Shown here: positions 1 through 64,000 of the stretch, piece after piece | Numbering within the stretch: position 1 is the first letter of the stretch | Layout: the number at the start of each line of letters is the position of its first letter | From: an uncultured Roseivirgaceae bacterium | Lineage (GTDB): Bacteria > Bacteroidota > Bacteroidia > Cytophagales > Cyclobacteriaceae | Assembly (NCBI GenBank): GCA_964551035.1 | Contig: CAZKBK010000009.1 | Coordinates: 8,662-72,661 of the forward strand | DNA length: 64,000 nucleotides | Direction of reading: 5' to 3' | Notes under the pieces: model-generated | Databases searched by the model: none | The model's input: only the letters and a program-made list of their open reading frames with translations | What the model was told of the DNA's origin: nothing | Position numbers and translations under genes: made by a program

Positions 1-98
1 TTGAGTGTTTCGGTAAGCTTTATAATTAAGATTATGTTAAATAGGAAAAACGCAATCCCTACACTCCAAACCCTTTTTATCCGTACCTACCACTCCCG

Positions 99-1388
99 CT
101 AACCTCCCGATCCCAACTTCTCCTCCAACTCCCCAATAATTCTTATCACCGCTTCATCGCCAGGTCTGTGCGCAAGACTCTTCCGGAAGGCCTCCAGCGC
201 AGCTTCATTATTGCCCATTTTTCTCTGTACTTCCCCAACATAATAATATGATCCATAACCCGGGTCGGCGTGGGCAACGAGCTCCAAAGCCTTGAGTGCC
301 CTGGCGTAGTTTCCGGCGTTGAAGTCGTCAACCGCCAGGCGCGTTAGTTGTCCGCCGTGCCGGACGGTGATCCAGCCGGGAAACTTTTTCCGGTCCTCAT
401 CGAGTTGCTTCCAGGCCATCTCATAGTTTTCCTGTTTTACCATTTCAACATAGGCCTCCTCACCTGCCGGAACAGCGCGGCCCAGTTTCGTGTAGAGGCG
501 TGCGAGCGCATCATAACTCGAATGGGTGCCGCCGTAATGCTTGATGCACAGTTCCAGGACGAAGGCAGCATCCTCAATTCGGCCAAGGTCGCCAAGGTCA
601 GATGCCAGGTTCTTCAGTTCCCCTTCAAACGGCGGAGACTTCGCCGCTGCCATCGCCTTCAACATCTCGTCTTGCGACCATTTTTCATTTCGCATTCTTT
701 CGATGAGCGCGTTGGGCCGGTCCACCCGCCCCTGTGTTGGATCCCACTTATCGTACTCCATATATTCCGCTACGGACTTTGCGACATCCAGTCCCTTTAT
801 CCGCGATACCAGGTGGAGCGCGCCGTCAATGCCGGCTGACACGCCTGCGGTGGTGAGGAAGACGCCATTGTCGACGTACCGGGTACTATCCAGTACCTTC
901 AACTCCGGATGGCTGGCCTGGAGTCCAGGGATGAATCCATACCAGGTCGTCACATTCATCCCATCCAGCAGCCCGGTGTTTGCCAGGACAGCCGCACCGG
1001 TACAAACCGACATCATGAAAGTCCCCTCCTTTGCCTGTTTCTTTACCCATTCAAGGACCACGGTGTCAGTGGAAATCTTCCGCGTCCCTCCTCCCGGAAA
1101 AACCACGATGTCGGGCGTGGGTGCCGCCGTCATCGAATAGTCGGGTGTAATCTTGTTGAGGATCTCGCCGGTCCTGTTGCATTCCACCGGCCCGCCATCG
1201 CGTGTGACCGAATAGGTGTGGAATCCCGCGGAGGCAAAAACCTCCGTCGGACCGGCAAAATCCAACAGCTCCATGCCATCGTACAGGAAGATGGCGACAT
1301 TAACATCTTCCCGTGGCTGCGCCACACCTTCCAGGGAAAGGACAACGGCGATGAGACAAATACTCCTTTTGACAGATGACAAAATCAT
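99..1388 (-). CDS. DJ-1/PfpI-family (GATase1-like) domain fused to C-terminal TPR-like repeats; secreted or periplasmic
   Basis: ORF 99..1493(-). The N-terminal half has DJ-1/PfpI hallmarks (VAIFLYDGMELLDFAGPTEVFASAG; nucleophile elbow MMSVCTGAAVLANTGLLDG). The C-terminal ~200 aa is helical and TPR-like (AGNYARALKALELVAHADPGYGSYYYVGEVQRKMGNNEAALEAFRKSL). I moved the start to the ATG at 1388, giving MILSSVKRSICLIAVVLSLEGVAQ, a signal peptide. Confidence 0.8.
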   Translation of the reverse strand: MILSSVKRSICLIAVVLSLEGVAQPREDVNVAIFLYDGMELLDFAGPTEVFASAGFHTYSVTRDGGPVECNRTGEILNKITPDYSMTAAPTPDIVVFPGGGTRKISTDTVVLEWVKKQAKEGTFMMSVCTGAAVLANTGLLDGMNVTTWYGFIPGLQASHPELKVLDSTRYVDNGVFLTTAGVSAGIDGALHLVSRIKGLDVAKSVAEYMEYDKWDPTQGRVDRPNALIERMRNEKWSQDEMLKAMAAAKSPPFEGELKNLASDLGDLGRIEDAAFVLELCIKHYGGTHSSYDALARLYTKLGRAVPAGEEAYVEMVKQENYEMAWKQLDEDRKKFPGWITVRHGGQLTRLAVDDFNAGNYARALKALELVAHADPGYGSYYYVGEVQRKMGNNEAALEAFRKSLAHRPGDEAVIRIIGELEEKLGSGG

Positions 1389-1676
1389 AATTGGTTTTCG
1401 TTTTCTTTCAAATTTGACAAACCCGGGCCATAGCTGGTCCAGGTCTTCGTTTTCAGGCCCGCTGCAAGTTGAAGGAAATAGCGTTTCCAACAATATGCCA
1501 ACGGTGCTTATTCAGGATTGGTTTGGAAAATAGACTTCACTTAGGGTGAAAGCACCCGGTGTCATGCCGTTCGCCCGCGATGATGAGGCCACCGGCGAGC
1601 AAGCTGCATGGGAAGGATGCGGTTCTCGTGACGCGGGCTACGACCACGCCAAACCCGACCCGCGTGGCATCCGCGC

Positions 1677-2609
1677 TCAGCGCTCCCCGCTTGCAACGGC
1701 AGTCTTGAATTTCCCCGGGGTAATTGAATGTACTTTCTTGAACAATCGAATAAACGAGGACGCGTCTTCCCAGCCGACCAGGTTGCACACCTCGTGCACG
1801 GCGTAGCCACGCGCGAGCAGCTCCTTTGCCCGTTGAATTCGTTTCATTTTAATGTACTGATACGGTGGCTGCTGAAAAACCTGCCGAAAAAGTCGTTTAA
1901 AATGAAATGGGGAGAGACAAGCCTCCCCGGCCAGTTCCTCAACCGTCACCTTGCGGGTAAAGTTGGCATCGATGTATTCGATGGTCCATTGAAGACGCCG
2001 GTAGATCTCCTGTCTGGTACTGCGCTTCACCTTGTCAATCGATGCCATTCGACGCTGTACCCCCTGCTGGCCCATCAGCACGACTTCCAACAGGTCTTCA
2101 AGGATTTCATGAAAGTCGACGTCGTTGAGCTGGTGATTATCGACCGCGAGGCGTGATGCGATGGACGTGACCTGCGGGGTCATCGGCTGTGTCTGATCGA
2201 AAAGGTGCAGCTCCGCATGGCCCTCAGGGGTGTCCAGCGACGTGTCGTGTGATGTACAAAGGGCGTAATACATTCGCTGAGCAAGGCCTACCTGATAGGC
2301 AACCGTCAACATGCGACCCGGATGGTCGCTATTGCAAGCCGTGCGGAAAGACTGGCCTTCATCGATCAGCAGATACTGACGTGGCGAGACATGATGTTTC
2401 CGCATGCCAACTGTGTAAGCCTGACTTTCGTCGAGATTGAAGTTCAGCGATAGCCGGGTAAGGTGATCGTCGCATTGTTCAAATCGTCTGCCGTGGATAA
2501 AAAAGATCCCGCTGCGCAACGTCGCCATCTCCGTTTGATGGAGCGAGCAGTAGAGCTGGCCACGCTTGTCGGCGAGGGAGCAGTAAGGACAGTCCGTTGT
2601 TGGCGTCAT
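1677..2609 (-). CDS. AraC/XylS-family transcriptional regulator
   Basis: C-terminal double HTH typical of AraC: VTVEELAGEACLSPFHFKRLFRQVFQQPPYQYIKMKRIQRAKELLARGYAVHEVCNLVGWEDASSFIRLFKK. Confidence 0.85.
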   Translation of the reverse strand: MTPTTDCPYCSLADKRGQLYCSLHQTEMATLRSGIFFIHGRRFEQCDDHLTRLSLNFNLDESQAYTVGMRKHHVSPRQYLLIDEGQSFRTACNSDHPGRMLTVAYQVGLAQRMYYALCTSHDTSLDTPEGHAELHLFDQTQPMTPQVTSIASRLAVDNHQLNDVDFHEILEDLLEVVLMGQQGVQRRMASIDKVKRSTRQEIYRRLQWTIEYIDANFTRKVTVEELAGEACLSPFHFKRLFRQVFQQPPYQYIKMKRIQRAKELLARGYAVHEVCNLVGWEDASSFIRLFKKVHSITPGKFKTAVASGER

Positions 2610-2779
2610 CGTGTGGTGAATCGTTCAGCACAACATCCGTACCATTGAAAAACACGTCCATGCGCCGCCTTTTGCAACACGGGCATTTCATAATCAGACA
2701 CTATCTGTACGCTTCTGGACGTTTGCAACGGCGTCTTCGGGGTTTTGTATGCCGGCCACGCCCGTTATCGTCATCATGC

Positions 2780-3649
2780 TCAGAATCCCCCACCCTCCAC
2801 ATCACTTGAATACGACACCGGCTTGCTCCCCCTGCTATCGGGCGCCGTGATGGTGATCTCAACAGAAAGCCCGGTACCGAATATCTTCCGCAGGCTTTGA
2901 AGGATCGCGGGTTTCAAATTCGAGTCCGTGCTCCAGCCTGTGAACTGCACGCTTTTATCCGCACGCTGGTGTACGTTAAAGCCGGCAAGTGGGAACTCCG
3001 TCATGGCGTTGGAAATGTCGACAGAGTTGACAAACGCCTTGTTTTCATTGCAAAAGAAAACCGGGTGCCGTGCTTCGAGATCCACGATGTACGGCATTCC
3101 ATCCTCGACCACGAGCGAACAAAAATCTCCGGTGCGGTAGCGAATGAGTGGTAAGAACGGATTATTTCCACCGGTGATCACCAGCTCACCGCGCTCTCCG
3201 GGCTTCAGTAGCGTATCCTCGTCTTTGTGAAAAACCTCAAGATGGAGATCCGGTCTGATGGCGCGATACCGACGCTCATTTTCGGCGACCGCAACCATCC
3301 TACATTCCGTCAATGAATAGATGTCCAACACCGGGCATTTGAAATAGCGCTCAAGCTTCCCGCGAACCCCCCTGGTGAGCTTCATTGCGGAAGACACCAG
3401 CGCTTTTGGAGACAACGCCGGTTTAAGGTCGAGCAGAGAAAGAAAAGCAAACGGATCGCCCGTCAATATTTCGGGATTATACTTCTCGAGGTATTTCACC
3501 CGATCGCCAGCCTGTTTCCAGTCATTGGTGTTCAGGTTGATTTTCAAGATCCCTGCCCCGTCGAGATAGGTGCTCAGCGACGCGTAGGTCAACGTGCGTT
3601 CCTGGTCACAAATCAAGGCAATTGAAGTGTGGTTCCCGCCGCGGGACAA
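2780..3649 (-). pseudogene. 5'-truncated adenylate-forming enzyme (phenylacetate-CoA ligase / F390-synthetase / CapK-like)
   Basis: The 289-aa frame carries only the central and C-terminal part of the PaaK-like fold (VLDIYSLTECRMV; GERGELVITGGNNPFLPLIRYRTGDF). There is no ATG near the 5' end: the frame opens at TTG 3649, two codons after an in-frame TAA. Only 88 bp separate it from the next gene, so about 100-140 N-terminal residues are missing. Confidence 0.5.
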
Positions 3650-3737
3650 CCTGATGTTATGGTAAAAATATGAAAATGTGGAAAACTACCTGAATTAATC
3701 CATCAGGCGCCAACACGAGATACTTTGTCCGGCGTCT

Positions 3738-5324
3738 CTAAAGCCCGCCGTTCTGTATTTTATACTGTAGAAAGGAAACAATCTCCTCCGAAGTGTAGGC
3801 GTTCGAGAACTCGTCGTTTGAAAGCTCCCTGTGGCGGGCCAGGGTCTCCTTGTCGAGGTCACGCTCGGTAAGGGTGTGGCTGAACGACAATAACTCATCA
3901 AAGTGATACTTGTTTTCAGAAACGCCATTCACACGGCCCCTTGTTGAGTAGCCGGTGGAGAAGAACTTTGGAGACTGCGTGACATAAAAGACATTGTTGG
4001 TTTGATTCGATTCATTGCCGGCCCCTTTGTCCACATACATCACCAGATAGTAGCTTCCGGTAAGTCCGGGCATGAAATAGTCCCAGGTGATTTGCTGAAG
4101 TCCCCATATCGTTTGGGCGAGCGAAGCCCCGGGGCCAAGATCGAAGTTTATTCTGGAATAGTTGGCGTTGATGTTTTGATAGGTGTTTTGAGGAATGGCC
4201 GTCGTAAACTCGCCGCGAAAGATTGTCCCATAGTTATTGGCATTGAAGGCATCCACCCACAGGTAGTAAATATTCCAGTTGGCGGAAGCGGGAATCGTTT
4301 CCGTGCCGACATTCTTCACGTCAAAAAACGTCCTGCGTGCATTTCTGTAGGGTGATGAATATGGGAACATGGTGAAGTCCGACATCACCACGGCGGTGAG
4401 GTCGGCGCCGCCAGTGGTCGGCGTTGGATCGACGGGCGTAGTGTTATCATTGAACGCGACGAACAGCGATTTCTGCCCGCCCTGCACACAAAAAGTGTTC
4501 ACCAAAAAATCATAGCCCACCCAGGCGTAGCCGCCATCGCCCCATCCGCTGCCCCATGAATTCACGATACGGAATGCCGCCCTTGAATCATCATATCCCG
4601 CGATGACCATCGCATGCCCTCCTTCGTCACCTGTATAGGTCAGGTGGTTCAAGACTCCCCCACCCGTCCATTGCTGGAATTGCCTGTTGACCATGGCGCC
4701 GATTACAACAGGAATTCCCTGCGCCAAATACTCCTTGATCTCATCCACAGAACCTTGAATTCTTCGAAAGTTCTTTATCCGGTTGGCCGAAGCGGACGAA
4801 GCACTGCCGGGTGAGTTGGTGCGGCATTGTTCATCATAAGGTACGTTGGCAAGCGTGTTCACGCCCCTGTTGATCAACACATTAAAGGCGTCATCAAAAA
4901 ATGTCCCCCCATTGCACGACCTCCTGGACGGATCTATGGAAAAAAAGAGATCAGTCGGCGAATATTGATTGGTGGGAGCAAGAAGTTGCGATTGGGAAAG
5001 GTTTCTGGCAAGGCCGTCAAGGTAGCTCTTCGTGTTATATCCCACTGCCCAGGCGACGCACGTTCCCAGTTGCCCCTGTTGACCAATCGGCGGAAACTGG
5101 TCTGTTAAATCAATCGATGCCGGCAATCCACTTGCCGACTGGTAGTTTCCGTAATTTATCGCTACCGGAATGGTTTCCGAAAAGTTCTCCTCGCTATTCC
5201 ATCCGGTACCGTACAGCGCGTCCTCGGGTTCCGGTGGATCTCGCTTCCACTCGAACCAATCCTCACAGGCGCAAAGGCAAAGAAGAAGGCAAACTGCCAA
5301 ATTTGAGAAGGCTCTGGTTGTCAT
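3738..5324 (-). CDS. Papain-family (C1A) cysteine peptidase lipoprotein with C-terminal CARDB-like beta-sandwich
   Basis: Lipoprotein signal (LLLCLCACED). The C1 catalytic triad contexts are present: GQLGTCVAWAVGYN (Cys), GGHAMVIAGYDD (His), NSWGSGWGDGGYAWV (Asn/Trp). After a Thr/Pro linker (TTPVDPTPTTGG) there is a ~150-aa beta-rich domain. Confidence 0.85.
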   Translation of the reverse strand: MTTRAFSNLAVCLLLCLCACEDWFEWKRDPPEPEDALYGTGWNSEENFSETIPVAINYGNYQSASGLPASIDLTDQFPPIGQQGQLGTCVAWAVGYNTKSYLDGLARNLSQSQLLAPTNQYSPTDLFFSIDPSRRSCNGGTFFDDAFNVLINRGVNTLANVPYDEQCRTNSPGSASSASANRIKNFRRIQGSVDEIKEYLAQGIPVVIGAMVNRQFQQWTGGGVLNHLTYTGDEGGHAMVIAGYDDSRAAFRIVNSWGSGWGDGGYAWVGYDFLVNTFCVQGGQKSLFVAFNDNTTPVDPTPTTGGADLTAVVMSDFTMFPYSSPYRNARRTFFDVKNVGTETIPASANWNIYYLWVDAFNANNYGTIFRGEFTTAIPQNTYQNINANYSRINFDLGPGASLAQTIWGLQQITWDYFMPGLTGSYYLVMYVDKGAGNESNQTNNVFYVTQSPKFFSTGYSTRGRVNGVSENKYHFDELLSFSHTLTERDLDKETLARHRELSNDEFSNAYTSEEIVSFLQYKIQNGGL

Positions 5325-5617
5325 AGTTCGTGCATTTTCAGATTTGCCCTACCGGAAGATCTATCTGCAATATTCATGAACGCTGCCATAACCTGCGACG
5401 GGTTGCCAACGACGCGCGTATTTCAAATGATTTCCCGATGGCCCAAACGGTCCCTCCTTGACTGTCACCGCATTGGCAGTCTCTTAGGAATCTGCACACT
5501 AATGTAGAAGGTATTCGCCTGGTTGGCAACTGTCAAAATATAATTCTGCCAGGCAATCTCCCGTGACGTGACCACGCGGAATTAGCACCTAAACGCGCGC
5601 CAGATACTCCTGCCCAC

Positions 5618-5815
5618 CTAAAATCCTTCATCCAACACCAACACGCCTTCGCCATTCATTAATCGCACGTCGTCCACCATGCCGGTTCCCGCAAAATTGT
5701 ACACAATCCCCACAACCTTCCCGAAATCGTTCTTGAACCGCATGCCGTACACGCGCTGGCCGTTCAGGTAGATCGTCGCTTGCTTATCCACGACCTCGAT
5801 GGACGGCGGCGGCAC
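5618..5815 (-). pseudogene. Orphan C-terminal fragment of a LamG/concanavalin-like domain protein
   Basis: 65-aa frame with a GTG start (ATIYLNGQRVYGMRFKNDFGKVVGIVYNFAGTGMVDDVRLMNGEG). It looks like the last strands of a jelly-roll lectin domain, and no upstream part is present. Confidence 0.3.
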
Positions 5816-5817
5816 AC

Positions 5818-6063
5818 CCCGTTGAGGTTCCTTTTACAATCGACCCGTGGGACACGATCGGCGTCGAAGCCGTGCTCTACCCCGGGCACGATAACTTCCG
5901 CTCACGGGACTACCGTTATCTCGGCACTGTCGGATATTTTGATTCCCTGGTACTGCCACTCAGGAAAGGGGAAAATGAATTGTGGTTTGTGCTCTCCGAC
6001 GACTTCGGAGGCTGGGGTGTAAAAGCGAAGCTGGACAATATGGATGGAATTCATCTCAAGTGA
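5818..6063 (+). pseudogene. Orphan C-terminal fragment of a beta-sandwich (jelly-roll) domain protein
   Basis: The frame reads PVEVPFTIDPWDTIGVEAVLYPGHDNFRSRDYRYLGTVGYFDSLVLPLRKGENELWFVLSDDFGGWGVKAKLDNMDGIHLK. It diverges back-to-back from the 5618..5815(-) fragment and has no plausible N-terminus. Confidence 0.3.
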
Positions 6064-6235
6064 TCACTGTTGCTGTCCGGCAACGTCGTGGATGTGTCGC
6101 ATCCGGGCCGGGTTCAAGGGGTGCTTGGTTCCGGGGTTCGTTGGTTCAGGGTGCTTACGTGACGCCCCGACCACGAGGCGGTTCTACGTAAACACCTGGA
6201 CACAAAGCGCATGAACACGCAGGTACTCCTCCACC

Positions 6236-6736
6236 TCAAAACATCCGCTCATCGGCGGATGGACCGTATATCGACGGCACGGGAATATCGTTCAACCGCA
6301 TGTAGACGGTGAGTTGGCCGCGGTGATGGATCCAGTGATTGATCGTTTGCTGAACGCTTTCTTTCTTCGTGGACGACATGACGACGTTGCCCGACACTTT
6401 CAGCTCGAAGACGTGGTCAAGGTCCTCATTAAGGGCTTTCTCCAGCACGCGTTTCGCTCCGTCTACATTTTCGTCAAAGTACTTCACCAGCGCTGCCGTT
6501 GTGCTGAGCTCAAAGCGGCTGTATGTGGCGAGATCGATTTCGGATCCTTCCACCATATCGGTGATCCACCGCGGAATGTCCGCCACCAGCAGCGCGAGAT
6601 AGCCGAGTTCCATGGACTTCTCGTGTGGTTTGTACTTATAAAGGCTGTCGGGAATCCTTTCAAGGCACCGGCGGGTGGCCCTGACCTCGGAATCGATCTC
6701 GTCGGCGAACATCTGCCCGATTCTAATGTCGTTCAT
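6236..6736 (-). CDS. DinB-family (DinB/YfiT-like four-helix bundle) protein
   Basis: 166 aa with metal-binding His motifs typical of the DinB superfamily (YKPHEKSMELGYLALLV; INHWIHHRGQLTVYMR). Confidence 0.85.
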   Translation of the reverse strand: MNDIRIGQMFADEIDSEVRATRRCLERIPDSLYKYKPHEKSMELGYLALLVADIPRWITDMVEGSEIDLATYSRFELSTTAALVKYFDENVDGAKRVLEKALNEDLDHVFELKVSGNVVMSSTKKESVQQTINHWIHHRGQLTVYMRLNDIPVPSIYGPSADERMF

Positions 6737-6833
6737 GGCTGCGTTGTTTCAGTCCCACGTGAAAAAATTGTACCGGGCGCGCCATTAAGCCGCCAGGCAC
6801 AATATACACGTAACACGTACACGCCGTACTCCC

Positions 6834-7700
6834 TCAATACACAAAATGTTGCTCCTCGCCCACGTCATGGATATGTCCCATCCGGCCTGAGCGGTAATCC
6901 GCGTAGAGCTGCCGGATGTCTTCCATGGTGTCCGCGATAAACGGTCCGTGGGAGACGATTTCATGGTGCTGGGGTTCCGCGGCGTAGACCACAAGCCGGG
7001 CACCCTCCTGCCCCGCGGTGATCTTCAGCCCGCTTTCATCCCCAACATCGCCGCGACTGAGCCAGCCAACGTGGTCGGCAGTCAGCAACTTGTTGCCGGA
7101 CCCGATCGTGGCGTCGCCATCCAGCATGTATACAAAGGCGCTGAAGTGACCGGGAAGGTGCGCGTCAAGGCTTGCGAATGGATCCATTTTCAGTTTGCCG
7201 ATGATCAAAGGAGTATGATTCTTCAGGGGTGACGCGAGGCCGGCGAATATTCCGCTGTAGACGTTCAATTCTATTCCGTCGCCAATCCTTGAAGGAACAT
7301 TCTCAGCGTTGAGACGCTGAACCCTTGGCTGTGTCTTTCTTTGATGCTTCGGCAGGTTCAGCCAAAGCTGGAGAATGTGCATCCTGGCCGGCTTCGAGAT
7401 CGTCTCGGTGTGCACGATACCGCTTCCCGCGGTCATCATCTCGAGGTCGCCGGACCTCAGGGCGTGCTCCCCTTCCCCGATCTCGCCGTCGAGAACAAGC
7501 GTGACGGTCTCAAAGCCCGCGTGCGGGTGCGGCCCTCCTACGGGTGTGTCATCCGTTTTTTCCAGCCGGTCATCCATGAGCATGATGAACGGGTCGCTTT
7601 CGTTGAAGTCCACCGCGATCACCGGGCGCGCGGTGTGTCCCTTGCCCAGAAATCCAGGATGAGCTTGCGGTGCATAGACTGTGGTTAATTTCCTTTCCAT
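6834..7700 (-). CDS. Pirin-family bicupin protein
   Basis: GGPHPHAGFETVTLVLDGE cupin metal motif. The C-terminal cupin has HGPFIADTMEDIRQLYADYRSGRMG. The 288-aa length fits pirin. Confidence 0.9.
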   Translation of the reverse strand: MERKLTTVYAPQAHPGFLGKGHTARPVIAVDFNESDPFIMLMDDRLEKTDDTPVGGPHPHAGFETVTLVLDGEIGEGEHALRSGDLEMMTAGSGIVHTETISKPARMHILQLWLNLPKHQRKTQPRVQRLNAENVPSRIGDGIELNVYSGIFAGLASPLKNHTPLIIGKLKMDPFASLDAHLPGHFSAFVYMLDGDATIGSGNKLLTADHVGWLSRGDVGDESGLKITAGQEGARLVVYAAEPQHHEIVSHGPFIADTMEDIRQLYADYRSGRMGHIHDVGEEQHFVY

Positions 7701-7900
7701 AAAATTTTGAATGACTCCTTATCATTATAGCCGACCCGGGTCGGAAAGCACCTGGATCGGAAATTCGTTCATTCAATAAACAAAAGAAGGGCGTCGAAAG
7801 GTTTCATCATCCCTTGGTTCCACGGTTTCCGGGACACACATTGATGAGGAAACCTTCCGGTGTGGGTAGGTTCAGGCTTGAAAATCTTACCGGGGCGGTA

Positions 7901-8485
7901 CTACTTTTCCCTTCCGGCCATCCTGGCCCTGATCCTTGAAAGTGACTGCGGCTGGATGCCCAGATAGGACGCGACCAGGTATTGCGGCACGTGCTGGATA
8001 ACGTCGGGAAGCTCCTTCAACAAATTGAGGTATCGTTCTTCGGCGGTCTCCGTCAGCAGGCTGATCTCCCGGCGCTCCTTGCGCACGTAGAGATAGTTGG
8101 CCATCGCCAGGGCAAACTGCTTCCAATGGTCCGACGAACCCAGGCGCTGCTGATAGTGGTCGTAGCTCCACTGGATGACGTCGGCGTTTTCTTCAGCACG
8201 GATGGATATCCTCGACGGTGTCTGCGTAATGAAGCTCGAATAGGACGTGATGAATTTTTCGCTGCCGGAAAAGTCCTTCACGTGCTCGCCGTCCTGGTTC
8301 GCGATAAGGAAACTGAACGTCCCCTGCCGTATAAAGTAAAAAGACCTGCAAACCTGTCCTGCCGAAACAAGGAAGTCGCCCCTGGTGAGTGCGACCTCTT
8401 TACCCACGCGTACGAAGTCGTTGATCTCTTCTTCGGTAAACGGAGAAACTGATTTCAGGAACGAGCCTACCTTTTCAAAAGCCAT
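7901..8485 (-). CDS. Crp/Fnr-family transcriptional regulator (cNMP-binding domain plus HTH)
   Basis: N-terminal beta-barrel cNMP-binding-like segment ([23 protein letters not shown]) and C-terminal HTH ([22 protein letters not shown]). Confidence 0.85.
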
Positions 8486-8579
8486 GGGGTCAAAGTTAGC
8501 GATTTGCGATCTGATGTCGTTTAGTTTAGAAAGATCGTTGGATCGCCACCCGCATGTCCGCGACTTGCCCGCCTTCGAT

Positions 8580-8595
8580 ATTCACCTGGGTGAAT
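8580..8595. promoter_or_regulatory. Palindrome ATTCAC-CTGG-GTGAAT in the divergent intergenic region next to the Crp/Fnr gene; candidate operator
   Basis: The perfect 6-4-6 inverted repeat was read directly. It sits between the divergent genes 7901..8485(-) and 8640..9026(+). The half-site geometry (5-N4-5 core TTCAC/GTGAA) resembles Fnr/Crp-type sites. Confidence 0.35.
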
Positions 8596-8639
8596 GATAT
8601 CGGCGGCGCGGGGTTTCACCTTTGTCGTGTAATTAAAAC

Positions 8640-9026
8640 ATGACTGACATGCAAACCAGGACTTACCATGCAATCCGATACTTGTTTGGTATCGCGATGC
8701 TCTTTTTTGGATTGAACAACGTGTTCCATTTTCTGCCGGAGCCCCACTTTGGTGGCATTGCCGGTGAGGCGTTCAGCCTCTTTTACAAGGTGGGTTACAT
8801 TATGCCTACGGTTGCCGCCACACAACTTTTCCTCGCCGTTGCCCTGTTGACCAACCGGTTTGTTCCCGCCGCGTTGCTACTCTTCTCACCCGTGCTGGTG
8901 AACATCGTCTGCTTCCACCTCTTTCTGGATCTCCCCGGCATCGTTCGCGTGTTGCCGGTGGCCGGCGCGATCGCGTTTTTGTTTTATATGTGGAGATCCG
9001 CCTTCCTGTTTCTTTTCAAACCCTGA
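8640..9026 (+). CDS. Small 4-TM membrane protein (DoxX-like)
   Basis: 128 aa with four hydrophobic helices (IRYLFGIAMLFFGLNNVFHF; PTVAATQLFLAVALLTN; AALLLFSPVLVNIVCFHLF; VLPVAGAIAFLFYMW). The family assignment is tentative. Confidence 0.55.
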   Translation: MTDMQTRTYHAIRYLFGIAMLFFGLNNVFHFLPEPHFGGIAGEAFSLFYKVGYIMPTVAATQLFLAVALLTNRFVPAALLLFSPVLVNIVCFHLFLDLPGIVRVLPVAGAIAFLFYMWRSAFLFLFKP

Positions 9027-9037
9027 AACCGATAGCC

Positions 9038-9487
9038 ATGAACAGACCATCAAGAATTATGCTCACCATCACGGCGGTCTTTACGATAGCTGTACCCTCC
9101 GTGATGGACCTCAACGCCACGCACATGACCGATCCGCTGTGGCCTCCCCACGCCCGTTTTCACTGGGCGATTCAATATCTCAGCGCGATGCTCGCGAACA
9201 CGCTGGCATTGTATCTCCTGTGGGGAAACTACCGCGAGAAGGATTCCTCGCTCGCATTGCTGTTTTCGGGGCTGGCGCCGATGCTTTTCTGGACCATGTT
9301 CTTCCCCGCCCTGCTCATGCCGGGGACGGGCACGTGGCCTGATGGCGTTACGCCTCCCCCTGGATTTCCACAGGTCTTTACCTCGGTCCACCCCAATTTC
9401 ATTATGGCCCTGATGATCACCGCGCTTTCGGTTTATGCCGTATGGAGAGAAATGGCCAGGAGACGCCGGAGCGCCGATGCGCGTTAA
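9038..9487 (+). CDS. Hypothetical membrane protein
   Basis: ORF 8990..9487. I chose the internal ATG at 9038 (MNRPSRIMLTITAVFTIAVP), just after the upstream stop. It has four predicted TM helices and I do not recognise a family. Confidence 0.55.
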   Translation: MNRPSRIMLTITAVFTIAVPSVMDLNATHMTDPLWPPHARFHWAIQYLSAMLANTLALYLLWGNYREKDSSLALLFSGLAPMLFWTMFFPALLMPGTGTWPDGVTPPPGFPQVFTSVHPNFIMALMITALSVYAVWREMARRRRSADAR

Positions 9488-9522
9488 GGCGTAACGGCCG
9501 GGATACCGGTAGCGCGTTCCTT

Positions 9523-9984
9523 TTACTTGAGAAAGAACGGCCGCCCATAGCCCGTGAGTGTTTCACTCAAGGGGTCGGCAACGACGGTCGTGTCGCTTCT
9601 GAAGAATTGAATGGTATTGTTTTCCGAGCTCACGCCGACGCTATCCCCCACTGAAACCAGGTGGGCATAAGGAACGAGGAACGTGATGGTGTCGGCAGAC
9701 TGCCTGATGATCAGGTACAGCATGTCGTGTTGCTTGAAGTGGCGTTTCAGGCTGTCTTCCCGGTGCTGCTGCGGGTTTCCTGAGGTCACCCGACACCAGA
9801 GGCGGCCGGTATGCTTGTTGAGCATGCGCACACTGTCCACGCGGGCCGAAAACTCATAGCGGATGGCTTTGGCAAACCATTCGCGTTCTGTTTCCAGGTG
9901 ATCACGCTGTTTCCAAAAGAGACGGCCAACGAGCAGCGCGCACAGCAACCCGATACCTCCGAGTATGAGCAGCGTCTTCTTCAT
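9523..9984 (-). CDS. Hypothetical N-terminally membrane-anchored protein
   Basis: ORF 9523..10083(-). The best start is the ATG at 9984 (MKKTLLILGGIGLLCALLVGRLF), a signal anchor. I do not recognise a family. Confidence 0.55.
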   Translation of the reverse strand: MKKTLLILGGIGLLCALLVGRLFWKQRDHLETEREWFAKAIRYEFSARVDSVRMLNKHTGRLWCRVTSGNPQQHREDSLKRHFKQHDMLYLIIRQSADTITFLVPYAHLVSVGDSVGVSSENNTIQFFRSDTTVVADPLSETLTGYGRPFFLK

Positions 9985-10107
9985 GGGTAGCAAAGATAAA
10001 GCGCAACCTCCGAACACAAAAAAGAAACCCCCGGAGTTCGAGGGTTTCATGAGTGCGGTGGTCGGTGACCGCCGGTCCGGCATATGCTCATCCAGGAATC
10101 GCCGGAT

Positions 10108-11203
10108 TTAATCTTTTGCCATCCGCACTACACGCGGATAGAATTTACCTTCTACCGTTACCAACGTCGTCTGGCTCTTCATGACCAGTTCGATGTCCTT
10201 GTACGCCAGGGGTGCCTCTTCGGCGCTACCGCCGATGAGTGTCACGCGTTCACTTTGTACCACTTTTTTCAGGCTGGACATTGTGATCGCGTGTTTCGCT
10301 TTCTGCCGCGACATCCTTCTTCCCGCCCCGTGCGCCGCGGAGTTGAGGGACGATTCATTTCCCATACCGCGTACCACGTAACCGGGCGCGACCATGTTTC
10401 CGGGGATGATGCCCGCCACCCCCGCTCCCGCCGGCGTCGCACCCTTGCGATGGACGATGTACGCGTTGCCGTCATGCAACGTCTCCTTCCATGCGAAGTT
10501 GTGATGGTTCTCCACCGTTGCCAGCACCTCGGCGCCCAGCGCCTCGCAGATATTCGCATGTATCACGTCATGACACGCCCGGGCGTACGCGCCCGCGAGG
10601 TTCATCGCCAGCCAGTACTCCTGTCCCGCTTCGCTGTCGAGGTCTAGCCACGCGAGGTGTTTCGCCTCCGTGGGAAGTTTGCACTTCGCCATCGCGATGT
10701 CGGTGTAGTGCTTCGCCACATTGGCACCAAGGCCCCGCGACCCGGAGTGCGAAAGTATCGCCGTGTACATCCCTGCCGCGAGGCCCAGTTCATTTTGCGG
10801 AAAAACCTCGATGCGGCCAAGCTCCACGAAGTGGTTTCCCGACCCCGAGCTCCCGAGTTGCCTGACGGCCTTGCCGTGCAGCCTGCGCAGGAGATCCGTC
10901 CGGTTGAAGTCTGCATGGTCCAGCACGGCATGCTGTTGTTTTTCCTCCAGGCCCCCGTCGTTGCCGAAATGCGTGTGGCGCCTTAGTTGACTTTGCCACC
11001 AGCTTGTATGCCAGCAGCCTCAACTTGTCGTCGTCAACATACGCTTCGGGCGTCGCCAGCACCCTGGTGATCAAACTCAATTTTTCTTCATTCGGCAGGT
11101 GTTTGTAATGCCTGTTCATAATATTCAGCGACAGGCTTTTCGCCACTTCCGACGGGAAGCTGATCGCTGAAAGGTCCTTGATATTCAGTTTCTGTTTGCC
11201 CAT
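10108..11203 (-). pseudogene. rtcB: RtcB-family RNA ligase, disrupted (frameshift plus apparent loss of the central metal-binding segment)
   Basis: The N-terminal 70-odd codons (MGKQKLNIKDLSAISFPSEVAKSL...LLAYKLVAK) lie in one frame (11203 down to ~10985). The rest lies in another frame, preceded by an in-frame TAG at 10986-10984. That part has the RtcB motifs GSSGSGNHFVELG, NHHNFAWKE, IVHRKGATPA and SAAHGAGRRMSR. The expected MPDAH..GYG / GVDIGC(G/R) block between the two parts is absent. Confidence 0.6.
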
Positions 11204-11325
11204 AATTCAGCACCACGGCTTGTAGCCGCGTTTTGGCCGTGCAGAGACCACGCTGCCTGAAAAGGCGGCGCAGTCATATCACACCCAAAGCCTGTGCGTG
11301 ACTTGTTTGTGTTGTTAAATAATGA

Positions 11326-11379
11326 TTTTTGAAAAAGACAAAGCAGGGACGTTCCGGTAGTTTGCTACCGGCGCTGCTT
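11326..11379 (-). terminator. Two-tier hairpin followed by a T-run on the minus strand (candidate intrinsic terminator)
   Basis: On the plus strand: AAGCAG-ggacgtt-CCGGTAG-tttg-CTACCGG-cg-CTGCTT (11341-11379). On the minus strand the hairpin is followed by TGTCTTTTTCAAAAA. It lies ~270 nt downstream of the adhesin stop codon (11652). Confidence 0.4.
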
Positions 11380-11651
11380 AGGGGCGATATGGGAACTCAG
11401 TACCAGCATAGCTTCCTCTTTTTAAGATGGTCGCAATAGCGGTGAAATGCGGACACAAAAATAGTGCGTGCGATTCAAACGGCAATGACCGGAGCGAAAA
11501 ATTTCAAAAGTTGGAATTCTTCCAGATAGGATGGATCACCTTCTCGGTGCGAATGTTGATGCATCGGTAGAACCGGGGGCAGATAATTCGATCCCTGTCG
11601 GGTGAATGTCAGGCGATTGGCCCGCTCCCAAAAGTTGAACTTATCACAACA

Positions 11652-14600
11652 CTACTTTCTAACTAGCCGCTGAACGGAGCGGTGCGACTGGTTCTTCACT
11701 TCGATGACATAAATTCCTTTTGGAAGGTCGGAAAGGTCAAGTGTCAGGTGGTCTTCGGTCCCGCGGTACGCCGTCGTCCATACGATCCCATTCAACGTGT
11801 TGTAGACCGTTATATCCGTCGGCATATTTGTTCCGCGGATGAATTCAATCCACAAGGCGCCATCGGTTGGGTTGGGATATATTTTCATCCTTTGTGATGC
11901 GGACGATTCGGCGCTGGTCACAAGATCTACCACCAGTTCGTGCGATACCGGCGTTGCGGGCTCATAGAAATCATTACCATTTTGTTCCGCGGTGAGGGTC
12001 GTGATGCCCGGGCCCATGATCGTCACCCTGGTCCCAATCACCTCGGCCACCGCCGGATCACTGCTGGTCAGCGAAACTTCAAGGCCGGAGGTTGCCGTGA
12101 CCTCCAGGGTAAACGGTTCATCAAGGGTAGTCACCGGCGCGGGAGCTTCAAAAGTGATTTCCTGGCTTGCCCTGTGTACGTCAAGCGTTCGGCTTACTGA
12201 CGGCGCGGCTGCGTAGCGTGCGTCCCCCTCCTGGGTGGCCGTGATCGTGGTGGTGCCAACGCCGACAATGGTTACCAGGTTGTCGGCCACCGTAGCCACC
12301 AGCGGGTTGCTGCTCGCATAGACCACGGGAAGCGCCGAAGATGCCGTGGCATTAAGGGAAAAGGGTTCATCTCCGAACGCCTTGTCTGCCAGCGCCTCGA
12401 AGGTGATCGTCTGCGGATCCCTGACCACGAGATCGACGAACACGGCCGGGGCTTCAAAAAAATTCTCATTGCCATTTTGAACGGCCATGATCTGCGTAAC
12501 ACCGGCACCGACAAGCGTAACCGTATTATCGACCACAAAGGCGACCTGCACATCGGTCGAAAAGAACCCCACCGGAAGTCCGGAACTGGAAGTTGCCGAT
12601 AGCTGGAACGGAACATCTGTCGTCAACTTTTCGGGCAAGGGGCTAAATGTTATCGTTTGGCCTGCCTTCTCCACGATGAGCTGGCGGGCACTTTCACTGG
12701 CGGCATCAAAGTTTGCGTCTCCCGGCTGCGCAGCGGTAATGGTGGCAAATCCTGCTTTGTGGATGGAAAGCATGTTCCCCGCAATGGTGGCAACGGCAGG
12801 ATTGCTGCTCTCGTAGGTGACGGGAAGGCCGGAAGACGCTGTGGCGGTAAGTTCCACATCATCCTGACCATAGGTCATGATCTCAAATTCGCCGAAGCTG
12901 ATAGACTGGCTGGCCTTGAATACACTCAGCCCTTGTTGTTCGACGGCATCTTCATAGTTTATGCTCCCGGTCTGCATGGCCGAGATGACCGCCGTCCCTG
13001 CCCCGGTGATCGTCACCATATCGCCCTCCACCGTTGCCACGAGTGGATCACTGCTAGAAAACGAAACAGGCAACCCGGAACTCGAGGTTGCAGAAAGTTG
13101 GAACGCTCCGGCACCGTAGACCACATCTTCGAAGTTGCTGAAGTCAATGTATTGTGTAGCGCGACCCACCGCCAGGATCTGCGCTGCGCTCGTCGGCTCA
13201 AAAGTTCCGTTTCCGGTTTGCCGCGCAGTTATTTCCGTTTCGCCGGCGCCGACGATCGTTACCGTGTTGCCTGAAATCGTGGCTACACTGGTATTGGAAC
13301 TCTCAAAAGTCAGGCTCAGGCCCGAAGTCGTGGTGGCGTCCAGCATGAAAGGGGCATCGCCGTAGATCTTATCTGTCGGCAAAGGTGCAAAGTCTATGAC
13401 CTGCGTCAACTTTTTAACCGTCAGTGTTTGTTCGACCGCGGCGGCGGGCTTGTAATTCGAGTTGCCTGGCTCCGACGCCGTGATCACCGTCGTGCCCGGG
13501 CCCACAATCGACACGGCGTCGCCGGACACGATCGCCACGGAAGTATTGCTGCTGGTGTACGCGACCGGAAGACCGGACGATGATGATGCCGTCAGTACGA
13601 AAGGATCATCATCGATTCTCTTTACTTCCAGTGGACCGAAATTGATCACCTGATCTGCTTTGGATACCGTGAGCGTTTTTTCAACCGGGGAAGCTTCTGC
13701 CCAGAACGCGTTACCCGGTTGCGTAGCGGTAATGATCGTTTCACCTGCGCCCACAAGGGTCACGTTGTTAAGGGTAACCGTGGCCACGTTGGTATTGCTG
13801 CTGGAATACACGATCCCAAGGCCGGACGAGGCTGTGAGGGGAAGCGTGAAATCTGCATCTCCAAAGGTTTTTGGAGCAATGTCGTCAAGGGTAATCGTCT
13901 GTGTGTCCTTGACGCGAAATGCCCGGTCGACATTGGGCGCAGCCAGGTAGTTTGAATTTCCGGCCTGGCTGGCCTTGATACTCACCAGTCCCGTGCCGAC
14001 GATCGTGACGATGTTACCATTGACCGTGACTACATCCGTATTCGAACTTTCGAAAGTCACAAGCAATCCGGAGGAAGCGGTCGCGCTTATTTCAAAATCC
14101 TCGTCGCCAATCACCCGGTCCGGGAGCGGGTCAAACGCAATGGTCTGCGACGCGGGCAGCACGTTAATCAACGCTTCCGCGCGGGCCGAAATCCATGAGC
14201 CAGGGTCGGCAGGTTCAAAGTCGACGGACAGAACCTGGTTGTCACCAACGTTCAGGATCGTTCCGGCCGGAGGGTCATAGGTGAATGTTCCCGGGACTGT
14301 GGTCGTGGCTTTCAACTGTGTGCTGCTCAGCGGTGTACCATAGTTGATATTGTTGAGCGACGGCCATGTGATGACGGGTGTCCCCTTTCCACCGTGGACC
14401 CGCGTCACACGGTTCCGGCCGACATTTCTGTACTGAATGAATTCCCCTACGATTACGACCTTGTCATCCGACTGAATCGCGATAGCATAAACATGCCGGT
14501 TTGGTCCAATGTGGGTATTGAACGCGAAGTCATGCGTACCGTCGGAATACAACCGGGCCACATTCCAGGCACTTCTGCCATTCAGCATGGTAAAATTTCC

Positions 14601-16649
14601 GCCGACGAAAATTTTTCCGTCCTGGTGAATCGTGATGGCTTCGATCGTACCGTTGACACCGGTGCCGACTGAAAATTCGGGGTCGATCGAACCATCGGAA
14701 TGAAGCCGGGCCATCCTGTTCGCCGTTGATCCATCATAGGTCGTGAACGAACCGCCAATGAGTATCCACTGGTCGGGCAGCACCTTAATCTCTTCAATGA
14801 AGTTGTCGGTTCCTAGGCCGACGTCGAACGTCTCGTCGAGTGCGCCGTTAGCATCCAGTCTTGCCAGCCGCGCCCTGGATACGTCGTTGTAGGTGGAGAA
14901 ACTCCCCCCTATCAGCACCCTGCCGTCATCCTGAACTGCCATGGTATGGACGGCTCCGTCCGTCCCGGTGCCAGGGTCAAAAGTTGCGTCAAGGCTCCCG
15001 TCTGCATTGAGCCTGGCGATGCGCTTTCGGGCGACACCGTTGAACGATTGAAACGCCCCGGCCACAAGTATCTTACCGTCCTCCTGCAGCGCGAGGCAAT
15101 AGGCACTGCCATTGAGGCCGGTCCCGGGATCGAACGATGTGTCCAGCGAGCCATCGGCGTGGATGCGCGCAATTCGGTTGCGAGACGTATTGTTGTAAGT
15201 TTGAAAGGTCCCGGCAACGACGATTTTTCCATCGGGTTGGATGGCTATCGACCGGACCTGTCCTGTACCGTCACCGGGATCGAAGGTCTCATCAATTGAG
15301 CCGTCGGCATTCAGGCGCGCAATCCCGTTACGCGCTACACCGTTGTATCCGAAAAAACCTCCGGCGATGATGATCTTTCCGTCGGGCAACAGCTTTGCGT
15401 CGTAGACGGTGCCGCTGGCGCCGTATCCCTGCAAAACGCTCTCGTCCGCGCCGCCGCCCGGGAGGAGGCGTATCAAAGATCTTGCGCTTCTTCCATTGTA
15501 ACTTGTGAAGTTTCCGCCGATCAGTATCCGTTCACTGGCATCAACCCCTATGCATTGCACAGTTTTATTCGGTCCCGAGATGCCCGTACCGGTGTCAAAT
15601 GCAATGTCGATTGAGCCATCGGCATTCAACCTGGCTATGCCGGACAGCGCCGTTCCATTATAATCGGTGAAGGTCCCGCCCACCAGGATCTTGTTGTCTG
15701 CCTGGACGGTGATAGCACGCACAAAGCTGTTGAAGCCCGTTCCGGCCGCGAATGTGTTGTCAATGCTTCCATCTTCGTTGAGGCGCAGAATTCTTCCGTG
15801 CGCGGCTCCATTGAAGTTGTTAAAAGAGCCTCCGATCAGGATTTTTCCGTCGTTCAGTACCTTAATGATGTCGACCGGCTGCGCTGCACCGGAACCGGGG
15901 TCAAACGTTTCATCGATGGTGCCGTCGGTGTTCAACCTCGCCAAGCGTCCTGCGGCAGTCCCGTCATAACTCGTGAAGTATCCACCGATCAGGATCTTTC
16001 CATCGTCCTGTACGGCGACGCCTGTAAGCCGGGCATTTGGCCCTGTTCCGGGCGTGAACGTTTCATCGAGGGAGCCATCCGCATTTAGTCTAACCAGATA
16101 CTTCACCGGAACTTCATTAAACGTTTCGAAATCGCCAGCGATGATGATCTTGCCATCGCCCTGAACGGCGATCGCGCGGATGTAGTTGTCGGCGCTCTGG
16201 CCCGGGTCAAAACTGGGATCAAGGGTGCCGTCGGTATTCAGCCGGGCCATGTTCTTGATGGAGGTTCCGCCGTAGGTATTGAAGAATCCGCCCACAATTA
16301 TTTTGCCGTCGGCCTGCACTACCGCGGCGTCCGGTCCGTCCGATCCGGTAAATCCGTTGGCGAAAGTCGGGTCTCTGGTCCCATCTTCGTTCAGGGCCAC
16401 GACAGCGCCGGTGTTCTTCCCCTGAAATGTGGAAAAATTCCCGAAGATCAGGTGCTTACCCTCCGGCAGCGGAACGATTCCGTAAACATGGTTATTGAAG
16501 CCATCGCCCAGGCCGTCACCCAAATCAGTCGGGTTAAAGGTCTCGTCCAGATTCCCGGCCTCTTGCGCGGAAACGCTGGCGGGAATTTGAGAAACGAAAA
16601 AAATAATGACGGGGCTGAGCAGAAGGGTCTTGATACAGGTTCTTTTCAC
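11652..16649 (-). CDS. Giant T9SS-secreted surface protein: ~14 delta-60/beta-propeller repeats, an MBG-like domain, 9 Big_2-like Ig repeats and a Por/T9SS C-terminal sorting domain
   Basis: About 14 repeats of ~52 aa (RLNADGSLDETFTPGTG..., RLNADGSIDETFDPGDG..., RLNADGSLDATFDPGTG...GGSFSTYNDVSRARLA). One MBG-like module follows (ITWPSLNNINYGTPLSSTQLKATTTVPGTFTYDP). Then come nine ~85-aa repeats (Q.I.F..L....GD.PF.L.ATASSGLPV.Y.SSN..VATV.GN.VTIVG.G...ITA.Q.GN.N). The C-terminus KIYPNPTDGALWIEF...GIYVIEVKNQSHRSVQRLV is a T9SS CTD. There is no ATG at the 5' end. GTG at 16649 gives MKRTCIKTLLLSPVIIFFVSQIPASVSAQE, a signal peptide; TTG at 16700 is the alternative. Confidence 0.9.
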   Translation of the reverse strand: MKRTCIKTLLLSPVIIFFVSQIPASVSAQEAGNLDETFNPTDLGDGLGDGFNNHVYGIVPLPEGKHLIFGNFSTFQGKNTGAVVALNEDGTRDPTFANGFTGSDGPDAAVVQADGKIIVGGFFNTYGGTSIKNMARLNTDGTLDPSFDPGQSADNYIRAIAVQGDGKIIIAGDFETFNEVPVKYLVRLNADGSLDETFTPGTGPNARLTGVAVQDDGKILIGGYFTSYDGTAAGRLARLNTDGTIDETFDPGSGAAQPVDIIKVLNDGKILIGGSFNNFNGAAHGRILRLNEDGSIDNTFAAGTGFNSFVRAITVQADNKILVGGTFTDYNGTALSGIARLNADGSIDIAFDTGTGISGPNKTVQCIGVDASERILIGGNFTSYNGRSARSLIRLLPGGGADESVLQGYGASGTVYDAKLLPDGKIIIAGGFFGYNGVARNGIARLNADGSIDETFDPGDGTGQVRSIAIQPDGKIVVAGTFQTYNNTSRNRIARIHADGSLDTSFDPGTGLNGSAYCLALQEDGKILVAGAFQSFNGVARKRIARLNADGSLDATFDPGTGTDGAVHTMAVQDDGRVLIGGSFSTYNDVSRARLARLDANGALDETFDVGLGTDNFIEEIKVLPDQWILIGGSFTTYDGSTANRMARLHSDGSIDPEFSVGTGVNGTIEAITIHQDGKIFVGGNFTMLNGRSAWNVARLYSDGTHDFAFNTHIGPNRHVYAIAIQSDDKVVIVGEFIQYRNVGRNRVTRVHGGKGTPVITWPSLNNINYGTPLSSTQLKATTTVPGTFTYDPPAGTILNVGDNQVLSVDFEPADPGSWISARAEALINVLPASQTIAFDPLPDRVIGDEDFEISATASSGLLVTFESSNTDVVTVNGNIVTIVGTGLVSIKASQAGNSNYLAAPNVDRAFRVKDTQTITLDDIAPKTFGDADFTLPLTASSGLGIVYSSSNTNVATVTLNNVTLVGAGETIITATQPGNAFWAEASPVEKTLTVSKADQVINFGPLEVKRIDDDPFVLTASSSSGLPVAYTSSNTSVAIVSGDAVSIVGPGTTVITASEPGNSNYKPAAAVEQTLTVKKLTQVIDFAPLPTDKIYGDAPFMLDATTTSGLSLTFESSNTSVATISGNTVTIVGAGETEITARQTGNGTFEPTSAAQILAVGRATQYIDFSNFEDVVYGAGAFQLSATSSSGLPVSFSSSDPLVATVEGDMVTITGAGTAVISAMQTGSINYEDAVEQQGLSVFKASQSISFGEFEIMTYGQDDVELTATASSGLPVTYESSNPAVATIAGNMLSIHKAGFATITAAQPGDANFDAASESARQLIVEKAGQTITFSPLPEKLTTDVPFQLSATSSSGLPVGFFSTDVQVAFVVDNTVTLVGAGVTQIMAVQNGNENFFEAPAVFVDLVVRDPQTITFEALADKAFGDEPFSLNATASSALPVVYASSNPLVATVADNLVTIVGVGTTTITATQEGDARYAAAPSVSRTLDVHRASQEITFEAPAPVTTLDEPFTLEVTATSGLEVSLTSSDPAVAEVIGTRVTIMGPGITTLTAEQNGNDFYEPATPVSHELVVDLVTSAESSASQRMKIYPNPTDGALWIEFIRGTNMPTDITVYNTLNGIVWTTAYRGTEDHLTLDLSDLPKGIYVIEVKNQSHRSVQRLVRK

Positions 16650-16940
16650 AGGACGGGATTTTGCCCAAAGGTATGAAAAGGTGCCCGTCCGCCAAACCAA
16701 AAAAAACTGTCGGGAATGTTACAGCCGAGAGCGTAGCGCAGCGCGCTGCGTGGATCAGGGGAGCCTTGGCCGTTGTGGCGCAATGTCTCGTCACGTTAAC
16801 GACAACCCCAAGCCACAAAAAGGGCGCGTTGCCCATCCTGATCACCCTGCTCTCCGCGCTTTCCCAAAACCCAACCCGGTGGCTAGGTCAAAATCCGCCG
16901 GCATCCCCAAGCAGGATACCCGTCCCTACCTGTGAAACTG

Positions 16941-19340
16941 TCACTCGTACCGCAGCGCCTTCACGGGATTCGCCCGCGCCGACCGGACCGTGTGGTAGCT
17001 GATGGTCGCCAACGCAATGCCTAGTGCGATCACGGCGCCCAGCACAAATACCAGCAGGTTAACGTCAACCCTGTACGCGAAGTTCTCGAGCCATTTTGTG
17101 AGCAGCCAGTACGTGACGGGACTCGATATCACGAAGGATATGGCGATGAGCAAAGTAAAATTCGCCGACAACAGCACGGTGATCTGCCGTTCGGAGGCGC
17201 CGAGTACCTTGCGGATGCCGATCTCCTTTGTTTTCCTTTCCGTGGTGATAGCGGCAAGGCCAAACAATCCCATGCAGGAAATGAGGATCGCCAGGCCCGC
17301 CATGATCGTCACCACCGATCCCATTTGCCGGTCAGACCGGTAAAGCCGTTCAAAGTGCTCGTCGAGGAAGGAATAGTCGAACGGGTAGGTGATGTACCGA
17401 TTCCACGTATCGCGGATGAAGGCGATGGCCTCTTCGGCGTGGGCGCCGTCGATCTTCACGCTCATCTCACTGTAGCCCCATTCGGGGTGCACCGACATCT
17501 GAAGCGTGTTGATCTTGTAGTGCAGGGAATTGAAATTGAAGTCTTTGGCTACGCCGATGATGGTGCCCAGGGTGTCGTCGTGATACCAGCCCATGCCAGC
17601 CTGTGTGCCAACCGTTTCCTTCAGGCCCAGTTCTTCGGCAAAGGATTCGTTGATGATAAAGGCGAAGTCCTTGTCCGTCGGAATATCCTTCGAAAATCCC
17701 CTTCCCTCCGTCAGGGCGATGCCATAGACGGAGAGGTATTCATAATCGACATTTACGTTCGAGGGCGTGATCCGGAATACGCCGGTATCGGACTTGACCT
17801 TGAAGCCCGTTTGATGAAAGTTCTCTCCCAGGCGCTGGCCACTGGCCGTGACGCCGTAGATGAGCGGGCTTCGTTTCAGTTCCGTGCGCAGCATCTCAAA
17901 CTTTTCGTTCGCCTCCTGGTTCATGTCGACCAACATGATCTGGTCTTTGTTGAAGCCGAGGTCCTTGTTTTGCATGAACGACAGTTGCTGGAGCACCACG
18001 AGCGTACTCACGATCATCGCCAGCGCCAACCCGAACTGCACGATCACCAGGCCACTCCTGAAGACCGAACGTCCGCCGACTCCTTTTCCTCCTCCTTTCA
18101 GCACACGTGCCATGTTGAAAGAAGTCATGTAAAAAGATGGATAAAGCCCGGTCACGAGCCCCAGCCCGAGCGTCACCGCCAGGAGGTAGCCAAGGCTCAG
18201 TGGTTCATTGAACAGCGGTCCGAGCGTAAGTTGGCGGCCGATGGCCTGGTTGACCAGGGGTAATGCCGCGAAATTGATCACCGCAGCAAATATCAACGAC
18301 ATGAATGCCAGGAGCGTCGATTCGAAAATGAACTGAACGAAAAGCTGGAGTTTCTTCGCCCCCACCGTTTTGCGGACGCCGATCTCTTTCCAACGATGGG
18401 AAGCTCGGGCCGTGGTCAGGTTCATGAAGTTTACCCCGGCGATCAGCAGGATGAAAACGCCAACGATCGTAAAGACATCGAGGTAGGCGCCGTTGAATTT
18501 CCGGTAGTTGTTGTAGTCGTGTTCGACGTCGGTGGAAGCCAGGTGCACCTGGTCGAGTTGCTGCAGCCACAGGACGTAGTATTTGTTGATGTCCGGATCA
18601 TCCATGTGACGCCTCAGGAACGCGGGGAACTTGCCCTCCAGGGCGCTGATGTCTGCATTCGGGTGAAGCTCCAGGTAGGTGTTGAGGAAGTTTGAACCCC
18701 AGCGGTCGTTGAACTGCGGGTTTTCGCTTGTGATGGTGGTCATGGAGACGAGCGCATCGAACTTCATGTGTGAATTCTCCGGTACATCCTCCAGGATGCC
18801 CGTCACCTTGTATTCCCTGCCGTTGAAAGTGAGCGTATTCCCCATCGCTTCGTCAATACTGTTGAAGAATTTCAGGGCGGTGGCTTCCGTGACCATCATC
18901 GTGTTGGGGTCGTCGAGGGCCGTCGCTTTGTCACCGTCGATCACTTCAAAGTCGAACATGTCGAGGAAGGTGCTGTCGACCGTGGCAACGAAGGGGAGCA
19001 GGAAGCGCTTGTCGTCCTTCACGACGAGCTGTTTAGGCCGACACATAAATCGCGCGTAGTTCACGACCTCGGGGAACTCCTTTAGTATAAACGGCCCCAT
19101 TCCGGGCATGGAAAGGGCCACCTTCTGGAGGTTTGTTCCGGGGAAGTTCTGTACTTCGTTCAGGCGATAGAGGTTCTCCTTCCTGGTGTGAAACGCATCG
19201 AAGCTTTTTTCGTCCCTGATAAAGAGAAAGATCACCATGCAGCACGCCAATCCGATCGCAAGGCTGAATATGTTGATGAAGGCGTACAGGGGGCTTTGGC
19301 GGATGTTGCGCCAGGCAACGGAGAAATAGTTTTTTAACAT
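16941..19340 (-). CDS. FtsX/MacB-like ABC transporter permease (duplicated FtsX domains, ~800-aa Bacteroidota type)
   Basis: 799 aa. The N-terminal TM helix (SPLYAFINIFSLAIGLACCMVIFLFI) is followed by a periplasmic domain. There are two FtsX 4-helix modules with the loops GVRKTVGAKKLQLFVQF and IGIRKVLGASERQITVLL. No cognate ATPase gene is adjacent. Confidence 0.9.
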   Translation of the reverse strand: MLKNYFSVAWRNIRQSPLYAFINIFSLAIGLACCMVIFLFIRDEKSFDAFHTRKENLYRLNEVQNFPGTNLQKVALSMPGMGPFILKEFPEVVNYARFMCRPKQLVVKDDKRFLLPFVATVDSTFLDMFDFEVIDGDKATALDDPNTMMVTEATALKFFNSIDEAMGNTLTFNGREYKVTGILEDVPENSHMKFDALVSMTTITSENPQFNDRWGSNFLNTYLELHPNADISALEGKFPAFLRRHMDDPDINKYYVLWLQQLDQVHLASTDVEHDYNNYRKFNGAYLDVFTIVGVFILLIAGVNFMNLTTARASHRWKEIGVRKTVGAKKLQLFVQFIFESTLLAFMSLIFAAVINFAALPLVNQAIGRQLTLGPLFNEPLSLGYLLAVTLGLGLVTGLYPSFYMTSFNMARVLKGGGKGVGGRSVFRSGLVIVQFGLALAMIVSTLVVLQQLSFMQNKDLGFNKDQIMLVDMNQEANEKFEMLRTELKRSPLIYGVTASGQRLGENFHQTGFKVKSDTGVFRITPSNVNVDYEYLSVYGIALTEGRGFSKDIPTDKDFAFIINESFAEELGLKETVGTQAGMGWYHDDTLGTIIGVAKDFNFNSLHYKINTLQMSVHPEWGYSEMSVKIDGAHAEEAIAFIRDTWNRYITYPFDYSFLDEHFERLYRSDRQMGSVVTIMAGLAILISCMGLFGLAAITTERKTKEIGIRKVLGASERQITVLLSANFTLLIAISFVISSPVTYWLLTKWLENFAYRVDVNLLVFVLGAVIALGIALATISYHTVRSARANPVKALRYE

Positions 19341-19562
19341 AACCTGATGGCTGGTGGTTTGTAGATGATGATACCTGCAAAAACAAATGAAGGTACGCTA
19401 AGCGCGTAAATATTTGCAGGAGACTGTCCGCAGGCCGTCGCGACCGGTCACTTGCGTGAAGTGAACGGCTTAAATTTTGCCCTGAATCATTCGGGATACC
19501 CCGCGATATCAATCCTCTAGTTTTGCTTGCCATAGAGTTCCATAAGCACCTGAAAATCTTTA

Positions 19563-19603
19563 TGGTATCGCAATGGTATCGCACCTTTTCAAAGGGTATC
19601 GGG
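19563..19603. promoter_or_regulatory. Three direct repeats (T/G)GGTATCG(C/G) in the divergent intergenic region; candidate regulator binding site
   Basis: TGGTATCGCA at 19563-19572 and again at 19574-19583 (11-bp phasing), and GGGTATCGGG at 19594-19603 (20 bp further on). The site lies between the divergent genes 16941..19340(-) and 19737..20495(+). Confidence 0.25.
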
Positions 19604-19736
19604 AGACCGTTGCGGGACAACCTGGTGCCTGTACGCGCCAGCCCTATGAAAGCGTGCGGAATTGCCCGTGGACGCTCATTTTTGTGCACCCTTATGGCAT
19701 TCCTTTTTTCGCCCCGGTGCGAAACTTCGAAATCCA

Positions 19737-20495
19737 ATGAAAAGAGTAATCGCTGCATCCACGCTGGCGGCCCTGGCGGTCGCGCTGGTAAACTGTTCCG
19801 ATCCATCCATCGCTCCTGCCGACCGGGAGAACCCTTCGGCTATTCGCAACACAGAGACCGGGACCACTCAGTCCACGGAAAGCACGCTTGTCCCCTACCA
19901 TTACGAGTCGTTGGATAACGGCACGGTAAAGCTCAGCTTTGAAAACCTGTCGGGCGATTCGATCAGGGGCGACGTGATCCGGGAAGGCGTTTCCTATCAA
20001 CAAAATGGAACCATCCTTCATGCATTTTCAGTGGCCAACGGCGGCTCGCACACGTTCGTGGATGATCGCGTGATCCCGGGAGAAACGTATCGCTATGTCT
20101 TCGAATACAAGGTGGGGGACACATTTGGGTTCGTCATCAACTTCGACACGGTGGATGTGGTGTCAACGGTCCCGGCCCTGGGGAATTTTCTACTCCTTCC
20201 GCCTGATGGTGGTGAGTCTTACGACTTCCTTTTTGACGGCCAAACGATTGATCTTTCACATGCCAACATAGTCGTGGAAACCGATGATGACCGCCTTACG
20301 CGATCCGTCGTTTTCAACCTCAACGGAACTACCTATACGGATAACCGCTATCCGTTCACCCTTTTCCCGGAAGGTACGGCAGATCTGCAGAACGGTTCCT
20401 ACGTACTTACAGCGATCGCCTACCCGAAAAAGAAAGGGCGGGGCGTACCGGGTGACACGGCAACGGTATCGTTCATGGTCAACAACATCTATTGA
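19737..20495 (+). CDS. Hypothetical lipoprotein
   Basis: ORF 19662..20495. The internal ATG at 19737 gives MKRVIAASTLAALAVALVNCSD, a lipobox. The protein is beta-rich and I do not recognise a family. Confidence 0.6.
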   Translation: MKRVIAASTLAALAVALVNCSDPSIAPADRENPSAIRNTETGTTQSTESTLVPYHYESLDNGTVKLSFENLSGDSIRGDVIREGVSYQQNGTILHAFSVANGGSHTFVDDRVIPGETYRYVFEYKVGDTFGFVINFDTVDVVSTVPALGNFLLLPPDGGESYDFLFDGQTIDLSHANIVVETDDDRLTRSVVFNLNGTTYTDNRYPFTLFPEGTADLQNGSYVLTAIAYPKKKGRGVPGDTATVSFMVNNIY

Positions 20496-20538
20496 CCCTG
20501 TCGAAGGGTGGCCGTTCGGCATGTGGAAAAAGAAGGCG

Positions 20539-21159
20539 TCACCATCGCATGATGGCCAGCGCCTTCTCTCTAAACTTCTTCTTTTCCTGCCACTCTCCCG
20601 TCATCGTGATGAGTCGGCCCACCGTCAGGTTCAAAAGTTCGGTTACGAACCCGGCGCCCTGTTGTTTCAGCAGCGCTTCCACGCGCGTGTGATGCTTCAC
20701 CATGAAAGCGCCGGCAAGCTGTTGCGCCGACGCGTCGGCGGATTGAAAGAACGAAAGGTTCGTCATTTGAGCACCGAAGAGGTCGTTCAGTTGGGCAAGC
20801 TTGTTTGGCTCGATACTGTGGGAATTGCCCGATTGTACGATCATCCTGAAGCCGGTGTCATTCACATTAAATGAAGAGTGCTCAAAAAAGTACACGGTCA
20901 GCGTATCGATGCCCGTATAATTTGCGGACATGAGCTTGTCCCGGAGCAGGATGAGGCGGTCTATCGCCACCGAGTCATAGAAGATCTCCTCGTCCAGAAT
21001 TTTAAGGTTCTCCTGCAAGTCGCGCTTCATGACCTTTAGATAGGACTGAATCATGGCGTCCGTCTTGGACCTTTCTCGGTAATCGTCAACGGAAATAGCG
21101 ATCAATACGCCAAGGACGATGAGCGACAGCTCGACGAGGTAGTCCTTTACCTTTTTCAT
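20539..21159 (-). CDS. Hypothetical single-pass membrane protein
   Basis: MKKVKDYLVELSLIVLGVLIAISVDDYRERSK is an N-terminal TM anchor, followed by a helical domain. No family recognised. Confidence 0.55.
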   Translation of the reverse strand: MKKVKDYLVELSLIVLGVLIAISVDDYRERSKTDAMIQSYLKVMKRDLQENLKILDEEIFYDSVAIDRLILLRDKLMSANYTGIDTLTVYFFEHSSFNVNDTGFRMIVQSGNSHSIEPNKLAQLNDLFGAQMTNLSFFQSADASAQQLAGAFMVKHHTRVEALLKQQGAGFVTELLNLTVGRLITMTGEWQEKKKFREKALAIMRW

Positions 21160-21271
21160 GTCGTGTGGGATTTAATAGGAAAAGATAAGGCATTTACCGG
21201 TCGGATTCAAAGCCCCGGTCGCGGGGATATGATAAAGATGCGAAGACCATACGATACTTTCCCCAGACCTG

Positions 21272-21841
21272 TTACTTCTCCCTGGCAAGGCCCGTTTGCG
21301 GTGATAACGTCGCATTTACCTCGACCCGCACTTTACCGGCTGTCATTTCCTTTCCGAGTATTTGCGGTGTCTCTATTCCAAAGTCCATGAGCGCCACATT
21401 GAAGACCGATTGTAACGTGATCTTATTATCCTGAACAGAGATTGTCCCCGTCTCGGTGATCTCCTTCCCTTTTCCATGGACCTTCAGCGTGCCCGTTACG
21501 GTCGCCGGATATTTGCCCGATTTGTCGTAATCAATATTTGCCTGAATTTTTCCCTTAAAACTGGCGGCGGGAAACCTTTCTCTCTCCAGGTACTTTTTAT
21601 CGGCATCCCTGCCCATCTTGCGATTGCTAAAGACGAAGTCGGCCATTTTCACGTTGAATGTCAGTTCATGCGTTGAAGTGTTCAATTCCACTCCGACGTT
21701 TTCATTTCGCGCATCCACATCGGCCACGGGCGCTTCAGCAAAAAAAGAAATCACGCCTTTTTCTGTAGCGTATAAATGTTGGGCAACCGTCCCATGTGCC
21801 GACAGCAGCAGGACAAAGAGTGGACACACACCGTATTTCAT
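21272..21841 (-). CDS. YceI-family (polyisoprenoid-binding, lipocalin-like) protein
   Basis: Start at the ATG at 21841 (MKYGVCPLFVLLLSAHGTVAQ, signal peptide). YceI-like strands are present: ISFFAEAPVADVDARNENVGVELN and ATVTGTLKVHGKGKEITETGTISV. Confidence 0.85.
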   Translation of the reverse strand: MKYGVCPLFVLLLSAHGTVAQHLYATEKGVISFFAEAPVADVDARNENVGVELNTSTHELTFNVKMADFVFSNRKMGRDADKKYLERERFPAASFKGKIQANIDYDKSGKYPATVTGTLKVHGKGKEITETGTISVQDNKITLQSVFNVALMDFGIETPQILGKEMTAGKVRVEVNATLSPQTGLAREK

Positions 21842-22022
21842 AACATCGAATCTTATTTGCCTTTCCGCAGGGCAAAAAAGAAATGCCACCGGCGCACATT
21901 TTTGCTGACCCAACGTCGTTCCGACCTGAGTGCTGTAGAAAACATTGCTCAGCGCGGCCTTTCGCTCACAAACCGGACGTTCTCTCGGGCATTGTTTTTT
22001 AATCGCGACTTGGGTTAAATCC

Positions 22023-23171
22023 ATGATCAGCAAAGGTATACGCTATATAACCCATTGGGAAGACTGGCATTGGCTTGCAAAATACCTGCTGATCGCTCCG
22101 GCCTGGCTATGGTTTTGTTTGAAAGCGCGGTCATTTTGGTTCTTTACACCTTCCAATCCCGGCATTACCTTCGGAGGTTTTACGGGAGAAACCAAACAGG
22201 AGATCTATAAGCAGTTACCCCCATCGACGTATCCCAAAAGTATCTTTATTTCTCCCGGGATGTCGTTTCCTGAAGTGCTTTCCCTTGTTGAAAGTAATCA
22301 TTTCTCGTTTCCACTAGTTGTCAAACCGGACGTCGGAATGATGGGCCTGATGTTCAGAAAGGTCGAGGCAATTGAACAACTCCGGCAATATCACTCGGTA
22401 ATGCCGGTAGACTACATTGTCCAGGACTTGATCACCTATCCTTTGGAGGTCAGTGTCTTTTATTACCGGTATCCGAACGAAGCCTGTGGCCATATCACCG
22501 GGTTCATCAAGAAAGAACACCTGGAGGTTGTCGGTGACGGCAAAAGCAGTTTGAGAATGCTCTTGCTGAAATATCCACGGGTCAGGTTCAGGCTGAAGGA
22601 AATGTTCTCGAAACATCAAGGGAAACTAAATACCATCATTCCCGAAGGAGCGCGCTTTCAACTGTCTCATGCACTGAACCTGAGCCGTGGCGGCAGGCTG
22701 GTGAGCCTGGAGCATGAAAAAGACGGGCAACTACTGAGGGTATTTGACAACCTGAGCCATTACACAAAGACGTTTTTCTACGGCCGCTACGACATAAAGT
22801 GCGCGTCCATCGACGATTTGAAGCGAGGTAAAAACTTCTCCATACTGGAGTACAATGGTTGCGGTGCCGAGCCCCACCATGTTTATCATAATGGCAATAG
22901 CCTTTTCACCGCTTGCAAGATCCTGGTAGAACATTGGAACCGGTTGTACAGGATCTCCGACTACAACCATCGCCACGGCGTTGCGCGGTGGAGACACCAG
23001 GATGGGTTCCGGTTTGCCCGGAAGGCGGCGGCGCTTCTTGGCCGGCTCCGGGAACTTGACGCCGGATTTGAGTTTAAGCCCGCAAGGGATTCTGTGTTTA
23101 CAAACGACCTGTCAGCCCCACCACTTTGCGGAACGGTGGAACTTCAAATGGATAGAGACCGATTGCCATGA
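22023..23171 (+). CDS. ATP-grasp domain protein with N-terminal membrane anchor
   Basis: Start at the ATG at 22023 (MISKGIRY...). TM segment WHWLAKYLLIAPAWLWFCLKARSFWFF. ATP-grasp-like core: FPLVVKPDVGMMGLMFRKVE, YIVQDLITYPLEVSVFYY, FSILEYNGCGAEPHH. Its stop overlaps the next start (ATGA at 23168). Confidence 0.7.
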   Translation: MISKGIRYITHWEDWHWLAKYLLIAPAWLWFCLKARSFWFFTPSNPGITFGGFTGETKQEIYKQLPPSTYPKSIFISPGMSFPEVLSLVESNHFSFPLVVKPDVGMMGLMFRKVEAIEQLRQYHSVMPVDYIVQDLITYPLEVSVFYYRYPNEACGHITGFIKKEHLEVVGDGKSSLRMLLLKYPRVRFRLKEMFSKHQGKLNTIIPEGARFQLSHALNLSRGGRLVSLEHEKDGQLLRVFDNLSHYTKTFFYGRYDIKCASIDDLKRGKNFSILEYNGCGAEPHHVYHNGNSLFTACKILVEHWNRLYRISDYNHRHGVARWRHQDGFRFARKAAALLGRLRELDAGFEFKPARDSVFTNDLSAPPLCGTVELQMDRDRLP

Positions 23172-23860
23172 ACGATCACGAAACCCGTTCCATCATTGAA
23201 GAATACCTGGATTTCATCAGGGTCAGCGCTTTTCCCTGCATCGCTGCCAAGGCGGCGTTGTCGAAGGACCAAATTGAGACCCTCGTGGTTGGACACCTGG
23301 CTTGCCCGAAAGACGACGCGGAGATCCTCGACTTTTTATACCGGTTTGTGGACCGTTACCGGGATGCCCGGGAACGATACCACAGTGCGGTGATCATTTT
23401 CAAAGGACCGGAAAATTGTTCCGAGAAAACCTTCGACGACCTGTTGTGGAAAAGGCTCCAGTCTATTTCAGACCTCGATGCTTCAGCGCATGACTGGGAT
23501 CCACGTGTGGGCAAAGAGGCGATGTCACCGGATTTCAGTTTCAGCATCAAAGGAGAAGCGTTCTATATTATCGGCCTTCATGCCAACAGCAGCCGGAAGG
23601 CAAGGCGTTTCAGGTTCCCTGCACTGGTGTTCAATCCCCATGAACAATTCGAAGCCCTTCGGGCGTCTGACAAATATTCCGCCATGAAAGAGGCGGTGAG
23701 AAAGAGAGACAAGATATTCTCCGGCTCGGTAAATCCGATGCTGGCAGATTTCGGAGAATCATCGGAAGTACTTCAATATAGCGGCCGCCGATATGACAAC
23801 ACCTGGACATGCCCCTTCATCGCCAAGCATGAGGACGCCAAACATCATTCCGGCTCGTAG
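23168..23860 (+). CDS. YqcI/YcgG-family protein (family of heme-dependent N-hydroxylases)
   Basis: Family hallmarks as I recall them: FPCIAAKAAL near the N-terminus and FSFSIKGEAFYIIGLHANSSRKARRFRFPALVFNPHEQFEALR. Confidence 0.8.
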   Translation: MNDHETRSIIEEYLDFIRVSAFPCIAAKAALSKDQIETLVVGHLACPKDDAEILDFLYRFVDRYRDARERYHSAVIIFKGPENCSEKTFDDLLWKRLQSISDLDASAHDWDPRVGKEAMSPDFSFSIKGEAFYIIGLHANSSRKARRFRFPALVFNPHEQFEALRASDKYSAMKEAVRKRDKIFSGSVNPMLADFGESSEVLQYSGRRYDNTWTCPFIAKHEDAKHHSGS

Positions 23861-24422
23861 TGGCGTTGCCTTTGTACTCAAAAAAGGACAGCACCTCAGG
23901 GTAGAAGACCTGCAGGGCGAGCAGGTCAGCGATTTTGTTTGCTATAACCTCAGCGACACCGCCGAATACCTTTCCTCAGGTCGAACAATCGACTATGCCG
24001 ATACCATTTTTCTCACCCGTGGTCATAGCTTCTACTCAAACCGCAGCAACGTGATGTTCCGGATGGAAGAAGATACCGTGGGCCGACACGACTTTTTGCT
24101 GACGCCGTGCAGCGAAGACACGTTCCGGATCATCTATGGCCACGAGCACCCCCACCGCGGTTGCTTCGGAAATCTTTTGGCCGCGCTTGCCCCCTACGGA
24201 ATTAGGGGTGACAACATTCCCGTATGCTTCAACATTTTCATGCACGTCGATGTTGATGGACAAACAGGAAGGATAAACGTCCTGCCGCCGAAGAGCAAGG
24301 CGGGTGATTATGTCGTGATCGAAGCAACGATGGATCTCCTGGTGGGAATGACCGCATGCTCGGCGGAAAAATCCAATAATTTTGCGTTCAAGCCCATCGG
24401 CTATACCATTGAGGGGGAATGA
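23829..24422 (+). CDS. DUF1989 / urea-carboxylase-associated-family protein
   Basis: ARSGVAFVLKKGQHLRVEDLQGEQVSDFVCYN followed by LLTPCSEDTFRIIYG...HRGCFGNL, typical of DUF1989. The start is uncertain: ATG 23829 overlaps the upstream gene by 32 nt, and the ORF opens at 23793. Confidence 0.75.
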   Translation: MRTPNIIPARSGVAFVLKKGQHLRVEDLQGEQVSDFVCYNLSDTAEYLSSGRTIDYADTIFLTRGHSFYSNRSNVMFRMEEDTVGRHDFLLTPCSEDTFRIIYGHEHPHRGCFGNLLAALAPYGIRGDNIPVCFNIFMHVDVDGQTGRINVLPPKSKAGDYVVIEATMDLLVGMTACSAEKSNNFAFKPIGYTIEGE

Positions 24423-25120
24423 TCGGTTTCCTACCGCAATGGCGATCGTCGGCCAGGCCCGGGATATGCCTTTCCGCTACCGGATTCCTGATCAGTTTTT
24501 TAGCTTCGTTGCCTCCGGGGATGACCAATATGGTCACCATCCGGCTTGCCCTCGGCGGTGACTATAGGGCGGCGTGCTGGTTCGTCCTGGGTATTATGGT
24601 TGCCGAAGTCATTTATGCGAAAGTCTCCTCGGCGCTGGTGAAACAAATGTTCAGGTTTGCGTTGATCGTAAGGATCCTTCAATGGATCGTGCTGGCAATC
24701 TTAGTCGTCATGGCAACCCTGTCACTCCTTGCGTCAGCGAAGGGCTCAGTCCAGCGCCATAGCGACGTCATCAGCGGCGACCTGTCTCCATTTGTTCTTG
24801 GCTTTCTGCTTATGGCCATCAACCCGGTACAAATTCCGTTTTGGATCGGCTGGGCAACAATATTATCGGAAAAGAGAATATTCGACTTCAGTAGAAATGG
24901 TCAATTGGGTTATCTGACCGGCGTTGCATTGGGATCGTTGTTGGCCAGCGCAATATTTATCGCGAGTGGTCAGTTCCTATCCTCCGTTCTATCCATGAAC
25001 GAACGTCTGCTGCATCTTATTTTTGGATGCGTGTTTGTGGTCATGTCGCTGATGCAGGCGCGCAAGTTGTTTCGAGGCGGAAGGCGGGTCTTAAAACGTG
25101 AAGGCAATGTAAAAACTTAA
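24419..25120 (+). CDS. LysE/RhtB-family amino-acid (derivative) exporter
   Basis: 233 aa with six hydrophobic helices and a LysE-like N-terminus (FLASLPPGMTNMVTIRLAL). Its start overlaps the upstream stop (ATGA at 24419). Confidence 0.8.
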   Translation: MIGFLPQWRSSARPGICLSATGFLISFLASLPPGMTNMVTIRLALGGDYRAACWFVLGIMVAEVIYAKVSSALVKQMFRFALIVRILQWIVLAILVVMATLSLLASAKGSVQRHSDVISGDLSPFVLGFLLMAINPVQIPFWIGWATILSEKRIFDFSRNGQLGYLTGVALGSLLASAIFIASGQFLSSVLSMNERLLHLIFGCVFVVMSLMQARKLFRGGRRVLKREGNVKT

Positions 25121-25138
25121 TTGAGGGGTCGGGCGGTC

Positions 25139-25235
25139 AGTTTGAAGTTTGGCGTTTGGCGTTTTTGGGGACTATATTGAAGCCGGGCTCGCCGTCAACT
25201 CCAAACTAAAAACTCCAAACTCGCAACTCGCAACC
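25139..25235. repeat. Intergenic element with two complementary heptamer-repeat arms flanking a GC-rich core
   Basis: Left arm TTTGAAG-TTTGGCG-TTTGGCG-TTTTTGG. Right arm CCAAACT-AAAAACT-CCAAACT-CGCAACT-CGCAACC, roughly the reverse complement of the left arm. It ends 2 nt before the ATG at 25238. Confidence 0.6.
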
Positions 25236-25237
25236 CC

Positions 25238-26050
25238 ATGCTGATCAACCAGCAATCTCTCGACCACTGGATGGACCACTTTTACGGCTACGGCTCGTGG
25301 GACGCCGCCATCTGGTTCATCGCCTACGAAGAGGCTGGCGGTGACCTGCCTGAGGAAGTGGCTGAAAGGCTAGACTTTTTCAACAACGCGCATCCCGATT
25401 CCACGCAACCCACACTCTGCGACATACGCGCGCTCTACCGTCATGTTCGTTTCAGGGCGGAGGGTCCCCGATCGGCAAAGTTCGACACACTCCACGATTA
25501 TCGGTTCGGCGAGAACGCAATCCTGCACGGCATCTGGAAGAACCTCATCGCTTTCGGTCACGGCTTCCGCAATGAAGACCTTCCCGACCTGCTCACCTAT
25601 CAAAAAAGCACGTTCGCATCCGGATCGGCAAAGCGGGAGGCCTTGATCCGGTTGTATCCGCTTCCCAGTCCTCACGCCCATGCCTGGTACTACAGTTGGC
25701 TCGACCTGCCCCGGTCGCCTTTTCTCAAGAGCCGCACCGCATACGAGGAACATGCCTACGCCCGGCGCGTGGGAAGTATCCTTTCGCAAATCGCCGCGCA
25801 CCGGCCCCGCCTGGTGCTCATGTACGGCATGAGCGACATCAACCAGTTAAAAGCGTCCGTGCAATCGCAGTTTCCCGGAACACGATTCCAAACCGTAAAG
25901 TCCATCAAACACCGGATTCCGCAGCATCATCGCGCGACACTTGGCACCACCACGGTGCTCATCACCACACAGACTCCCGCCCTGCGGCACAACCGGATCG
26001 AGACCGGATTCGATTGGCAGGAATTAGGAAAGACGGTGATTCCGGGATAG
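25238..26050 (+). CDS. Hypothetical protein (conserved-looking, alpha/beta)
   Basis: 270-aa ORF with normal composition. I cannot recognise a family with any confidence. Confidence 0.6.
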   Translation: MLINQQSLDHWMDHFYGYGSWDAAIWFIAYEEAGGDLPEEVAERLDFFNNAHPDSTQPTLCDIRALYRHVRFRAEGPRSAKFDTLHDYRFGENAILHGIWKNLIAFGHGFRNEDLPDLLTYQKSTFASGSAKREALIRLYPLPSPHAHAWYYSWLDLPRSPFLKSRTAYEEHAYARRVGSILSQIAAHRPRLVLMYGMSDINQLKASVQSQFPGTRFQTVKSIKHRIPQHHRATLGTTTVLITTQTPALRHNRIETGFDWQELGKTVIPG

Positions 26051-26208
26051 CCCCGCGTGACTCCTTTTGACGTTAAACCCAACTCCCGCCGCGCGGGCAA
26101 GAGTGGGCTTGCCGCTGTTATCCCCTCTTTTTTAAAAAAAATATTTCCCCGAACCGTCAGCACCCTTTGGAAATCTCAAATCTAATCCCCACTATTGCAC
26201 TGTATTAG

Positions 26209-26232
26209 TTAAGTAATACAGTAAATCAGTTA
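26209..26232. promoter_or_regulatory. Perfect palindrome ACTGTATTA-gttaag-TAATACAGT; candidate operator of the operon-encoded GntR/YtrA regulator
   Basis: The 9-6-9 perfect inverted repeat ends 3 nt upstream of the ATG at 26235. GntR-family operators commonly contain GT...AC palindromes, and a YtrA-type GntR gene is third in the operon. Confidence 0.5.
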
Positions 26233-26234
26233 AG

Positions 26235-27065
26235 ATGTTAATTATCAAGAACTTAAAATTCGCCTATTCCAAAAAACAGCCGCCGTTGTTCCAGAACCTG
26301 GATTGCGACCTTCATTCCGGCCGCATCGTGGGGCTTTTGGGAAAGAACGGTGCGGGCAAAACAACCCTGTTGAAGCTCATGATCGGGCTGCTCCGCCCCA
26401 GCGGCGGCATTGTACGCCTGATGGACCATGAACCGGCGGCGCGGCAACCTTCCCTGCTTCGGGACATCTATTTTCTGCCGGAGGAATTTCACCAGCCATC
26501 CGTTTCGATCAATAAATATGTAAAAGCGAATTCCGGATTCTATCCCCGGTTTGATGAGCCGCTGCTCCGGCGGCTGATCGATGACTTCGAGTTGCCGGAG
26601 GACAAGCGTCTGAACCAGCTTTCCTATGGACAGAAAAAGAAGTTCCTGATCTCGTTTGCCCTGTCGACCAGGTGCAGGCTTTTGGTTTTGGATGAGCCCA
26701 CCAACGGTCTGGATATACCCTCAAAATCCATTTTCAGGAAGGTGATGGCGGGCTCGCTCGACGAAGATCAGCTCGTCATCATCTCCACGCACCAGGTTCG
26801 CGATGTCGAGAACCTTATCGACAGGGTGGTCATGCTGGAGAAAGGCAGGTTCATCATGCAAAAGGACATCTTCGACATTTCGTCTAAACTCCACTTTGCC
26901 ACCGCGGCTTCTGCCGATGGCGAAAACGTTCTGTACCATGAACTGGTACCGGGTGGCTACAAGGTGATCACGCCACGAACGGAAGGCAGCTCTTCCGTCG
27001 ACATCGAGTTGTTGTTCAACGCTATTTCCAACGGTTCCGAAAAAATGAAAGAATATGTTAAATAA
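26235..27065 (+). CDS. ABC transporter ATP-binding protein
   Basis: Walker A GLLGKNGAGKTT, signature LSYGQKKK, Walker B LLVLDEPTNGLD, H-loop ISTHQV. Confidence 0.9.
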   Translation: MLIIKNLKFAYSKKQPPLFQNLDCDLHSGRIVGLLGKNGAGKTTLLKLMIGLLRPSGGIVRLMDHEPAARQPSLLRDIYFLPEEFHQPSVSINKYVKANSGFYPRFDEPLLRRLIDDFELPEDKRLNQLSYGQKKKFLISFALSTRCRLLVLDEPTNGLDIPSKSIFRKVMAGSLDEDQLVIISTHQVRDVENLIDRVVMLEKGRFIMQKDIFDISSKLHFATAASADGENVLYHELVPGGYKVITPRTEGSSSVDIELLFNAISNGSEKMKEYVK

Positions 27066-27840
27066 TATTTTTAGCGGGAAACGGTTTCTACTGCTCTTCC
27101 GGCAACATTTCATCCACAATACGCAGCTTTTGTTACTGTCGTCGGTGGCTTATGTCGGCGTGATCTTCATTGTCCTCTCTTTCGTTCAAATTGGCGAGGG
27201 CTTTCGACCTCACGACGTGGAAAACTTTCAGGGTTTCCTGATCGGCTTCGTTTCGGTCTTCGGAATTATTTATGCCGGTCACTCCTTCCCTGCATTGCGG
27301 TCCAAGGAAAGCACAATAAGTTACCTGATGGTCCCGGCGTCGGTGACGGAGAAGTTTTTATTTGAGTTTATCAGCCGGATCGTCATCGTCATTCTGATAC
27401 TGCCCCTTTTGTACTGGGCAACGTTCCACTTGCAGGGCTACTTCTTCGCCATCTTCGCCAGTGAAACGTTTCACCCCATTAATCTTCAGTATTTGGTGAA
27501 GATCGAAGTGGCGGACAAATACAGATTTCTGGTCTATACCGTGACAACAGCCGGGGTGATGCTGGCCTTCGTGCTTGCCTTCACCGGCGCGGCCATGTTC
27601 GGCAAACAGCCGCTGGTAAAATCGCTTTTTGCCGTAGCGGTGATCGTCGCGTTCTATTTCGGATACGGCTACATCGTACTCGAACACCTCGGCCTGGGAC
27701 GGTACGTTGCGCCCGAACAGATGTACCTGCTTCCGATGACTGATCAGCGCGCTTTTCAGTTTGCGATTTTCGCCGTTATAACAACGATAATCATCATGCT
27801 CTTCGTGGCATTCAGGAAGTTAAAAGAGCGGGAGGTGTAA
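27055..27840 (+). CDS. Multi-pass membrane protein, probable permease partner of the upstream ABC ATPase
   Basis: 261 aa with ~6 TM helices. It overlaps the ATPase gene by 11 nt. Confidence 0.65.
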   Translation: MLNNIFSGKRFLLLFRQHFIHNTQLLLLSSVAYVGVIFIVLSFVQIGEGFRPHDVENFQGFLIGFVSVFGIIYAGHSFPALRSKESTISYLMVPASVTEKFLFEFISRIVIVILILPLLYWATFHLQGYFFAIFASETFHPINLQYLVKIEVADKYRFLVYTVTTAGVMLAFVLAFTGAAMFGKQPLVKSLFAVAVIVAFYFGYGYIVLEHLGLGRYVAPEQMYLLPMTDQRAFQFAIFAVITTIIIMLFVAFRKLKEREV

Positions 27841-27841
27841 T

Positions 27842-28198
27842 ATGCAGTTTGAGAATGGCAAAAGCATTTTTCTGCAGATCGCGGACACCATTACCGAAAA
27901 GGTAGTGAATGGCGAATTCCCGGCCGGTGAGAAGATACCATCCGTGCGGGAACTGGCGGCGGAAATGGGCGTGAATCCCAATACCGTCATGCGAACCTAT
28001 AGTGAACTACAAGCTATGAACATCATCGAAAATCAGAGAGGGATCGGATACTTCGTAAGTCCGGAAGCCCAGGGCATAATCCTCAAAGGGAAGAAGGAAG
28101 CGTTCTTCAACAGGGTATTGCCGGAATTTCTCAGGCAGGCGGCATTGCTGGGTATTACCGCCGATGAATTGAAAAAACACTTGGAAACACTGAACTGA
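27842..28198 (+). CDS. GntR-family transcriptional regulator, YtrA subfamily (short)
   Basis: 118 aa with a winged HTH: IPSVRELAAEMGVNPNTVMRTYSELQAMNIIENQRGIGYFV. The short C-terminal helical tail is typical of YtrA. Confidence 0.9.
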   Translation: MQFENGKSIFLQIADTITEKVVNGEFPAGEKIPSVRELAAEMGVNPNTVMRTYSELQAMNIIENQRGIGYFVSPEAQGIILKGKKEAFFNRVLPEFLRQAALLGITADELKKHLETLN

Positions 28199-28203
28199 AC
28201 AAC

Positions 28204-28884
28204 ATGAAGCTAAGCAATAAAATACTGATCGGGTTCTTCGGGTTCGTGTTCCTCTATCTCACCGCGGTTTTCGCGGAGGTCAGGTTCAGGGGAACGCTCA
28301 CCGTTATCGACGATGCCAACAGCGTCGCGGAAACCGTGGATATTTCCGGGGTCACGTACCTTGTTTTACAAGACCTGGATCACCACATCAACATTATCGG
28401 GTCGGAGGCCCCTCGCCTGGAAGTGCGCAGCCGTTCGGGGGACCTTCTGCAAAGATTGAACTATGACATTTCAGGCGACACGCTCAGCTTGTCAGACCTT
28501 CACGATGAAGACATCAGGTCCCTCAGGATCTCGGTTTTCGTATCGAAGCGCTTAAAGGGCGTAACCGTAAACGCCGCCGCTGCTACGATCGAGGGCCTGG
28601 CTCAGGATCGCCTGGACCTTTCACAAAATGCCGGACGGATCTACATGTCTGGAAACACGATAGGAACGATTCACCTGGAAGCCTCAGCCGAATCGTATCT
28701 GGACTATTCCGCCCATGGGCTGGACACGCTGGTGCTGTCGGTCGACGATTCCCAGGTGATGGTCCATTCCACCGTTACCGTGCTGAAAGGTTCAATGAAA
28801 AACAACGCTTTCCTGGGCCTGGACGATGTCCGTGAGATCCAATTCAAAACGGACGAGAGCAGCGCGCTTAGCCTGTACCGCTAA
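28204..28884 (+). CDS. Membrane-anchored beta-helix-like protein (DUF2807/GIN-domain-like)
   Basis: N-terminal anchor (ILIGFFGFVFLYLTAVFA), then repetitive beta-strand segments. Such proteins commonly follow YtrA-type ABC operons. The family call is tentative. Confidence 0.5.
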   Translation: MKLSNKILIGFFGFVFLYLTAVFAEVRFRGTLTVIDDANSVAETVDISGVTYLVLQDLDHHINIIGSEAPRLEVRSRSGDLLQRLNYDISGDTLSLSDLHDEDIRSLRISVFVSKRLKGVTVNAAAATIEGLAQDRLDLSQNAGRIYMSGNTIGTIHLEASAESYLDYSAHGLDTLVLSVDDSQVMVHSTVTVLKGSMKNNAFLGLDDVREIQFKTDESSALSLYR

Positions 28885-29089
28885 AAACCATTTGTTGTCC
28901 TGTAACAAAACAAACCCCGAAACCTACTTAGTAGCAACTGCATGCCATGGCGACCGTCCATCAATCCTATCATGAAAGACTTCAGGTACCCCTCCCCCGC
29001 GCCCGCAAAAACCTTGGTGTTACTTTGCAATTAAAAGCACTTTTAAATACATTGCCGACGAAGCGGAAGGCGACAAATTTCACCACACT

Positions 29090-29980
29090 ATGAATATTGA
29101 GATAACCGGGCTCACCAAGATCTACCCCAATGGGCATGCGGCCATCAGGGATGTGGACTTGCAGATCGGCAGCGGCATGTTTGGATTGCTTGGCCCCAAC
29201 GGCGCGGGCAAGTCGAGCTTTATGAGAATATTGGTCACGGTGCAAAAAGCCACCTCCGGCACCATCCTCATGGATGGGATGGACATCAATACGCACCGGC
29301 ATGAGATCAGGAAAACGATCGGATACCTTCCCCAGGACTTTACATTTTTCTCAAAGCTGAAGACCTGGGAATTTCTGGACTATGCCGCGCAACTGTCGAC
29401 ATCGCTGAAGAGAAAGGACCGGTTGGCGCGGGTTGACAGGCTGCTGGATCAGGTAGGCCTGCTCGACGTCCGCGAGCGGATGGCGAACAAACTCTCCGGT
29501 GGGATGAAGCGGAGGCTTGGCATTGCGCAAGCGCTCATCGGCGAACCGAGGCTGCTCGTCATCGACGAACCTACCACGGGCCTTGACCCTGAAGAACGCA
29601 TCCGCTTCCGGAACATCCTTTCCGACCTCAGCCAAAAGGACGTCACCATCATACTCTCAACCCATATCGTTGGCGACATCAGCAGCACATGCCACAACAT
29701 GGCCATGCTCAACAAGGGCGCGGTGGCTTTTAAAGGCTCCCCTGAGGGTATGATCGAGCGGGTACGCGGCCACGTCTGGCAGGTCGTGCTGGACGACGAC
29801 GCATTCAACGTCTTAAAGACCAGGCATTCGGTGGTTTCCACCATCCCTGCCGACGGCAAATGGGAAGTGCAACTCATCGCCGATGACCAGCCCCACCCTG
29901 CCGCCAGGCCGGCCAATCCAAACCTGGAACACGCGTATGTGTATTTTATGGAGAATGAATTTGGGGTGACACTGGTATGA
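29090..29980 (+). CDS. ABC transporter ATP-binding protein (ABC-2/DrrA-like, with C-terminal regulatory domain)
   Basis: Walker A GLLGPNGAGKSS, Q-loop GYLPQ, signature LSGGMKRRLGIAQAL, Walker B LLVIDEPTTGLD, H-loop STHIV. It is clearly paralogous to the NBD fused to the RND pump at 42574..43992. Confidence 0.9.
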   Translation: MNIEITGLTKIYPNGHAAIRDVDLQIGSGMFGLLGPNGAGKSSFMRILVTVQKATSGTILMDGMDINTHRHEIRKTIGYLPQDFTFFSKLKTWEFLDYAAQLSTSLKRKDRLARVDRLLDQVGLLDVRERMANKLSGGMKRRLGIAQALIGEPRLLVIDEPTTGLDPEERIRFRNILSDLSQKDVTIILSTHIVGDISSTCHNMAMLNKGAVAFKGSPEGMIERVRGHVWQVVLDDDAFNVLKTRHSVVSTIPADGKWEVQLIADDQPHPAARPANPNLEHAYVYFMENEFGVTLV

Positions 29981-32900
29981 TGTCCTTCAAAAATATCCTG
30001 ACTATTATGTCGTTCGAGGCCAGGGTGCTTTGGAGAAACTGGTTTTTCAGGATCATCGCCCTGCTCGGCGTGGGCTTCGTCGGCATTTTCAACCTGGCGG
30101 TTTTTTCCGAGCTCGACACGCCCCAATGGCACGTGCTCGCCAACGGATGGATACTCCCCTACGCCAGCCTGCTCATGATCAGTATCCCGCAAGCCGCCGC
30201 GGTCATATTCCTGGCGACCGGCATGATCAAGAAAGACAAAAAGCTTGACACCAATGAAGTCTTCTTCGTAAGGCCGATCACCAACCTCGACTACGTCTTT
30301 GGAAAAGCGCTGGCGCTGTTCACCCTCTTCTTCCTTTTGAACCTGGTGCTGCTTTGCATTCCCTTGATCATCGGCCTGACGAATCCTTCCGCCACCGTCA
30401 CGCCGCTGGCTTTTCTGATCTACCCGTTACTCACGACAGTCCCGGCGATCGTGTTTACCACGGGAATTTCATTCCTTCTCGTTACGGTCATCCGGAATCA
30501 GCCCATTTCCATTGTACTGCTCGTGGGTATTGCCGGCGTTCAACTGATCTACTACTTCGACCAGTTCTCCAATATCCTCGACTTCATGGCATTCCGCCTG
30601 TCGATGCTTGCCTCGGAGATCACCGGTTTCGTGGATATCGGATTTGCCCTATGGCAACGGGGCTTTTACTTGCTCACCGGCATTGCACTACTCTTTATCA
30701 CCGCGTTTCTCCTCGATCGCCTGGCGGGCCACAAGGTGGCGCACAAGGCCACCGCGTTCGTGGGTGTCGCGCTGTTGGCGGTTGCCGCATTCATCATGGT
30801 CAGGCTTTGGGACATGCGTCAGCGCCCGATTACGTTGCGCGAGGAGATGGTTGCCGTGAACGCCACCTGGGCAAACGTGCCCAACATCGATATCGTGTCG
30901 CACGTGATTGATGTAACGTGGTTGGGTGACCAGATCGCCAGCACTTCTGAGATGCGGGTGAGGAATAATACCAACCGGACATTGGATACGATCTACTTTA
31001 CCCTGAACCCGGGCTTAACGGTTGACGAAATGTTGGTTAACGACGCGCCGGTGAAGATCAACCGGGACTTGCAGATCGTGGCTATCGACGACGGCGTGAG
31101 CTTACCTGCCGGCGGCGAACTAACCGTCAGGATGAAATATCGCGGTCCCATCAGGGAGTCAGCCGCCCATTTGGACGTAGATCAGAAGCGTTACGAGTCT
31201 TCTAACGAACTGATCATGTTTTCACTGAAAAAGAAGTATGCATTCCTGGAACCGGATTATGTACTGCTTACCAAAGACGTGCTGTGGTACCCCGATACCC
31301 AGGTGGGCTTCAACCGCACTTCGGCCCGCAGGACCCGGCACAGCTTTGTGGATTTTCGATTGACTGTACACGCGCCAGCGGGTAAGACACCGATCTCCCA
31401 GGGCGAGGTCGTGATCAATGACGGCGTGCATCAGTTCCGACCGGAATATCCCCTGCCGCAAATTTCGCTCGTGATCGGCGACTATGCGAAAAAAGAGATA
31501 ACCGTTGACGGCGTTGACTATGCGGTTTTTCATCGTCCTGAAAATGATTTCTTCGTCCGGCATCTCGACCAACTCGCCGACACCCTGGGTTATCTCATCA
31601 GGGATGTTGCCAATGAATACGAAGATGCGCAAAAGCTCGCCTACCCGTTCAACAGGCTGCAGTTCGTGGAGGTCCCCATTCACTTCACCGCTTACGACAA
31701 GATTTATGATAGCCACCAGGCGTACTTACAACCTGAAACGGTCTTTTGGCCAGAGGAAGGCAGCCACATCAGGCAGTTCGACTTCAGAAGGCAGCTCCGT
31801 GACATGAACCGTCAGGCTGCCCGTACGAACCAGGTGTTGACGGACAAACAAAAGCAGGCGAACGTTTTCAACGACCTCATAAGAAAAGTGTTTACTAAAC
31901 AGATCGGCTCAACGTGGGTATGGGACGGCAGCGATGCCGATCGGGCGGATTATTCCCTCTTCCCCAACTATTACGATTTCAACTCGGGTATCGTCAGCGA
32001 GGATTGGCCTTTGCTGAACCGCAGCATCGCGACCTACCTGAGAAACGACAAGCAAACGCTGAATGACTATTCAAGAAATATCAACGGCATCTCTTTTACG
32101 GAAGAGTGCAACAACCTCATGCGAACGTCTTCCATGAAAGAGATCCTCACCGGGACGGAGTTCAGCAAGATCAGCAAGTCGGTGTCGCTGAAAAGCCAAT
32201 ACCTCTTCGCATACCTGGGCCACATGCTGGGCGAAAGCAACTTTAAGACGTTTCTGTATGACTGGGTGAACAACCATCAACACGAGCTCAATGGCTACCG
32301 TCATTTCCGGGAGGCGATCCGATCCCGATTCCACCTCGATATCGACCCCATTATTCGGGAAGTCTACGCTGAAACATCCCAACCGGCCTTCGAGATCCTC
32401 GACGTTCAGCAATATGAAGTAATGGACCGCGACCGGAAGCGTTATCAGGTGCTTGTCAAAGCAAGAAATTCCGGCGACAGTGACGGCGTGATCGAAGTCA
32501 GGTTCAACACGGGAGAAAGGGCCGCGGATGAAGACTACTATGCCGTAAAGGTGAATGAGGAGGTTGCCCAGGAGGCGCCGGGGAGGCTGGCGGTGATCAA
32601 ACAGGGCGAGACCAGGCTTATTGGTTTTGTCCTGGACGAAAAGCCAAACACGATCACCATCAACACCATAATCTCCAGGAACATACCCTCCTCGATCGTC
32701 ATGTCGGTTGGCGCCCTGTCGAGCCATGATGGCGGTCTTTTGTTTGACGGCGAGCGCGTCATCGCCAACGAACGGGATAACAACCCGTACGAGGTCATCG
32801 TCGACAACGAGGATCCCGGATTCAGCACCTTCAGCCCCATCAAGCCCACCATCTTGAAGGCCTGGCTGGACAGCCGCAATGCGACCGATCAAAAGTATTA

Positions 32901-33312
32901 CGGCAACTGGTCAAGTTCCTACTCCCGGTGGCTGGCGACAACCGGTTCCGGCTTCCATGGCCGCGTAATACGCTCGGCGCATTTCACCCGATCGGGAAAC
33001 GGTGAAAAGATCGCGACATGGGCTCCTGAATTGCCACAAGACGGCTTCTATGACCTTTATGTCTACATGATGGGCAAGAACCAGAATGAATTTCGGGGCG
33101 GCGATGGCGACAGCAGGCAGTTCACCTATCACTATGTAGTCAACAATGCCGACGGCACTGACGATATCCGCTACAACATTTCCAACGCGGAGCCGGGCTG
33201 GAATTACCTCGGCTCATACTATTTCGCTAAAAATGGTAGCAGCGTTTCGCTGACCGACGAATGCGAGCTACGAACGGTGTATGCGGATGCGGTCAAATGG
33301 GTCAGGCAGTAG
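29977..33312 (+). CDS. ABC-2-type permease fused to a large extracytoplasmic M1-aminopeptidase-like domain (catalytic motifs degenerate) and a C-terminal beta-sandwich
   Basis: The start overlaps the upstream stop (ATGA). The first ~290 aa are multi-pass membrane. The soluble part shows the M1-like order YPFNRLQFVEVPIHFTAYDK (GAMEN position), DLIRKVFTKQIG (HEXXH position), SEDWPLLNRSIATYL (WLNEG.A.Y position) and AYLGHMLGESNFKTFLYDWV. The C-terminal ~150 aa (GFYDLYVYMMGKNQ...VYADAVKWVRQ) is beta-sandwich-like. Confidence 0.75.
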   Translation: MMSFKNILTIMSFEARVLWRNWFFRIIALLGVGFVGIFNLAVFSELDTPQWHVLANGWILPYASLLMISIPQAAAVIFLATGMIKKDKKLDTNEVFFVRPITNLDYVFGKALALFTLFFLLNLVLLCIPLIIGLTNPSATVTPLAFLIYPLLTTVPAIVFTTGISFLLVTVIRNQPISIVLLVGIAGVQLIYYFDQFSNILDFMAFRLSMLASEITGFVDIGFALWQRGFYLLTGIALLFITAFLLDRLAGHKVAHKATAFVGVALLAVAAFIMVRLWDMRQRPITLREEMVAVNATWANVPNIDIVSHVIDVTWLGDQIASTSEMRVRNNTNRTLDTIYFTLNPGLTVDEMLVNDAPVKINRDLQIVAIDDGVSLPAGGELTVRMKYRGPIRESAAHLDVDQKRYESSNELIMFSLKKKYAFLEPDYVLLTKDVLWYPDTQVGFNRTSARRTRHSFVDFRLTVHAPAGKTPISQGEVVINDGVHQFRPEYPLPQISLVIGDYAKKEITVDGVDYAVFHRPENDFFVRHLDQLADTLGYLIRDVANEYEDAQKLAYPFNRLQFVEVPIHFTAYDKIYDSHQAYLQPETVFWPEEGSHIRQFDFRRQLRDMNRQAARTNQVLTDKQKQANVFNDLIRKVFTKQIGSTWVWDGSDADRADYSLFPNYYDFNSGIVSEDWPLLNRSIATYLRNDKQTLNDYSRNINGISFTEECNNLMRTSSMKEILTGTEFSKISKSVSLKSQYLFAYLGHMLGESNFKTFLYDWVNNHQHELNGYRHFREAIRSRFHLDIDPIIREVYAETSQPAFEILDVQQYEVMDRDRKRYQVLVKARNSGDSDGVIEVRFNTGERAADEDYYAVKVNEEVAQEAPGRLAVIKQGETRLIGFVLDEKPNTITINTIISRNIPSSIVMSVGALSSHDGGLLFDGERVIANERDNNPYEVIVDNEDPGFSTFSPIKPTILKAWLDSRNATDQKYYGNWSSSYSRWLATTGSGFHGRVIRSAHFTRSGNGEKIATWAPELPQDGFYDLYVYMMGKNQNEFRGGDGDSRQFTYHYVVNNADGTDDIRYNISNAEPGWNYLGSYYFAKNGSSVSLTDECELRTVYADAVKWVRQ

Positions 33313-33390
33313 GAGGTACGAATGAGGAGGTACGAATTACGAAGTACGAATTACGAGGTACGAGGTGCGATCGCCCTGTAGGGCGAAATG
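33311..33390. repeat. Heptamer-repeat tract (ACGAnnT x8) plus hairpin TCGCCC-tgta-GGGCGA; the same family as the 59.4-60.6 kb array, in opposite orientation
   Basis: AGGAGGT-ACGAATG-AGGAGGT-ACGAATT-ACGAAGT-ACGAATT-ACGAGGT-ACGAGGT, then GCGATCGCCCTGTAGGGCGA. The reverse complement matches the CCTCGTA / ATTCGTA tracts and the TCGCCCCTACAGGGCGA hairpin of the tandem units. It starts on the stop codon of 29977..33312. Confidence 0.6.
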
Positions 33391-33478
33391 TCGGTAACGA
33401 GATATGGCATAACATGAACGTCTTCACGAAACAACAACCCGATAAAAATTCCACAAGTTCAAAATAAGAATCCCAACG

Positions 33479-34990
33479 ATGCATATGAGTTTTCGTAAAA
33501 CAATCAACGCAACATCCGGGCAGGCTCCCAGCAATTGGATGGCAGCACTCCTTGTTCTGATAGGCTGCAGTCTGATCACGTCAGGGACCATGGCGCAGCG
33601 CACGCTGAATTTGAGCGAGGCGATCCGGATCGCGCAGGCCAGCAGTCCCAGCATTAAGAAATCGAAATTGAATCTATACGGTAATCAGCGAAGCCTCGAT
33701 GCGCAACGCGCCTCCCTGAAATCGAGATTCGCCCTGGATATCACGCCATTCGACTACAACCGAAACCGCAATTTCAACGACCTCTTTTCTACCTGGAACA
33801 CCAACGAAGACTATAACTCATTCGCTAACTTATCGGTCAGTCAGCCCATTGTGGCTACCGATGGGACCATCTCGCTGGTGAACCGGCTCGGCTACAGGGA
33901 CAACTATTCAGAGTTCCAGGATGTCAGGACGCAAACCTACAGCAACAACCTGTATTTGCAACTGGACCAGCCCATCTTCACCTACAACCGAACGAAGATC
34001 CAGCTCCGGGAATTGGAGCTGAACCTCGAGAATGCCAGGATCAGCAACGCGCTGCAATTGCTGAGCCTCGAACAAAACGTCACCCAATCGTTCTATGCCG
34101 TGTATCAAAGTCAAAACAACCTGGAGATTGCCAGGGACGAATACGAAAACCAAAAGATCAGCTATGAAATCACCAAAAACAAAGTGGATGCCGACCTCCT
34201 GGCAAAGGAAGAACTTTACCAGGCCGAATTAAACCTTGCCACCTCCAGGTCGACATTGGAAAACAATCAGGTGCTGCTTGAGAATGCCGCCGATGATTTC
34301 AAGCTGCTACTCGGAATCCCGCTGACGGAAGCACTCGCCGTCGAAGTGAATGTCGACTTTGTTACCCAGGAGGTGGACCTCAACAAGGCGATTGTTTTTG
34401 CCCTCGAGAACCGAATGGAACTACGGCAGCGCGCGATCGACATTGAACGTTCCCAGTTCGAACTGATCCGCACCAAGGCGTTGAACGAATTCAAAGGCGC
34501 GGTCTCGTTGTCATTGGGCATTTTTGGAGACAACGAACGCGCACCGGACATCTATGAGGTGCCGGCCGTGAATCCGCGCGTGGCGATATCCTTTAACATA
34601 CCCATTTTCGACTGGGGCGAAAACAGGGCGAGGATGGACGCCGCCAACGCAAGCCTCCAGATCAGGCAGGTAGACCTGGAAGTGGAGAAGAATGAGATCG
34701 TCATCAATATCAGGAAAGTCTATAGAAACCTCCAGAACCTTGAAAACCAAATACGGATCGCCGAGCAGAATGTCAAAAACGCCGAATTGACGTATGACAT
34801 CAACCTCGAACGCTACAAAAACGGAGACCTTACCAGCATCGACCTCAACCAGTTTCAAAGCCAGCTTTCCGAAAAGAAAAGCACGCTGGCGGATGCCCTG
34901 ATCAACTACAAAGTTGAATTGCTGAACCTTAAGATCCTCTCCCTCTATGATTTTGAGCATCAACAACCACTCATCATTCCATACAACTAA
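33479..34990 (+). CDS. TolC-family outer-membrane efflux protein
   Basis: 503 aa with a signal peptide (ALLVLIGCSLITSGTMAQ). It has the two-fold OEP repeat architecture with long coiled-coil segments (LNLSEAIRIAQASSPSIKKSKLNL; LERYKNGDLTSIDLNQFQSQL). Confidence 0.9.
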   Translation: MHMSFRKTINATSGQAPSNWMAALLVLIGCSLITSGTMAQRTLNLSEAIRIAQASSPSIKKSKLNLYGNQRSLDAQRASLKSRFALDITPFDYNRNRNFNDLFSTWNTNEDYNSFANLSVSQPIVATDGTISLVNRLGYRDNYSEFQDVRTQTYSNNLYLQLDQPIFTYNRTKIQLRELELNLENARISNALQLLSLEQNVTQSFYAVYQSQNNLEIARDEYENQKISYEITKNKVDADLLAKEELYQAELNLATSRSTLENNQVLLENAADDFKLLLGIPLTEALAVEVNVDFVTQEVDLNKAIVFALENRMELRQRAIDIERSQFELIRTKALNEFKGAVSLSLGIFGDNERAPDIYEVPAVNPRVAISFNIPIFDWGENRARMDAANASLQIRQVDLEVEKNEIVINIRKVYRNLQNLENQIRIAEQNVKNAELTYDINLERYKNGDLTSIDLNQFQSQLSEKKSTLADALINYKVELLNLKILSLYDFEHQQPLIIPYN

Positions 34991-35016
34991 TCTTCCAATT
35001 GCAAAAACATATCAAT

Positions 35017-36075
35017 ATGAAAAAACTGAAATACGGGATCCTTCCACTGCTAGCCATGATCGCCTTCTCCTCGTGCAGTCCCGAAGACTCCAGCATTAAG
35101 ACAGAAATAAAGATCCCTGTATCGGTTGTCAGTATCAAGCCGCAGAGCATTTCCCGGTTTATCGAGACAACGGGGACGGTGTATTCTTCGAAGGAAGGTC
35201 TGTTGAAGTTCGAACTGGGCGGCATCTACAGGCTCCAGCGAAACCCGGCTACCGGAAGACCATTCGCCCTCGGCGACGTCGTGAAAGCCGGCCAGGTGTT
35301 GATCCGGCTCGAAGACCGCGAGTTCGAGAATAGCCTCCAGGTGGAAGGCAAGAAGCTTAACCTTGAACTGGCGGAGGACAACCTCCGAAAACAAAAGTCG
35401 CTGTATGACAAGGGTGGCGTCACGCAGACCGAATTGAAAAACGCGTCCATCGAATATGTATCGGCAAAGTACGCCTATGAGAATGCCGAAATACAAATGG
35501 CTAAGCTGGCCGTGAAGGCTCCTTTTGATGGCGTTATCGTCGAACTCCCCTATCGCACCGACGGTGTAAGGATCGACCAGGGTCAGGAACTGGTCAAGGT
35601 GATGCAATACGACAAGCTGCTGATGGACGTCATGCTTCCCGAAAAGCATTTGCATGAAGTGACGGTCGACCAGGTCGTGCAGGTCTCCAGCTATAACGTG
35701 ACGCGGGATACAGTATATGGGAAGATCAGCCAGATCTCCCCGGTTATCAATCCCGATACCAGGACCTTCAAGAGCGTGCTTCAAATCAACAATGAAGAAC
35801 GGCTGTTGCGTCCGGGAATGTTTATCAAGGCATTCATCCTTTCGGAAAAGCACGACAGCACGATCGTGGTCCCTAAGGAGACGGTCATCTCCCGGCAGGA
35901 CGGCAAAGTCGTTTTCACCGTGGAAAATGGAATTGCCACGGAAAAGAAGATCACCACCGGACTTGAAAACATGGATGTGATAGAGGTCGTCGGCGGGCTG
36001 AAGGTCAACGACCGGCTGGTTGTTTCCGGATTCGAGACACTGAGGAACAAATCCAAAGTCAGCATCATTCAATAA
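35017..36075 (+). CDS. Efflux periplasmic adaptor (membrane fusion protein, HlyD/AcrA family), lipoprotein
   Basis: MKKLKYGILPLLAMIAFSSCS is a lipobox. Lipoyl/hairpin motifs: VKAGQVLIRLEDREFENSLQ and LAVKAPFDGVIVELP. The ORF opens at 34999. Confidence 0.9.
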   Translation: MKKLKYGILPLLAMIAFSSCSPEDSSIKTEIKIPVSVVSIKPQSISRFIETTGTVYSSKEGLLKFELGGIYRLQRNPATGRPFALGDVVKAGQVLIRLEDREFENSLQVEGKKLNLELAEDNLRKQKSLYDKGGVTQTELKNASIEYVSAKYAYENAEIQMAKLAVKAPFDGVIVELPYRTDGVRIDQGQELVKVMQYDKLLMDVMLPEKHLHEVTVDQVVQVSSYNVTRDTVYGKISQISPVINPDTRTFKSVLQINNEERLLRPGMFIKAFILSEKHDSTIVVPKETVISRQDGKVVFTVENGIATEKKITTGLENMDVIEVVGGLKVNDRLVVSGFETLRNKSKVSIIQ

Positions 36076-36101
36076 GCGTTTCAAACAAACTCAAAAATCG
36101 C

Positions 36102-39100
36102 GTGAAAAAGATAGTCTCGTTAGCGGTCTCCTACCCTGTTTCGATCCTGATGTTGGTGTTGGCTGTTATCCTGCTGGGTTCGATATCGTTCGGGAAGCTG
36201 GGCATCGAGCTGGTGCCGGAACTGAAGAACCCCACGTTGTTCGTGGAGCTAAAAGTCGGCATCAAGCCTCCGTCGGAAGTAGAAAAGCAATTCATTGAAT
36301 CCATCGAGTCCATTGCCATCAGGCAAAACGGCGCCGTCGAAGTGAGTTCCATGAGTCAGACGGGTTATGGCCGCGTCACGGTGCAGTACGACTGGGGCAA
36401 GGATATGGACGAAGCGTTCCTGGATCTTCAGAAATCGCTCTCGGCATTTTCAATGAACGAAGAGGTCGATGAATTCGTCATCTCGCAATTCGATCCCAAT
36501 GCCGCGCCGATCATGACCTTGGGAATCTATAATCCGGCATCCAATGACACGGACGCGCTGCGAAGGATAGCGGAGAACAACTTCAGAAACGAATTCATCA
36601 AACTGCCGGGCATCGCCGAAGTGCGCCTGTCCGGCGAGCAGGAGAAAGAGGTGGTGGTGGAAACGGACCCCGACCTGCTGGCCTCGTTCGGCCTTACGGT
36701 GAACGACCTGGTAACAAAGATCCAGAGTTACAACCGAAGTGTCTCCGGCGGCTTTATAGAAGACCTGGGACGTAAGTATGTCATCAAAGGATTGGGAATC
36801 ATCAACACCCCCGACGACATGGAAGAACTGGTGGTTGGCTACACCACCCGCGCAAATACCACCTCCAACCCGGGATCCGTATCCCTGACCGGAGAAATTG
36901 CGCCGGCTGCCAATAGTCAGGTGTCGGTATCGGATCAGGTACCCATCCTCCTTCGTGAAGTTGCAACGATACGGGTATTGAACAAAGAAGCCAGCACCAT
37001 TGTCAGGGTGAACCAGCAACGAAGCGTGGGAATGTCGATCTACAAAGAAACGAACTACAATACCGTCAATGCAGTCGATGAACTGATGACGGCCCTGGAG
37101 GAGCAGCGGAAAACGGTTCCCGGCTATGAGGTTGTCGTCATTCAGAATCAGGGCAGGTTTATTCAGGGCGCCATTGATGAAGTGAAAGAAGCGGGTCTGT
37201 ACGGCGCACTTTTCGCGATGATCGTCCTGTTCCTTTTCCTGCGGAGAATAGGATCGACCCTGATCGTCAGCATCATTATTCCGATTTCCGTCATCGCGAC
37301 CTTCAACCTGATGTATTTCAACGGGCTCACGCTGAATGTGATGACGCTGGGCGGACTGGCCTTGAGTGCTGGAATGCTCGTCGACATCGCCATCGTGGTG
37401 GTAGAGAATATTTTCCGCAGACGCGAAGAGGGACTGAGCGTCGTGGACGCTGCCGTAGTGGGCACAAGCGAAGTAAGCGGCGCCATCACGGCCTCGACGC
37501 TGACCACGATCGTTGTATTCCTTCCCATCGTCTACTTACAAGGTCCATCCGGAGAACTTTTTAAAGACCAGGCGTGGACGGTCGCCTTTTCACAGATGGC
37601 TTCCCTGGTTGTGGCCATCCTGGTGATCCCCATGCTCTTCGTCCAATTCTTTCGAAAGGATAAAGCTGTACGCAAGGAAACGCCGGTAAGGTTTCAAGCG
37701 TACCGTTCCCTCCTGGAAAAGGTCCTGAACCATAAGGCTGTCTTCATCGCAGCGTCTCTGGTAATGATGTTGGGGGCCTATTTGCTTTTGCCTGTAGTCG
37801 GCAGCGAGTATTTGCCGCAAGCCGGCACACGCGCCATCTCTGTTGACCTGACGATGAACAACGGCACGGCGCTTTTGAGAACTTCAGCAGCGGTGGGCCA
37901 AATCGAAAGCCAGCTCATGCAGCTTTTCGACGGGCAGCTGGAGAAAACCTATTCGCATATTGGTGCACAGCAAACCCAGTCCGGTATCAGCAATGACAAC
38001 GCTTTCCATGAAAACACGGCTAACATCAAGCTCATTTTCAGGGAAGATGTCGAATTGGACATGGCCGCGGCTACGTCGAGGCTATCCGCATACTTTGAAG
38101 CGTTGCCCGGCATTGAGGCTACGTTCTCCAATGACGAGAGTTACCTCTATGCCGTAAAAGGCAGCGAGGAAATGCCGCTGATCATCGAAATAAGCGGTCC
38201 TGAGTTCGAAAGCCTCAAGCCGCTTTCCGATTCAGTTATGCTCGCCCTGGCTGCCAATGAACACGTCTATGAACCCGTGTCCGATCTTGAAGAAGGAGTG
38301 CCGCAAGTAAAAGTCGATGTTGACAAGTACAGGGCGGGATTGCTGAACCTCTCCATTGACGACGTGATCGTTCAGGTTAAAGACCGCCTGGAGGGCAAGG
38401 ATGCCGGCGCCATCGAACGCGATGGAGAGATGCAAACCATAAGCATAAAGGTTCCGGAACTTTCGCTGGCGGGACTGGAGAACCTGCGTATAAAGAGTGG
38501 CGAGCGTGAATTTCCATTAAGTGAGATCGCAAGTGTGACCGTGGAGCACGCCAGCAATTCCATTTACCGCAAGAATCAAACAAGGACAGTCTCCATCGGC
38601 GCGCGGGTGAACCCGGACATCCCGTATGACAAAGTGATCAAGTCCGTGGAAGCATCCCTGATGACGCTATCGGTGCCACCCCAGTATAAAATACGGGTAG
38701 CCGGCCAGGAGTTGCGGCGCAAGGAGTCTCTTAAGAACCTGAGTTTCGCGCTGGTACTCTCGGTTGTATTGGTGTACATGGTCCTTGCGTCACAGTTCGA
38801 ATCGCTCCTCCATCCTTTTACGATCTTGTTGACGATACCATTCGCCACCGTTGGTGCGATACTCGCATTCTTCGTCCTTGGGATGCCCTTAAACATGATG
38901 GGATTCATCGGAATCATTCTCCTCGGGGGAATTGCCGTGAACAACTCGATCATCCTCGTCGATTGCATCACGCAAAACAGGATGAGCGGAATGGCTGTCA
39001 AAGAAGCCATACTTGACGCCGGCCAGCGCCGGTTGCGACCCATATTGATGACCACCCTGACGACCATCCTGGGCCTCCTTCCGTTGACTTTGGGATTCGG

Positions 39101-39269
39101 AGAAAGCGCCGCATTAAGAACGCCCATCGCCATTGCCGTGATCGGAGGATTGACCACGTCTACCCTACTGACGCTGATCATCATTCCCTGCTACTACGAG
39201 AGCATTGAAAATATTGTTGAATGGTTGAGGGGTAGGCGAAAAGTGAAAATCGAAGTTCAACATGGCTAA
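36102..39269 (+). CDS. RND efflux permease (AcrB/MdtB-like), paralog 1
   Basis: 1055 aa with a GTG start. It has the classical 12-TM plus two large periplasmic loop layout. TM4 is GMLVDIAIVVVENIFR and TM10 is GGIAVNNSIILVDCI. Its stop overlaps the start of the next RND gene by 8 nt. Confidence 0.95.
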   Translation: MKKIVSLAVSYPVSILMLVLAVILLGSISFGKLGIELVPELKNPTLFVELKVGIKPPSEVEKQFIESIESIAIRQNGAVEVSSMSQTGYGRVTVQYDWGKDMDEAFLDLQKSLSAFSMNEEVDEFVISQFDPNAAPIMTLGIYNPASNDTDALRRIAENNFRNEFIKLPGIAEVRLSGEQEKEVVVETDPDLLASFGLTVNDLVTKIQSYNRSVSGGFIEDLGRKYVIKGLGIINTPDDMEELVVGYTTRANTTSNPGSVSLTGEIAPAANSQVSVSDQVPILLREVATIRVLNKEASTIVRVNQQRSVGMSIYKETNYNTVNAVDELMTALEEQRKTVPGYEVVVIQNQGRFIQGAIDEVKEAGLYGALFAMIVLFLFLRRIGSTLIVSIIIPISVIATFNLMYFNGLTLNVMTLGGLALSAGMLVDIAIVVVENIFRRREEGLSVVDAAVVGTSEVSGAITASTLTTIVVFLPIVYLQGPSGELFKDQAWTVAFSQMASLVVAILVIPMLFVQFFRKDKAVRKETPVRFQAYRSLLEKVLNHKAVFIAASLVMMLGAYLLLPVVGSEYLPQAGTRAISVDLTMNNGTALLRTSAAVGQIESQLMQLFDGQLEKTYSHIGAQQTQSGISNDNAFHENTANIKLIFREDVELDMAAATSRLSAYFEALPGIEATFSNDESYLYAVKGSEEMPLIIEISGPEFESLKPLSDSVMLALAANEHVYEPVSDLEEGVPQVKVDVDKYRAGLLNLSIDDVIVQVKDRLEGKDAGAIERDGEMQTISIKVPELSLAGLENLRIKSGEREFPLSEIASVTVEHASNSIYRKNQTRTVSIGARVNPDIPYDKVIKSVEASLMTLSVPPQYKIRVAGQELRRKESLKNLSFALVLSVVLVYMVLASQFESLLHPFTILLTIPFATVGAILAFFVLGMPLNMMGFIGIILLGGIAVNNSIILVDCITQNRMSGMAVKEAILDAGQRRLRPILMTTLTTILGLLPLTLGFGESAALRTPIAIAVIGGLTTSTLLTLIIIPCYYESIENIVEWLRGRRKVKIEVQHG

Positions 39270-42200
39270 GAACAGTCTGTTACATACCATCATTAGAAGG
39301 AAGGTCCTCGTATCGATGTTGTTCATCGGCCTGACGGTGATGGGCTACATCTCCTACAACAAGCTTCCCGTGGAGTTGTTCCCCAATGTGGAACTGCCGA
39401 TCCTGATCGTTCATGTAAGCCCGACGACGGAAGTCGATCCGAAGTACATGGAACGTCAGGCAATCGTACCGTTGGAGGGCGCCATCAGCACGCTTGAAGG
39501 AGTCGCCGAGATCACCGCGAATGCGGATAGCCAGCAGGGCATGATCTTCATATCCTTCCAGCAAGGGGTGAACATCAAATACGCTTACCTCAAGCTTGAA
39601 CAGAAAGTGGGCGCCATTAAGTCAAGCCTGGCGCCCGAATTCCTGGTCAACATTATCAAGATCGACACGGAGGAGTTCACCAACGCCTTCATGGATCTAC
39701 AGGTCCTCGGCAGCGGTGGCGTGGACCGCGTGCGGAATGTCACCGACCAGTATATCACCGACCGGTTGACCGAGATCGATGGTATTGGCGGCGCCGAAGT
39801 GTTTGGTGGTCGCCAAAAAACCGTCGAGATCATCATGCATGACGCCGTTTGCGAGGCCAATGGCATAACGCCGAATACCATTAGCAACGTCCTGTCGCAA
39901 AACTCGAACAAAAGCGCTTTTGCTGGCCAGGTAGAAATGGATGGGCGGAAAGTATTCGTGAACGTAACCGCCGAACTGAAGGACATCAAGAACATTCAAA
40001 GCCTCGTGGTATCGGACAAAGGACCGCTGCGCCTGAGTGATGTTGCCGACGTGTTCTTCGGCGTCAAGGAGCAAACCACCCTGAGCCGGGTCAATGGAAA
40101 AGACGCCGTCTCCATCCGACTCTCGAAAGACCCACAAGCCAACCTGATCGCATTGTCGGAAAGGACGCTGGCGTCGATCGATGCCATCAACGAAGACCTC
40201 GCCCCACTCGATGTCAGGATCGTGGTCCAAAGCAACCAGGCCGAGACCATGTCAAAGAATATCGACCAGATCAAAAACCTGGCCGTGACCGGAGGACTGT
40301 TGGCCGTATTTGTGCTGTGGATCTTCCTCCGGCGCGTAAAGGTCATTTTAAGCATCGCCCTGTCCATCCCGGTTTCCGTTTACGCCGCTTTCAACTTCTT
40401 TTACGCCTACGACATCTCGATCAACAGCCTCACCCTGATCGGCATGGCACTGGCCATCGGCATGCTGGTAGATAACAGTGTTGTCGTGATCGAAAATATT
40501 TATCGTCACCTGGTGGACAAGAAAAAAGCCGAAGAGGCAGTCGTCACCGGGACGAAAGAGGTGATGCGTTCGGTGATTGCCGCGACGCTCACAACCGTAA
40601 CCGTATTCCTTCCTTTTATCTTCTCCTCCAACTTCCTGATCACCCTCATCGGAACCCATATCGGCGTTTCGATCATTGCAACCTTGCTCGTGTCGCTCGT
40701 GGTGGCCCTCGTGTTGATTCCGATGCTGGCGTATGCCGCCATCGGCAGGAATGACCACCAGGCGCCCTTGATCAAAAATGCTTCCATCCGCCAGCGGACC
40801 ATCCAGATGTACATGGTTTTTCTGAAGTCGTGTTTCCGGAGGCCGATGTTTACCGTTACCGGCGGATTGGTGTTGTTTTTTGTCAGCATCGGCCTGGGCC
40901 TTGTTGTGAGCCTGGCCAGTGTGGAGGAAGTGGAGACCACCGAGATGAATCTGTTTGTCACCCTTCCACAGGGCGCGACGCTTGAAGCAACAGACATCAG
41001 GACCCGGGCGGTCGAAGAAAAGGTGATGAAAATACCCGTGATTGAAAAAGTCATAAGCCAGGTCTCGGAAGGTGAAGCGGTACTCACCGTCAAACTTGTC
41101 GAGGGATTCAAAGACCTGGACACGATATCGGTGGTGGATGTACGCAATCAACTTTCCGGCATCTCCGACGATTTCCAGGACCTGGATATTTCACTGGATA
41201 AACCACCGGCACAAGGCGGCGGACAAAGCGGCGCCGGCAACGCTGCCCAGAACGATTTCCAACGTATGCTCGGAATCGGCACAGCCTCCGAGCGCATCGT
41301 GATCAAGGGTGAGGACTTTGAATTGATGCAGACCATTGCGCAAGACATCAACACCATCGTTGGCGGCCTGCAGGCCGTTTCCCAAAGTACGGTAAACATC
41401 AGCCCGGAACGTCCCGAGGCGCATCTTGTATTCGACCAGCAGCGAATGAGCGAAAATCACATCACGCTCCAAAACGTAGCCGTTGCGCTCAATGACTTTC
41501 AGCCCGCTTTCACCTCCGGCGCCACGTTCATCAGCGGCGGCGAGGAATACGAAATCACCATCCGCACGCAAAAGCGGATCGATACCAGGGCGAAGGAAAT
41601 GAGCGACCTCCGTGAGATGCCCGTCACCAGCACAACGGGCGCGACCCACGCACTCTCCGACATCGGCACAGCGATCTATTCATCCGGCGAAAGCACCATC
41701 ACCCGCCAGAACCAGGAGAAGCGAATTGAAATTACCTATAGCTTCATCGATGAGGTATTGAAATCCGAATCGTTGCTCGAAGCTTCCCGCCTGGAGATCG
41801 ACCAGATTGTGAGCGGTGTAAACATACCATCGGGAATGGTGGTGGAGGTCATCCACGATGAAGGCCTCTATGATGATTTCTACTTTTTCATCTTCGCCGC
41901 CATCGTGATCATATTGATGATCCTGGCCGCCGTATTCGAATCCCTGTACTTGCCCTTTGTAATCATCTTTTGCATTCCCCTTGCGGCCATAGGTTCATTC
42001 CTGAGCCTTGTCCTGACGGGCAATTCCATACTCAGCGCCAACACATTGATCGGGTTCTTGATCCTGCTCGGCGTGGTGGTGAACAATGGCATCATCCTGA
42101 TCGACTATTCCCGCATCCTGCGGCGGCAAGGTTACACCCGGTACCGCGCGCTCATGATGAGCGGCATCTCCCGGATCCGGCCCATTCTGATTACGTCGAT

Positions 42201-43992
42201 CACAACCATCATCGCCATGCTGCCGCTCGCACTCGGGGAAGCGGAGTACGTCGTCAGCATAGGGCAACCCTTCGCGGTAACCGTGATGGGCGGCCTCGCG
42301 TTCGCCACGATACTTACCCTGTTCTATATTCCGACCATGAGCGCCGGTCTGGAAAGTGTCCTGCATTGGTTCCGGAACCTGAGGCCCGCAGTCAAGGCAA
42401 CACAGATCGGGCTCATGATCATGGTCGGCGCGTTCATTTCCACGGAGGTGGAAGGACTGGTCTGGCAAATGATCGCCTACATCGCCGCCATCATCCTCAT
42501 CCCGGGCGGCACCCACTTCATCATGTCGTCGTTGCGGCAGGCGAATGCCAGGATGGTGGCCCCGGATGAGGCGATGCACATTGAAATCCGGAACCTCACC
42601 AAAGTATACGGCAGGGACAAGCGATGGATCAGGGAGTGGAAAGGAAACAGGCGCCTCTTCGACGCGCGCGGCGAAGCGCCCGTAACGATGAAGGCGCTTC
42701 TCCAGGAGCTCGTCTGGCAGGGCGCGTTGGGCGCCTTCCTGGCCTACTTTGTCTACTTCTTCCTCGACAAAGCATTCTGGCAATTGTTCTTCATGATCGC
42801 TTTGCACGCGCTCCTGCTGTCCCTGTTCGCCGACTTCGCCAAACTTGTGCGCGGCAAACAAAAGCTCGTGACGGCTGTCCAAGCCTTGCTGTACTGGGGA
42901 TTCCCAACGCTAAGCGCCATCTACCTTTACACCGATATCCAAATCAAAGCGCTGGGCGTCATTCTGATCGTGCTTTGGTTTGCGGGCCTGTTGCTTGTAC
43001 GCGCGTCGCAGCGGCTCAGCGAGACACCGGTGGATGTCGATGCGATCACGGGCCGTTTTAAGAGGATCCGGAAGCTGTATCTTAGGATTCTGCTTTCGAT
43101 CCCGTTTGTAAAACCCAGGAAAGCACCCTTCAAGGCCCTGAAGGGCGTGAGCCTCACCATTGAGCAGGGGATGTTCGGACTCCTGGGGCCCAACGGCGCC
43201 GGCAAGACCACGCTCATGCGGATCCTTTGTGGCATCCTGGACCAAAGCTACGGCAAGATCTGGATCAATGGTCATGATACAACCTTACGCCGGGAAGAAC
43301 TGCAAGGCCTTATCGGATACCTGCCCCAGGCCTTTGGCACTTACGAGAACATGACGCCTTATGAATTCCTGGACTACCAGGCCATCCTGAGAAAGATCAC
43401 CAACAAGGACGAAAGGCAGGATAGGGTACAATATGTTTTAAAGGCGGTCCATATGGATGAGCACCAGCACAAAAAGATCGGTTCCTTCTCCGGCGGCATG
43501 AAGCAGCGCATTGGCATTGCGCAGATCTTGCTGCATCTACCGAAGATACTGGTGGTGGACGAACCTACGGCGGGCCTCGATCCATTGGAGCGTATCCGAT
43601 TCCGCAACCTCCTGGTGGAACTCAGCCGGGAACGGATCGTCGTGTTCTCCACACACATCATCGAAGACATCGCCAGCAGCTGTAACAAGCTGGCGGTACT
43701 CATCTCCGGCAATATTGAATACATGGGCAGCCCTGCCACCATGGCCGAACTGGCCAGCGAAAAGGTGTGGGAATTTCATGTAACACCCGATGAATTTGAA
43801 GCTGAGAAAGACAACTACCTGATCGTTCACCATATGCGGGAAGGCGACCTGGTACGCGTAAAGTGCTTGTCGGACACGCTGCCCAGGCTGAACGCCGTCC
43901 AGGTGCGCGCCAACCTGGAAGACGCTTACCTGTGGCTGATGCAAAGTAAATCCAGAAAAAAACATGAAGAGCTCTCTGCTGCTGTTGTATAG
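39262..43992 (+). CDS. RND efflux permease (paralog 2) fused in frame to extra TM helices and a C-terminal ABC-transporter ATP-binding domain
   Basis: A single 1576-codon frame. Residues 1-~1035 form a complete AcrB-like RND (TM4 GMLVDNSVVVIENIYR; TM10 GVVVNNGIILIDYS). Two extra hydrophobic helices follow. From M1105 (nt 42574) it reads IEIRNLTKVYG, then a ~165-aa 4-helix insertion, then FKALKGVSLTIEQGMFGLLGPNGAGKTT (Walker A, nt 43186-43209), Q-loop GYLPQ, signature FSGGMKQRIGIAQIL, Walker B ILVVDEPTAGLD and H-loop STHII. Confidence 0.85.
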   Translation: MAKNSLLHTIIRRKVLVSMLFIGLTVMGYISYNKLPVELFPNVELPILIVHVSPTTEVDPKYMERQAIVPLEGAISTLEGVAEITANADSQQGMIFISFQQGVNIKYAYLKLEQKVGAIKSSLAPEFLVNIIKIDTEEFTNAFMDLQVLGSGGVDRVRNVTDQYITDRLTEIDGIGGAEVFGGRQKTVEIIMHDAVCEANGITPNTISNVLSQNSNKSAFAGQVEMDGRKVFVNVTAELKDIKNIQSLVVSDKGPLRLSDVADVFFGVKEQTTLSRVNGKDAVSIRLSKDPQANLIALSERTLASIDAINEDLAPLDVRIVVQSNQAETMSKNIDQIKNLAVTGGLLAVFVLWIFLRRVKVILSIALSIPVSVYAAFNFFYAYDISINSLTLIGMALAIGMLVDNSVVVIENIYRHLVDKKKAEEAVVTGTKEVMRSVIAATLTTVTVFLPFIFSSNFLITLIGTHIGVSIIATLLVSLVVALVLIPMLAYAAIGRNDHQAPLIKNASIRQRTIQMYMVFLKSCFRRPMFTVTGGLVLFFVSIGLGLVVSLASVEEVETTEMNLFVTLPQGATLEATDIRTRAVEEKVMKIPVIEKVISQVSEGEAVLTVKLVEGFKDLDTISVVDVRNQLSGISDDFQDLDISLDKPPAQGGGQSGAGNAAQNDFQRMLGIGTASERIVIKGEDFELMQTIAQDINTIVGGLQAVSQSTVNISPERPEAHLVFDQQRMSENHITLQNVAVALNDFQPAFTSGATFISGGEEYEITIRTQKRIDTRAKEMSDLREMPVTSTTGATHALSDIGTAIYSSGESTITRQNQEKRIEITYSFIDEVLKSESLLEASRLEIDQIVSGVNIPSGMVVEVIHDEGLYDDFYFFIFAAIVIILMILAAVFESLYLPFVIIFCIPLAAIGSFLSLVLTGNSILSANTLIGFLILLGVVVNNGIILIDYSRILRRQGYTRYRALMMSGISRIRPILITSITTIIAMLPLALGEAEYVVSIGQPFAVTVMGGLAFATILTLFYIPTMSAGLESVLHWFRNLRPAVKATQIGLMIMVGAFISTEVEGLVWQMIAYIAAIILIPGGTHFIMSSLRQANARMVAPDEAMHIEIRNLTKVYGRDKRWIREWKGNRRLFDARGEAPVTMKALLQELVWQGALGAFLAYFVYFFLDKAFWQLFFMIALHALLLSLFADFAKLVRGKQKLVTAVQALLYWGFPTLSAIYLYTDIQIKALGVILIVLWFAGLLLVRASQRLSETPVDVDAITGRFKRIRKLYLRILLSIPFVKPRKAPFKALKGVSLTIEQGMFGLLGPNGAGKTTLMRILCGILDQSYGKIWINGHDTTLRREELQGLIGYLPQAFGTYENMTPYEFLDYQAILRKITNKDERQDRVQYVLKAVHMDEHQHKKIGSFSGGMKQRIGIAQILLHLPKILVVDEPTAGLDPLERIRFRNLLVELSRERIVVFSTHIIEDIASSCNKLAVLISGNIEYMGSPATMAELASEKVWEFHVTPDEFEAEKDNYLIVHHMREGDLVRVKCLSDTLPRLNAVQVRANLEDAYLWLMQSKSRKKHEELSAAVV

Positions 43993-44665
43993 GCTTACGA
44001 CCTACAATGTAAAGGTCATCTTTGGGAACAAGTTTGTCTACTTCGTGGTGGCGGCATTCCTGTTCTTTGGGTTCATCATCACCGTAGCTATTTTCGACGA
44101 CCCCGATTTCGACGAGGCGGTCATTTATGGCTTCCTGGTATTCCCGGGGCTGTTGCTCATTTTTTATCCAATGGCCTATGGCATCCAGAACGACGATGAT
44201 GCCAGGATGCTCGAAACTATTTTTGGAATACCCAACTACCGGTACAAGGTGTGGCTCGTGCGTTTCGTCCTCACCATCGGTATTGCCGCGGTGATCTTGT
44301 GGGTGCTCGCCCACATTGCCAACCTGACCCTCTACCGGTTCAATATCATGCCCATGCTTGGACAAGTGCTCTTCCCGATCACGTTCCTCTCTTCACTGGC
44401 GTTTATGCTGTCGACGCTTATTAAAAATGGCAACGGCACCGCCATCGTGCTCGTGGTTGTCGCATTCATCTTTTTTGTCTTCGCCGATCCCCTGGAGTAC
44501 AGTGTCTACAACGTCTTCCTCAATCCATTCTCGGAACCCCGCGAGATGAGCGAATTCGTCTGGCTCACGATCATCTACAAAAACAGGCTTTACCTGATGG
44601 TGCTCAGTGTACTTAGTCTATTGTATGGTATGTACAACCTGCAGTTCAGGGAAAAGTTCGTCTGA
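43964..44665 (+). CDS. 6-TM ABC-2-like membrane protein, probable permease partner of the fused NBD
   Basis: 233 aa with six hydrophobic helices. It overlaps the 3' end of the fusion gene by 29 nt. Confidence 0.65.
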   Translation: MKSSLLLLYRLTTYNVKVIFGNKFVYFVVAAFLFFGFIITVAIFDDPDFDEAVIYGFLVFPGLLLIFYPMAYGIQNDDDARMLETIFGIPNYRYKVWLVRFVLTIGIAAVILWVLAHIANLTLYRFNIMPMLGQVLFPITFLSSLAFMLSTLIKNGNGTAIVLVVVAFIFFVFADPLEYSVYNVFLNPFSEPREMSEFVWLTIIYKNRLYLMVLSVLSLLYGMYNLQFREKFV

Positions 44666-44877
44666 GGTGGCGCCTCGCGTCAGAGATCGCCTGGCACGAC
44701 CAATTTATTTCACCAATGAGGTCATTGTCATGCACCCTTTCCATCGTAATATTGCGTTACAACGAGATGGGAGTCGATGCTGTTTGCTTTAGGATATAAT
44801 GGTCCTGCTTTCCTTCCGCACCCAATGATCACGACCCCTTCGTGAACTCGTCGTCGAAGTAACAAATCCCAAACATC

Positions 44878-45528
44878 ATGTCAACTCCCGCACCAGATGC
44901 CCTGTTACCGACGCTGCAAAAGACCGTCAATGTGCTGGCCGGTCATTTCGACCAAATTCCCCCTGAACGCAAGGCAGTGATCCGGCAATTGGCCCGCTTT
45001 ATCGAATCAAGAATAAGTTCAGGTCAACCTGCATTATTGAATTTTATTTGTACCCACAATTCGAGGAGAAGCCACATCGCCCAGATATGGGCCCAAGCCG
45101 CCGCGCTTTACTACGGATTAGATAACGTCCGGACCTATTCCGGCGGGACGGAAGCCACCGCTTTCAACTCCGCAGCGGTCACGGCAATGCAGGCGGCAGG
45201 GTTCGGCATCTCCATGAAAAGCCAGGGGCCGAATCCGATCTATGAAGTCCGGTTCTCGACAGCGGCTCCCACCCTTTCGGTCTTTTCGAAGGCGTACGAT
45301 CACCCTTCGAACCCCGGAAAGGATTTCGCAGCCATCATGACCTGTTCGCATGCGGATCAAAATTGCCCCATCATCGCCGGCAGTGCGGCAAGGATCGCGT
45401 TGCCTTACGACGATCCCAAAGATTTTGATAACACCCCTCAAGCGCCTGCCAAATACATGGAACGGGTCCACCAGATTGGCAGGGAAATTCTGTTTGCGTG
45501 CTCCATCGTGTCAAAACAAAAATTCTAG
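44878..45528 (+). CDS. Low-molecular-weight phosphatase-family protein (ArsC-type arsenate reductase / protein-tyrosine phosphatase)
   Basis: CX5R(S) P-loop FICTHNSRRSHIAQIWA. Distal Cys pair context MTCSHADQNCPI and the Asp motif YDDPKDFD. Confidence 0.8.
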   Translation: MSTPAPDALLPTLQKTVNVLAGHFDQIPPERKAVIRQLARFIESRISSGQPALLNFICTHNSRRSHIAQIWAQAAALYYGLDNVRTYSGGTEATAFNSAAVTAMQAAGFGISMKSQGPNPIYEVRFSTAAPTLSVFSKAYDHPSNPGKDFAAIMTCSHADQNCPIIAGSAARIALPYDDPKDFDNTPQAPAKYMERVHQIGREILFACSIVSKQKF

Positions 45529-45547
45529 TCGCACGCATCGGCGACCC

Positions 45548-45578
45548 TAAAAAGGAGGGGCCGCTTCACCAGCGACCC
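45548..45578 (-). terminator. Weak hairpin plus short T-run on the minus strand, downstream of the heme operon
   Basis: GGGGCCGC-ttcacca-GCGACCCC (one mismatch) at 45556-45578. On the minus strand it is followed by TCCTTTTA. It sits between the convergent genes ending at 45528(+) and 45598(-). Confidence 0.3.
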
Positions 45579-45597
45579 CGTCAATCAAACTTCCTTG

Positions 45598-47040
45598 TTA
45601 AACGCCCTGGCTGACCAGCGCAAACTGGAACTGCGGCCTTCCGCGTTCACCATTTTGCGTCAGCGCCGTGAACTTCAGCTTGTAAATGTTTCCTGCGGAA
45701 TCTTTGATCACGTAAAAGCGGTCTTCCTTGAGAGCAGGTCCCGATCCCGGGCCCCCGCCGGACCTCCAACTGGAACCGATATTGATCTGACTGGTGCCAA
45801 AGGTGACCCCCGCCAGGTCGGCCTCATCAAAGTCTTCGTACGTGCCGGCGGTCGCGGTAAGGAGTTCCGCCGTTTCAGTATCGAAGCGATTCTGGATCAC
45901 CACATCGTTAAAGACGTAGGGCACCGTGAGGCCAGGACCAAAGGCGGTGGTATTCGTAAACACGGTGAAGGCGATATCCCACTTTTCCTTTTTCGGCTCA
46001 ATTTCAACCACACCGGTTTCAAATTTCACGTAGTTGAAGAGGAATTCTTCGTCCCTCGTAATATCGATGGATGTGAAACTGGTGGCGTCGATATCTGCAT
46101 GCTGCAAGGTGTAGTTGTCGCCGTTTCTGATTATACGGACCTTCTTCCAGCCCCGTGGTGTGCCGTCCGGGTGCGCTCCGCGGTTCACGATGAACACGTT
46201 GTTGTCGGACGCCGCTGCCGCGATTTCCGCAATGGCCGTGGCGGACAGGTCTCCGGCGGGATCGTCGATCCAGGACGTCGCCTCCGACACCCATGCCGGC
46301 GGCGGGCCGGAGGTGATCGCGGCAAATACCGCATCCGTGGAAAGCTGTTGCCCCCACCCTGTCGTATCCTCCGCGGTAACGGCGTTAAGATCATTCTTGT
46401 CAAGCGCCCTGGCCATCATCGACGAAGCCGAATTAAGAATCACGCGAAATTCACCCGCTGCCATATAGAAGCCAAGGTCCCAGTCACTCCGATGGACGGA
46501 AGTCTGACGGTTCGCGCTAAGGTCGATAAACACCTTGTTCGGTTGTTCCTGGCCTCCGACATTCGGATCCATCGTCCCCTCGTCGGCAAGTATTTCAGAA
46601 AAACTCACCACGAGCGCACTTCTTTCCCCCGGCACGAGGTCATTGCCCACCGTTGCCAATGTAAATGCGATCGTTTCGTCTCCATCGAGCAGGACATCCT
46701 CCTCCTTGTTGATGTCAAATGAAACCTGCGTTGCTCCCTTCGGCACCGGAATCACGAGCGAATTTCCATCCATGGCCGGGCTGGTCGTGAACTCCGTCTC
46801 GTAGCTGACTCCAACCAATTCCGCCGTAAGGCTAATCTCCGTATCCGTGGACGCTTCCCGCGAAAAAGGGATGTTGACCGTCAGGGTTTGTTCATCCGAA
46901 GCAAAGCCGAGTTCTCCAGATTCAAACTGTACCAGGTTGTCGGGCAGTGGCGGATCTTCATCGCAGCCTGCCAGCATCACGAAGGCAGCGAACGCAAAAA
47001 AAATCGACCAGGGTTTAAATGGAGAAGTTTTGGATTTCAT
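45598..47040 (-). CDS. HmuY-like heme-binding lipoprotein with N-terminal Ig/Calx-like domain
   Basis: Start at the ATG at 47040 (MKSKTSPFKPWSIFFAFAAFVMLAGCDED, lipobox). The C-terminal ~330 aa has the HmuY-like pattern (SDWDLGFYMAAGEFRVILN; KWDIAFTVF; IYKLKFTAL). It is the last gene of a heme-uptake operon, immediately after the TonB-dependent receptor. Confidence 0.65.
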   Translation of the reverse strand: MKSKTSPFKPWSIFFAFAAFVMLAGCDEDPPLPDNLVQFESGELGFASDEQTLTVNIPFSREASTDTEISLTAELVGVSYETEFTTSPAMDGNSLVIPVPKGATQVSFDINKEEDVLLDGDETIAFTLATVGNDLVPGERSALVVSFSEILADEGTMDPNVGGQEQPNKVFIDLSANRQTSVHRSDWDLGFYMAAGEFRVILNSASSMMARALDKNDLNAVTAEDTTGWGQQLSTDAVFAAITSGPPPAWVSEATSWIDDPAGDLSATAIAEIAAAASDNNVFIVNRGAHPDGTPRGWKKVRIIRNGDNYTLQHADIDATSFTSIDITRDEEFLFNYVKFETGVVEIEPKKEKWDIAFTVFTNTTAFGPGLTVPYVFNDVVIQNRFDTETAELLTATAGTYEDFDEADLAGVTFGTSQINIGSSWRSGGGPGSGPALKEDRFYVIKDSAGNIYKLKFTALTQNGERGRPQFQFALVSQGV

Positions 47041-47068
47041 GGTAAGCATGGATTTTATGAGGAACATG

Positions 47069-49081
47069 TTAAGATTTTGTGAATCGAACGTTAAGGGTCA
47101 CAAAGAACGAGCGTCCATAGCCGACGGGTCTGCTGGAGCCCGAGCCGGTGTGCGTGGATGCCCCTGACGCGGAATTGTAGACCTGCGTGACATTGAAGAG
47201 ATTTCTGATCCCGGCGGAAAGTTCCAGGTGTTTCCCTAACGATTTCTGCGCCGTCAGGTCGGCCCAGTGATAGCCATCGGTCTCCACCAACACGATGTCT
47301 TCTCCGGCGGGATCAAGTTCGTACGCAGGTGTCTTTCCCGTGTACTTATAAAACAGCGATACGCTAAATGTTTCATCGACCTGATGCGTCACCGACGTGG
47401 TGATTTCCGGCGACCACGTAAATGCCGGAAGCGTTCCGTTCGCCTCGGTGAGCGAATTATACCGCCCGGTACAACCCAGGCCCGCGCGAAAGTCGGTGTT
47501 GCCGTTGCTGAGCACGGTGTTCAACGTCAGACCTTTGGAGCGGAATTCGTTTATGTTGACGTAGGTGGTCACATTGCTGCCGGGGCGCACGCCGTAGCCG
47601 ATCATATTATCGACATCATTGTAGAACGCCGAAATGACGCCGTTCAAGCGAAGGTTGTTGTCGGTTTCCACCAGCCGCGCATTCCACGATGCGTTAACGG
47701 TGTGAGAGCGTTCGGCTTCAAGATCCGGATTGCCTTCAATGGAGTGGCTGGCATCGAAGAAGTTGAAAAATAGTTCCCTTATCGACGGCGCCCTGAACCC
47801 GCGTCCGTATGAAACTCGGACATCATGGCGGTCATTGATCGTGATCTTTGTGTTCAGGGAAGGAATAACGGGAGGCGCTTCATACACGGAATTTCTGATG
47901 ACGCGAACGCCGGGTCGCAAGCTCAAGGCCCCCAACTTGAGGTCAGCCGAGAGAAACCCCGCATAATCCTGAATGCCATTCGTCCCCTCCTTCAACCGGG
48001 ACCCGCTTCCCGATTCCAGGTTGATGTCGTAGCCGGGCTGAATGCTCACGGCATCGGAGATTCGGTATTGCAGCGCTCCCCGAATGGTCATGCCTGTGAA
48101 TTCATCCGTGTTCTGCAACGCACTGTTGGCCAACGTTTCCCTGCCCGTTTGCCTGTCGACGGCAACGCTTTGGGTTCTGTTCCTGAAGCCGGTGTAGCTT
48201 AACGCGCTGTTAAAGCTGACCTTTTCCGAAAGACTCGTCGTCAACTGAACCTGGTGCATCAACCGCTGCGTGATGTAATTCTTGTCGATTGCCTCGTTGC
48301 CGGCGAATTGCGCGGGGTTGTAGATCTTCTCGTGCAGGTAGTCAGCCCGGTAATAGGCATGCCATCCGTTCTGTTGGTATCCCGCGACAGCGCTGGCCAT
48401 CCACTGCGCCTTGGGGTGCCATGTTTTCTCGCGCCCCGTGGAATCGCCTGTCCATCCGCGAAACGCGTTGTGACTGAGACTTCCCCGGAAGTAAAAAGCG
48501 TTGACCGCGGAAGCGAGGCTGACGCGCTGATTGTGGAGTCCCTTCGACAGTCCATACTCATTTCCTGCCGTCTCTTCCTGGAGAGTCGCCGATACCGCGA
48601 ATTTCTCCTCGACCGATTTTTTTGTGATGATGTTGATCACACCGGCCAGCGCATCGGCGCCGTAGATGACCGCCATGGGTCCCTCGACAATCTCGATCCG
48701 CTCGACGGCGTTTACGTTGAACTGGTTGAGGTTGACCTCGTTGCCGGTGCCCTGTTTCCCGATCACGGGAACGCCGTCGACGAGCACTTTCACGTTTTGA
48801 CCGGGCAGCCCCATCATGGTCAGGTTGGAACCGCCGAGTGCCGGATCCTGCGCGAACCGGATATTTAATTCAGTATTCAACGCATCCTGTAGCCTCGTCG
48901 CTCCCCGGGATTGCAACCGTTCCATCGGAATGGTGCGCACGTTGTACACCGACGCCCGTACCGACTGTGGCTCCACCTCTCCGGTCACGACCACCTCTCT
49001 GAGCTCGTAAAGTTTCAAAGAATCCTGCGCCGCCGTAAACAGCGACGTAAGAAGGAGGATTAAAGCCAGGATGACCTTCAT
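47069..49081 (-). CDS. TonB-dependent outer-membrane receptor (heme/hemoprotein type by context)
   Basis: Signal peptide MKVILALILLLTSLFTAAQD. Plug motifs: LREVVVTGE, IEIVEGPMAVIYGADALAGVINIITK. It has a long beta-barrel and the C-terminal strand FFVTLNVRF. The start lies 2 nt after the hmuS stop. Confidence 0.9.
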   Translation of the reverse strand: MKVILALILLLTSLFTAAQDSLKLYELREVVVTGEVEPQSVRASVYNVRTIPMERLQSRGATRLQDALNTELNIRFAQDPALGGSNLTMMGLPGQNVKVLVDGVPVIGKQGTGNEVNLNQFNVNAVERIEIVEGPMAVIYGADALAGVINIITKKSVEEKFAVSATLQEETAGNEYGLSKGLHNQRVSLASAVNAFYFRGSLSHNAFRGWTGDSTGREKTWHPKAQWMASAVAGYQQNGWHAYYRADYLHEKIYNPAQFAGNEAIDKNYITQRLMHQVQLTTSLSEKVSFNSALSYTGFRNRTQSVAVDRQTGRETLANSALQNTDEFTGMTIRGALQYRISDAVSIQPGYDINLESGSGSRLKEGTNGIQDYAGFLSADLKLGALSLRPGVRVIRNSVYEAPPVIPSLNTKITINDRHDVRVSYGRGFRAPSIRELFFNFFDASHSIEGNPDLEAERSHTVNASWNARLVETDNNLRLNGVISAFYNDVDNMIGYGVRPGSNVTTYVNINEFRSKGLTLNTVLSNGNTDFRAGLGCTGRYNSLTEANGTLPAFTWSPEITTSVTHQVDETFSVSLFYKYTGKTPAYELDPAGEDIVLVETDGYHWADLTAQKSLGKHLELSAGIRNLFNVTQVYNSASGASTHTGSGSSRPVGYGRSFFVTLNVRFTKS

Positions 49082-49082
49082 A

Positions 49083-50162
49083 TCAGATTGCCGGAAGTTC
49101 CTCGACAAGTTTTCGCCAGGGCTCGCGTTCGCTGATGCCGGGTTTACGGAGGCCGAAGAACTGAACGATCATGTTCTTGTCACGGTCAAACGCTTCAACG
49201 GCGGTGACAACGCCATCGGTGGTCGGCTTTTTCACCACCCATACCGTGTCGACGTGATCCTCCCGCAAGTGCATGTTGAAGTCCGGGTCGAGCACATTCA
49301 GCCACGCTTCCATGATCCGGATGGTCTGCACTTTGCCTTGATGGATCTGGATATTGCCGCGATTTCCGGCGAAGATCATGATGGGAAGCTTTTGCGCGGC
49401 GGCGGTATCCAAAAGCACACGCAACGCGCTCTTTTGAATTTCGTAGGTGAACGTCCCGCTGGCAATGCGCACGGCATCGAGGCGATTGACGTCGTGCTTC
49501 CTGATCATTCCGAAGAAATCATGGGTATCCTTCATCGCCGCCCAGTCGGTCAGCAGGGCGTCGCGATCGACCTGATCTATCGCTTTTGTTGTAGGGTCCG
49601 CGATCGGACTTACTTTGACCTGGGCAGACTGATCGTCCGAGGTAAAATCGTGCACAATGCGGTCAAAAGCGTCCTGGTCGCTTCCGGCTTTATGCTCCTG
49701 CGCGCCCTGCAGGTATACCTTGGTGATGGCCGTGCCGGAAGCATCAAAGAACTGGAGGCTTTGCTGCAGACCACGGGGAGTCTGCTGCTTCACGGCGAAG
49801 CCAAACTTCCACGGACGGAAAAATACCCTCGATTCAATGGGGCCAATCACTGTAGCCATGGCGTTGGGGAGCCCGCCCATGATGTCGATCTTCTGAAAGG
49901 GTCCCTTGTGCTCCAGAACGCAACTGTCATTTCGGGTGAGCGCCATCACGCGGCCCAACTCGGGCAGGCGGGCCAAAAGCTTCGTCCAATCGCCATCCAG
50001 GCGCACCGTGTATTCGTTTACGGTCGTGGCCAGCAATTCCGCTTCGCTGCAGCCGATCTCCGCAGCCGCGTCACGTATGCGGATGCCGGGTTTGGCTTTC
50101 TGAACGTCGAGCCACGCCTGCTTTAGCGTCGAAGGGGTATCCAGGGTAGTATTCATATCCAT
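49083..50162 (-). CDS. hmuS: Hemin-degrading/transport factor, HemS/ChuS/HmuS family
   Basis: Duplicated HemS/ChuX fold. The N-terminus is LKQAWLDVQKAKPGIRIRDAAAEIGCSEAELLAT. I prefer the ATG at 50162, 1 nt after the hmuV stop. The ORF also opens at TTG 50180. Confidence 0.85.
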   Translation of the reverse strand: MDMNTTLDTPSTLKQAWLDVQKAKPGIRIRDAAAEIGCSEAELLATTVNEYTVRLDGDWTKLLARLPELGRVMALTRNDSCVLEHKGPFQKIDIMGGLPNAMATVIGPIESRVFFRPWKFGFAVKQQTPRGLQQSLQFFDASGTAITKVYLQGAQEHKAGSDQDAFDRIVHDFTSDDQSAQVKVSPIADPTTKAIDQVDRDALLTDWAAMKDTHDFFGMIRKHDVNRLDAVRIASGTFTYEIQKSALRVLLDTAAAQKLPIMIFAGNRGNIQIHQGKVQTIRIMEAWLNVLDPDFNMHLREDHVDTVWVVKKPTTDGVVTAVEAFDRDKNMIVQFFGLRKPGISEREPWRKLVEELPAI

Positions 50163-50163
50163 G

Positions 50164-50973
50164 TTATTTGGTAATGGCAATTTGAGTCAAAGGATGTGAC
50201 GTTTCTTCGGGTATGATGAACGGACACCGGCTGCAGGGATCGTGATGAATGCTCACCTTACAACAAAACGTCTTTTCTATGTTGTCTTTCGTAAATACAT
50301 CGATGGCCGGACCCGAGCCCACCAGTTCCCCGTTGTTCATCATGCAGATACTGTCCGAAAATTGTGCGGCGAGATTCAGATCGTGAACGATCGCGAGTAC
50401 GCCAATATTCCTTGAACGGATGTGCTTCACGATGCGGAACATGGACTGTTGTTGTGCGATGTCCATGCTTGAAGTCGGTTCGTCGAGGAGGATGTACCGC
50501 GGGAAGACGGTTTCTTCCCACACCTGCGCCAACACCCGGGCAAGCTGGACACGCTGCTTTTCGCCACCCGAAAGGGTCAGGTAATTCCGGTCGGCAAAGA
50601 GACCCGTCCCGGTTACCTCGATTACTTCATCGATGATATTGAGGTTCTCTGCCCGCGTGGTGTGATGCGCCTGCCGGGAAAGGGCGATCACTTCCCTGGC
50701 GGTGAAAGCAAACTGGAGGCCTGACTGCTGCGCCATCACGGCCCGGATACGCGACAGTTCACGGGCGTTGTACTTGCCGGCGGGTTTGCCATTTATACGG
50801 ACGGCGCCTGAATAGACCCTTTGCTCGTTGCTCATGATTTTCAGGAGCGAGCTTTTACCTGCCCCATTCGGGCCGACCACCGCGGTGAGCTGTCCCGGTT
50901 TGACCGCGAGGTTGATCTTTCGAATGATCTGTTTCGTTCCGACGCTATGCGATATGTCGACGGCTTCGTACAT
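50164..50973 (-). CDS. hmuV: Heme/iron-siderophore ABC transporter ATP-binding protein
   Basis: Walker A GPNGAGKSSLLK, signature LSGGEKQRVQLARVL, Walker B ILLDEPTSSMD, H-loop IVHDLNLA. Confidence 0.9.
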   Translation of the reverse strand: MYEAVDISHSVGTKQIIRKINLAVKPGQLTAVVGPNGAGKSSLLKIMSNEQRVYSGAVRINGKPAGKYNARELSRIRAVMAQQSGLQFAFTAREVIALSRQAHHTTRAENLNIIDEVIEVTGTGLFADRNYLTLSGGEKQRVQLARVLAQVWEETVFPRYILLDEPTSSMDIAQQQSMFRIVKHIRSRNIGVLAIVHDLNLAAQFSDSICMMNNGELVGSGPAIDVFTKDNIEKTFCCKVSIHHDPCSRCPFIIPEETSHPLTQIAITK

Positions 50974-52043
50974 CAGATCTCATGCTTTTGTTTAGCCTTC
51001 AGCAACAGGGCGATAAAAAACGGCGCACCAATAAGGGCCGTGACCACGCCGATGGGCATTTCCGCCGGGCTCACCATGGTGCGCGCGATCAGGTCGGCGA
51101 TCAGCAGCAGAAGCGCGCCGCCCAGCGCCGAAGCCGGAAGCACCAGGCTGTTGTCGGCGTGGAACATCGTCCGGATCACGTGGGGAACGATAAGGCCGAT
51201 GAAACCAATGATCCCTGCCAGGGAGACGCTTACGCCCACGGCAAGCGCAGAAAGGAGGACCATCACCCGCTTGACGCGCTCGACGTTTACACCCAGGTGG
51301 TAGGCGTCGGATTCGCCCAACGACAACGCATTCAGGGGCCGGGCAAACAGCAGCAAGGCACAAGTCGACAATAGCAGTACGGGTGCGGAAAGGCTAAGCT
51401 TCTCCCAGGTGGCTCCGCCCAGATCCCCCAGCGTCCAGAACATGAAGGTGCTGAGCTGGTTTTCGTCCGCGTAAAAAATGGCCAGGCCGATTAGCGCCCC
51501 GGTAAGGGCATTGACCGCCACGCCGATCAGCACCAGCATGGCGATGTGGGTGCGGCCGGCGCTCATGCTCAAACGAAGGACGAGAAAGGTGGCAATGCTG
51601 CCTCCCGCGAACGCGAACAGGGAGATAAAAGAATTTGAAATCCATAGTGGCAGGGACGAAAGCAAGGTCGCTCCAAAAACGATTGCCAGAACGACCGCCG
51701 CGGCTGCACCGCCGGAGACGCCGATCAGGCTGGGCTCGACCAACGGGTTCCGGAATAATCCCTGAAGGGATGCTCCGCCGATTCCCAACGCCGAACCGAT
51801 TAACAACGTCATGACTACACGGGGCGCGCGTATCGTCGTCAACACCGCCGCGTGTGTTTCGTCGACGGCGGCGCCACTGAACATGCCGATCTGCTTAAGC
51901 ACGATGACAATGGCATCCGGAATGGGTATGTGAACGGCCCCGACCGTGAGCGAGACTACGGCGGTCAATACCAGCAGGCCCCCCATGCCGAGTAGGATCA
52001 GTGCGTTTCGGTAGCTTCGTACGGGTAACGCGAGCGCCAACAT
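50973..52043 (-). CDS. hmuU: FecCD-family heme/iron ABC permease
   Basis: 356 aa, ~9-10 TM helices, FecCD signatures (RAPRVVMTLLIGSALGIGGASLQGLFRNPLVEPSLIGVSGGA; C-terminal IGVVTALIGAPFFIALLLK). Confidence 0.9.
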   Translation of the reverse strand: MLALALPVRSYRNALILLGMGGLLVLTAVVSLTVGAVHIPIPDAIVIVLKQIGMFSGAAVDETHAAVLTTIRAPRVVMTLLIGSALGIGGASLQGLFRNPLVEPSLIGVSGGAAAAVVLAIVFGATLLSSLPLWISNSFISLFAFAGGSIATFLVLRLSMSAGRTHIAMLVLIGVAVNALTGALIGLAIFYADENQLSTFMFWTLGDLGGATWEKLSLSAPVLLLSTCALLLFARPLNALSLGESDAYHLGVNVERVKRVMVLLSALAVGVSVSLAGIIGFIGLIVPHVIRTMFHADNSLVLPASALGGALLLLIADLIARTMVSPAEMPIGVVTALIGAPFFIALLLKAKQKHEI

Positions 52044-52044
52044 T

Positions 52045-52899
52045 TTACCTGCCTGCTATTTTATCCGCCAACTCGGGATGGAGCTGCACCGCCAGCTCTT
52101 TTACCGCTTCGCCAAAACGGGGCCCGAAATTGGTGAGCTTCAAACTCTCCATGGCAATGATTTGTTTCTTCTTCCCCGCGGTAGTGAGCGACATGCCGGG
52201 AAGCTTTAACGCGCCGGCTATGCCACCGAGGCTTTCAAACCCGGTCGAGACCATGAGCACATAATCGGGGTTGGCGCTGATGAGCGCCTCGGCATTCAAC
52301 GGCTTGTAGGCCGTGATCCCGATGAAGGCATTTTGCGCGCCAGCGTAGGCGAGTATTTCCGCGAAGCTGTTCTTTCCTCCCGCGCTGACAGTGGCTGTGC
52401 CGCGGTTGTAGATGCAGGCCACGGTGGGCGCGATGGTCTTGCCCTCGAGCAGCCCGCGTACATCGGCAAGCGCTTGTTCAATGTTGGCGATAAGGGAGTC
52501 TCCCTCCTTTCGACGATTCAACGGAGTAGCTATCTGCCGGATGAGCGCCTTCGTGCCCTCAAAGTTCAGTGTGCGGTCGATCACGAGCACCTCTACCGAG
52601 GTCCCGGACAACTGCTCCAGGACAACCTGATCGACGTAATCCTTTTCGGCGATAACCAGCGTGGGCCTTAGACTGAGAATGCCCTCTGCATTGATTCCAC
52701 TCCTGTAGCCAATGGAAGGAAGATCCTGAACTTCCGCCGGGTAAAGACTGGTGCGGTCGGTGCCAACGAGTTTGTCACAATCGCCCAGCGCACAAACCGT
52801 TTCCGTGATGGCGCTGCCGGCAGTGACGATGCGCATTTCATGCTGCCCGGCGCAAACGCCGGCGATGGCGATAAAGGCTAACGTTAATAACTTTCTCAT
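52045..52899 (-). CDS. hmuT: Heme ABC transporter periplasmic substrate-binding protein (cluster A-2 PBP)
   Basis: Signal peptide MRKLLTLAFIAIAGVCAG. It also has RIVTAGSAITETVCALG, PTLVIAEKD and the two-lobe PBP layout. It is the first gene of the operon. Confidence 0.9.
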   Translation of the reverse strand: MRKLLTLAFIAIAGVCAGQHEMRIVTAGSAITETVCALGDCDKLVGTDRTSLYPAEVQDLPSIGYRSGINAEGILSLRPTLVIAEKDYVDQVVLEQLSGTSVEVLVIDRTLNFEGTKALIRQIATPLNRRKEGDSLIANIEQALADVRGLLEGKTIAPTVACIYNRGTATVSAGGKNSFAEILAYAGAQNAFIGITAYKPLNAEALISANPDYVLMVSTGFESLGGIAGALKLPGMSLTTAGKKKQIIAMESLKLTNFGPRFGEAVKELAVQLHPELADKIAGR

Positions 52900-52948
52900 T
52901 TAGAACGTTTTGTCGGACGGGGAGACCTTCAATTCGGCTAATTTTTAT

Positions 52949-52967
52949 ATTTAGATTTGGTCTAAAT
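52949..52967. promoter_or_regulatory. Palindrome ATTTAGA-tttgg-TCTAAAT upstream of the heme operon (candidate repressor operator, copy 1)
   Basis: Perfect 7-5-7 inverted repeat, 50 nt upstream of the hmuT start (52899). Confidence 0.45.
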
Positions 52968-53007
52968 AAAGTGCAAGCTTAAGCAGTTCGGACTATTCCC
53001 GCAAGCT

Positions 53008-53026
53008 ATTTAGATCAATTCTAAAG
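53008..53026. promoter_or_regulatory. Palindrome (A)TTTAGA-tcaat-TCTAAA(G) (candidate operator, copy 2)
   Basis: Same TTTAGA-N5-TCTAAA core as copy 1, 59 bp further upstream. Confidence 0.45.
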
Positions 53027-53252
53027 AATTGCCGTCCCGGATGCCCTCCGGCATCGGCAAGCACATTGCAAACATGGGGAATGAAACTTCTGGGGCGGCG
53101 GAGTACCAGCCAGGTCCCACCCTATGGTTGATAGGGAGGCTTGGGCCAGCGGCGCAGCACCCCGTCTGGAATGGGTCGTGGGGGATGAAAAGAATCGGCG
53201 CTCATCGAAAAAGAAAAATCTCGTCAGGCGATCGCCGGATGGCTTGCTCAGG

Positions 53253-53651
53253 CTATGGGACTGCCGAAGTATTTATCTCAATCGGATTGGTCAGGATCTT
53301 ATGAACCGGACATGCATTGGCCACCGCAAGCAACCTCTTGCGTTGATCCGCGTCCAGGTTGCCAATAAATTGGATCGTCCGATTGATGACGGTCTTGTTG
53401 GCGTCGTCATCCCGCTCAAGATCGATATCAATTTTTACTTCATCGAGGGCCCATTGCTTGCGGTCGGCGTACATGCGGACCGTAGCGCTGGTACAGGCCG
53501 CCAGTGCAGCAGCGAGCAACTCCTTCGGTGAAAACCCTGAATCCTTGCCGCCCTTGTCGACCGGCTCATCCGCCATGACCACGTTGCCCGTGGGCGACTT
53601 GATCTCGATCTTGTAGGGCTCCTGCTTAATACTTGATGATACGTTCGCCAT
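53253..53651 (-). CDS. OsmC/Ohr-family peroxiredoxin-like protein
   Basis: 132 aa with GFSPKELLAAALAACTSATVRMYA and LLAVANACPVHKIL, the two conserved Cys contexts of OsmC. Confidence 0.9.
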   Translation of the reverse strand: MANVSSSIKQEPYKIEIKSPTGNVVMADEPVDKGGKDSGFSPKELLAAALAACTSATVRMYADRKQWALDEVKIDIDLERDDDANKTVINRTIQFIGNLDADQRKRLLAVANACPVHKILTNPIEINTSAVP

Positions 53652-53899
53652 AACGATTTCAATTTATCCACTTTTTTGACATTGACGGTGCCTGGGAGCG
53701 AGAATTGGGCCACAAAGGCACAAAGAATGTCATGGCAGCCTGGACTGCCAGACCGGGGCATTGGGAGGCAAGAAGGCACAAGGCATGGCCCCGATACTTC
53801 GGGGACCGTTCACTGCGTAGCGAAAGGTTGTTGTCTTCGTCGCACCGGAGAAGTATGACCTCCCGGTGGGGCGCGCGGAACATGGTCAACAGTTTGTGA

Positions 53900-55099
53900 T
53901 TATTCCCACAACTGGTAAACATTGAGGAATACGTCGTCAGCGTCTTCAGTCGTCATGTCGACAATTGACAGCGCTACGAACGAGCTGATGGCCACTTCGT
54001 CCAACGTATACGTGATGCTTCCCTGGGTGAGATCGATCGTCGAACAAAAATCGGTTGCCGACGCAAACGGCTTGTTCCCGAAGAGGTTGACATTTTTTCC
54101 CATGGAGGTATGGATCGGTTCCTCCAGGAATAATTCAACGATTTTGAGACCCAGCGGAAACCCGCCTTCGGTGGTCGCGCTTTTATCAACATACCCGTAA
54201 AGTACGCGATAACCTTCCGGGATGTCCACGCGCGCATAGAGCCTGCACCGGTTCTCCTCATCCGGCAGATATACGGTCACATCGTGATTAAGATGGAATG
54301 CCGTGAAACCCTCCAGCGACTCCGGGATGAACTCGAAACTGAGGGACGTTGAGCCGGTCAGTTCATCCTTGAGAAAATGTTGCTCGTGGGAAATGTATCC
54401 ATCCTTGACGGCCGTAAATGTGTACCGGGCGTGGTAGGCGGGAATACACACGTTGCCCTGCGCCGGAAGGGTCACCTCATCGGACCACTCCACGTTTCCC
54501 GATAACCCTTTTGCCGTAATCTGAAGGGTGTAACTGCCGGGATCCTGGTGGGCAAGCTCTGCCAGCGTGGCGCTGACCTCCAGGGAGAATCGCGCGGGCA
54601 TGGCAAACCCAAACGTCTCATAGCCAAAATCGGACGCGGTATGGCATTCGGTCGGAAGCACTTCAGCGACGGCATCGGTCGTATTCCCCACCGTTATTTG
54701 AAAAGGCATTGAAAGGGGATGCTGTACCTGATCGGACATCGAAGAACCATTCAACGGCGACGCGTAAATGAGTTCTTCGACCGAATTCAGCACAAAGAAT
54801 TGCGCCAACGCATAGTCGCCTCCCGGGAGTTCAAGGGGCTGCATGAATAGTCCGGTTTCGGCGTCGTAGTACAGGTGCACCTTATCCGACAGGGTGCAGC
54901 CATCCGGCGTCCGGATGGTATAGCTAAAGAATGCCGCATCGTTGAGTCCTCCTTCCGGAAGCGGATCGGAGGCTTCAAAAGAAAACCGGACGTATCCGGT
55001 GCCGGCAATGGGTGGCTCGCTTTCATCGTTGCAGGTACTCAGCGAAAAAATGGCGGCCAGCGCAATAACCGCGCTTGTAAAAAATCTGAAAATGTACAT
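53900..55099 (-). CDS. Hypothetical lipoprotein
   Basis: Start at the ATG at 55099 (MYIFRFFTSAVIALAAIFSLSTCNDE, lipobox). It is beta-rich and I do not recognise a family. Confidence 0.6.
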   Translation of the reverse strand: MYIFRFFTSAVIALAAIFSLSTCNDESEPPIAGTGYVRFSFEASDPLPEGGLNDAAFFSYTIRTPDGCTLSDKVHLYYDAETGLFMQPLELPGGDYALAQFFVLNSVEELIYASPLNGSSMSDQVQHPLSMPFQITVGNTTDAVAEVLPTECHTASDFGYETFGFAMPARFSLEVSATLAELAHQDPGSYTLQITAKGLSGNVEWSDEVTLPAQGNVCIPAYHARYTFTAVKDGYISHEQHFLKDELTGSTSLSFEFIPESLEGFTAFHLNHDVTVYLPDEENRCRLYARVDIPEGYRVLYGYVDKSATTEGGFPLGLKIVELFLEEPIHTSMGKNVNLFGNKPFASATDFCSTIDLTQGSITYTLDEVAISSFVALSIVDMTTEDADDVFLNVYQLWE

Positions 55100-55328
55100 G
55101 GAATTGGTTCGGTAAAATGATTTCACGCGATGGAGGATTTGTGTTTCAGTTGGGTTACGGGCTGGATGCGGCTAAGTTGCCAAAGAAGACCCCTGACCCG
55201 CTGATAAGCGGTGTATATGAGGTGGACAAGGGCAGTCGAGGGGTCGGCGTGTGCTTTTAAAGTCGACAACGGGATCGTTACACGTTCCCTGGGATCGCGA
55301 AACGCACATGGTGCTGGGGGCTGGTCAA

Positions 55329-56237
55329 CTACGACAGCGGCTCCGGCGGGGGGCTGGGCCTTGATTGGTCTTGCGGCAGGGGAACAAATTCCTGGCTGTC
55401 GTTGGGCGGCAGGATGATCCTGCCCTCCTTCCAGTCGGCTTTTGCCTGTTCTATTCTTTCCACCCTGCTCGAGACAAAGTTCCACCAGATAAAACGGTCA
55501 CCCAATGGTTCACCGCCGAGCAGCATGACCGTGGATGGCACCACCGCCCGCACCTGCGGTTGCGAATTTTTCTTAAACACAAGCATCTGGCCCGCATCAT
55601 AGCGTCGCCCGGCGAATTCCAGACTTCCCTTTGCCACATAGACGGCGCGTTCTTCATGCTCTGTGGGCAAGGTCAGTTTTGCCCCCGGGTGGAGGGCTGC
55701 GTGTAAATAGAACAGGGGCGAGTGCGTCCGCACCGCGTTCCTGAGGCCGAAGGCGCTGCCGGCGATCAGCCGCATCCAAACCCCTTTGTCCGTGAACACG
55801 GGAAGCTGGTCGGTTTTATAGTTGACAAAGGATGGGTCGGATTCCTCATCTTTCTCGGGTAGCGCCACCCACGTCTGGATCATTTCAAAACCTCCCGCCG
55901 CCCAAAGGTTCGGATCTTCAAAGCGTTCCGAGTGGGCAATGCCCTTGCCAGCGGTCATCCAGTTCACTTCCCCAGGCTGAATGACCTGCTCAACGCCCAG
56001 GCTATCCCGATGGGTTATTTTGCCGTCAAAAAGGTAACTCACGGTAGACAATCCAATGTGTGGATGCGGCAATACGTCGATGGATTTCGCCACGGCCGGT
56101 TTTGAGGTTACAGGCCCGCCGTGGTCCATAAAAATAAATGGGCCCACCATCCTACGCAGCCGGAACGGGAGTATTCTCTTAACCTCCATGCCGGGAGCAA
56201 TGGACGCCTTCCTCGCTTCAATGGTTATTTCCAACAT
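55329..56237 (-). CDS. Pirin-family bicupin protein (second paralog)
   Basis: MVGPFIFMDHGGP and LPHPHIGLSTVSYLFDGKITHRDSLG, plus a C-terminal cupin. It ends in a proline-rich tail (SRPSPPPEPLS). Confidence 0.9.
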   Translation of the reverse strand: MLEITIEARKASIAPGMEVKRILPFRLRRMVGPFIFMDHGGPVTSKPAVAKSIDVLPHPHIGLSTVSYLFDGKITHRDSLGVEQVIQPGEVNWMTAGKGIAHSERFEDPNLWAAGGFEMIQTWVALPEKDEESDPSFVNYKTDQLPVFTDKGVWMRLIAGSAFGLRNAVRTHSPLFYLHAALHPGAKLTLPTEHEERAVYVAKGSLEFAGRRYDAGQMLVFKKNSQPQVRAVVPSTVMLLGGEPLGDRFIWWNFVSSRVERIEQAKADWKEGRIILPPNDSQEFVPLPQDQSRPSPPPEPLS

Positions 56238-56522
56238 GCCCGCATCGATTTACTTGACAAGATATGCCATTCCATCGTGCGTCCCGTTCAGTGTTGTCTT
56301 AATATTTCCATGTCATGACGCTATTGCCTGTTGATAGGGGTCGAAGTTATCCTAGCGAGTGGAAAGTTATTTCGTGCAATCGCCCGGCGGTTTACAACCG
56401 CAGCCTGGAGAAGAAATCGCGCGGCATAAACCGTCAACATTATGATAAGATTGTTACTTTGGAGGACGCACAGGAAGGGATGGCGTATGGGAATGGGAGA
56501 TCCGCTTTGCGCTTGACCAGAC

Positions 56523-57029
56523 TTATCCCTTCATTCGCGTGTAGCGGATGCGCCAGTTCAGCTTCCAGGTCTCTCCTCCATCTTCAGAGGACTCCCAGTC
56601 CCAGCTAAACGAACCGGACGTGATGTCGTAAAAGACCATGCGGCGCACAATGGTCTTGCCGTCCCGTTCTTCGGGCAGGGTCTGAAAGATCCGTCTTTCA
56701 CCCTGCCGGTCGCCGATCAGATTTATGTAAGCCCCCTGATTATCGACATAGCCCTGATGCCACACTTTCGTTCTCGGATTGTAAACGGAAATGCTGGTGC
56801 CAAGATAGCCCTTCGAGGAGCCCTCCGCTACCTCGAAGTTCTCCTGGATAACGGAGTTGCCGAGGATTTTCACGACCCTGTTCTTTCCCCTTCCCACCTT
56901 TCCACCCTGCTCATCCCAGGAAACCTCCCAATCTCCCACCCAGAAATCGAACCAGGTGGGTTCGTCCTGCGCATGGCAGGTTGCCATTGGAAGCACAATA
57001 AAGAAAAGCAGGTGCAGCGCGCGGTTCAT
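56523..57029 (-). CDS. Hypothetical secreted protein (lipocalin/DUF1579-like beta-barrel)
   Basis: Signal peptide MNRALHLLFFIVLPMATCHAQ, followed by FWVGDWEVSWDEQGG and WHQGYVDNQG. The family call is tentative. Confidence 0.55.
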   Translation of the reverse strand: MNRALHLLFFIVLPMATCHAQDEPTWFDFWVGDWEVSWDEQGGKVGRGKNRVVKILGNSVIQENFEVAEGSSKGYLGTSISVYNPRTKVWHQGYVDNQGAYINLIGDRQGERRIFQTLPEERDGKTIVRRMVFYDITSGSFSWDWESSEDGGETWKLNWRIRYTRMKG

Positions 57030-57283
57030 AAGTTGAAGGGTTTATGTGTTTCAAGGTAACAAACCAATGGTGATTTTAACATCCCGCGGGATGAGGGAGG
57101 CAGGCTTGTCACTTCCTGTGCCCGGAAGGCCCTGTGGAAATTCTATCGATTTTCCGTACTTTACTTTGAATAACAAAGTACTTTTAAATATATTGGCGAA
57201 GCAAAGGAACAAGCCACCGAACGTCGTCCCACTTACAGACCGCATTCGGCCAGACGAAACATAAGCAACACTGACGCAGAAAC

Positions 57284-57877
57284 ATGACCAGCCCCTCCGA
57301 AAAATTCTACGACCGGTTCACGTGGGTGTATCCTTTTGTTGACTTTTTCCTGAAACCTCAGAAACATAAATTCTTCAGCAAAATCAACGAATGGCCCGGC
57401 GGACGCCTCCTCGAAATCGGTGTCGGCGACGGGGCTCACTTCAAATACTACAACACCCATGAAGTCGTGGGCGTAGACACCTCCACGCGCATGCTGGCGC
57501 GGGCGCGCAAACATCAGAAAAACAACATCCAACTGTTCCAAATGAATGGAGAAGCGCTCCTGTTCCCAGACGCGTCGTTCGACTACGTCGCGCTGGCGCA
57601 TGTCCTCGCCGTGGTTGAGCATCCCGAGACGCTACTCGAAGAAGTGCACCGGGTGCTAAAACCCAACGGAAAAGTCTTTGTGCTCAACCATTTCACTCCC
57701 GACAATTGGCTGAAGTATGTGGACCGGGGCCTGGAAAGGAGTGCCAGGCTGTTCCACCTCAAATCCGTGTTTCACTTATCCCATCTGAAAACCTTGCAAA
57801 AGTTCAGGTTGCTGGATGAGTTCAGCGCAGGAATGTTCTCCTATTTCAAAATCGTGATCCATGAGAAGAAGGTATAG
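57284..57877 (+). CDS. Class I SAM-dependent methyltransferase
   Basis: Motif I LLEIGVGDGAHF; post-I VVGVDTSTRMLARARK; motif III-like VLKPNGKVFVLNH. Confidence 0.85.
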   Translation: MTSPSEKFYDRFTWVYPFVDFFLKPQKHKFFSKINEWPGGRLLEIGVGDGAHFKYYNTHEVVGVDTSTRMLARARKHQKNNIQLFQMNGEALLFPDASFDYVALAHVLAVVEHPETLLEEVHRVLKPNGKVFVLNHFTPDNWLKYVDRGLERSARLFHLKSVFHLSHLKTLQKFRLLDEFSAGMFSYFKIVIHEKKV

Positions 57878-58361
57878 TATTGCAGTCGCATTATTGATCG
57901 CTTTGTTCATTTACCTGTTCTATCGTTCCGAGAAGACCGTCGTGAACGAATTGGCCATTCTGCTGCTGTCGATGGACACGTACGCGGCAATAAAAAGCGG
58001 CATCGTTGAAATGATACCGCTGAACGAGCTAGCAATATTTTCACTACCCGGTGGCTTGTGGGTTTTTTGCGCAACGGCACTTTCAAGAGATTTTTATGTC
58101 AGGGTCAGGGATCACAAGATACAGGTCGTCCTGGTACCGGTTCTTTTTGCGACAGGCCTGGAATTTTGCCAGCTCATGCACCTCACCAATGGCAGATTTG
58201 ACTTTGGCGATATTGCATTCTACCTGCTGTTTTGGTTACTTGCCTACCGTGCATTTCACGCCCCCGATGCGCAACAACAAACATTGTCCCCCTTCACACT
58301 TCACGGCTTTATCTGCCTGGCATGTTTTCTTTCCGTTTACCTGGCGCACGTGAGTGAATAG
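57861..58361 (+). CDS. Hypothetical 4-TM membrane protein
   Basis: 166 aa. It overlaps the methyltransferase gene by 17 nt. Hydrophobic helices include IAVALLIALFIYLF, GGLWVFCATAL, VLVPVLFATGLEFCQL and IAFYLLFWLLAY. Confidence 0.5.
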   Translation: MRRRYSIAVALLIALFIYLFYRSEKTVVNELAILLLSMDTYAAIKSGIVEMIPLNELAIFSLPGGLWVFCATALSRDFYVRVRDHKIQVVLVPVLFATGLEFCQLMHLTNGRFDFGDIAFYLLFWLLAYRAFHAPDAQQQTLSPFTLHGFICLACFLSVYLAHVSE

Positions 58362-58413
58362 GGTGCGACGAAGAACAAAGTTATTGGACGATATCAACCT
58401 AAGCGCCTGACCC

Positions 58414-58764
58414 ATGATCAAGAGACACCTGACCAGCTACCGTTATGCTTTCAACGGAATAAGGCTGGCGTTCCGGCAAGAACTGAATATGAGCCTGCAC
58501 CTGATCGCCGCGATTGCCGTGCTTGTCGCAAACTATCTGCTCGACGTCAGCCGGACAGAGTGGCTGATTACAATAGCCTTGGTTGGTGTGGTATGGACGG
58601 CGGAGCTTTTCAACACGGCCATCGAAAAATTGGCGGACCGCGTTACCACTGAACGCGATCCCCTGATAGGCCAGGTGAAGGATTTGGCCGCCGGGGCCGT
58701 CCTGGTTATGTGCATCGCCGCAGCGATATGCGGCGTGGTCATTTATGGGCCTTACCTGTTTTGA
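58414..58764 (+). CDS. dgkA: Diacylglycerol kinase (prokaryotic DgkA family)
   Basis: 116 aa, 3 TM helices. YAFNGIRLAFRQELNMSLHL and WTAELFNTAIEKLADRV are the conserved DgkA core. Confidence 0.9.
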   Translation: MIKRHLTSYRYAFNGIRLAFRQELNMSLHLIAAIAVLVANYLLDVSRTEWLITIALVGVVWTAELFNTAIEKLADRVTTERDPLIGQVKDLAAGAVLVMCIAAAICGVVIYGPYLF

Positions 58765-58777
58765 GAGAACAGTCCCC

Positions 58778-59353
58778 TCATACCCTCAGAGAGCCGCGAA
58801 ATCCGCGGGCGGCATAGTACGATTCCGCGCCGTTGTGATAGACGAAGACGTGGTCGTAGCGGCGGTCACAAAAAAGCGCGCCGCCGCGTTGCCGGATTTC
58901 CGATGGCGTCACGATCCAACTCGAGGTCTTCAGGTCGAAATTTCCAAGTGTCTGCAGCTCGCGATACTGCGCCTCCGTCAACAGCGCAATCCCCATCTCC
59001 TCCGCCATCGCCACGGCGCTGTTTTTCGGTTTGTGCTCTTTACGGGACTTGAGCGCCTCGTGATCGTAACAAATGCTCCTGCGGCCATTGGGGCTTTCGG
59101 GCGAACAATCGTAAAAAACGTATTCGCCCGTCTTCTTGTCATAACCGACCACGTCCGGCTCGCCGCCTGTGCTTTCCATTTCGTTGAGCGACCACAACTT
59201 CGCCTTGCTGGCCATCAGCTTCGACTGCACTTCACCCCACGCCACACCCTTGTGCCGGTTCTTGTTCTTTTCAAAACGGGTCTTTAGCTTATCCAGAAGC
59301 TCTTCACGCTGTGCCGACGACAGCTCTTTTTTTGATGTCGTTTTCTTTGCCAT
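58778..59353 (-). CDS. DUF4256-domain protein
   Basis: 191 aa. KNKNRHKGVAWGEVQSKL, LNEMESTGGEPDVVGYD and FYDCSPESPNGRRSICYD match my recollection of DUF4256. Confidence 0.7.
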   Translation of the reverse strand: MAKKTTSKKELSSAQREELLDKLKTRFEKNKNRHKGVAWGEVQSKLMASKAKLWSLNEMESTGGEPDVVGYDKKTGEYVFYDCSPESPNGRRSICYDHEALKSRKEHKPKNSAVAMAEEMGIALLTEAQYRELQTLGNFDLKTSSWIVTPSEIRQRGGALFCDRRYDHVFVYHNGAESYYAARGFRGSLRV

Positions 59354-59367
59354 AATTAAAGTTTATT

Positions 59368-60635
59368 GTCTCTACAATATTATCCGACTCTTTCCATCGT
59401 ACCTCGTACCTTGATCAACCCTTCAACCATCCACAACGCCCAACCTTCAACTCAACCCCGCTCCTCTCATTCGTAATTCGTCATTCGTAACTCGTCATTC
59501 GGTCCACGCGTGTGCATTGCGTGCCATGAACGATGATCGCCGGCATCGTCAATTGTCTGTGGCACGCGTGACCGCGGTGGTAGGTTGCCTTGTGCTACCA
59601 ACACATCGCCCTTACAGGGCAACGCCACCGGCCAGGGTGTTGTCTCTACAATATTACCTCACACTTTCCATCGTACCTCGTACCTCCCTCCTCGTACCTT
59701 GATCAACCCCGCAACCATCCACAACGCCCAACCTCCAATTCAGCCCCTCCATTCGTCATTCGTCATTCGTAACTCGTCATTCGGTCCTCGCGTGTGCATG
59801 GCGTGCCATGAGCGATGATCGCCGGCATCGTCAATTATCCGTGGCACGCGTGACCACGGTGGTAGGTTGCCTTGTGCTACCAACACATCGCCCCTACAGG
59901 GCGACGCCACCGGCCAGGGTGTTGTCTCTACAATATTACCTCACACTTTCCATCGTACCTCGTACCTCCCTCCTCGTACCTCGATACGCCCTTCAACATC
60001 CATAAAGCTCACTCTCCAATTCAACCCCGCTCCATCCATTCGCAATTCGTCATTCGTAACTCGTAATTTGGTCCAGGCGTGTGCATGGCGTGCCATGAAC
60101 GATGATCGCCTGCATCATCAATTACCTGTGGCACGCGTGACCACGGTGGCAGGTTGCCTTGTGCTACCAACACATCGCCCTTACAGGGCGACGCCACCGG
60201 CCAGGGTGTTGTCTCTACAATATTATCCGAATCTTTCCATCGTACCTCGTACCTCCCTCCTCGTACCTTGATCAACCCTTCAACCATCCACAACGCCCAG
60301 CCTTCAACTCAACCCCGCTCCTCTCATTCGTAATTCGTAACTCGTCATTCGGTCCACGCGTGTGCTTTGCGTGCCATGAGCGATGATCGCCTGCATCATC
60401 AATTACCTGTGGCACGCGTGACCACGGTGGTAGGTTGCCTTGTGCTACCAACACATCGCCCCTACAGGGCGACGCCACCGGCCAGGGTGTTGTCTCTACA
60501 ATATTACCTCACACTTTCCATCGTACCTCGTACCTCCCTCCTCGTACCTTGATCAACCCTGCAACCATCCACAACGCTCAACCTTCAATTCAACCCCGCT
60601 CCTCCCATTCGTCATTCGTAACTCGTCATTCGTCA
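59368..60635. repeat. Tandem array of 4.5 copies of a 274-287 bp structured unit
   Basis: The unit landmark GTCTCTACAATATTA occurs at 59368, 59642, 59924, 60211 and 60492. Each unit has a CCTCGTA heptamer tract, a CA-rich spacer, an (A/C)ATTCGT heptamer tract and a ~140-bp GC-rich core with nested inverted repeats. Copies are roughly 90% identical by eye. Confidence 0.9.
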
Positions 60636-61204
60636 ATGCCTTTCCCGTCCAAAATCTGCCTCACATATTTCTCCACCCTCGCCTCCCGTGTTTTCGCCTG
60701 CTTCGCCGAAGAGAAGTGAAATAAGTATGCCCGCTGACGGCCCGGCGTTAGCGCATAAAAGGCCGTTCGCAACGCTGGCATTTTTTTCAGCTTGTTTTGA
60801 AATTCTTCGGGGATCTTGAATTCAGAAGTCTTTTTGAAATTGACCTTTAACCCCGATTCCTCCACTTCAACGGCCTCGTAAATATACTTCTTCAGCACAC
60901 GTTTCAGCTTCACAACCTCACCGACACTCGTGAACCGCACCTGCCGCGCCGACTGCACGTTCTCCGTCTGCTGGATCAGGATCTTCCCGGGGTCCTTTAA
61001 TAACGCTCCCTTGAAGAAGAGCAGCGCACAGTATTCTTTGAACCCGTGCATCAACACGATATTCTTTTTTTCAAACGTGTAACAAGGCTGTCCCCACTTC
61101 AATTCCTCCACCAGGTCACAACCAAGGACGATCGTACGCAATTCCGCAAAGGCTTCCTGCCACTTCCCGGTCTTATCAAAAAACCAATCGACTTTGGGGT
61201 TCAT
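60626..61204 (-). CDS. YdeI/OmpD-associated-family protein (DUF1801 plus YdeI domains)
   Basis: Start at the ATG at 61204 (MNPKVDWFFDKTGKWQEAFAELRTIVL), overlapping the upstream stop (ATGA). The C-terminus is TPGRQRAYLFHFSSAKQAKTREARVEKYVRQIL. Confidence 0.8.
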   Translation of the reverse strand: MNPKVDWFFDKTGKWQEAFAELRTIVLGCDLVEELKWGQPCYTFEKKNIVLMHGFKEYCALLFFKGALLKDPGKILIQQTENVQSARQVRFTSVGEVVKLKRVLKKYIYEAVEVEESGLKVNFKKTSEFKIPEEFQNKLKKMPALRTAFYALTPGRQRAYLFHFSSAKQAKTREARVEKYVRQILDGKGIDE

Positions 61205-61614
61205 GCCTGCGCAAATTTTCCGTCGGCAGCCGAGGGAATCGATGCCGTGACCTTGCGGTCCGAAGGTCTGAAATGCCACGAAATCGCCGTAAGGACCAAT
61301 AAAAGCGTCGGACCAAAAAAGTCAGCGGCTGCGCTTCCACTGAACAGGTGAGAAATGATTGCACCCGACATGTTGAAGAAGAAACCGGCATATGCCCATT
61401 CCTTTATCACAGGAAACCTTGGAACAAGTACCGCGACAACGCCCAGCAGCTTCCAGACACCGATGATGGTCAGAAAATAGACCGGATAACCCAGACCCGT
61501 GATCATGTCTGCCTCCTCCTGCATGTTCATTACCTGGACAATCCCCGTGGATGTCATTCCCAGCGCCAACCAAATTGTGGCGATCCAGTAGATGATCTTG
61601 TTTCGCTTTGTCAT
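61201..61614 (-). CDS. DoxX-family membrane protein
   Basis: 137 aa, 4 TM helices. IIYWIATIWLALGMTSTGIVQV and KEWAYAGFFFNMSGAIISHL. Confidence 0.8.
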   Translation of the reverse strand: MTKRNKIIYWIATIWLALGMTSTGIVQVMNMQEEADMITGLGYPVYFLTIIGVWKLLGVVAVLVPRFPVIKEWAYAGFFFNMSGAIISHLFSGSAAADFFGPTLLLVLTAISWHFRPSDRKVTASIPSAADGKFAQA

Positions 61615-61622
61615 AAACGGTG

Positions 61623-62087
61623 TTATTTAAGTTTGGTAAGAATTTCCTGTATCCGGTTGTGGGCCATGTTGATGCCTTGCGCGAACGGCATTTGCAGCAA
61701 TTGGTCCCTGTCTGCGACGGACCGGAATACCATGTGCATCCTGAGCTTGCTGGTATTGCCAGCAGCCTTCTCAAACTCGAGGAACTCGAGTTGTACGGGG
61801 AACGCGGTGCCCTCCATTTCAAAGGTCCGCGTGATCCGCTCATTGGGAACGAACTCGTGGATTACGCCGTTGAACCGGTGCCTGTTTCCCGTTGGATCCG
61901 TGGTTTCAAACCGATAACCCCCGTGTTGCTTGTTTTCAAGTTTGAGCACCTTTGTTCCCATCCATTGTTCAACGATGTCCGGGTCTGTGTACGCGGTGAA
62001 AAGTAAGTCCACGGGCAAGTCAAATTCCCGGGTGATCACAATTTCCTGCTTGCCGTCTTCGGCATCGACTTTCGTTTTTCGCTCCAT
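61623..62087 (-). CDS. SRPBCC-superfamily protein (AHSA1 / activator of Hsp90 ATPase homolog-like)
   Basis: Start at the ATG at 62087 (MERKTKVDAEDGKQEIVITREFDLPVDLLFTAYTDPDIVEQWMG). It is the usual partner gene of ArsR in Bacteroidota. Confidence 0.85.
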   Translation of the reverse strand: MERKTKVDAEDGKQEIVITREFDLPVDLLFTAYTDPDIVEQWMGTKVLKLENKQHGGYRFETTDPTGNRHRFNGVIHEFVPNERITRTFEMEGTAFPVQLEFLEFEKAAGNTSKLRMHMVFRSVADRDQLLQMPFAQGINMAHNRIQEILTKLK

Positions 62088-62092
62088 GGGCG

Positions 62093-62416
62093 TTATTTTT
62101 TTGATTTGTATTTCTTCATCACGGCTTCCAGTTTGTTGAACCGGTCGTCCCACATTTTGCGGAACGGCGCTATGAACTCGGCGACTTCCTTCATTTTCTT
62201 TGCGTTGATGAGGTAGTAGATCTCCCGGCCGCTTTGCTCCTGTCGAAGCAACTCACACTCGGTAAGGATCTGAATGTGCTTTGAAACGGTCTGCCTCGAT
62301 GATTCGAAATTGTCCGCAATGGCCCCCGGCGTCAGGGCCTGGACGGCAAGCAGCGTCAGAATCGCCCGTCTCGTGGGGTCTGCAATGGCCTGGAATACAT
62401 CTCTCCTCGATTTCAT
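62093..62416 (-). CDS. ArsR/SmtB-family transcriptional regulator
   Basis: [51 protein letters not shown] is a winged HTH. Confidence 0.9.
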
Positions 62417-62466
62417 TTGCGCAGCTATTTGACTGCAAATATATATGCAGTTATTTAACTGCGCAA
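62417..62466. promoter_or_regulatory. 50-bp nested palindrome abutting the arsR-like start codon; candidate autoregulatory operator
   Basis: TTGCGCAG-c-TATTTGA-CTGCA-aatatatat-GCAGT-TATTTAA-CTGCGCAA. The outer 8-bp arms and inner 5-bp arms are perfect inverted repeats. Confidence 0.5.
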
Positions 62467-63000
62467 GATGTTTTCATTTTTTTTGCGGGTCTGAACGACG
62501 GACAAGGGCTTACCCACTGATCCTTGCGCACAATGAACCTTGTGAAGACTTTGCGTATCCAACATCTTTTTGCCACGGTGCTTGACACACACAATCGGCC
62601 GATGCAGAGGTTCCATGCCGTCACTCAACTTTCGTCATCACGTCTATCGCCTTTCGCTACTAAATAGAGCGCCGCATCCGCGCGGTCTCTATGCGACACA
62701 TTCCTGTAGGCCACGATACTTGATAATGGCATACATTATTACATCACACCCGTCGGGGCAAACCCCTAGGGGTGCGCCACTAGGGGTTTTGCTGATGCCC
62801 GACCGGCGTGAATTAATAATTTTGATTTCACCCCAATTTTGCCGGTCGTCCCGTACGTGCTCGGGTTGCCGCCATAGGCGGAAGTGGAGTTTTTCGAGGA
62901 GCCGTTGTCTCCGACGGACTAACGTAATGTTACCATGAATTATCAAAATACCGGGACAAGCGGATGACTTAGCTTGCGAAGCAATTAAGTACCGACGCAC

Positions 63001-63822
63001 ATGTCACGCTTTCATTTCATCTCCGGTTTACCGCGGTCAGGCTCAACCCTTCTCTCGGGCATCCTGAACCAGAACCCTCAGTTTCACGCCGGCATGAGCA
63101 GTCCGGTGGGATCCCTCATTAACGGTGTACTCGAACAGATCGGCGCGGGCAGTGAATTCTACGACTCCTTTGACGACACAAAGCGAAGGGGCATGTGCAG
63201 GGCGATTTTCGATTCCTACTATCATGATGAGAAAGACAGCAAAGTGGTCTTCGACACCAACAGGATGTGGAATGCCCGGCTTCATCAACTGGTCGAACTC
63301 TTTGACGATTTCAAGGTGATCTGCTGCGTGAGAAATCCCGCCTGGGTGATGGACAGCTTTGAAAAGATCTACAGGAAAAATCCGTTCGATTACAGCCGGA
63401 TGTTTGGCGCCTCGAACCGCCAGACGGTGTATTCCCGGTGTGAGAGCATGATCAATGGTGGCATAGTCGGCGCCGCGTGGACGGCCCTGAAGGAGGCATT
63501 TTATGGCGAGTTCTCCGACAAGCTGCTCCTGGTCGACTACGATCTGCTGGCACAGCATCCTCAGAAAACTATGGAGTTGGTCTACAAATTTATCGGTCTG
63601 CCACTCTTCAGCCATGATTTCGAGAACGTCGAATATTCACGCGATGAGTTTGACCACAACCTGGGCGTGAAAGGCCTTCATACCGTGGCGCGGAAGGTAG
63701 AGTTCAAACCGCGCAGATCGATATTACCACCGGACCTCTTTCAGAAATACAGCGAGATGGCCTTCTGGAGCGACACGTCCGGGTCATCCGCGAGCGTGAT
63801 CGCACCACGGACCAAACCATAA
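63001..63822 (+). CDS. Sulfotransferase-family protein
   Basis: N-terminal PAPS-binding P-loop FISGLPRSGSTLLSGIL, and VICCVRNPAWVMDSF (3'-phosphate-binding region). Confidence 0.8.
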   Translation: MSRFHFISGLPRSGSTLLSGILNQNPQFHAGMSSPVGSLINGVLEQIGAGSEFYDSFDDTKRRGMCRAIFDSYYHDEKDSKVVFDTNRMWNARLHQLVELFDDFKVICCVRNPAWVMDSFEKIYRKNPFDYSRMFGASNRQTVYSRCESMINGGIVGAAWTALKEAFYGEFSDKLLLVDYDLLAQHPQKTMELVYKFIGLPLFSHDFENVEYSRDEFDHNLGVKGLHTVARKVEFKPRRSILPPDLFQKYSEMAFWSDTSGSSASVIAPRTKP

Positions 63823-63851
63823 ATACATAACCGAACCAAAAGCATCACACG

Positions 63852-64000
63852 ATGAACAATCGTATCCTAAGCCGAATGGGCGCCGCATGCCTGCACATGG
63901 CACTCTCTTTGGGAGCTTTGTCAGCCGCCAATGCCAGCGCATCCTATTACCGGACACGCAAGGGAGCGTACGCCGGCTCCCACCAATACCTCACAGACAG
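63852..64000 (+). CDS. 5' end of a secreted protein (runs off the window)
   Basis: The ATG at 63852 gives MNNRILSRMGAACLHMALSLGALSAANASA, which is signal-peptide-like. The frame stays open to the window end. Confidence 0.4.
   Translation, partial: MNNRILSRMGAACLHMALSLGALSAANASASYYRTRKGAYAGSHQYLTD

What the first reader, a model, noticed from the sequence alone, without database searches (positions are those of the whole stretch)
29090..44665. Composite 15.6-kb efflux locus mixing tripartite RND parts with two ABC-2 modules
Eight same-strand genes sit together, mostly overlapping or tightly spaced:
- an ABC NBD;
- an ABC-2 permease fused to an M1-like ectodomain;
- TolC;
- one MFP adaptor;
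- RND-1;
- the RND-2::NBD fusion;
- an ABC-2-like permease.

There is only one outer-membrane channel and one adaptor for two RND paralogs (an MdtBC-like arrangement) and two ABC modules. The two NBDs are paralogs. This suggests a single machine, or tightly co-regulated machines, that couple ATP hydrolysis to an RND/TolC conduit. It does not look like a chance neighbourhood. I do not recognise it as a described system.
Basis: inference. Interest (0 to 1): 0.7.

Follow-up and report, generated by a model that had tools for sequence, protein, structure and literature searches.

The report
RND efflux pump fused to ABC ATPase
A soil Bacteroidota genome carries a conserved export gene cluster in which a proton-driven RND pump subunit is permanently fused to an ATP-driven ABC motor, always beside the same partner genes in at least six bacterial phyla, and I found no paper describing it.

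Summary
Seven same-strand ORFs (not eight) fill 29090-44665: ABC ATPase; ABC-2 permease with an M1-like, CBM-tipped periplasmic domain; TolC-like OMF; MFP; RND-1; a 1576-aa RND-2::ABC-ATPase fusion; and a small ABC-2 permease.

The fusion is not an artefact. The reading frame is uninterrupted in 45 of 45 related species loci long enough to show it. ATPase catalytic residues are invariant across 50 sequences. AlphaFold2 models the C-terminal part confidently (pLDDT 89) as an NBD with six extra membrane helices, four of them inserted between strands β1 and β2.

Gene order is collinear in 37 of 40 Cytophagales loci with a full upstream flank. Two operon layouts, found in Bacteroidota, KSB1, Acidobacteriota, Omnitrophota, Hinthialibacter and BRC1, carry the same six parts: two RNDs (one fused), one free ATPase, one small and one large ABC-2 permease, and one MFP.

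In Cytophagales the conserved block starts earlier, at 26235, adding a third ABC module and a PmtR-like GntR regulator.

Best reading: one envelope-spanning machine, a heteromeric RND pump tethered to a heterodimeric ABC-2 exporter. Substrate and coupling are unknown. No literature was found. I rate it a new variant of tripartite efflux systems, of high interest.

The parts
26235..27065 (+). NBD0: third ABC ATPase (276 aa). It opens the block conserved in Cytophagales.
   Evidence: Pfam ABC_tran. Best NCBIfam hit is PmtA, E 4.6e-36, below the curated cut-off. It is only 27-31% identical to the other two NBDs. It sits in the same position in L054, L056 and L057, while the DNA further upstream differs in all three.
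27055..27840 (+). perm0: 261-aa membrane protein with 6 predicted TM helices, presumed permease partner of NBD0.
   Evidence: Hydropathy analysis. No Pfam or NCBIfam hit. Overlaps NBD0 by 11 nt. A 263-264-aa gene sits in the same position in L054, L056 and L057.
27842..28198 (+). Small GntR-family regulator (118 aa) of the YtrA/PmtR type.
   Evidence: Pfam GntR. Full-length alignment to PmtR (E 3.3e-14) and to the Rv1152 family (E 8.8e-15), both below cut-off. Conserved in position.
28204..28884 (+). 226-aa protein with one N-terminal TM anchor and a 200-aa domain of unknown family.
   Evidence: Hydropathy analysis. No family hit. A 227-aa gene sits in the same position in L054-L057.
29090..29980 (+). 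NBD1: free ABC ATPase (296 aa), the closest paralog of the fused NBD.
   Evidence: ABC_tran E 8.6e-31. 39% identical to the fused NBD over 300 aa, including the C-terminal extension. Canonical K41, E160 and H192. Present upstream of the large permease in every locus with enough flank.
29977..33312 (+). g2: large ABC-2-type permease (1111 aa). It has 7 TM helices followed by an 834-aa periplasmic part: an M1-aminopeptidase-like region lacking the zinc motif, then a Golvesin_C / xanthan-lyase-type CBM-like domain.
   Evidence: Topology. ABC2_membrane_4 hit is weak, E 0.0057. Golvesin_C E 1.2e-11. A family profile matches the C-terminal domain of xanthan lyase 6f2p, E 1.2e-5. Peptidase_M1 is weak in 21 of 21 members. 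Foldseek top 50 are all M1 aminopeptidases, from a model with pLDDT 53. No HExxH or GxMEN. The TMD is paralogous to g7, E 1.4e-7.
33313..33478 (.). 166-bp intergenic gap containing heptamer repeats (GAGGTACGAATTAC, 3.6 copies).
   Evidence: The gap is only 5-7 bp in L054 and L056 and about 220 bp in L057, so it is not a conserved break.
33479..34990 (+). Outer-membrane factor, TolC family (503 aa).
   Evidence: Pfam OEP, two stretches, E 1.2e-42. It is inside the block in Cytophagales and L065. It is absent from the block in L060, L063 and L064, and at the end of the block in L061 and L068.
34999..36075 (+). Single periplasmic adaptor (MFP, 358 aa).
   Evidence: TIGR01730 RND_mfp scores 200 bits against a cut-off of 94.9. 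HlyD_D23. Present in every related locus.
36102..39269 (+). RND-1: unfused RND permease (1055 aa).
   Evidence: ACR_tran E 1.4e-199. 25% identical to RND-2. Relay residues are D428, I429, N947, R979 and T984. It always lies immediately upstream of the fusion.
39262..42384 (+). RND-2 portion of the fusion protein (residues 1 to about 1041; 12 TM helices and two periplasmic loops).
   Evidence: ACR_tran covers residues 8-1026 of the protein and positions 3-1016 of the 1021-position profile. Relay residues are D404, N405, N941, R973 and T978.
42385..42546 (+). Extra TM hairpin after RND TM12 (fusion residues about 1042-1095).
   Evidence: AF2 helices 13-33 and 37-66 of the C-terminal part. Hydropathy and positive-inside pattern. 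Column identity about 0.59 across 45 orthologs.
42577..42609 (+). NBD strand β1 with the A-loop tyrosine (HIEIRNLTKVY, residues 1106-1116), separated from the rest of the NBD.
   Evidence: Sequence. AF2 strand 77-87. Conserved.
42688..43023 (+). Four-helix membrane insertion within the NBD, between β1 and β2 (residues about 1143-1254).
   Evidence: AF2 helices 114-137, 142-166, 171-196 and 200-225, with pLDDT mostly 85-95. No structural match in the PDB. Absent from the short-linker fusion type.
43129..43992 (+). Remainder of the fused ABC ATPase (residues 1290-1576) plus the stop codon.
   Evidence: ABC_tran at 1293-1437. Closest solved sequences are ABCA-type NBDs, E 4e-51. Closest fold is TM_1403, 4yer. 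Walker A Lys, Q-loop Gln, signature SGG, Walker B Asp-Glu and the H-loop His are invariant in 50 sequences at 28-81% identity. Column identity 0.94 among orthologs.
43964..44665 (+). g7: small ABC-2-like permease (233 aa, about 6 TM helices), overlapping the fusion gene by 29 nt. It marks the right border of the conserved block.
   Evidence: Topology. No Pfam hit for this protein itself, but the L060 ortholog has weak ABC2_membrane_2/3 hits. Paralogous to the g2 TMD. Found downstream of the fusion in 50 of 50 loci. The window genes after it are not conserved in the related loci.

Best explanation
The locus encodes one envelope-spanning export system built from two transporter classes that are physically tied together.

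Shown:
- An RND permease (RND-2) is covalently fused through its cytoplasmic C-terminus to a catalytically intact ABC-2/ABCA-type ATPase. The ATPase brings six extra membrane helices: a hairpin, plus a four-helix bundle inserted between NBD strands β1 and β2.
- This fusion always occurs with the same partners: a second RND paralog, one MFP, one free paralogous ATPase, and two paralogous ABC-2 permeases. One permease is small. The other carries a large periplasmic domain that is M1-like and tipped by a carbohydrate-binding-module-like (CBM-like) domain.

Inferred:
- RND-1 and RND-2 form a heterotrimer of the MdtB2C kind, serving the single MFP and the TolC-like channel.
- The one fused ATPase in that trimer pairs with the free ATPase, and the small and large permeases pair with each other. 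This gives a single heterodimeric ABC-2 transporter docked to the side of the RND trimer, and it resolves the mismatch between 3-fold (RND) and 2-fold (ABC) symmetry.
- The ABC half uses ATP to move an amphipathic or glycan- or peptide-bearing substrate out of the cytoplasm or inner leaflet to the periplasmic face. There the large ectodomain holds it.
- The RND half, still proton-driven, takes the substrate over and expels it through the MFP/OMF duct.
- In Cytophagales, a PmtR/YtrA-like GntR repressor and a third ABC module in the same block probably provide substrate-responsive control.

The substrate is unknown.
For: The fusion is real and under selection:
- More than 120 clusters at 90% identity are full-length, about 1577 aa, at 75-87% identity.
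- The frame is uninterrupted in 45 of 45 loci, and NBD-core column identity is 0.94.
- 32 of the best 150 representatives at 50% identity are fusions of at least 1400 aa.
- ATPase catalytic residues are invariant in 50 diverse sequences.
- The topology is consistent: even numbers of extra helices keep both NBD pieces in the cytoplasm. The AF2 model has pLDDT 89.1 and pTM 0.80.

One system:
- The parts are collinear in 37 of 40 loci, and g7 follows the fusion in 50 of 50.
- The same six-part list appears in distant long-type loci L060, L063, L064 and L065.
- It appears again, in a different order, in short-type loci L061, L068 and L069.
- Named members come from Bacteroidota, KSB1, Acidobacteriota, Omnitrophota, Cand. 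Hinthialibacter and BRC1.

Heterodimeric ABC half:
- NBD1 and the fused NBD are each other's closest paralogs, at 39% identity, whereas NBD0 is only 27-31% identical to them. The g2 TMD and g7 are also paralogs.
- Gene adjacency swaps between the two operon types. In the long type the free NBD lies next to the large permease and the fused NBD next to the small one. In the short type it is the reverse. This fits one four-part transporter better than two fixed NBD-TMD pairs.

Precedents:
- MdtBC is a known RND heterotrimer (PMC8277102).
- E. coli YbhGFSR is an ABC exporter with two NBDs, two 6-TM permeases and its own MFP (PMC7190983).

RND still proton-driven:
- The TM4 Asp, TM11 Arg and TM11 Thr are kept in all members.
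- The D-[N/S] plus Asn signature is shared by 63 of the 70 nearest unfused RNDs.
Against: - No experiment or complex prediction supports the proposed stoichiometry. A trimer with two fused subunits whose NBDs form a homodimer would fit the data equally well.
- Both NBDs have fully canonical motifs, so there is no degenerate site of the kind often seen in obligate heterodimers.
- The large permease has a huge periplasmic domain. This hints at work done in the periplasm rather than transport across the membrane.
- The OMF gene is missing from the block in L060, L063, L064 and L069.
- Nothing in the flanking genes points to a common substrate.
- Operon structure is not established: there are gaps of 205 and 166 bp, and the promoter and terminator scans were at chance level.
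Confidence: 0.45

Rival explanations
1. The ABC half works in the periplasm and is not a transmembrane exporter. As in NosDFY, MacB, LolCDE or FtsEX, ATP hydrolysis in the cytoplasm is transmitted through the ABC-2 permeases to the 834-aa M1-like/CBM ectodomain. That domain captures a periplasmic or cell-surface peptide or glycan ligand and loads it into, or gates, the neighbouring RND/MFP/OMF duct.
For: - The ectodomain is conserved in every version of the system. Golvesin_C is present in L060 and L063-L065, and a protein of about 900 aa with 6 TM helices plus an ectodomain is present in L061, L068 and L069.
- The M1-like fold lacks the zinc motif, which suggests a binding role rather than catalysis.
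- NosF is among the structural matches of the fused NBD.
- JGI names a g2 relative as a NosY-type permease.
Against: - The NBDs are closest to ABCA/DrrA-type exporters.
- No MacB_PCD or FtsX domain is present.
- The M1-like assignment rests on weak sequence hits and a model with pLDDT 53.
Confidence: 0.22
2. The two transporters are functionally separate and the fusion serves only co-expression or co-localisation. The RND pump and one or two homodimeric ABC-2 exporters act on the same or related compounds in sequence, without a defined supercomplex. This would be the familiar cooperation between single-component pumps and RND pumps.
For: - All modules look complete on their own. The RND parts have full-length ACR_tran and keep the Asp, Arg and Thr relay residues.
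- Both NBDs are canonical.
- ABC-2 exporters normally work as homodimers (general knowledge).
Against: - The fusion has been kept, with no verified unfused form, across at least six phyla and two operon layouts.
- The only apparent stand-alone forms are contig-end fragments or a frameshift-like split on a low-coverage (2x) contig.
- An NBD fused to a trimeric RND cannot easily form the required NBD dimer unless a specific complex geometry exists.
Confidence: 0.2
3. The RND cycle is driven or gated by ATP. The fused ATPase, through its six-helix membrane anchor packed against the RND transmembrane domain, powers or licenses the RND conformational cycle. It would replace or supplement the proton relay, which lacks AcrB's D408 and K940.
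For: - Both RNDs carry Asn at the K940 position and Asn or Ile at the D408 position.
- The extra helices directly follow TM12 and are confidently modelled.
- All solved close homologs have Asp-Asp plus Lys.
Against: - The same D-[N/S] plus Asn signature occurs in 63 of the 70 nearest unfused RNDs, so it is typical of the clade and not linked to the fusion.
- The TM4 Asp and TM11 Arg are retained, as in SecDF-type proton pathways (own knowledge).
- The short-linker fusions lack the membrane insertion altogether.
- A single NBD cannot hydrolyse ATP without a partner.
Confidence: 0.08
4. The fusion is an artefact: a frameshift, a lost stop codon or a misassembly that joined two adjacent genes in this one genome.
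For: None was found. One related contig (L066) shows the opposite error, a split gene on a low-coverage (2x) contig.
Against: - The frame is uninterrupted in 45 of 45 independent species loci.
- There are hundreds of full-length database proteins from independent assemblies.
- The linker is conserved and is modelled as a folded structure.
Confidence: 0.01

Closest known systems
MdtABC (E. coli) / MuxABC heteromeric RND pumps
   Same: Two adjacent paralogous RND permease genes served by one MFP. MdtB and MdtC are among the better NCBIfam and PDB matches of both RNDs. MdtBC is a known heterotrimer (PMC8277102).
   Different: - RND-1 and RND-2 are only 25% identical, against 50% for MdtB and MdtC.
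- Scores are far below the MdtB and MdtC equivalog cut-offs.
- The relay is D-N/I plus Asn instead of Asp-Asp plus Lys.
- One subunit carries a fused ABC ATPase with six extra TM helices.
- ABC-2 permeases and a second ATPase are obligatory neighbours.
YbhGFSR (E. coli): ABC exporter with two NBDs, two 6-TM permeases and an MFP
   Same: Two ATPase domains, two paralogous 6-TM permeases and an MFP encoded in one operon. It is thought to work with an outer-membrane channel (PMC7190983).
   Different: - In YbhF the two NBDs are fused to each other. Here one is free and the other is fused to an RND permease.
- No RND component belongs to YbhGFSR.
- Here one permease carries an 834-aa ectodomain.
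- Homology to YbhF, YbhS and YbhR was not tested directly.
MacAB-TolC / DevBCA tripartite ABC efflux pumps
   Same: ATP-driven export through an MFP and a TolC-family channel.
   Different: MacB has the type VII fold, with FtsX and MacB_PCD domains. No such domains occur here. The NBDs here are ABC-2/ABCA-type. MacA scored only E 2.6e-5 against the MFP, whereas RND_mfp passes its cut-off.
NosDFY (ABC-2 system acting on a periplasmic partner)
   Same: An ABC-2-type ATPase and permease coupled to a large periplasmic domain. NosF is a structural match of the fused NBD. JGI labels a g2 relative as a NosY-type permease.
   Different: The locus has no NosD, NosL or nitrous-oxide reductase genes. The periplasmic domain here is M1-like plus CBM-like and is fused to the permease. 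RND, MFP and OMF partners are absent from Nos systems.
PmtR-PmtABCD (S. aureus) and YtrA-type GntR/ABC operons
   Same: The upstream module (26235-28198) combines an ATPase whose best NCBIfam hit is PmtA with a small GntR regulator that aligns over its full length with PmtR.
   Different: Both scores are below the equivalog cut-offs. The module is found only in the Cytophagales version of the locus (against 38, 75-77). The organism is Gram-negative, and no phenol-soluble modulins are implied.

Membership tests
RND superfamily, AcrB/AcrD/AcrF type (Pfam PF00873) | Full-length match to the 12-TM, two-loop ACR_tran profile above the gathering score | tested here: met
   RND-1 scores 665.7 bits and RND-2 505.1 bits against a cut-off of 28. 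RND-2 covers profile positions 3-1016 of 1021.
HAE-1 multidrug RND (NCBIfam RND_permease_1/2, TIGR00915) | Score above the curated subfamily cut-offs | tested here: not met
   The best hit, NF033617, scores 556.9 (RND-1) and 436.5 (RND-2) against a cut-off of 1250. TIGR00915 scores 341 and 261 against 940.
HAE-1 multidrug RND (AcrB paradigm) | Proton-relay residues D407, D408, K940, R971 and T978 | tested here: not met
   D407, R971 and T978 are kept. D408 is replaced by Ile (RND-1) or Asn (RND-2), and K940 by Asn in both. The same signature occurs in 63 of the 70 nearest unfused RNDs.
MdtBC-type heteromeric RND pump | Two adjacent paralogous RND genes with a single MFP gene | tested here: met
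   Conserved in all related loci.
MdtBC-type heteromeric RND pump | Orthology to MdtB/MdtC (NCBIfam equivalog cut-offs) | tested here: not met
   MdtB scores 346.6 and 251.1 against a cut-off of 1584. MdtC scores 335.4 and 260.4 against 1774.
MdtBC-type heteromeric RND pump | Formation of a heterotrimer | not testable with these tools
   No multimer prediction or experiment was available.
ABC ATPase (PF00005) | Walker A, Q-loop, LSGGQ-type signature, Walker B with catalytic Glu, and H-loop | tested here: met
   All are present in NBD1 (K41, Q82, S136, D159-E160, H192) and in the fused NBD (K1315, Q1356, S1410, D1433-E1434, H1465). They are invariant in 50 fusion sequences. Pfam scores are above cut-off.
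ABC-2 (type V) permease | Match to an ABC2_membrane Pfam family above the gathering score | tested here: inconclusive
   g2 matches ABC2_membrane_4 at 17.1 bits against a cut-off of 27. Sixteen of 21 family members match weakly. g7 has no hit, but its orthologs and analogs in L060, L061 and L068 hit ABC2_membrane_2/3/4, mostly weakly.
ABC-2 (type V) permease | About six TM helices with the N-terminus in the cytoplasm, partnered with a DrrA/ABCA-type NBD | tested here: met
   Hydropathy analysis. NBD affinities to DrrA, GldA and ABCA.
MacB-type (type VII) tripartite ABC pump | FtsX and MacB_PCD domains in the permease | tested here: not met
   Neither domain hits any of the seven proteins.
M1 zinc aminopeptidase | HExxH-(18)-E zinc site and GxMEN exopeptidase motif | tested here: not met
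   Neither motif is present in g2 or in its distant L060 homolog. The Pfam match covers only profile positions 142-215 of 218.
M1 zinc aminopeptidase | Overall M1 fold | tested here: inconclusive
   All top-50 Foldseek PDB matches are M1 enzymes, with E down to 4.5e-15. However, the model has pLDDT 53 and TM-scores are about 0.2. hhalign against PepN gives E 0.0035 and probability 9%.
RND-type periplasmic adaptor (TIGR01730) | Score above the curated cut-off | tested here: met
   200 bits against a cut-off of 94.9.
TolC-family outer membrane factor | Two OEP repeats (PF02321) | tested here: met
   146.3 bits against a cut-off of 22, in two stretches. TIGR01844 scores 86.6 against 225, so no specific subfamily is assigned.
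GldA gliding-motility ABC ATPase | Equivalog cut-off of TIGR03522 | tested here: not met
   Scores of 171.4 (NBD1) and 169 (fused NBD) against a cut-off of 402.6.
Pmt (PmtR/PmtA) system | Equivalog cut-offs of NF047565 and NF047563 | tested here: not met
   PmtA scores 124.6 against a cut-off of 350. PmtR scores 53 against 200.

The most novel reading that the evidence does not exclude
The system is a true hybrid-energy machine. A primary-active ABC motor and a secondary-active RND pump are built into one complex, so that ATP hydrolysis by the RND-tethered NBD directly loads, gates or drives the RND transport cycle, rather than the two merely working side by side. This would be the first transporter known to couple both energy sources mechanically in one polypeptide assembly. 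It would also be a natural answer to how a 2-fold ABC dimer can dock onto a 3-fold RND trimer.
Probability: 0.3. Interest if true: 0.95.

Novelty: new variant of a known kind. Interest (0 to 1): 0.78.

Why it matters
RND pumps (proton-driven) and ABC pumps (ATP-driven) are treated as separate classes of inner-membrane engine for tripartite efflux. A major 2021 review of these systems mentions no RND-ABC fusion in the portion I could search.

This locus shows a conserved, multi-phylum architecture in which the two are covalently joined and always accompanied by the same ABC-2 and MFP partners. If the parts form one complex, it would give a direct experimental handle on two long-discussed ideas. 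The first is hand-over of substrates from cytoplasm-facing pumps to periplasm-facing RND pumps. The second is how heteromeric RND trimers are used.

The NBD interrupted by a four-helix membrane insertion is also an unusual ABC architecture.

Members exist in cultured strains (Marivirga tractuosa, Chryseotalea sanaruensis, Fulvivirga, Chryseosolibacter histidini), so genetics and cryo-EM are feasible. Current annotation calls the protein simply 'efflux RND transporter permease subunit', which hides the fusion.

Tried and rejected
- **Artefact hypothesis.** Rejected on the basis.
- **Dead proton relay, hence an ATP-driven RND.** I first found this attractive because K940 and D408 are replaced in both RNDs while all solved homologs keep them. 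I dropped it as an argument because 63 of the 70 nearest unfused RNDs have the same signature. A neighbouring ordinary RND in L065 also has D-N, though it keeps Lys.
- **Naturally unfused versions.** P0253 (526 aa) lies on a 2.4-kb contig and has a 1567-aa cluster-mate. P0318 (539 aa) is preceded by an overlapping RND fragment on a low-coverage (2x) contig. Neither is convincing.
- **Operon structure from sequence.** Sigma-70-type promoter and terminator counts equal the shuffled expectation. The Bacteroidota -7/-33 motifs are not enriched and do not lie upstream of the locus.
- **Fold of the six extra helices.** Foldseek against the PDB matched only the NBD.
- **Structure of the large permease.** The model has pLDDT 53, so I used it only as a weak hint.
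- **PDB sequence search with g2 alone.** It found nothing.
- **Rfam over the whole window.** No match.
- **Literature.** Five full-text searches for RND/ABC fusions or ABC-2/M1 permeases gave nothing relevant. The library covers only open-access PMC and bioRxiv.
- **Substrate clues from neighbouring genes.** There is no consistent pattern across lineages.

Full report
**What is in the window**

Pfam and NCBIfam identify them as follows:
- An ABC ATPase (NBD1, 296 aa).
- A 1111-aa protein (g2) with a weak ABC-2 permease match at its N-terminus and a Golvesin_C domain at its C-terminus.
- A TolC-family OMF (503 aa).
- An RND-type MFP. TIGR01730 scores 200 bits against a cut-off of 94.9.
- An RND permease (RND-1, 1055 aa).
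- A 1576-aa protein with a full-length ACR_tran match (residues 8-1026) followed by an ABC_tran domain (1293-1437).
- A 233-aa protein (g7) with about six TM helices and no family match.

Spacing is tight: overlaps of 4, 8 and 29 nt, and gaps of 8 and 26 nt. The exception is the 166-bp gap before the OMF gene.

**The fusion is real**

The 1576-aa sequence has more than 120 full-length relatives at 75-87% identity, all about 1577 aa with the same Pfam pair. They come from Chryseotalea, Fulvivirga, Marivirga, Xanthovirga, Imperialibacter, Marinoscillum and many MAGs.

A scan of one genome per GTDB species returned 52 loci, all Cytophagales. The reading frame runs uninterrupted for at least 1500 codons in 45 of 45 loci long enough to show it. 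Column identity in the NBD core is 0.94.

The window's own proteins match an NCBI contig of 127,537 bp exactly. The nearest species representatives are Chryseosolibacter (93% on a partial match).

**Anatomy of the fusion**

- After RND TM12 come two further hydrophobic helices.
- Next is the sequence HIEIRNLTKVY, a typical NBD strand β1 with the A-loop tyrosine.
- Next are about 173 residues containing four more hydrophobic helices.
- Only then come strand β2 and the Walker A motif.
- Because the extra helices come in even numbers, both NBD pieces stay in the cytoplasm. The lysine- and arginine-rich loops agree with this.
- AlphaFold2 on residues 1030-1576, with a 50-sequence alignment spanning 28-81% identity, gave mean pLDDT 89.1 and pTM 0.80 with exactly this layout.
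- Foldseek against the PDB matched only the NBD (TM_1403, NosF, LptB, ABCA). The six helices have no solved counterpart.
- Walker A Lys, Q-loop Gln, the signature SGG, Walker B Asp-Glu and the H-loop His are invariant in all 50 sequences. The ATPase is therefore under selection as an active enzyme.
- By sequence it is closest to ABCA-type NBDs among solved structures (E 4e-51) and to DrrA and GldA among NCBIfam models, below their cut-offs.

**Synteny**

I ran tblastn with the window proteins against the 52 loci.
- The end of g2, the OMF, the MFP, RND-1, both halves of the fusion and g7 are collinear in 37 of 40 loci with a full 10-kb upstream flank.
- In the remaining three loci, extra DNA between the MFP and RND-1 pushes g2 beyond the flank.
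- g7 follows the fusion in 50 of 50 loci.
- The window genes downstream (a 216-aa protein, HmuY, a TonB-dependent receptor) are not conserved there, so the right border is 44665.

Fetching loci around g2 homologs showed that NBD1 always precedes g2. Four more genes are conserved upstream: an ATPase, a 6-TM protein, a small GntR and a 227-aa anchored protein. These correspond to window 26235-28884. Still further upstream, the three loci differ. The Cytophagales block is thus 11 genes, 26235-44665.

**Beyond Cytophagales**

A full HMMER search of 1.84 billion representatives, using the C-terminal 547 residues as query, found fusion proteins down to 34% identity. Thirty-two of the best 150 representatives are at least 1400 aa with both RND and NBD parts.

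Named members come from a KSB1 bacterium (RKY89563.1), Acidobacteriota (RMF72268.1), Bacteroidaceae, Cand. Hinthialibacter, Omnitrophota and BRC1 SM23_51.

There are two subtypes:
- **Long type** (about 1550-1600 aa), with the extra helices. Four distant long-type loci (L060, L063, L064, L065) read NBD, g2-like, optional OEP, MFP, RND-1, RND-2::NBD, then a small permease.
- **Short type** (about 1420-1470 aa), with the NBD about 140 residues after TM12 and no insertion. Three short-type loci (L061, L068, L069) read MFP, NBD, small ABC-2 permease, RND-1, a protein of about 900 aa with six N-terminal TM helices and a large ectodomain, RND-2::NBD, then an optional OEP.

The parts list is the same in both: two RNDs (one fused), one free ATPase, one small and one large ABC-2-type permease, and one MFP. 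Only the order differs. This is strong evidence that the parts work together.

**The ABC half**

NBD1 and the fused NBD are 39% identical over 300 aa, including a shared C-terminal extension. NBD0 is only 27-31% identical to them. The TM part of g2 and g7 are also detectably paralogous (E 1.4e-7).

In the long type, the free NBD gene abuts the large permease and the fused NBD abuts the small one. In the short type, the pairing by adjacency is reversed. I read this as favouring one four-part heterodimeric transporter over two separate homodimers. It is an inference, not a demonstration.

**The large permease**

- Seven TM helices with a cytoplasmic N-terminus place the 834-aa C-terminal part in the periplasm.
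- A family profile matches the C-terminal carbohydrate-binding domain of Paenibacillus xanthan lyase (6f2p, E 1.2e-5) and, weakly, aminopeptidase N (E 0.036).
- All 21 family members tested give weak Peptidase_M1 hits, best E 1.2e-7.
- The AF2 model is poor (pLDDT 53). Even so, its 50 best Foldseek PDB matches are all M1 aminopeptidases.
- No HExxH or GxMEN motif is present.

The domain is probably non-catalytic.

**The RND half**

RND-1 and RND-2 are 25% identical, and 19-26% identical to AcrB, MdtB and MdtC. Both keep the equivalents of AcrB D407, R971 and T978. Both replace D408 (Ile or Asn) and K940 (Asn). This holds in every fusion and partner RND examined. All closely matching solved pumps have Asp-Asp plus Lys.

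I checked whether this marks a loss of proton coupling tied to the fusion. It does not. Among the nearest unfused RNDs returned by the third protein search, 63 of 70 carry the same D-[N/S] plus Asn signature. The RND parts are best regarded as ordinary members of a less-studied RND clade, presumably still proton-driven.

**The upstream module**

NBD0's best NCBIfam match is PmtA. The 118-aa GntR aligns over its full length with PmtR and with the Rv1152 family. All of these are below the equivalog cut-offs. This resembles the YtrA/PmtR pattern of a small GntR repressor controlling an ABC exporter. The module occurs only in the Cytophagales version of the locus.

**How it most likely works**

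Shown: the fusion, its intact ATPase, the fixed partner set, and the paralogy relations.

Inferred: a heterotrimeric RND (precedent MdtB2C; PMC8277102) containing one fused subunit. Its NBD pairs with NBD1, while g7 pairs with g2. This would give an ABC-2 exporter docked to the RND trimer and sharing the MFP/OMF duct. E. coli YbhGFSR shows that ABC exporters with two NBDs, two 6-TM permeases and an MFP exist (PMC7190983). The ABC half would deliver substrate to the periplasmic face, and the RND half would expel it.

Rivals:
- A periplasm-acting, NosDFY- or MacB-like role for the ABC half.
- Mere co-localisation of independent pumps.
- Direct ATP drive of the RND cycle.

The substrate is unknown. 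The conserved CBM-like and M1-like domains hint at a glycan- or peptide-bearing or amphipathic compound.

**Comparison and novelty**

Each part belongs to a known superfamily, but none passes an equivalog-level test (see the membership table). I found no description of an RND::ABC fusion or of this composite system in five full-text searches. The library is limited to open-access papers and preprints.

Database pipelines record the two domains (JGI: 'multidrug efflux pump subunit AcrB/ABC-type multidrug transport system ATPase subunit'). NCBI names the protein only as an RND permease.

I rate it a new variant of tripartite efflux systems. It has a realistic chance of being something categorically new if the two energy sources prove to be mechanically coupled.

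Noticed in passing
window 33308-33370 and 59402-60635: The heptamer repeats filling the gap between g2 and the OMF gene (units GGTACGA and TACGAAT; GAGGTACGAATTAC, 3.6 copies) recur as reverse complements (TCGTACC, ATTCGTA). They lie inside a tandem array of a 281-bp unit, 4.3 copies at 89% identity, at 59402-60635. No ORF of 80 aa or more spans that array, and Rfam has no match there.
   Followed up: partly
window 36102-42384; also P0477-P0546: A large RND clade, fused and unfused and including members from Bacillota and Halanaerobiales, carries Asp-Asn or Asp-Ser on TM4 and Asn at the AcrB K940 position, while keeping R971 and T978. All closely matching solved RND structures have Asp-Asp plus Lys. 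The proton pathway of this clade appears unstudied.
   Followed up: partly
L061:10001-14326, L068:10001-14260, L069:10001-14314: A second RND::NBD fusion type (1419-1470 aa) lacks the membrane insertion in the NBD and has a different operon order. It occurs in Omnitrophota, Cand. Hinthialibacter, BRC1 and unnamed MAGs. In three of three loci, glycosyltransferase or sugar-modifying genes lie nearby, and in two of them a sulfatase gene as well.
   Followed up: partly
window 28204-28884: A 226-aa protein with one N-terminal membrane anchor and a β-rich 200-aa domain has no Pfam or NCBIfam match. It is nevertheless conserved between the GntR gene and NBD1 in L054-L057.
   Followed up: no
window 45598-49108 (- strand): A gene pair, HmuY-like (489 aa) plus a TonB-dependent receptor (679 aa), lies directly downstream of the locus. 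It is probably a haem- or porphyrin-uptake pair. It is not conserved next to the efflux block in other species.
   Followed up: no
L066:300-3433: One metagenomic contig shows the fusion split into an RND fragment and a 539-aa hairpin-plus-NBD protein that overlap by 40 nt. The contig name indicates 2x coverage, so this is probably a frameshift error and not a natural unfused form.
   Followed up: partly
window 11652-16700 (- strand): A very long ORF (1682 aa) lies upstream of the region studied. It was not examined.
   Followed up: no
L063:1-1318: In one distant locus the block is directly preceded by a CmlA_N/metallo-β-lactamase-fold protein and a TauD-family dioxygenase. These could be tailoring enzymes for a secondary metabolite. 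This was seen in one locus only.
   Followed up: no

Follow-up and report, generated by a model that had tools for sequence, protein, structure and literature searches.

Gene content of the cassette

The window, which is the whole 64,000-nt stretch of uncultured Roseivirgaceae DNA that was analysed, carries an export cassette on the plus strand in the order free-standing nucleotide-binding domain (NBD), large ABC-2 permease, outer-membrane factor (OEP), periplasmic adaptor (MFP), RND1, RND2::NBD and a putative small ABC-2-type permease, the successive intergenic gaps being -4, 166, 8, 26, -8 and -29 nt. This seven-gene order, a wider system than the original prediction recognised, is kept in related loci down to 30% identity, and no biosynthetic genes were consistently linked to the cassette among the loci examined. 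The first gene (29090..29980) encodes a 296-aa ABC-2-type ATPase (ABC_tran, E 8.6e-31) with canonical motifs, for which DrrA and GldA are the nearest NCBIfam models; a homolog lies at the same position in loci L085 and L087 and another within locus L083, which has the short form of the junction described below. The large permease (29977..33312; 1111 aa) combines an N-terminal ABC-2-like domain of about seven TM helices, with TM peaks at 26-277, and an extracytoplasmic domain of ~830 aa ending in Golvesin_C (E 6e-12). Its Pfam matches to ABC2_membrane_4 (E 1.2e-3) and Peptidase_M1 (E 8e-3) are weak, a search of the protein for an HExxH motif found none, and more than 30 loci have a homolog that precedes an OEP or MFP gene. 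The TolC-like outer-membrane factor (33479..34990; 503 aa; OEP, E 1.2e-42; TolC family in NCBIfam) is conserved in position, except that none occurs there in the Latescibacterota locus L036 or in L087. The MFP (34999..36075; 358 aa; HlyD_D23, E 5.8e-23) is conserved across loci and scores 200 bits against TIGR01730 RND_mfp, for which the cut-off is 94.9. RND1 (36102..39269; 1055 aa; ACR_tran, E 1.4e-199) is an unfused RND permease paralog whose gene overlaps that of RND2 by 8 nt; both are present in every locus, and in tblastn RND1 aligns to the RND2 gene region of the partial loci L003, L006, L007 and L037 at 27-36% identity.

The last gene (43964..44665; 233 aa) encodes the putative small 6-TM ABC-2-type permease and overlaps the 3' end of the fused gene by 29 nt, as originally predicted, an overlap through which its translation is likely coupled to that of RND2::NBD. 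It is found downstream of the fusion in essentially all loci, and its family comprises 4315 clusters, every one of which is annotated as hypothetical. The 233-aa protein itself has no match in Pfam or NCBIfam, its orthologs match ABC2_membrane_2, _3 and _4 weakly (best E 5.9e-6), and hhalign against the Pfam-annotated ABC-2 permease of L083 aligned 176 columns (E 2e-4, probability 46%). In a structural model of low pLDDT (58), an N-terminal amphipathic helix is followed by six TM helices and the top fold matches are all type-V permeases (NosY, ABCG5/8, ABCG2 and Wzm), at weak E values of 0.06-0.5. These lines, each weak in itself, agree and are consistent with a divergent 6-TM ABC-2-type permease.

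Domain structure of the RND2::NBD protein

The RND2::NBD gene (39262..43992, +) is an ATG-initiated frame encoding 1576 aa with no internal stop, as the original prediction had it, and Pfam detects both ACR_tran and ABC_tran in the one polypeptide. ACR_tran covers residues 8-1026 (E 4.5e-151; 505 bits, cut-off 28) and positions 3-1016 of the 1021 in the profile, and ABC_tran covers residues 1293-1437 (E 1.3e-29; 104 bits, cut-off 25). The near-complete profile match and the hydropathy peaks also bear out the complete 12-TM RND permease that had been proposed. This RND domain (39262..42351; aa 1-1030), with 12 TM helices, two large periplasmic loops and a full-length profile match above the gathering score, aligns to MdtB and CmeB, and MdtB (9lyq_B) is the best solved-structure match of both RND2 and RND1.

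The residues at the positions of the proton relay are D404-N405 in TM4, N941-N942 in TM10 and R973 in TM11 of RND2, and D-I, N-N and R, respectively, in RND1. Neither paralog matches the AcrB-type relay (TM4 D407/D408, TM10 K940, TM11 R971), equivalents of AcrB D408 and K940 being absent in both. The same TM4/TM10/TM11 state occurs in 76 unfused relatives of ~1030-1050 aa, indicating that it marks the subfamily and not the fusion. With MFP and OEP genes beside it, the RND part has the appearance, in sequence, of an ordinary functioning member of its RND subfamily. As the relay is unlike that of AcrB (D-N...N in place of D-D...K), ion coupling of the whole subfamily is an assumption, and so is proton drive of the RND part.

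Beyond TM12, hydropathy and AlphaFold2 support the two hydrophobic helices noted in the original prediction, although four further TM helices had been missed there, such that the extra helices of RND2::NBD number six (2+4), with loop charges that follow the positive-inside rule. TM13 and TM14 (42385..42546; aa ~1042-1095) span residues 1042-1062 and 1066-1095 (16-36 and 40-69 in the numbering of the AlphaFold2 model), end in a conserved exit motif, PG.T.F...SLR.A, and have loop charges that fit a hairpin leaving the cytoplasm and coming back. The first strand of the NBD, beta1, follows with A-loop Tyr1116 (42574..42612; aa 1105-1117, MHIEIRNLTKVYG); it matches the N-terminus of the free NBD, is modelled as a strand by AlphaFold2, and contains I1107, L1112, K1114 and Y1116, which are invariant in 52 sequences. 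A membrane insertion within the NBD then intervenes (42613..43131; aa 1118-1290), consisting of an amphipathic helix, four TM helices (aa ~1143-1254, nt 42688-43023) and a basic helix, and its length is kept across orthologs (gap fraction <=0.01). The NBD core (aa 1291-1500; ABC_tran) and C-terminal domain (aa 1501-1560) complete the protein (43132..43941). Thus, the claim of a full ABC NBD holds for its motifs, every one of those quoted being found, but not for a contiguous domain, as ~170 residues carrying four TM helices part beta1 and the A-loop from beta2 and Walker A.

The motifs comprise Walker A GPNGAGKT (aa 1309-1316, nt 43186-43209), the Q-loop (aa 1353-1358), the signature FSGGMKQR (aa 1409-1416), Walker B with its Glu, ILVVDEPT (aa 1429-1436), the D-loop (aa 1437-1440) and the H-loop STHII (aa 1463-1467). 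Across the same 52 sequences there is no variation at the A-loop Tyr, the Lys of Walker A, the Q-loop, the signature, the Asp-Glu of Walker B, the D-loop or the His of the H-loop. GldA and DrrA are the best NCBIfam models, both below cut-off, and the closest folds in Foldseek are TM_1403 (E 6e-16, TM-score 0.72 on target), NosF, LptB and the ABCA/ABCG NBDs; NBD and C-terminal domain are of the DrrA/GldA/NosF type, within the ABC-2 subfamily. The free NBD, which had been called a clear paralog of the fused one, is 40% identical to it over 273 residues, but the relationship stands at the subfamily level only, and the fused NBD is no less similar (40-47%) to unrelated ABC-2-type NBDs of other phyla.

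Such an NBD could be a sensor, gating the RND pump in response to ATP/ADP or a ligand without performing transport work. The loop between beta1 and beta2 is a known site of regulatory insertions, being the insertion-tolerant ABC site at which CFTR NBD1 carries its regulatory insertion, and the C-terminal domain resembles the regulatory domains of NosF and TM_1403. The CFTR insertion is, in contrast, ~30 residues long, soluble and disordered, compared with ~170 residues and four TM helices in RND2::NBD. Pure sensor NBDs are often degenerate at catalytic positions, whereas here all catalytic residues, Walker B Glu and H-loop His included, are invariant, and a conserved permease partner and a second NBD are present. 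A purely sensory role is therefore improbable, and the fused ATPase looks, from the invariance of its catalytic motifs, to be competent.

Conservation of the fusion

The same architecture is widespread, full-length proteins of ~1577 aa forming more than 120 clusters at 75-87% identity that include isolate genomes (Chryseotalea, Fulvivirga and Marivirga), and a protein 100% identical to RND2::NBD exists in NCBI. The family is already abundant in public databases, where it is annotated automatically (by JGI as 'multidrug efflux pump subunit AcrB/ABC-type multidrug transport system ATPase subunit'). The complete genomic loci number 31 and belong to Cytophagales, Bacteroidales, Calditrichaceae and Latescibacterota; the frame stays open through the junction, for 1565-1616 aa, in all but one, a frameshifted long-read MAG, and the homologs are accordingly not separate genes. 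The linker is gap-free in 30 orthologs, and over the junction as a whole gaps are almost absent (fraction 0.00-0.01) and the residues hardly vary. Values of dN/dS are 0.05-0.06 for linker and insertion and 0.01-0.02 for the RND and NBD domains, which indicates purifying selection on the junction. In a midpoint-rooted neighbour-joining tree of RND domains, calculated without support values, all fused forms constitute one clade, with ~100 unfused RNDs outside it.

These observations bear on the trivial explanation that two neighbouring genes were merged in one contig only, through loss of a stop codon or a mistake in sequencing or assembly. An in-frame ATG at 42574 does open the first NBD strand, and error-prone long-read assemblies do break up these genes. 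The Met encoded at 42574 is, however, replaced by Ile in 23/31 orthologs, so that the internal start considered in the original prediction is not conserved. Together with the identical NCBI protein, hundreds of independent full-length orthologs, the open frame in 30 of 31 loci and purifying selection on the linker, this refutes an artefact, to which we attach practically no probability, and upholds the earlier argument against a chance or assembly-generated fusion. Identity and architecture of RND2::NBD as a single selected polypeptide are close to certain; the fusion is ancient and has been retained by thousands of bacteria of the Bacteroidota group, with loci in three phyla, within a fixed export cassette of six or seven genes.

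A sister form of the fusion has a short junction, in which a soluble loop of ~45 aa takes the place of the four-TM insertion; these relatives lack any extra TM helices and still keep the fusion. The corresponding gene order is MFP, NBD, ABC-2 permease, RND, a 902-aa TM-plus-periplasmic protein, RND::NBD and OEP. Occurrence of the same parts list in two gene orders indicates that the genes form one system and are not mere neighbours.

Proposed mechanism

We consider that the best explanation of the locus as a whole, at a probability of about one half, is a real fusion acting as a cassette subunit with two engines in series, the cassette building one envelope-spanning exporter. A true ABC transporter module appears to be present, as indicated by the ABC-2/type-V-like NBD fold and the conserved, overlapping 6-TM protein. 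This module would spend ATP to move a substrate, probably amphipathic or lipid-like, out of the cytoplasm or the inner leaflet. RND pumps pick up their substrates in the periplasm or from the outer leaflet, and an RND1/RND2 heterotrimer, driven by an ion gradient like its unfused relatives, would take the substrate on the periplasmic side and expel it through MFP and OEP. The covalent tether and six extra helices would fix the ABC module to the RND transmembrane domain, favouring stoichiometric assembly and hand-over. Gene linkage suggests that the ABC-2 permeases may be physically joined to the RND trimer, and from sequence we infer that both engines would be active and coupled. The relay itself, ABC-2 followed by RND, is put forward tentatively, as somewhat short of an even chance. 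More speculatively, an ABC heterodimer of fused and free NBDs with small and large permeases might dock on a 2:1 RND1:RND2 trimer, as in MdtB2C, a single tether on such a trimer reconciling the two-fold symmetry of ABC with the three-fold symmetry of RND; canonical motifs in both NBDs fit heterodimer and homodimer alike.

The position of the four-TM insertion, between A-loop and Walker A, is also compatible with a link that is directly mechanical or regulatory. NBD dimerisation and hydrolysis could, via TM13-18, drive or gate the RND part, replacing or supplementing ion flux, with the ABC-2 permeases as stators or accessories. A covalent tether with six extra helices adjoins TM12, the insertion has the A-loop Tyr on one side and Walker A on the other, so that moving helices could influence the ATP site or be influenced by it, and both RND paralogs lack equivalents of AcrB D408 and K940. 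There are also precedents in MacB and NosDFY, whose ABC ATPases power periplasmic work without transport across the membrane. D-N...N is, however, common to the 76 unfused relatives and so gives no sign of ATP replacing ion coupling, and an NBD acting on RND would not need the strictly conserved ABC-2 permease partner. Since the short-junction relatives are fused without extra helices, force transmitted within the membrane cannot be the ancestral reason for fusing. We regard such a drive as unlikely.

Alternatively, a tripartite RND pump and an ABC-2 exporter might be co-expressed but work independently, fused only for stoichiometry or to anchor the NBD. Operons often mix transporters, fusions of NBDs to membrane proteins are common among ABC systems, and each module appears complete alone. 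Two unconnected pumps would not be expected to show a monophyletic fusion kept in at least three phyla with a linker dN/dS of ~0.05, or the same seven parts co-inherited in two gene orders, and this view appears a little less likely again than a mechanical drive. Two engines in series within one exporter is the reading we retain. A literature search did not find a paper describing an RND permease and ABC ATPase in a single chain, in agreement with the original statement that no characterised protein combines both.

Comparison with known systems

The closest counterpart of the RND part is MdtABC/MuxABC (E. coli MdtB2C), in which one MFP gene also precedes two tandem, overlapping RND paralogs and an outer-membrane factor takes part. 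RND2 differs in its six additional TM helices and ABC ATPase, the relay is D-N/D-I...N and not D-D...K, and the cassette also has two ABC-2 permeases and a free NBD. NCBIfam scores against MdtB and MdtC are 251-346 bits, compared with cut-offs of 1584 and 1774, and thus lie below the equivalog level.

MacAB-TolC, DevBCA and YbhGFSR similarly place ATP-binding cassette energy in an MFP and OMF context, and ABC-2 permeases are combined with an MFP in YbhFSR-type systems, but these pumps function without the RND permease present here. In MacB, the NBD is N-terminal and a periplasmic domain separates TM1 from TM2 of its four TM helices, an arrangement not seen here: no cassette protein matches FtsX or MacB_PCD, and the NBD is C-terminal to the RND domain. 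The type-V/ABC-2 exporters (NosDFY, Wzm-Wzt, TarGH, ABCG and ABCA) share the fold of the NBD and its C-terminal domain, and an NBD gene followed by an overlapping permease gene; NosD partners NosY much as the large permease here bears a periplasmic domain. The cassette departs from these exporters in that its fused NBD shares a chain with an RND permease and is split by the four-TM insertion. It also has two NBDs that differ from each other and two distinct permeases, which score under the Pfam thresholds.

For two energy sources in series, the precedent is SecDF with SecYEG-SecA, in which an ion-driven component of the RND superfamily acts at the periplasmic face, after the step that SecA drives with ATP (PMC8277102). 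There, the engines are separate proteins that are not covalently joined, proteins are what is transported, and no duct crosses the outer membrane.

Results

The fused gene RND2::NBD (39262..43992, plus strand) had been described in the original prediction as an uninterrupted frame of 1576 codons joining an RND permease to an ABC-transporter ATPase, an observation which is confirmed, as the reading frame, both Pfam domains, the motifs, the identity to a paralog and the overlap with the downstream gene all hold. ORF listing and stop-free translation of the window give a single ORF with an ATG start encoding 1576 aa, in which Pfam detects ACR_tran at residues 8-1026 (E 4.5e-151) and, in the same chain, ABC_tran at residues 1293-1437 (E 1.3e-29). 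The quoted motifs of the nucleotide-binding domain (NBD) were all found where they had been placed, with Walker A at 1309-1316, the Q-loop at 1353-1358, the signature at 1409-1416, Walker B with its Glu at 1429-1436 and the H-loop at 1463-1467; the D-loop occupies 1437-1440. The paralogous free NBD (29090..29980) is 40% identical over 273 residues, and the 3' end of the fused gene shares 29 nt with the downstream gene (43964..44665). The catalytic NBD residues are all invariant in a 52-sequence alignment and, judged by sequence, the ATPase looks competent; a regulatory role for the NBD is considered very improbable. The fused protein stays below the cut-off of every NCBIfam model, its NBD being nearest in sequence to those for GldA and DrrA, while structure comparison of a model of the NBD and C-terminal domain places the fold closest to TM_1403, NosF, LptB and the ABCA/ABCG NBDs.

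Authenticity of the fusion

A query consisting of the C-terminal 550 residues returned many proteins carrying PF00873 plus PF00005, every one shorter than 1000 aa. Half-size proteins were considered as the true form of the homologs and rejected, as these matches are fragments, truncated where contigs end or broken by frameshifts in error-prone assemblies; the full-length query was decisive. RND genes occur in 3-7 pieces on the long contigs behind two loci (L001 and L002) and the fused-gene frame is interrupted in a long-read MAG (L034), in each case apparently by uncorrected frameshifts. Since RND genes are fragmented in those assemblies, the short lengths of the NBD-query matches reflect fragmentation. 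Such frameshifts inflate the counts of 'partial' RND-ABC proteins in protein databases and mask the full architecture in searches started from the NBD. The full-length query detected a 100% identical protein in NCBI and at least 120 clusters of 1516-1585 aa with 75-87% identity and 96-100% coverage, including Chryseotalea sanaruensis, Fulvivirga ligni (on a 6.5-Mb contig), Marivirga harenae, Xanthovirga, Imperialibacter and Marinoscillum. The phylogenetic spread of the architecture, which the original prediction proposed to map, was extended by scanning GTDB species genomes with the C-terminal module of the fused protein, giving matches in Marivirga sericea, M. tractuosa, Prolixibacter bellariivorans, Draconibacterium mangrovi, Maribellus maritimus, Bacteroides sp. 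224, Parabacteroides massiliensis, Proteiniphilum and Rikenellaceae, and also in MAGs of Calditrichaceae and Latescibacterota.

Contig ends spare 31 of the loci, and in 30 of these an open frame of 1565-1616 aa runs through the match, the exception being the frameshifted long-read MAG. Across the window and 30 orthologs, the junction (residues 1031-1288) has a gap fraction of 0.00-0.01 with identity down to 22-44%. Between two Marivirga species, dN/dS is 0.050 in the linker and 0.057 in the insertion described below, compared with 0.019 and 0.012 in the RND domain and NBD, respectively. Production of a separate NBD by internal initiation at the ATG at 42574 was also considered and rejected, as this Met is Ile in 23 of 31 sequences and initiation there is therefore not a conserved possibility. 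The full-length orthologs, open frames, gap-free junction and low linker dN/dS bear out the earlier argument against a chance or assembly-generated fusion. Artefact and chance are thus excluded as its source, the probability that the fusion is not genuine being negligible, and the fusion is real, ancient and widespread.

A membrane insertion divides the NBD

Pairwise alignment with the free NBD starts the fused NBD at M1105 and identifies MHIEIRNLTKVYG as the counterpart of the first strand and A-loop Tyr of the free NBD. The following ~170 residues are unaligned and the alignment picks up again at ALKGVSLTIEQGMFGLLGPNGAGKT. Hydropathy concurs with an AlphaFold2 model (residues 1027-1576, built from a 52-sequence alignment, mean pLDDT 78.9) on the layout of the junction: TM12 is followed by two long helices (1042-1062 and 1066-1095), strand beta1 (1107-1114), an amphipathic helix (1121-1135), four long hydrophobic helices (1143-1167, 1171-1195, 1200-1225 and 1229-1254) and a basic helix (1267-1279), after which the remainder of the NBD follows. 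The two extra helices reported after the RND part are therefore real, but four more had been missed which lie inside the NBD, and the NBD is not contiguous as originally described, beta1 and the A-loop Tyr being located ~170 residues before the remainder. With the six helices arranged 2+4 and both beta1 and the NBD core in the cytoplasm, loop charges agree with the positive-inside rule. As beta1 and the NBD core flank a membrane insertion, the ATP site is built from segments on either side of it; Y1116 is invariant in 52/52 aligned sequences. A membrane insertion within an ABC ATPase fold has no known precedent.

M. sericea and M. tractuosa (L004 and L005) share 91.7% nucleotide identity over the fused gene. 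The longest mismatch-free run between them is 148 nt, devoid even of synonymous changes, at gene nt 3346-3493 (Marivirga aa ~1116-1165). It sits exactly on beta1 and the amphipathic helix, corresponding to ~42560-42710 in the window, a region in which an unusual RNA fold was sought and none detected (z = 0.21). The run may reflect chance, recombination or nucleotide-level constraint.

Origin and junction forms

In an exhaustive HMMER search with the RND part against 1.84 billion 50%-identity representatives, the closest relatives, down to ~30% identity, measure ~1550-1600 aa with few exceptions; below that, ordinary RNDs of 1020-1050 aa turn up. Two junction forms were observed. The long form, to which the window belongs, has 328-370 residues from the TM11 Arg to Walker A and contains the extra TM helices. 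The short form, represented by P0271, P0276, P0283, P0370, P0371 and P0383, has 0 or 1 hydrophobic peak in the junction. Where measurable (P0271, P0370, P0371 and P0383), the distance from its TM11 Arg motif to Walker A is 174-258 residues; in P0371 the beta1-beta2 loop is soluble and ~45 residues long. On a neighbour-joining tree of the RND domain, calculated without support values, all fused forms make one clade with ~100 truly unfused RNDs outside. What few 'unfused' members the clade contains are truncated, except for P0265, which was missed by the Walker A pattern. Because the fused forms make one clade, the tree points to a single ancient fusion with later elaboration of the junction. 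Direct ATP-driven or ATP-gated cycling of the RND domain, which we regard as improbable, is weakened by the short forms, which lack the extra helices, and by the conserved, putative dedicated permease of the cassette.

Other C-terminal additions within one ORF were observed among the RND relatives P0381, P0388, P0349 and P0322, consisting of RND + OEP (1425-1517 aa) and RND + DeoR-type HTH (1347 aa). These may be real fusions or gene-calling read-through.

The TM4/TM10 relay

Alignment to MdtB indicates that the fused RND carries D404-N405 in TM4 and N941 in TM10 (40462-40479 and 42073-42090 in the window), where AcrB and MdtB carry D-D and K, N405 and N941 taking the places of AcrB D408 and K940; RND1, the unfused paralog, has D-I and N. 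The relay state was considered as evidence that ATP had replaced the proton-motive force, and rejected as such: among ~130 aligned representatives, D-N...N...R is found in 27/28 fused proteins and the same D-N...N state in 76 unfused relatives, with D-D...K a minority state of 6 members. D-N...N is thus the majority state across the whole RND subfamily, fused or unfused, and the RND domain of the fusion is indistinguishable from unfused relatives at key positions. On this alignment D-N...N is a subfamily marker, uninformative with respect to the fusion. Of the original 'proton-driven RND' assignment, the RND part stands while proton drive is an assumption for the whole D-N...N subfamily; to our knowledge, the ion-coupling chemistry of this large group has not been studied.

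The cassette

The cassette comprises the free NBD (29090..29980), a large permease of 1111 aa (29977..33312, plus strand), OEP (33479..34990), MFP (34999..36075), RND1 (36102..39269), RND2::NBD and the small 6-TM protein of 233 aa (43964..44665), separated by -4, 166, 8, 26, -8 and -29 nt. The large permease has ~7 N-terminal TM helices with a weak ABC2_membrane_4 match and an extracytoplasmic part of ~830 aa that ends in Golvesin_C (E 6e-12) and includes a weak M1-peptidase-like stretch (Pfam E 0.008). HExxH and GxMEN motifs were absent from this stretch in the window's protein and three homologs, so we do not suggest that it acts as a peptidase; a non-catalytic domain is probable, perhaps one for binding or docking.

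By tblastn at 35 loci, the order large protein, OEP, MFP, RND1, RND2::NBD, small protein is found essentially everywhere; the Latescibacterota locus has no OEP at that position. The free NBD is also first in loci with sufficient upstream flank, L085 (51% identity) and L087 (30%). At L083, a short-form locus, the order is MFP, free NBD, 267-aa ABC-2 permease, RND, a 902-aa protein with six N-terminal TM helices and a large external domain, RND::NBD and OEP. The ATPase, RND domain, MFP, OEP, putative dedicated ABC-2 permease, second NBD and second, giant permease are therefore co-inherited. That the parts list survives reshuffling of the genes speaks more strongly than any other available argument for their working together. 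Independent, merely co-assembled pumps are quite unlikely, being weakened by this co-inheritance, the monophyly of the fused forms and selection on the linker. Motif asymmetry, checked as a test of heterodimer formation, did not discriminate, both cassette NBDs being fully canonical. Counts of sigma-70 promoters and intrinsic terminators between 28 and 46 kb were at chance level with a tool that lacks Bacteroidota promoter coverage.

Immediately upstream of the cassette is another ABC-2-like set (26235..28884, plus strand), consisting of an NBD (26235..27065; ABC_tran E 3e-23, 28-31% identity to the two cassette NBDs), an overlapping gene for a 261-aa 6-TM protein without Pfam match (27055..27840) and a 226-aa single-TM protein (28204..28884). 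Downstream of the cassette are a 216-aa protein with weak LMWPc/ArsC-like similarity (44878..45528, plus strand) and a 489-aa HmuY-domain protein (45598..47067, minus strand; E 2.3e-23), the gene for which is overlapped by a plus-strand ORF of 375 aa that has no family match and is probably spurious.

The putative small permease

The 233-aa protein has no match in Pfam or NCBIfam and belongs to a family of 4315 clusters, every one annotated 'hypothetical protein'. Several of 30 diverse orthologs give weak ABC2_membrane_2/_3/_4 matches (best E 5.9e-6), and an hhalign comparison of the family profile with the Pfam-annotated ABC-2 permease of L083 spans 176 columns, among them the motif E..TLE.L...P..R, at E 2e-4. 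The AlphaFold2 model has an N-terminal amphipathic helix and six TM helices at a pLDDT of only 58, a poor value because its alignment contains only close homologs. Its top Foldseek matches are all type-V permeases (ABCG5/8, NosY, ABCG2, ABCG25 and Wzm), with a TM-score of 0.5-0.6 for NosY; a sequence-profile search against the PDB gave no meaningful match. These lines, each weak, are jointly consistent with an ABC-2-type permease and, combined with the fold and sequence of the fused NBD, would place the fused ATPase in an ABC-2/type-V-like module with its own permease. The family, of more than 4000 'hypothetical' 233-aa proteins, gains a function-linked context.

Discussion

Our preferred proposal, two engines acting in series, accords with the established view that RND pumps take up substrate from the periplasm or outer leaflet. 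We assign it a probability of roughly 40%. The ABC-2 module would move substrate from the cytoplasm or inner leaflet, the RND heterotrimer would pick it up periplasmically and expel it via MFP and OEP, and the tether and six helices would keep the two modules together. SecA followed by SecDF (PMC8277102) is a precedent for ATP-driven and then ion-driven steps in series. More speculatively, as the cassette holds two distinct NBDs and two distinct permeases, a heterodimeric ABC module could be docked via one RND2::NBD on an MdtB2C-like 2:1 heterotrimer; two-fold and three-fold symmetry would then be reconciled, because docking involves only one RND2::NBD.

A dual-energised trans-envelope exporter, the first known, in which a single machine would couple ion flux mechanistically to ATP hydrolysis, is a bolder reading that we hold to be somewhat unlikely. 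Here a pseudo-symmetric ABC-2 heterodimer (fused and free NBDs, small and large permeases) would be covalently docked by a single RND2::NBD onto 2:1 RND1:RND2, with the four-helix insertion between A-loop and Walker A acting as an intramembrane coupling element.

Textbook accounts divide tripartite efflux pumps into ion-driven (RND, MFS) and ATP-driven (ABC) types. The fusion is a conserved natural hybrid that covalently joins the RND and ABC classes in thousands of sequence clusters, carried in Bacteroides and Parabacteroides genomes and in cultivable Marivirga, Prolixibacter, Draconibacterium and Fulvivirga. If the modules cooperate, long-standing questions become testable: how periplasm-loading RND pumps are reached by substrates that are synthesised in the cytoplasm or enter it, how a two-fold ABC dimer mates with a three-fold RND trimer, and whether one transporter can couple ATP and ion gradients. 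Public pipelines already label both halves. The gene name given by current pipelines, only 'efflux RND transporter permease subunit', conceals the ATPase. The fusion appears uncharacterised, in agreement with the original prediction: within the incomplete coverage of full-text literature, no description of the architecture and no paper using 'RND-ABC' or 'ABC-RND' was found (TCDB or InterPro architecture tables may mention it), and the available portions of a 2021 Chem Rev review of tripartite pumps make no mention of an RND-ABC fusion.

Among known systems, MdtABC-type heteromultimeric RND pumps resemble the cassette in their tandem RND genes and provide the best structural matches, but the cassette RNDs score far below the equivalog cut-offs. 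The ABC-type tripartite pumps MacAB-TolC and YbhGFSR are also among the closest, although the defining MacB architecture is missing from the cassette, as are NosDFY-like type-V ABC-2 systems. None of these has an RND-NBD polypeptide or a TM-split NBD, and the fusion is best classed as a hybrid of RND and ABC-2 tripartite export.

Follow-up and report, generated by a model that had tools for sequence, protein, structure and literature searches.

An intergenic 281-bp tandem array in a Roseivirgaceae bacterium is probably a minisatellite mosaic of heptamer tracts and REP-like palindromes

Does a long array of palindrome-rich repeats between two bacterial genes encode a family of non-coding RNAs, or is it put together from repetitive elements of another kind? 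The question is raised by a 1.27-kb tandem array, in which a non-coding unit of 281 bp is repeated about 4.5 times, in the genome of an uncultured Roseivirgaceae bacterium; the array lies within a 64-kb stretch of DNA that was analysed as a whole and is called the window below. A preliminary description had considered a tandem ncRNA array, a BIME-like mosaic element and a stack of MITE insertions. The tandem array as such was recovered as described (4.5 copies of about 283 bp), since Tandem Repeats Finder (TRF) returned a period of 281 with 4.3 copies, 89% matches and a score of 1979 over 59402-60635. The 15-mer GTCTCTACAATATTA has five exact occurrences, at the first nucleotide of each of the five units in Table 1 and hence at all five proposed boundaries, while about 0.03 matches would be expected by chance. 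The whole 281-bp period is repeated throughout at 89-96% identity and unique spacers are absent, in line with the earlier statement that this is not a CRISPR array. Exact contigs specific to array units were found in independent short-read soil metagenomes at 9-14x depth, compared to 9x in the flanks; because these contigs come from independent metagenomes and have approximately single-copy depth, the array is not an assembly artefact.

Table 1. Features of the array, its flanking genes and its relatives (positions within the window)
Feature	Position	Strand	Description or basis
DUF4256 gene (PF14066)	58778-59353	-	downstream flanking gene
YdeI-like gene (DUF1801 + OmdA)	60626-61204	-	upstream flanking gene
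Whole array	59366-60635	.	B-H-(K-B-H)x4; TRF, repeat families D1/D2/D4, alignment A1
Unit 1	59368-59641	.	274 nt; two fewer CCTCGTA heptamers, one more ATTCGTC heptamer
Unit 2	59642-59923	.	282 nt
Unit 3	59924-60210	.	287 nt; most diverged, 16 private variant sites
Unit 4	60211-60491	.	281 nt
Partial unit 5	60492-60635	.	144 nt; B+H only; last heptamers form ...D E stop of the minus-strand YdeI-like gene
Spacer B, unit 2	59642-59749	+	45% C, 7% G on the plus strand; composition
TCGTACC/CCTCGTA tract, unit 2	59671-59699	+	TRF period-7 rows
TCGTACC/CCTCGTA tracts, other units	59397-59411, 59953-59983, 60240-60268, 60521-60549		
(C/A)ATTCGT tract, unit 2	59750-59783	+	minus-strand reading TACGAAT/GACGAAT; TRF
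(C/A)ATTCGT tracts, other units	59467-59501, 60038-60068, 60326-60351, 60606-60635		
Palindrome cluster K, unit 2	59784-59923	.	inverted repeats I2, I11, I13, I14, I16; folds
Palindrome clusters K, other units	59502-59641, 60071-60210, 60352-60491		
Left hairpin of K, unit 2	59801-59849	.	GCGTGCCA...TGGCACGC around GATGAT...ATCGTC
REP-like tagged palindrome, unit 2	59875-59917	+	TGCTACCAACACA-TCGCCCC-TAC-AGGGCGA; covariance model R1
REP-like tagged palindrome, other array copies	59593-59635, 60162-60204, 60443-60485		
Solo relative	33308-33399	-	(GGTACGA/ATTACGA)x8 tract, then REP-like palindrome (33358-33399); model R1, 37 bits, E 4e-7
Further heptamer-tract loci outside the array	25147-25234, 33308-33370		

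Each unit is made of three parts, namely a C-rich, G-poor spacer with CCTCGTA heptamers, which opens with the boundary 15-mer (B), an (ATTCGTA/C)n heptamer tract (H) and a 140-nt GC-rich palindrome cluster (K). Both heptamer tracts said to flank each core were detected by TRF, and the inverted repeats named for the core are present as well (GCGTGCCA/TGGCACGC, CGGTGG/CCACCG, TGGTAG/CTACCA and TCGCCC/GGGCGA). The right (3') part of K is a tagged palindrome with the consensus CTACC(R)ACAyN-TCGCCCC-N3-5-GGGGCGA, and the array copies score 34-46 bits (E 4e-9 to 2e-6) with the covariance model R1. The units differ in length mainly by whole heptamers (one 14-nt and one 7-nt indel, plus 1-nt indels), and each of the three ways of splitting the four units into two pairs has support, from 7, 3 and 2 sites. 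Slippage and unequal recombination are indicated by this combination of mosaic variant sites and whole-heptamer length differences. A 75-nt stretch with the REP-like module at one end and the unit boundary at the other is markedly uniform, with 2/75 variable sites compared to 42/191 elsewhere (Fisher p = 4e-5), and this uniformity could reflect function rather than homogenisation. One contig (L009), in which B-H of unit 5 is joined to a core like that of unit 1, was considered as an array polymorphism and then set aside, since it may be a chimera of k-mers: the units share 37 identical nt in a row, which exceeds the assembly word size, assumed to be k=31.

We then asked where else the modules of the unit occur. 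Where single-copy sequence has a metagenome depth of about 9, the ATTCGT tract reaches about 1100, the CCTCGTA tract about 200, the right core 140-170 and the left core 60-80; for the right core, the excess suggests around 15-19 copies of the tagged palindrome. The ATTCGT tract has many different flanks in Logan contigs, and at single-copy depth such contigs also join the modules in combinations other than those of the array. Individual contigs show a heptamer tract running straight into the REP-like hairpin (59774->59884), a core with a deletion (59539->59867/60435) and a copy that is about 86% identical. Within the window the tagged palindrome is found as four array copies and one solo relative, whose heptamer tract starts directly after a stop codon (TAG, 33310-33312) and which is oriented towards its neighbouring genes as the array is. 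A further match, at 44733 (CACCCTTTCCATCGTA), is attributed to chance.

Outside the source organism the picture differs between the modules. When the unit or its core was compared by blastn with 2.5 Mb of fetched loci, heptamer tracts were the sole matches, and the unit had no match among plasmids. Core 20/21-mers, a 23-mer of hairpin 1 and the lineage-specific REP pattern gave 0 matches in GTDB representatives, JGI metagenome contigs and IMG/VR, and for the left core half, with the GCGTGCCA hairpin, the searches made gave no relative outside the source organism. Relatives of the flanking genes share at most 74-79% amino acid identity and are scattered over many phyla, so that they allow only a loose, Bacteroidota-like placement of the organism. 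Searches anchored on the proteins brought up only short Logan contigs, each broken at the array; short-read contigs either break or collapse there. The tagged palindrome is present in Chitinophaga vietnamensis, in a Saprospiraceae MAG and in Chlorobiota/Ignavibacteria MAGs, as doublets, inverted-repeat elements or a tandem array. Its covariance model has 41 matches in 19 loci of other genomes, and a degenerate pattern of it gave 15 matches, 10 of them in three genomes, where about 3 are expected by chance by our own estimate from pattern degeneracy and collection size. The distribution is patchy, with 1 match in 1.6 Mb of other loci. The doublets in other genomes have the layout hairpin-TATGTTGGTAG-12 nt-CTACCAACATA-hairpin, which the array shares (...CCACGGTGGTAG-11 nt-CTACCAACACA-hairpin). 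The Saprospiraceae MAG has elements of about 175 nt in which the tagged palindrome module forms terminal inverted repeats, and in C. vietnamensis the palindrome forms a 51-bp tandem array of at least 7.3 copies just downstream of a gene.

The array fills the gap between two minus-strand genes, as first described: the repeat lies 12-14 nt from the DUF4256 ATG (59353), on its upstream side, and extends to the stop of the YdeI-like gene, whose last codons and stop (TGA, 60626-60628) are supplied by the terminal heptamers. The YdeI-like protein has a normal length (...GKGIDE*, compared to ...GKGLDD* in homologues), and its gene is the last of an HTH_20-AHSA1-DoxX_2-YdeI cluster. The YdeI/DUF4256 pair is kept in about 50 loci, with gaps of mostly 9-90 nt compared to 1272 nt in the window. 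Such close spacing on one strand suggests that the two genes are co-transcribed in the relatives, so that the earlier conclusion that the DUF4256 promoter must lie inside a repeat unit does not follow. Likewise, the resemblance of the unit end to a -7 box is weak. The minus-strand reading of the invariant boundary, TAATATTG, is mismatched to TAnnTTTG and has no -33 element, such boxes precede 3 of the 51 ORFs of the window, and a scan for sigma-70 promoters and terminators found nothing inside the array. In relatives, the junction holds other repeats or inserts, including a 9-mer repeated 16 times (locus L213) and heptamer-flanked ORFs (L220 and L227); these are unrelated in sequence, which points to a site that tolerates insertions rather than to a selected function.

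Several known systems resemble parts of the array. Large REP clusters are known in which the REPs and their flanking DNA are reiterated in tandem (PMC3733652). Like REP, BIME and REPIN elements, the array palindrome is short and GC-rich, with an unpaired conserved tag at one end; the TCGCCCC-N3-5-GGGGCGA hairpin with its conserved 5' flank is repeated in extragenic DNA, mostly just downstream of genes, and has a lineage-specific, patchy distribution. It occurs as singletons, short-spacer inverted doublets and tandem clusters with flanking DNA, forms that match the passages of PMC3733652 on REPs. However, the tag CTACC(R)ACAy lies 5' of the hairpin, while the REP superfamilies carry 5'-GTAG or CGTC abutting the stem; on the other strand this places a GTAG 3' of the hairpin and 6-7 nt away from it, not at the 5' stem. 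Moreover, the copy number of the tagged palindrome appears modest, as estimated from the depth excess (about 15-19 copies), and the amplified 281-bp unit is dominated by non-REP sequence. CGTC-tagged REPs have been reported in Bacteroidetes and Chlorobi, with a CGTC/TGTC/CCTC tag, an 8-9 bp stem with an A-T start, a 4-5 nt loop and a CCA tail (PMC3733652). Compared with the passages of that source that describe them, some of our palindromes do have extended stems starting with A-T (ATATCGCCCC/GGGGCGATAT), but their flank is C(G/A)AC rather than CGTC, their loops are 3-5 nt long and they have no CCA tail. The doublet hairpin-GGTAG-11/12 nt-CTACC-hairpin of the array and of C. vietnamensis is reminiscent of a BIME, except that the two hairpins of the array doublet are unrelated and that most of the unit is not REP sequence.

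The heptamers belong to a described class of intergenic heptanucleotide repeats (PMC4679880), the LSSRs, which that source credits to Mrazek et al. 2007; TAACTGA heptamer repeats, for instance, are found in Beggiatoaceae, Cyanobacteria and Bacteroidetes (PMC4679880). As in these LSSRs and the cyanobacterial STRRs, 7-nt units are repeated in tandem at least three times at many intergenic loci, the tracts abut start or stop codons, several heptamers share one spacer and the copy number changes by whole heptamers; the TACGAAT heptamer is tandemly repeated at many Bacteroidota loci. In contrast to these systems, the heptamers of the array are modules inside a higher-order 281-bp repeat, beside palindromes. 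A minisatellite within a MITE is known from P. gingivalis (PMC4596501). The array resembles bacterial minisatellites in its head-to-tail, non-coding, intergenic units (281 bp, within the 10-300 bp of minisatellite/VNTR units), its partial last unit and its recombination-shuffled variants, and differs from them in that the unit is a composite of dispersed micro-repeats. Two of the other loci that were fetched contain comparable arrays, of 190 bp x 3.9 (L213) and 107 bp x 4 (L068).

Tandem arrays of sRNA genes, such as NsiR1 in Nostoc and LhrC in Listeria, likewise have units of similar size in one intergenic region with a hairpin in each. On this model, every unit would be a small-RNA gene with its own promoter, the minus-strand TAATATTG box at the boundary; the RNA would start near AGAGACAACACC and end at the TCGCCCU-GUA-GGGGCGA hairpin followed by UGUGUUGG, or, in an alternative form, would be longer and span the whole core. 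The putative promoter-hairpin cassette coincides with the most uniform part of the unit, the 75-nt stretch described above, and the spacing from box to first hairpin resembles that from box to DUF4256 ATG. However, the unit does not fold as the term "highly structured" implied: the whole unit is no better than chance against dinucleotide shuffles (z = -0.48 on the plus and +0.67 on the minus strand), and the 132-nt core folds mildly better than shuffles (z = -1.3 to -1.5 and -0.8 to -2.4, respectively). The argument that a G-U wobble singles out the plus strand is cancelled by GG(T/C)AG and GGGC(G/A)A, which wobble on the minus strand only; thus, of three single stem transitions, one is wobble-compatible on the plus strand and two on the minus strand, the latter being in favour of a minus-strand RNA. 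Compensatory double changes are absent among the four array copies, a comparison of low power with so few copies. A diverged copy outside the array is not conserved in the cassette segment and breaks the GGTAG/CTACC and CGGTGG/CCACCG stems without compensation. Rfam 15 gave 0 matches at the gathering score in the window and 0 at E<=10 in 59200-60800, and a search for RNA runs returned one candidate of uncertain type, with about 2x coverage of the flanks alone. Together with the mismatched box and the negative terminator scan, these results leave the array, in the analyses made, without the promoter/terminator pair, conservation or covariation of a tandem sRNA array. The tandem ncRNA proposal thus found no support, and we consider small-RNA genes distinctly unlikely.

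Somewhat less doubtful, and still unlikely, is that the array has been domesticated as a cis-regulatory insulator, which would terminate or attenuate the YdeI operon transcript and supply a promoter for DUF4256, with array length or heptamer number tuning expression as in a contingency locus. The array does lie exactly between two normally coupled genes, close to a start codon at one end and on a stop codon at the other, its heptamer number differs among units and the same junction carries other repeats or inserts in relatives. Yet those inserts are unrelated in sequence, the scans contain no canonical terminator or promoter, and a k-mer chimera can account for the sole discordant contig. The idea that independent MITEs were stacked up, every one inserted into the copy before it, finds some backing in the ~175-nt Saprospiraceae elements with inverted terminal palindromes, but the array units have neither terminal inverted repeats nor target-site duplications, they follow one another exactly in phase, the same 15-nt junction recurring five times, and the array ends in a partial unit, as tandem duplication predicts; we regard this third proposal as very improbable. 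Coding capacity was considered too, since minus-strand ORFs of 53-68 aa cover each core and the plus strand has a 134-aa ORF. That the array is a decayed coding repeat or a group of genes for small proteins is nevertheless scarcely credible: just one of the four unit lengths is divisible by three, ORF ends vary from unit to unit, a profile of the minus-strand ORF peptide found 0 homologues among 5.8 billion proteins, and among about 51 codons that align across the four copies at least 9 specify different amino acids, which gives no sign of purifying selection.

The BIME-like mosaic is the reading that the evidence favours, with a modular unit, very different module copy numbers and a right core that is dispersed or clustered in other genomes. 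Altogether, the region is probably a lineage-specific intergenic minisatellite, a mosaic of dispersed heptamer tracts and REP-like palindromes that was amplified head-to-tail. At the 3' end of the YdeI-like gene, the palindromes may have arrived next to heptamers by a REP/REPIN-type or other insertion, the former possibly dependent on a putative Y1 transposase. Recombination or replication slippage between two direct B-H segments would then have duplicated the K-B-H block, and unequal crossing-over with gene conversion would have enlarged and partly homogenised the array. By analogy with REP/BIME clusters, its effect is most likely passive or modulatory. On the sense (minus) strand, the array would give the YdeI operon transcript as many as 16 additional GC-rich hairpins in its 3' region; these could attenuate or stabilise that transcript and uncouple DUF4256 from its upstream partner, in which case DUF4256 might owe its expression to read-through or to a weak promoter within the last unit. 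A bolder version of the mosaic, which we hold to be improbable, is that the tagged palindrome and the heptamers form an undescribed REP-like mobile family of Bacteroidota/Chlorobiota, with a non-GTAG tag and a putative single-strand transposase of its own, the 281-bp array being an active amplification product in which the 75-nt promoter-box-plus-hairpin cassette of each unit would be transcribed as a small RNA.

As a composite of heptamer repeats and REP-like palindromes, the array should be kept out of lists of new ncRNA families, and the main value of the analysis is one of annotation hygiene for a striking 1.27-kb array of "structured" appearance. It also puts on record a family of palindromes whose tag is non-canonical and which occurs in Chitinophagales and Chlorobiota/Ignavibacteria, groups in which, to our knowledge, GTAG-type REPs have not been described. 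Finally, the YdeI-like/DUF4256 junction is conserved and repeatedly gains different repeats or small inserts across lineages, and it may offer a natural test bed for the effects of such elements on operon coupling.

In the window, Tandem Repeats Finder places one large array at 59402-60635 (period 281, 4.3 copies, 89% matches, score 1979), and every unit contains nested period-7 tracts. The 15-mer GTCTCTACAATATTA, earlier reported to mark the unit boundaries at 59368, 59642, 59924, 60211 and 60492, has exactly 5 exact occurrences, at these positions, against 0.03 expected by chance, while the core motifs occur 4 times each. In an alignment the units measure 274, 282, 287 and 281 nt, with a further partial unit of 144 nt, and pairwise identities are 88.6-95.9%. 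Three modules follow one another in the order B-H-(K-B-H)x4, where B is the boundary with a C-rich, G-poor spacer (45% C, 7% G, plus strand) carrying TCGTACC/CCTCGTA heptamers, H is the (A/C)ATTCGT heptamer tract and K is a 140-nt GC-rich palindrome cluster. In Logan contigs (short-read assemblies from independent soil metagenomes) the depth is ~9 over the flanks and 9-14 for contigs exactly matching unit 2 or unit 4; the array is thus genuine and no assembly artefact. The tandem array of the preliminary description is real.

That description also took the unit for a highly structured ncRNA. The named stems do exist, as perfect 6-8-nt inverted repeats, but the whole unit folds no better than dinucleotide-preserving shuffles (z = -0.48 plus strand, +0.67 minus strand) and the 132-nt core only mildly better (z -1.3 to -1.5 plus, -0.8 to -2.4 minus). 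Three of the 15 variable sites among the four cores fall within proposed stems, each a single transition, and none is accompanied by a compensatory change among these cores. The variant ATC(G/A)TC wobbles on the plus strand only, as had been argued in favour of that strand, whereas GG(T/C)AG and GGGC(G/A)A wobble on the minus strand only. A diverged core copy lies outside the array in the same metagenome (154-nt contig, depth 13 and 10 in two runs, ~86% identical); here GGTAGG becomes GGGGGAT and CCACCG becomes CCGCAG with their pairing partners unchanged, and the TCGCCCC/GGGGCGA hairpin is retained and lengthened. Rfam 15 returned 0 matches at gathering score across the window and 0 at E<=10 across the array. 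With these null searches, the weak z-scores, no compensation and two stems broken in the diverged copy, the ncRNA reading finds no support. The ORFs crossing the cores are non-coding: they were rejected as genes since 3 of the 4 periods are not multiples of three, their ends vary between units and their peptides differ at at least 9 of ~51 aligned positions across the four copies. A profile search with these peptides gave 0 homologues among 5.8 billion proteins.

When Logan contigs are aligned to one unit, depth rises from the single-copy value of 9 to ~1100 in the ATTCGT tract and to ~200 in the CCTCGTA tract, and dozens of the contigs match the tract alone before running into unrelated flanks. 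Two further heptamer loci occur in the window, at 33308-33370 and as an inverted pair directly upstream of an ATG at 25238. Many Bacteroidota genomes carry tandem runs of the array heptamer, which reads TACGAAT on the other strand, and these runs usually have further heptamer tracts next to them. Heptanucleotide repeats of intergenic DNA have been described as a class (LSSR/STRR, TAACTGA repeats), with Bacteroidetes among the carriers and with tracts that abut start or stop codons (PMC4679880); the tracts of the array are ordinary members of this class.

Depth is also uneven within the core, the right part (140-170) having about twice that of the left (60-80), and some contigs of single-copy depth have the palindrome immediately next to a heptamer tract, or a core that is internally deleted. 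These depths and alternative junctions show that the modules also exist separately and in other arrangements, which is the hallmark of a mosaic. In the unit alignment, length differences are mainly 14-nt and 7-nt indels inside the heptamer tracts, for which slippage would account, plus 1-nt indels. Variant sites support all three 2+2 partitions of the four units (7, 3 and 2 sites), a pattern that no simple duplication tree can give and that points to unequal crossing-over or gene conversion. A 75-nt stretch that takes in the palindrome and the unit boundary has 2 variable sites, against 42/191 in the remaining unit (p = 4e-5). Such uniformity could mark a functional cassette with a promoter-like box and a hairpin, and it is the one feature that sustains this alternative; the same stretch is not conserved in the diverged extra-array copy, which leads us to read the uniformity as probable local homogenisation.

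The palindrome recurs beyond the array. A solo locus in the window has the same orientation relative to genes and shares with the array, beyond heptamers, the hairpin TCGCCC-loop-GGGCGA and its flank (GTTACCGACATT vs GCTACCAACACA). A degenerate pattern built from the array and solo copies found 15 matches in all GTDB species representatives, with ~3 estimated by chance. Ten are in three genomes, namely Chitinophaga vietnamensis BD 01 (5 loci), a Chlorobiota MAG (3) and a Saprospiraceae MAG (2); one more is in an Ignavibacteriaceae MAG. In carrier genomes the palindrome forms doublets (hairpin-TATGTTGGTAG-12 nt-CTACCAACATA-hairpin), a layout also seen in the array core (...CCACGG-TGGTAG-11 nt-CTACCAACACA-TCGCCCC...), inverted termini of ~175-nt elements, which in the Saprospiraceae MAG look like REPINs or MITEs, or a tandem array. 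A covariance model of the tagged palindrome, R1, finds exactly 5 copies in the window, of which four belong to the array and one to the solo locus, and 41 matches in 19 carrier or Bacteroidota loci. Other loci, 1.6 Mb in all, yield only one match. The family is thus real, with the patchy distribution that REP families show.

Features in the window and in loci fetched from other genomes (L-numbers)
Feature	Source	Position	Strand	Description
DUF4256 gene	window	58778-59353	minus	flanks array
YdeI-like DUF1801/OmdA gene	window	60626-61204	minus	flanks array
Heptamer pair	window	25147-25234		inverted orientation; GTTTGGC x2.6 and AACTCCA/AACTCGC x~6 around ~35-nt spacer
Solo locus	window	33308-33399		(GGTACGA/ATTACGA)x8 tract right after stop codon TAG 33310-33312, then one REP-like tagged palindrome
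~175-nt element	L291, Saprospiraceae MAG	3551-3729		inverted terminal palindromes, 17-bp central hairpin; homologous to that in L301
~175-nt element	L301, Saprospiraceae MAG	3663-3839		inverted terminal palindromes, 17-bp central hairpin; homologous to that in L291
Palindrome tandem array	L305, C. vietnamensis BD 01	1-372		51 bp x at least 7.3 (reaches start of fetched stretch, may be longer); 44 nt downstream of minus-strand gene
9-mer tandem repeat	L213, uncultured Chitinophagaceae MAG	5587-5728		(GGTTGACAG)x16, in orthologous YdeI-DUF4256 gap
Separate tandem array	L213	7215-7953		190 bp x 3.9 with GC-rich hairpin, ~1.5 kb beyond that gap
1682-aa ORF	window	11652-16700	minus	internal coding repeats, periods 153 nt (51 aa) and ~250 nt
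Haem-uptake-type cluster	window	45598-52899	minus	TonB-dependent receptor, HemS/ChuX, ABC ATPase, FecCD permease, periplasmic binding protein (Pfam labels from matching Logan contig)

The repeat starts 12-14 nt from the DUF4256 ATG, and at the other end the final heptamers provide the codons for the two C-terminal residues of the YdeI-like protein and its stop codon, as previously proposed; this protein has a normal length and C-terminus (...GKGIDE* vs ...GKGLDD* in homologues). In ~50 of the fetched loci the two genes are adjacent on one strand, in either order, with a gap of mostly 9-90 nt vs 1272 nt in the window. Two Chitinophagaceae MAGs (L220, L227) hold in this gap a ~115-aa four-helix-bundle-like ORF with inverted heptamer tracts on either side (AATTGTT... 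and ...ATTAACA), an insert resembling a small heptamer-flanked cassette, and small membrane ORFs occupy the junction in other relatives. These inserts, like the 9-mer repeat of L213, are unrelated to the window array, and the junction appears permissive to insertion and not tied to a single selected insert. The DUF4256 promoter had been placed necessarily inside a repeat unit. This is not borne out: TAATATTG has one mismatch to TAnnTTTG, no -33 element was found before it, a scan for sigma-70 promoters and terminators gave no match within the array and the genes are tightly coupled in relatives. Canonical boxes precede only 3 of the 51 ORFs in the window. Given this coupling, expression of DUF4256 by read-through would be at least as plausible as an in-unit promoter.

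Elsewhere in the window, the 1682-aa ORF probably encodes a repeat-domain surface protein, as its internal coding repeats suggest, and a haem-uptake-type cluster is present.

Large REP clusters, in which REPs and flanking DNA are reiterated in tandem, have been documented (PMC3733652), and a REP-cluster or BIME-like mosaic, one of the readings listed initially, is the best fit to the array. The palindrome fails GTAG-superfamily membership on its tag, 5'-CTACC(R)ACAy, GTAG being here on the 3' side, on the opposite strand and 6-7 nt from the stem; it may bear a partial resemblance to the CGTC REPs that have been reported in Bacteroidetes and Chlorobi. Non-coding tandem arrays of large period are not unusual: of the fetched loci, which total 2.5 Mb, 12 carry arrays with a period of at least 60 nt, 5 of the 12 with a period >100 nt and at least 3 copies. 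Altogether, what is new here is the unusual tag and the under-described phylum, the kinds of repeat themselves being already known bacterial ones.
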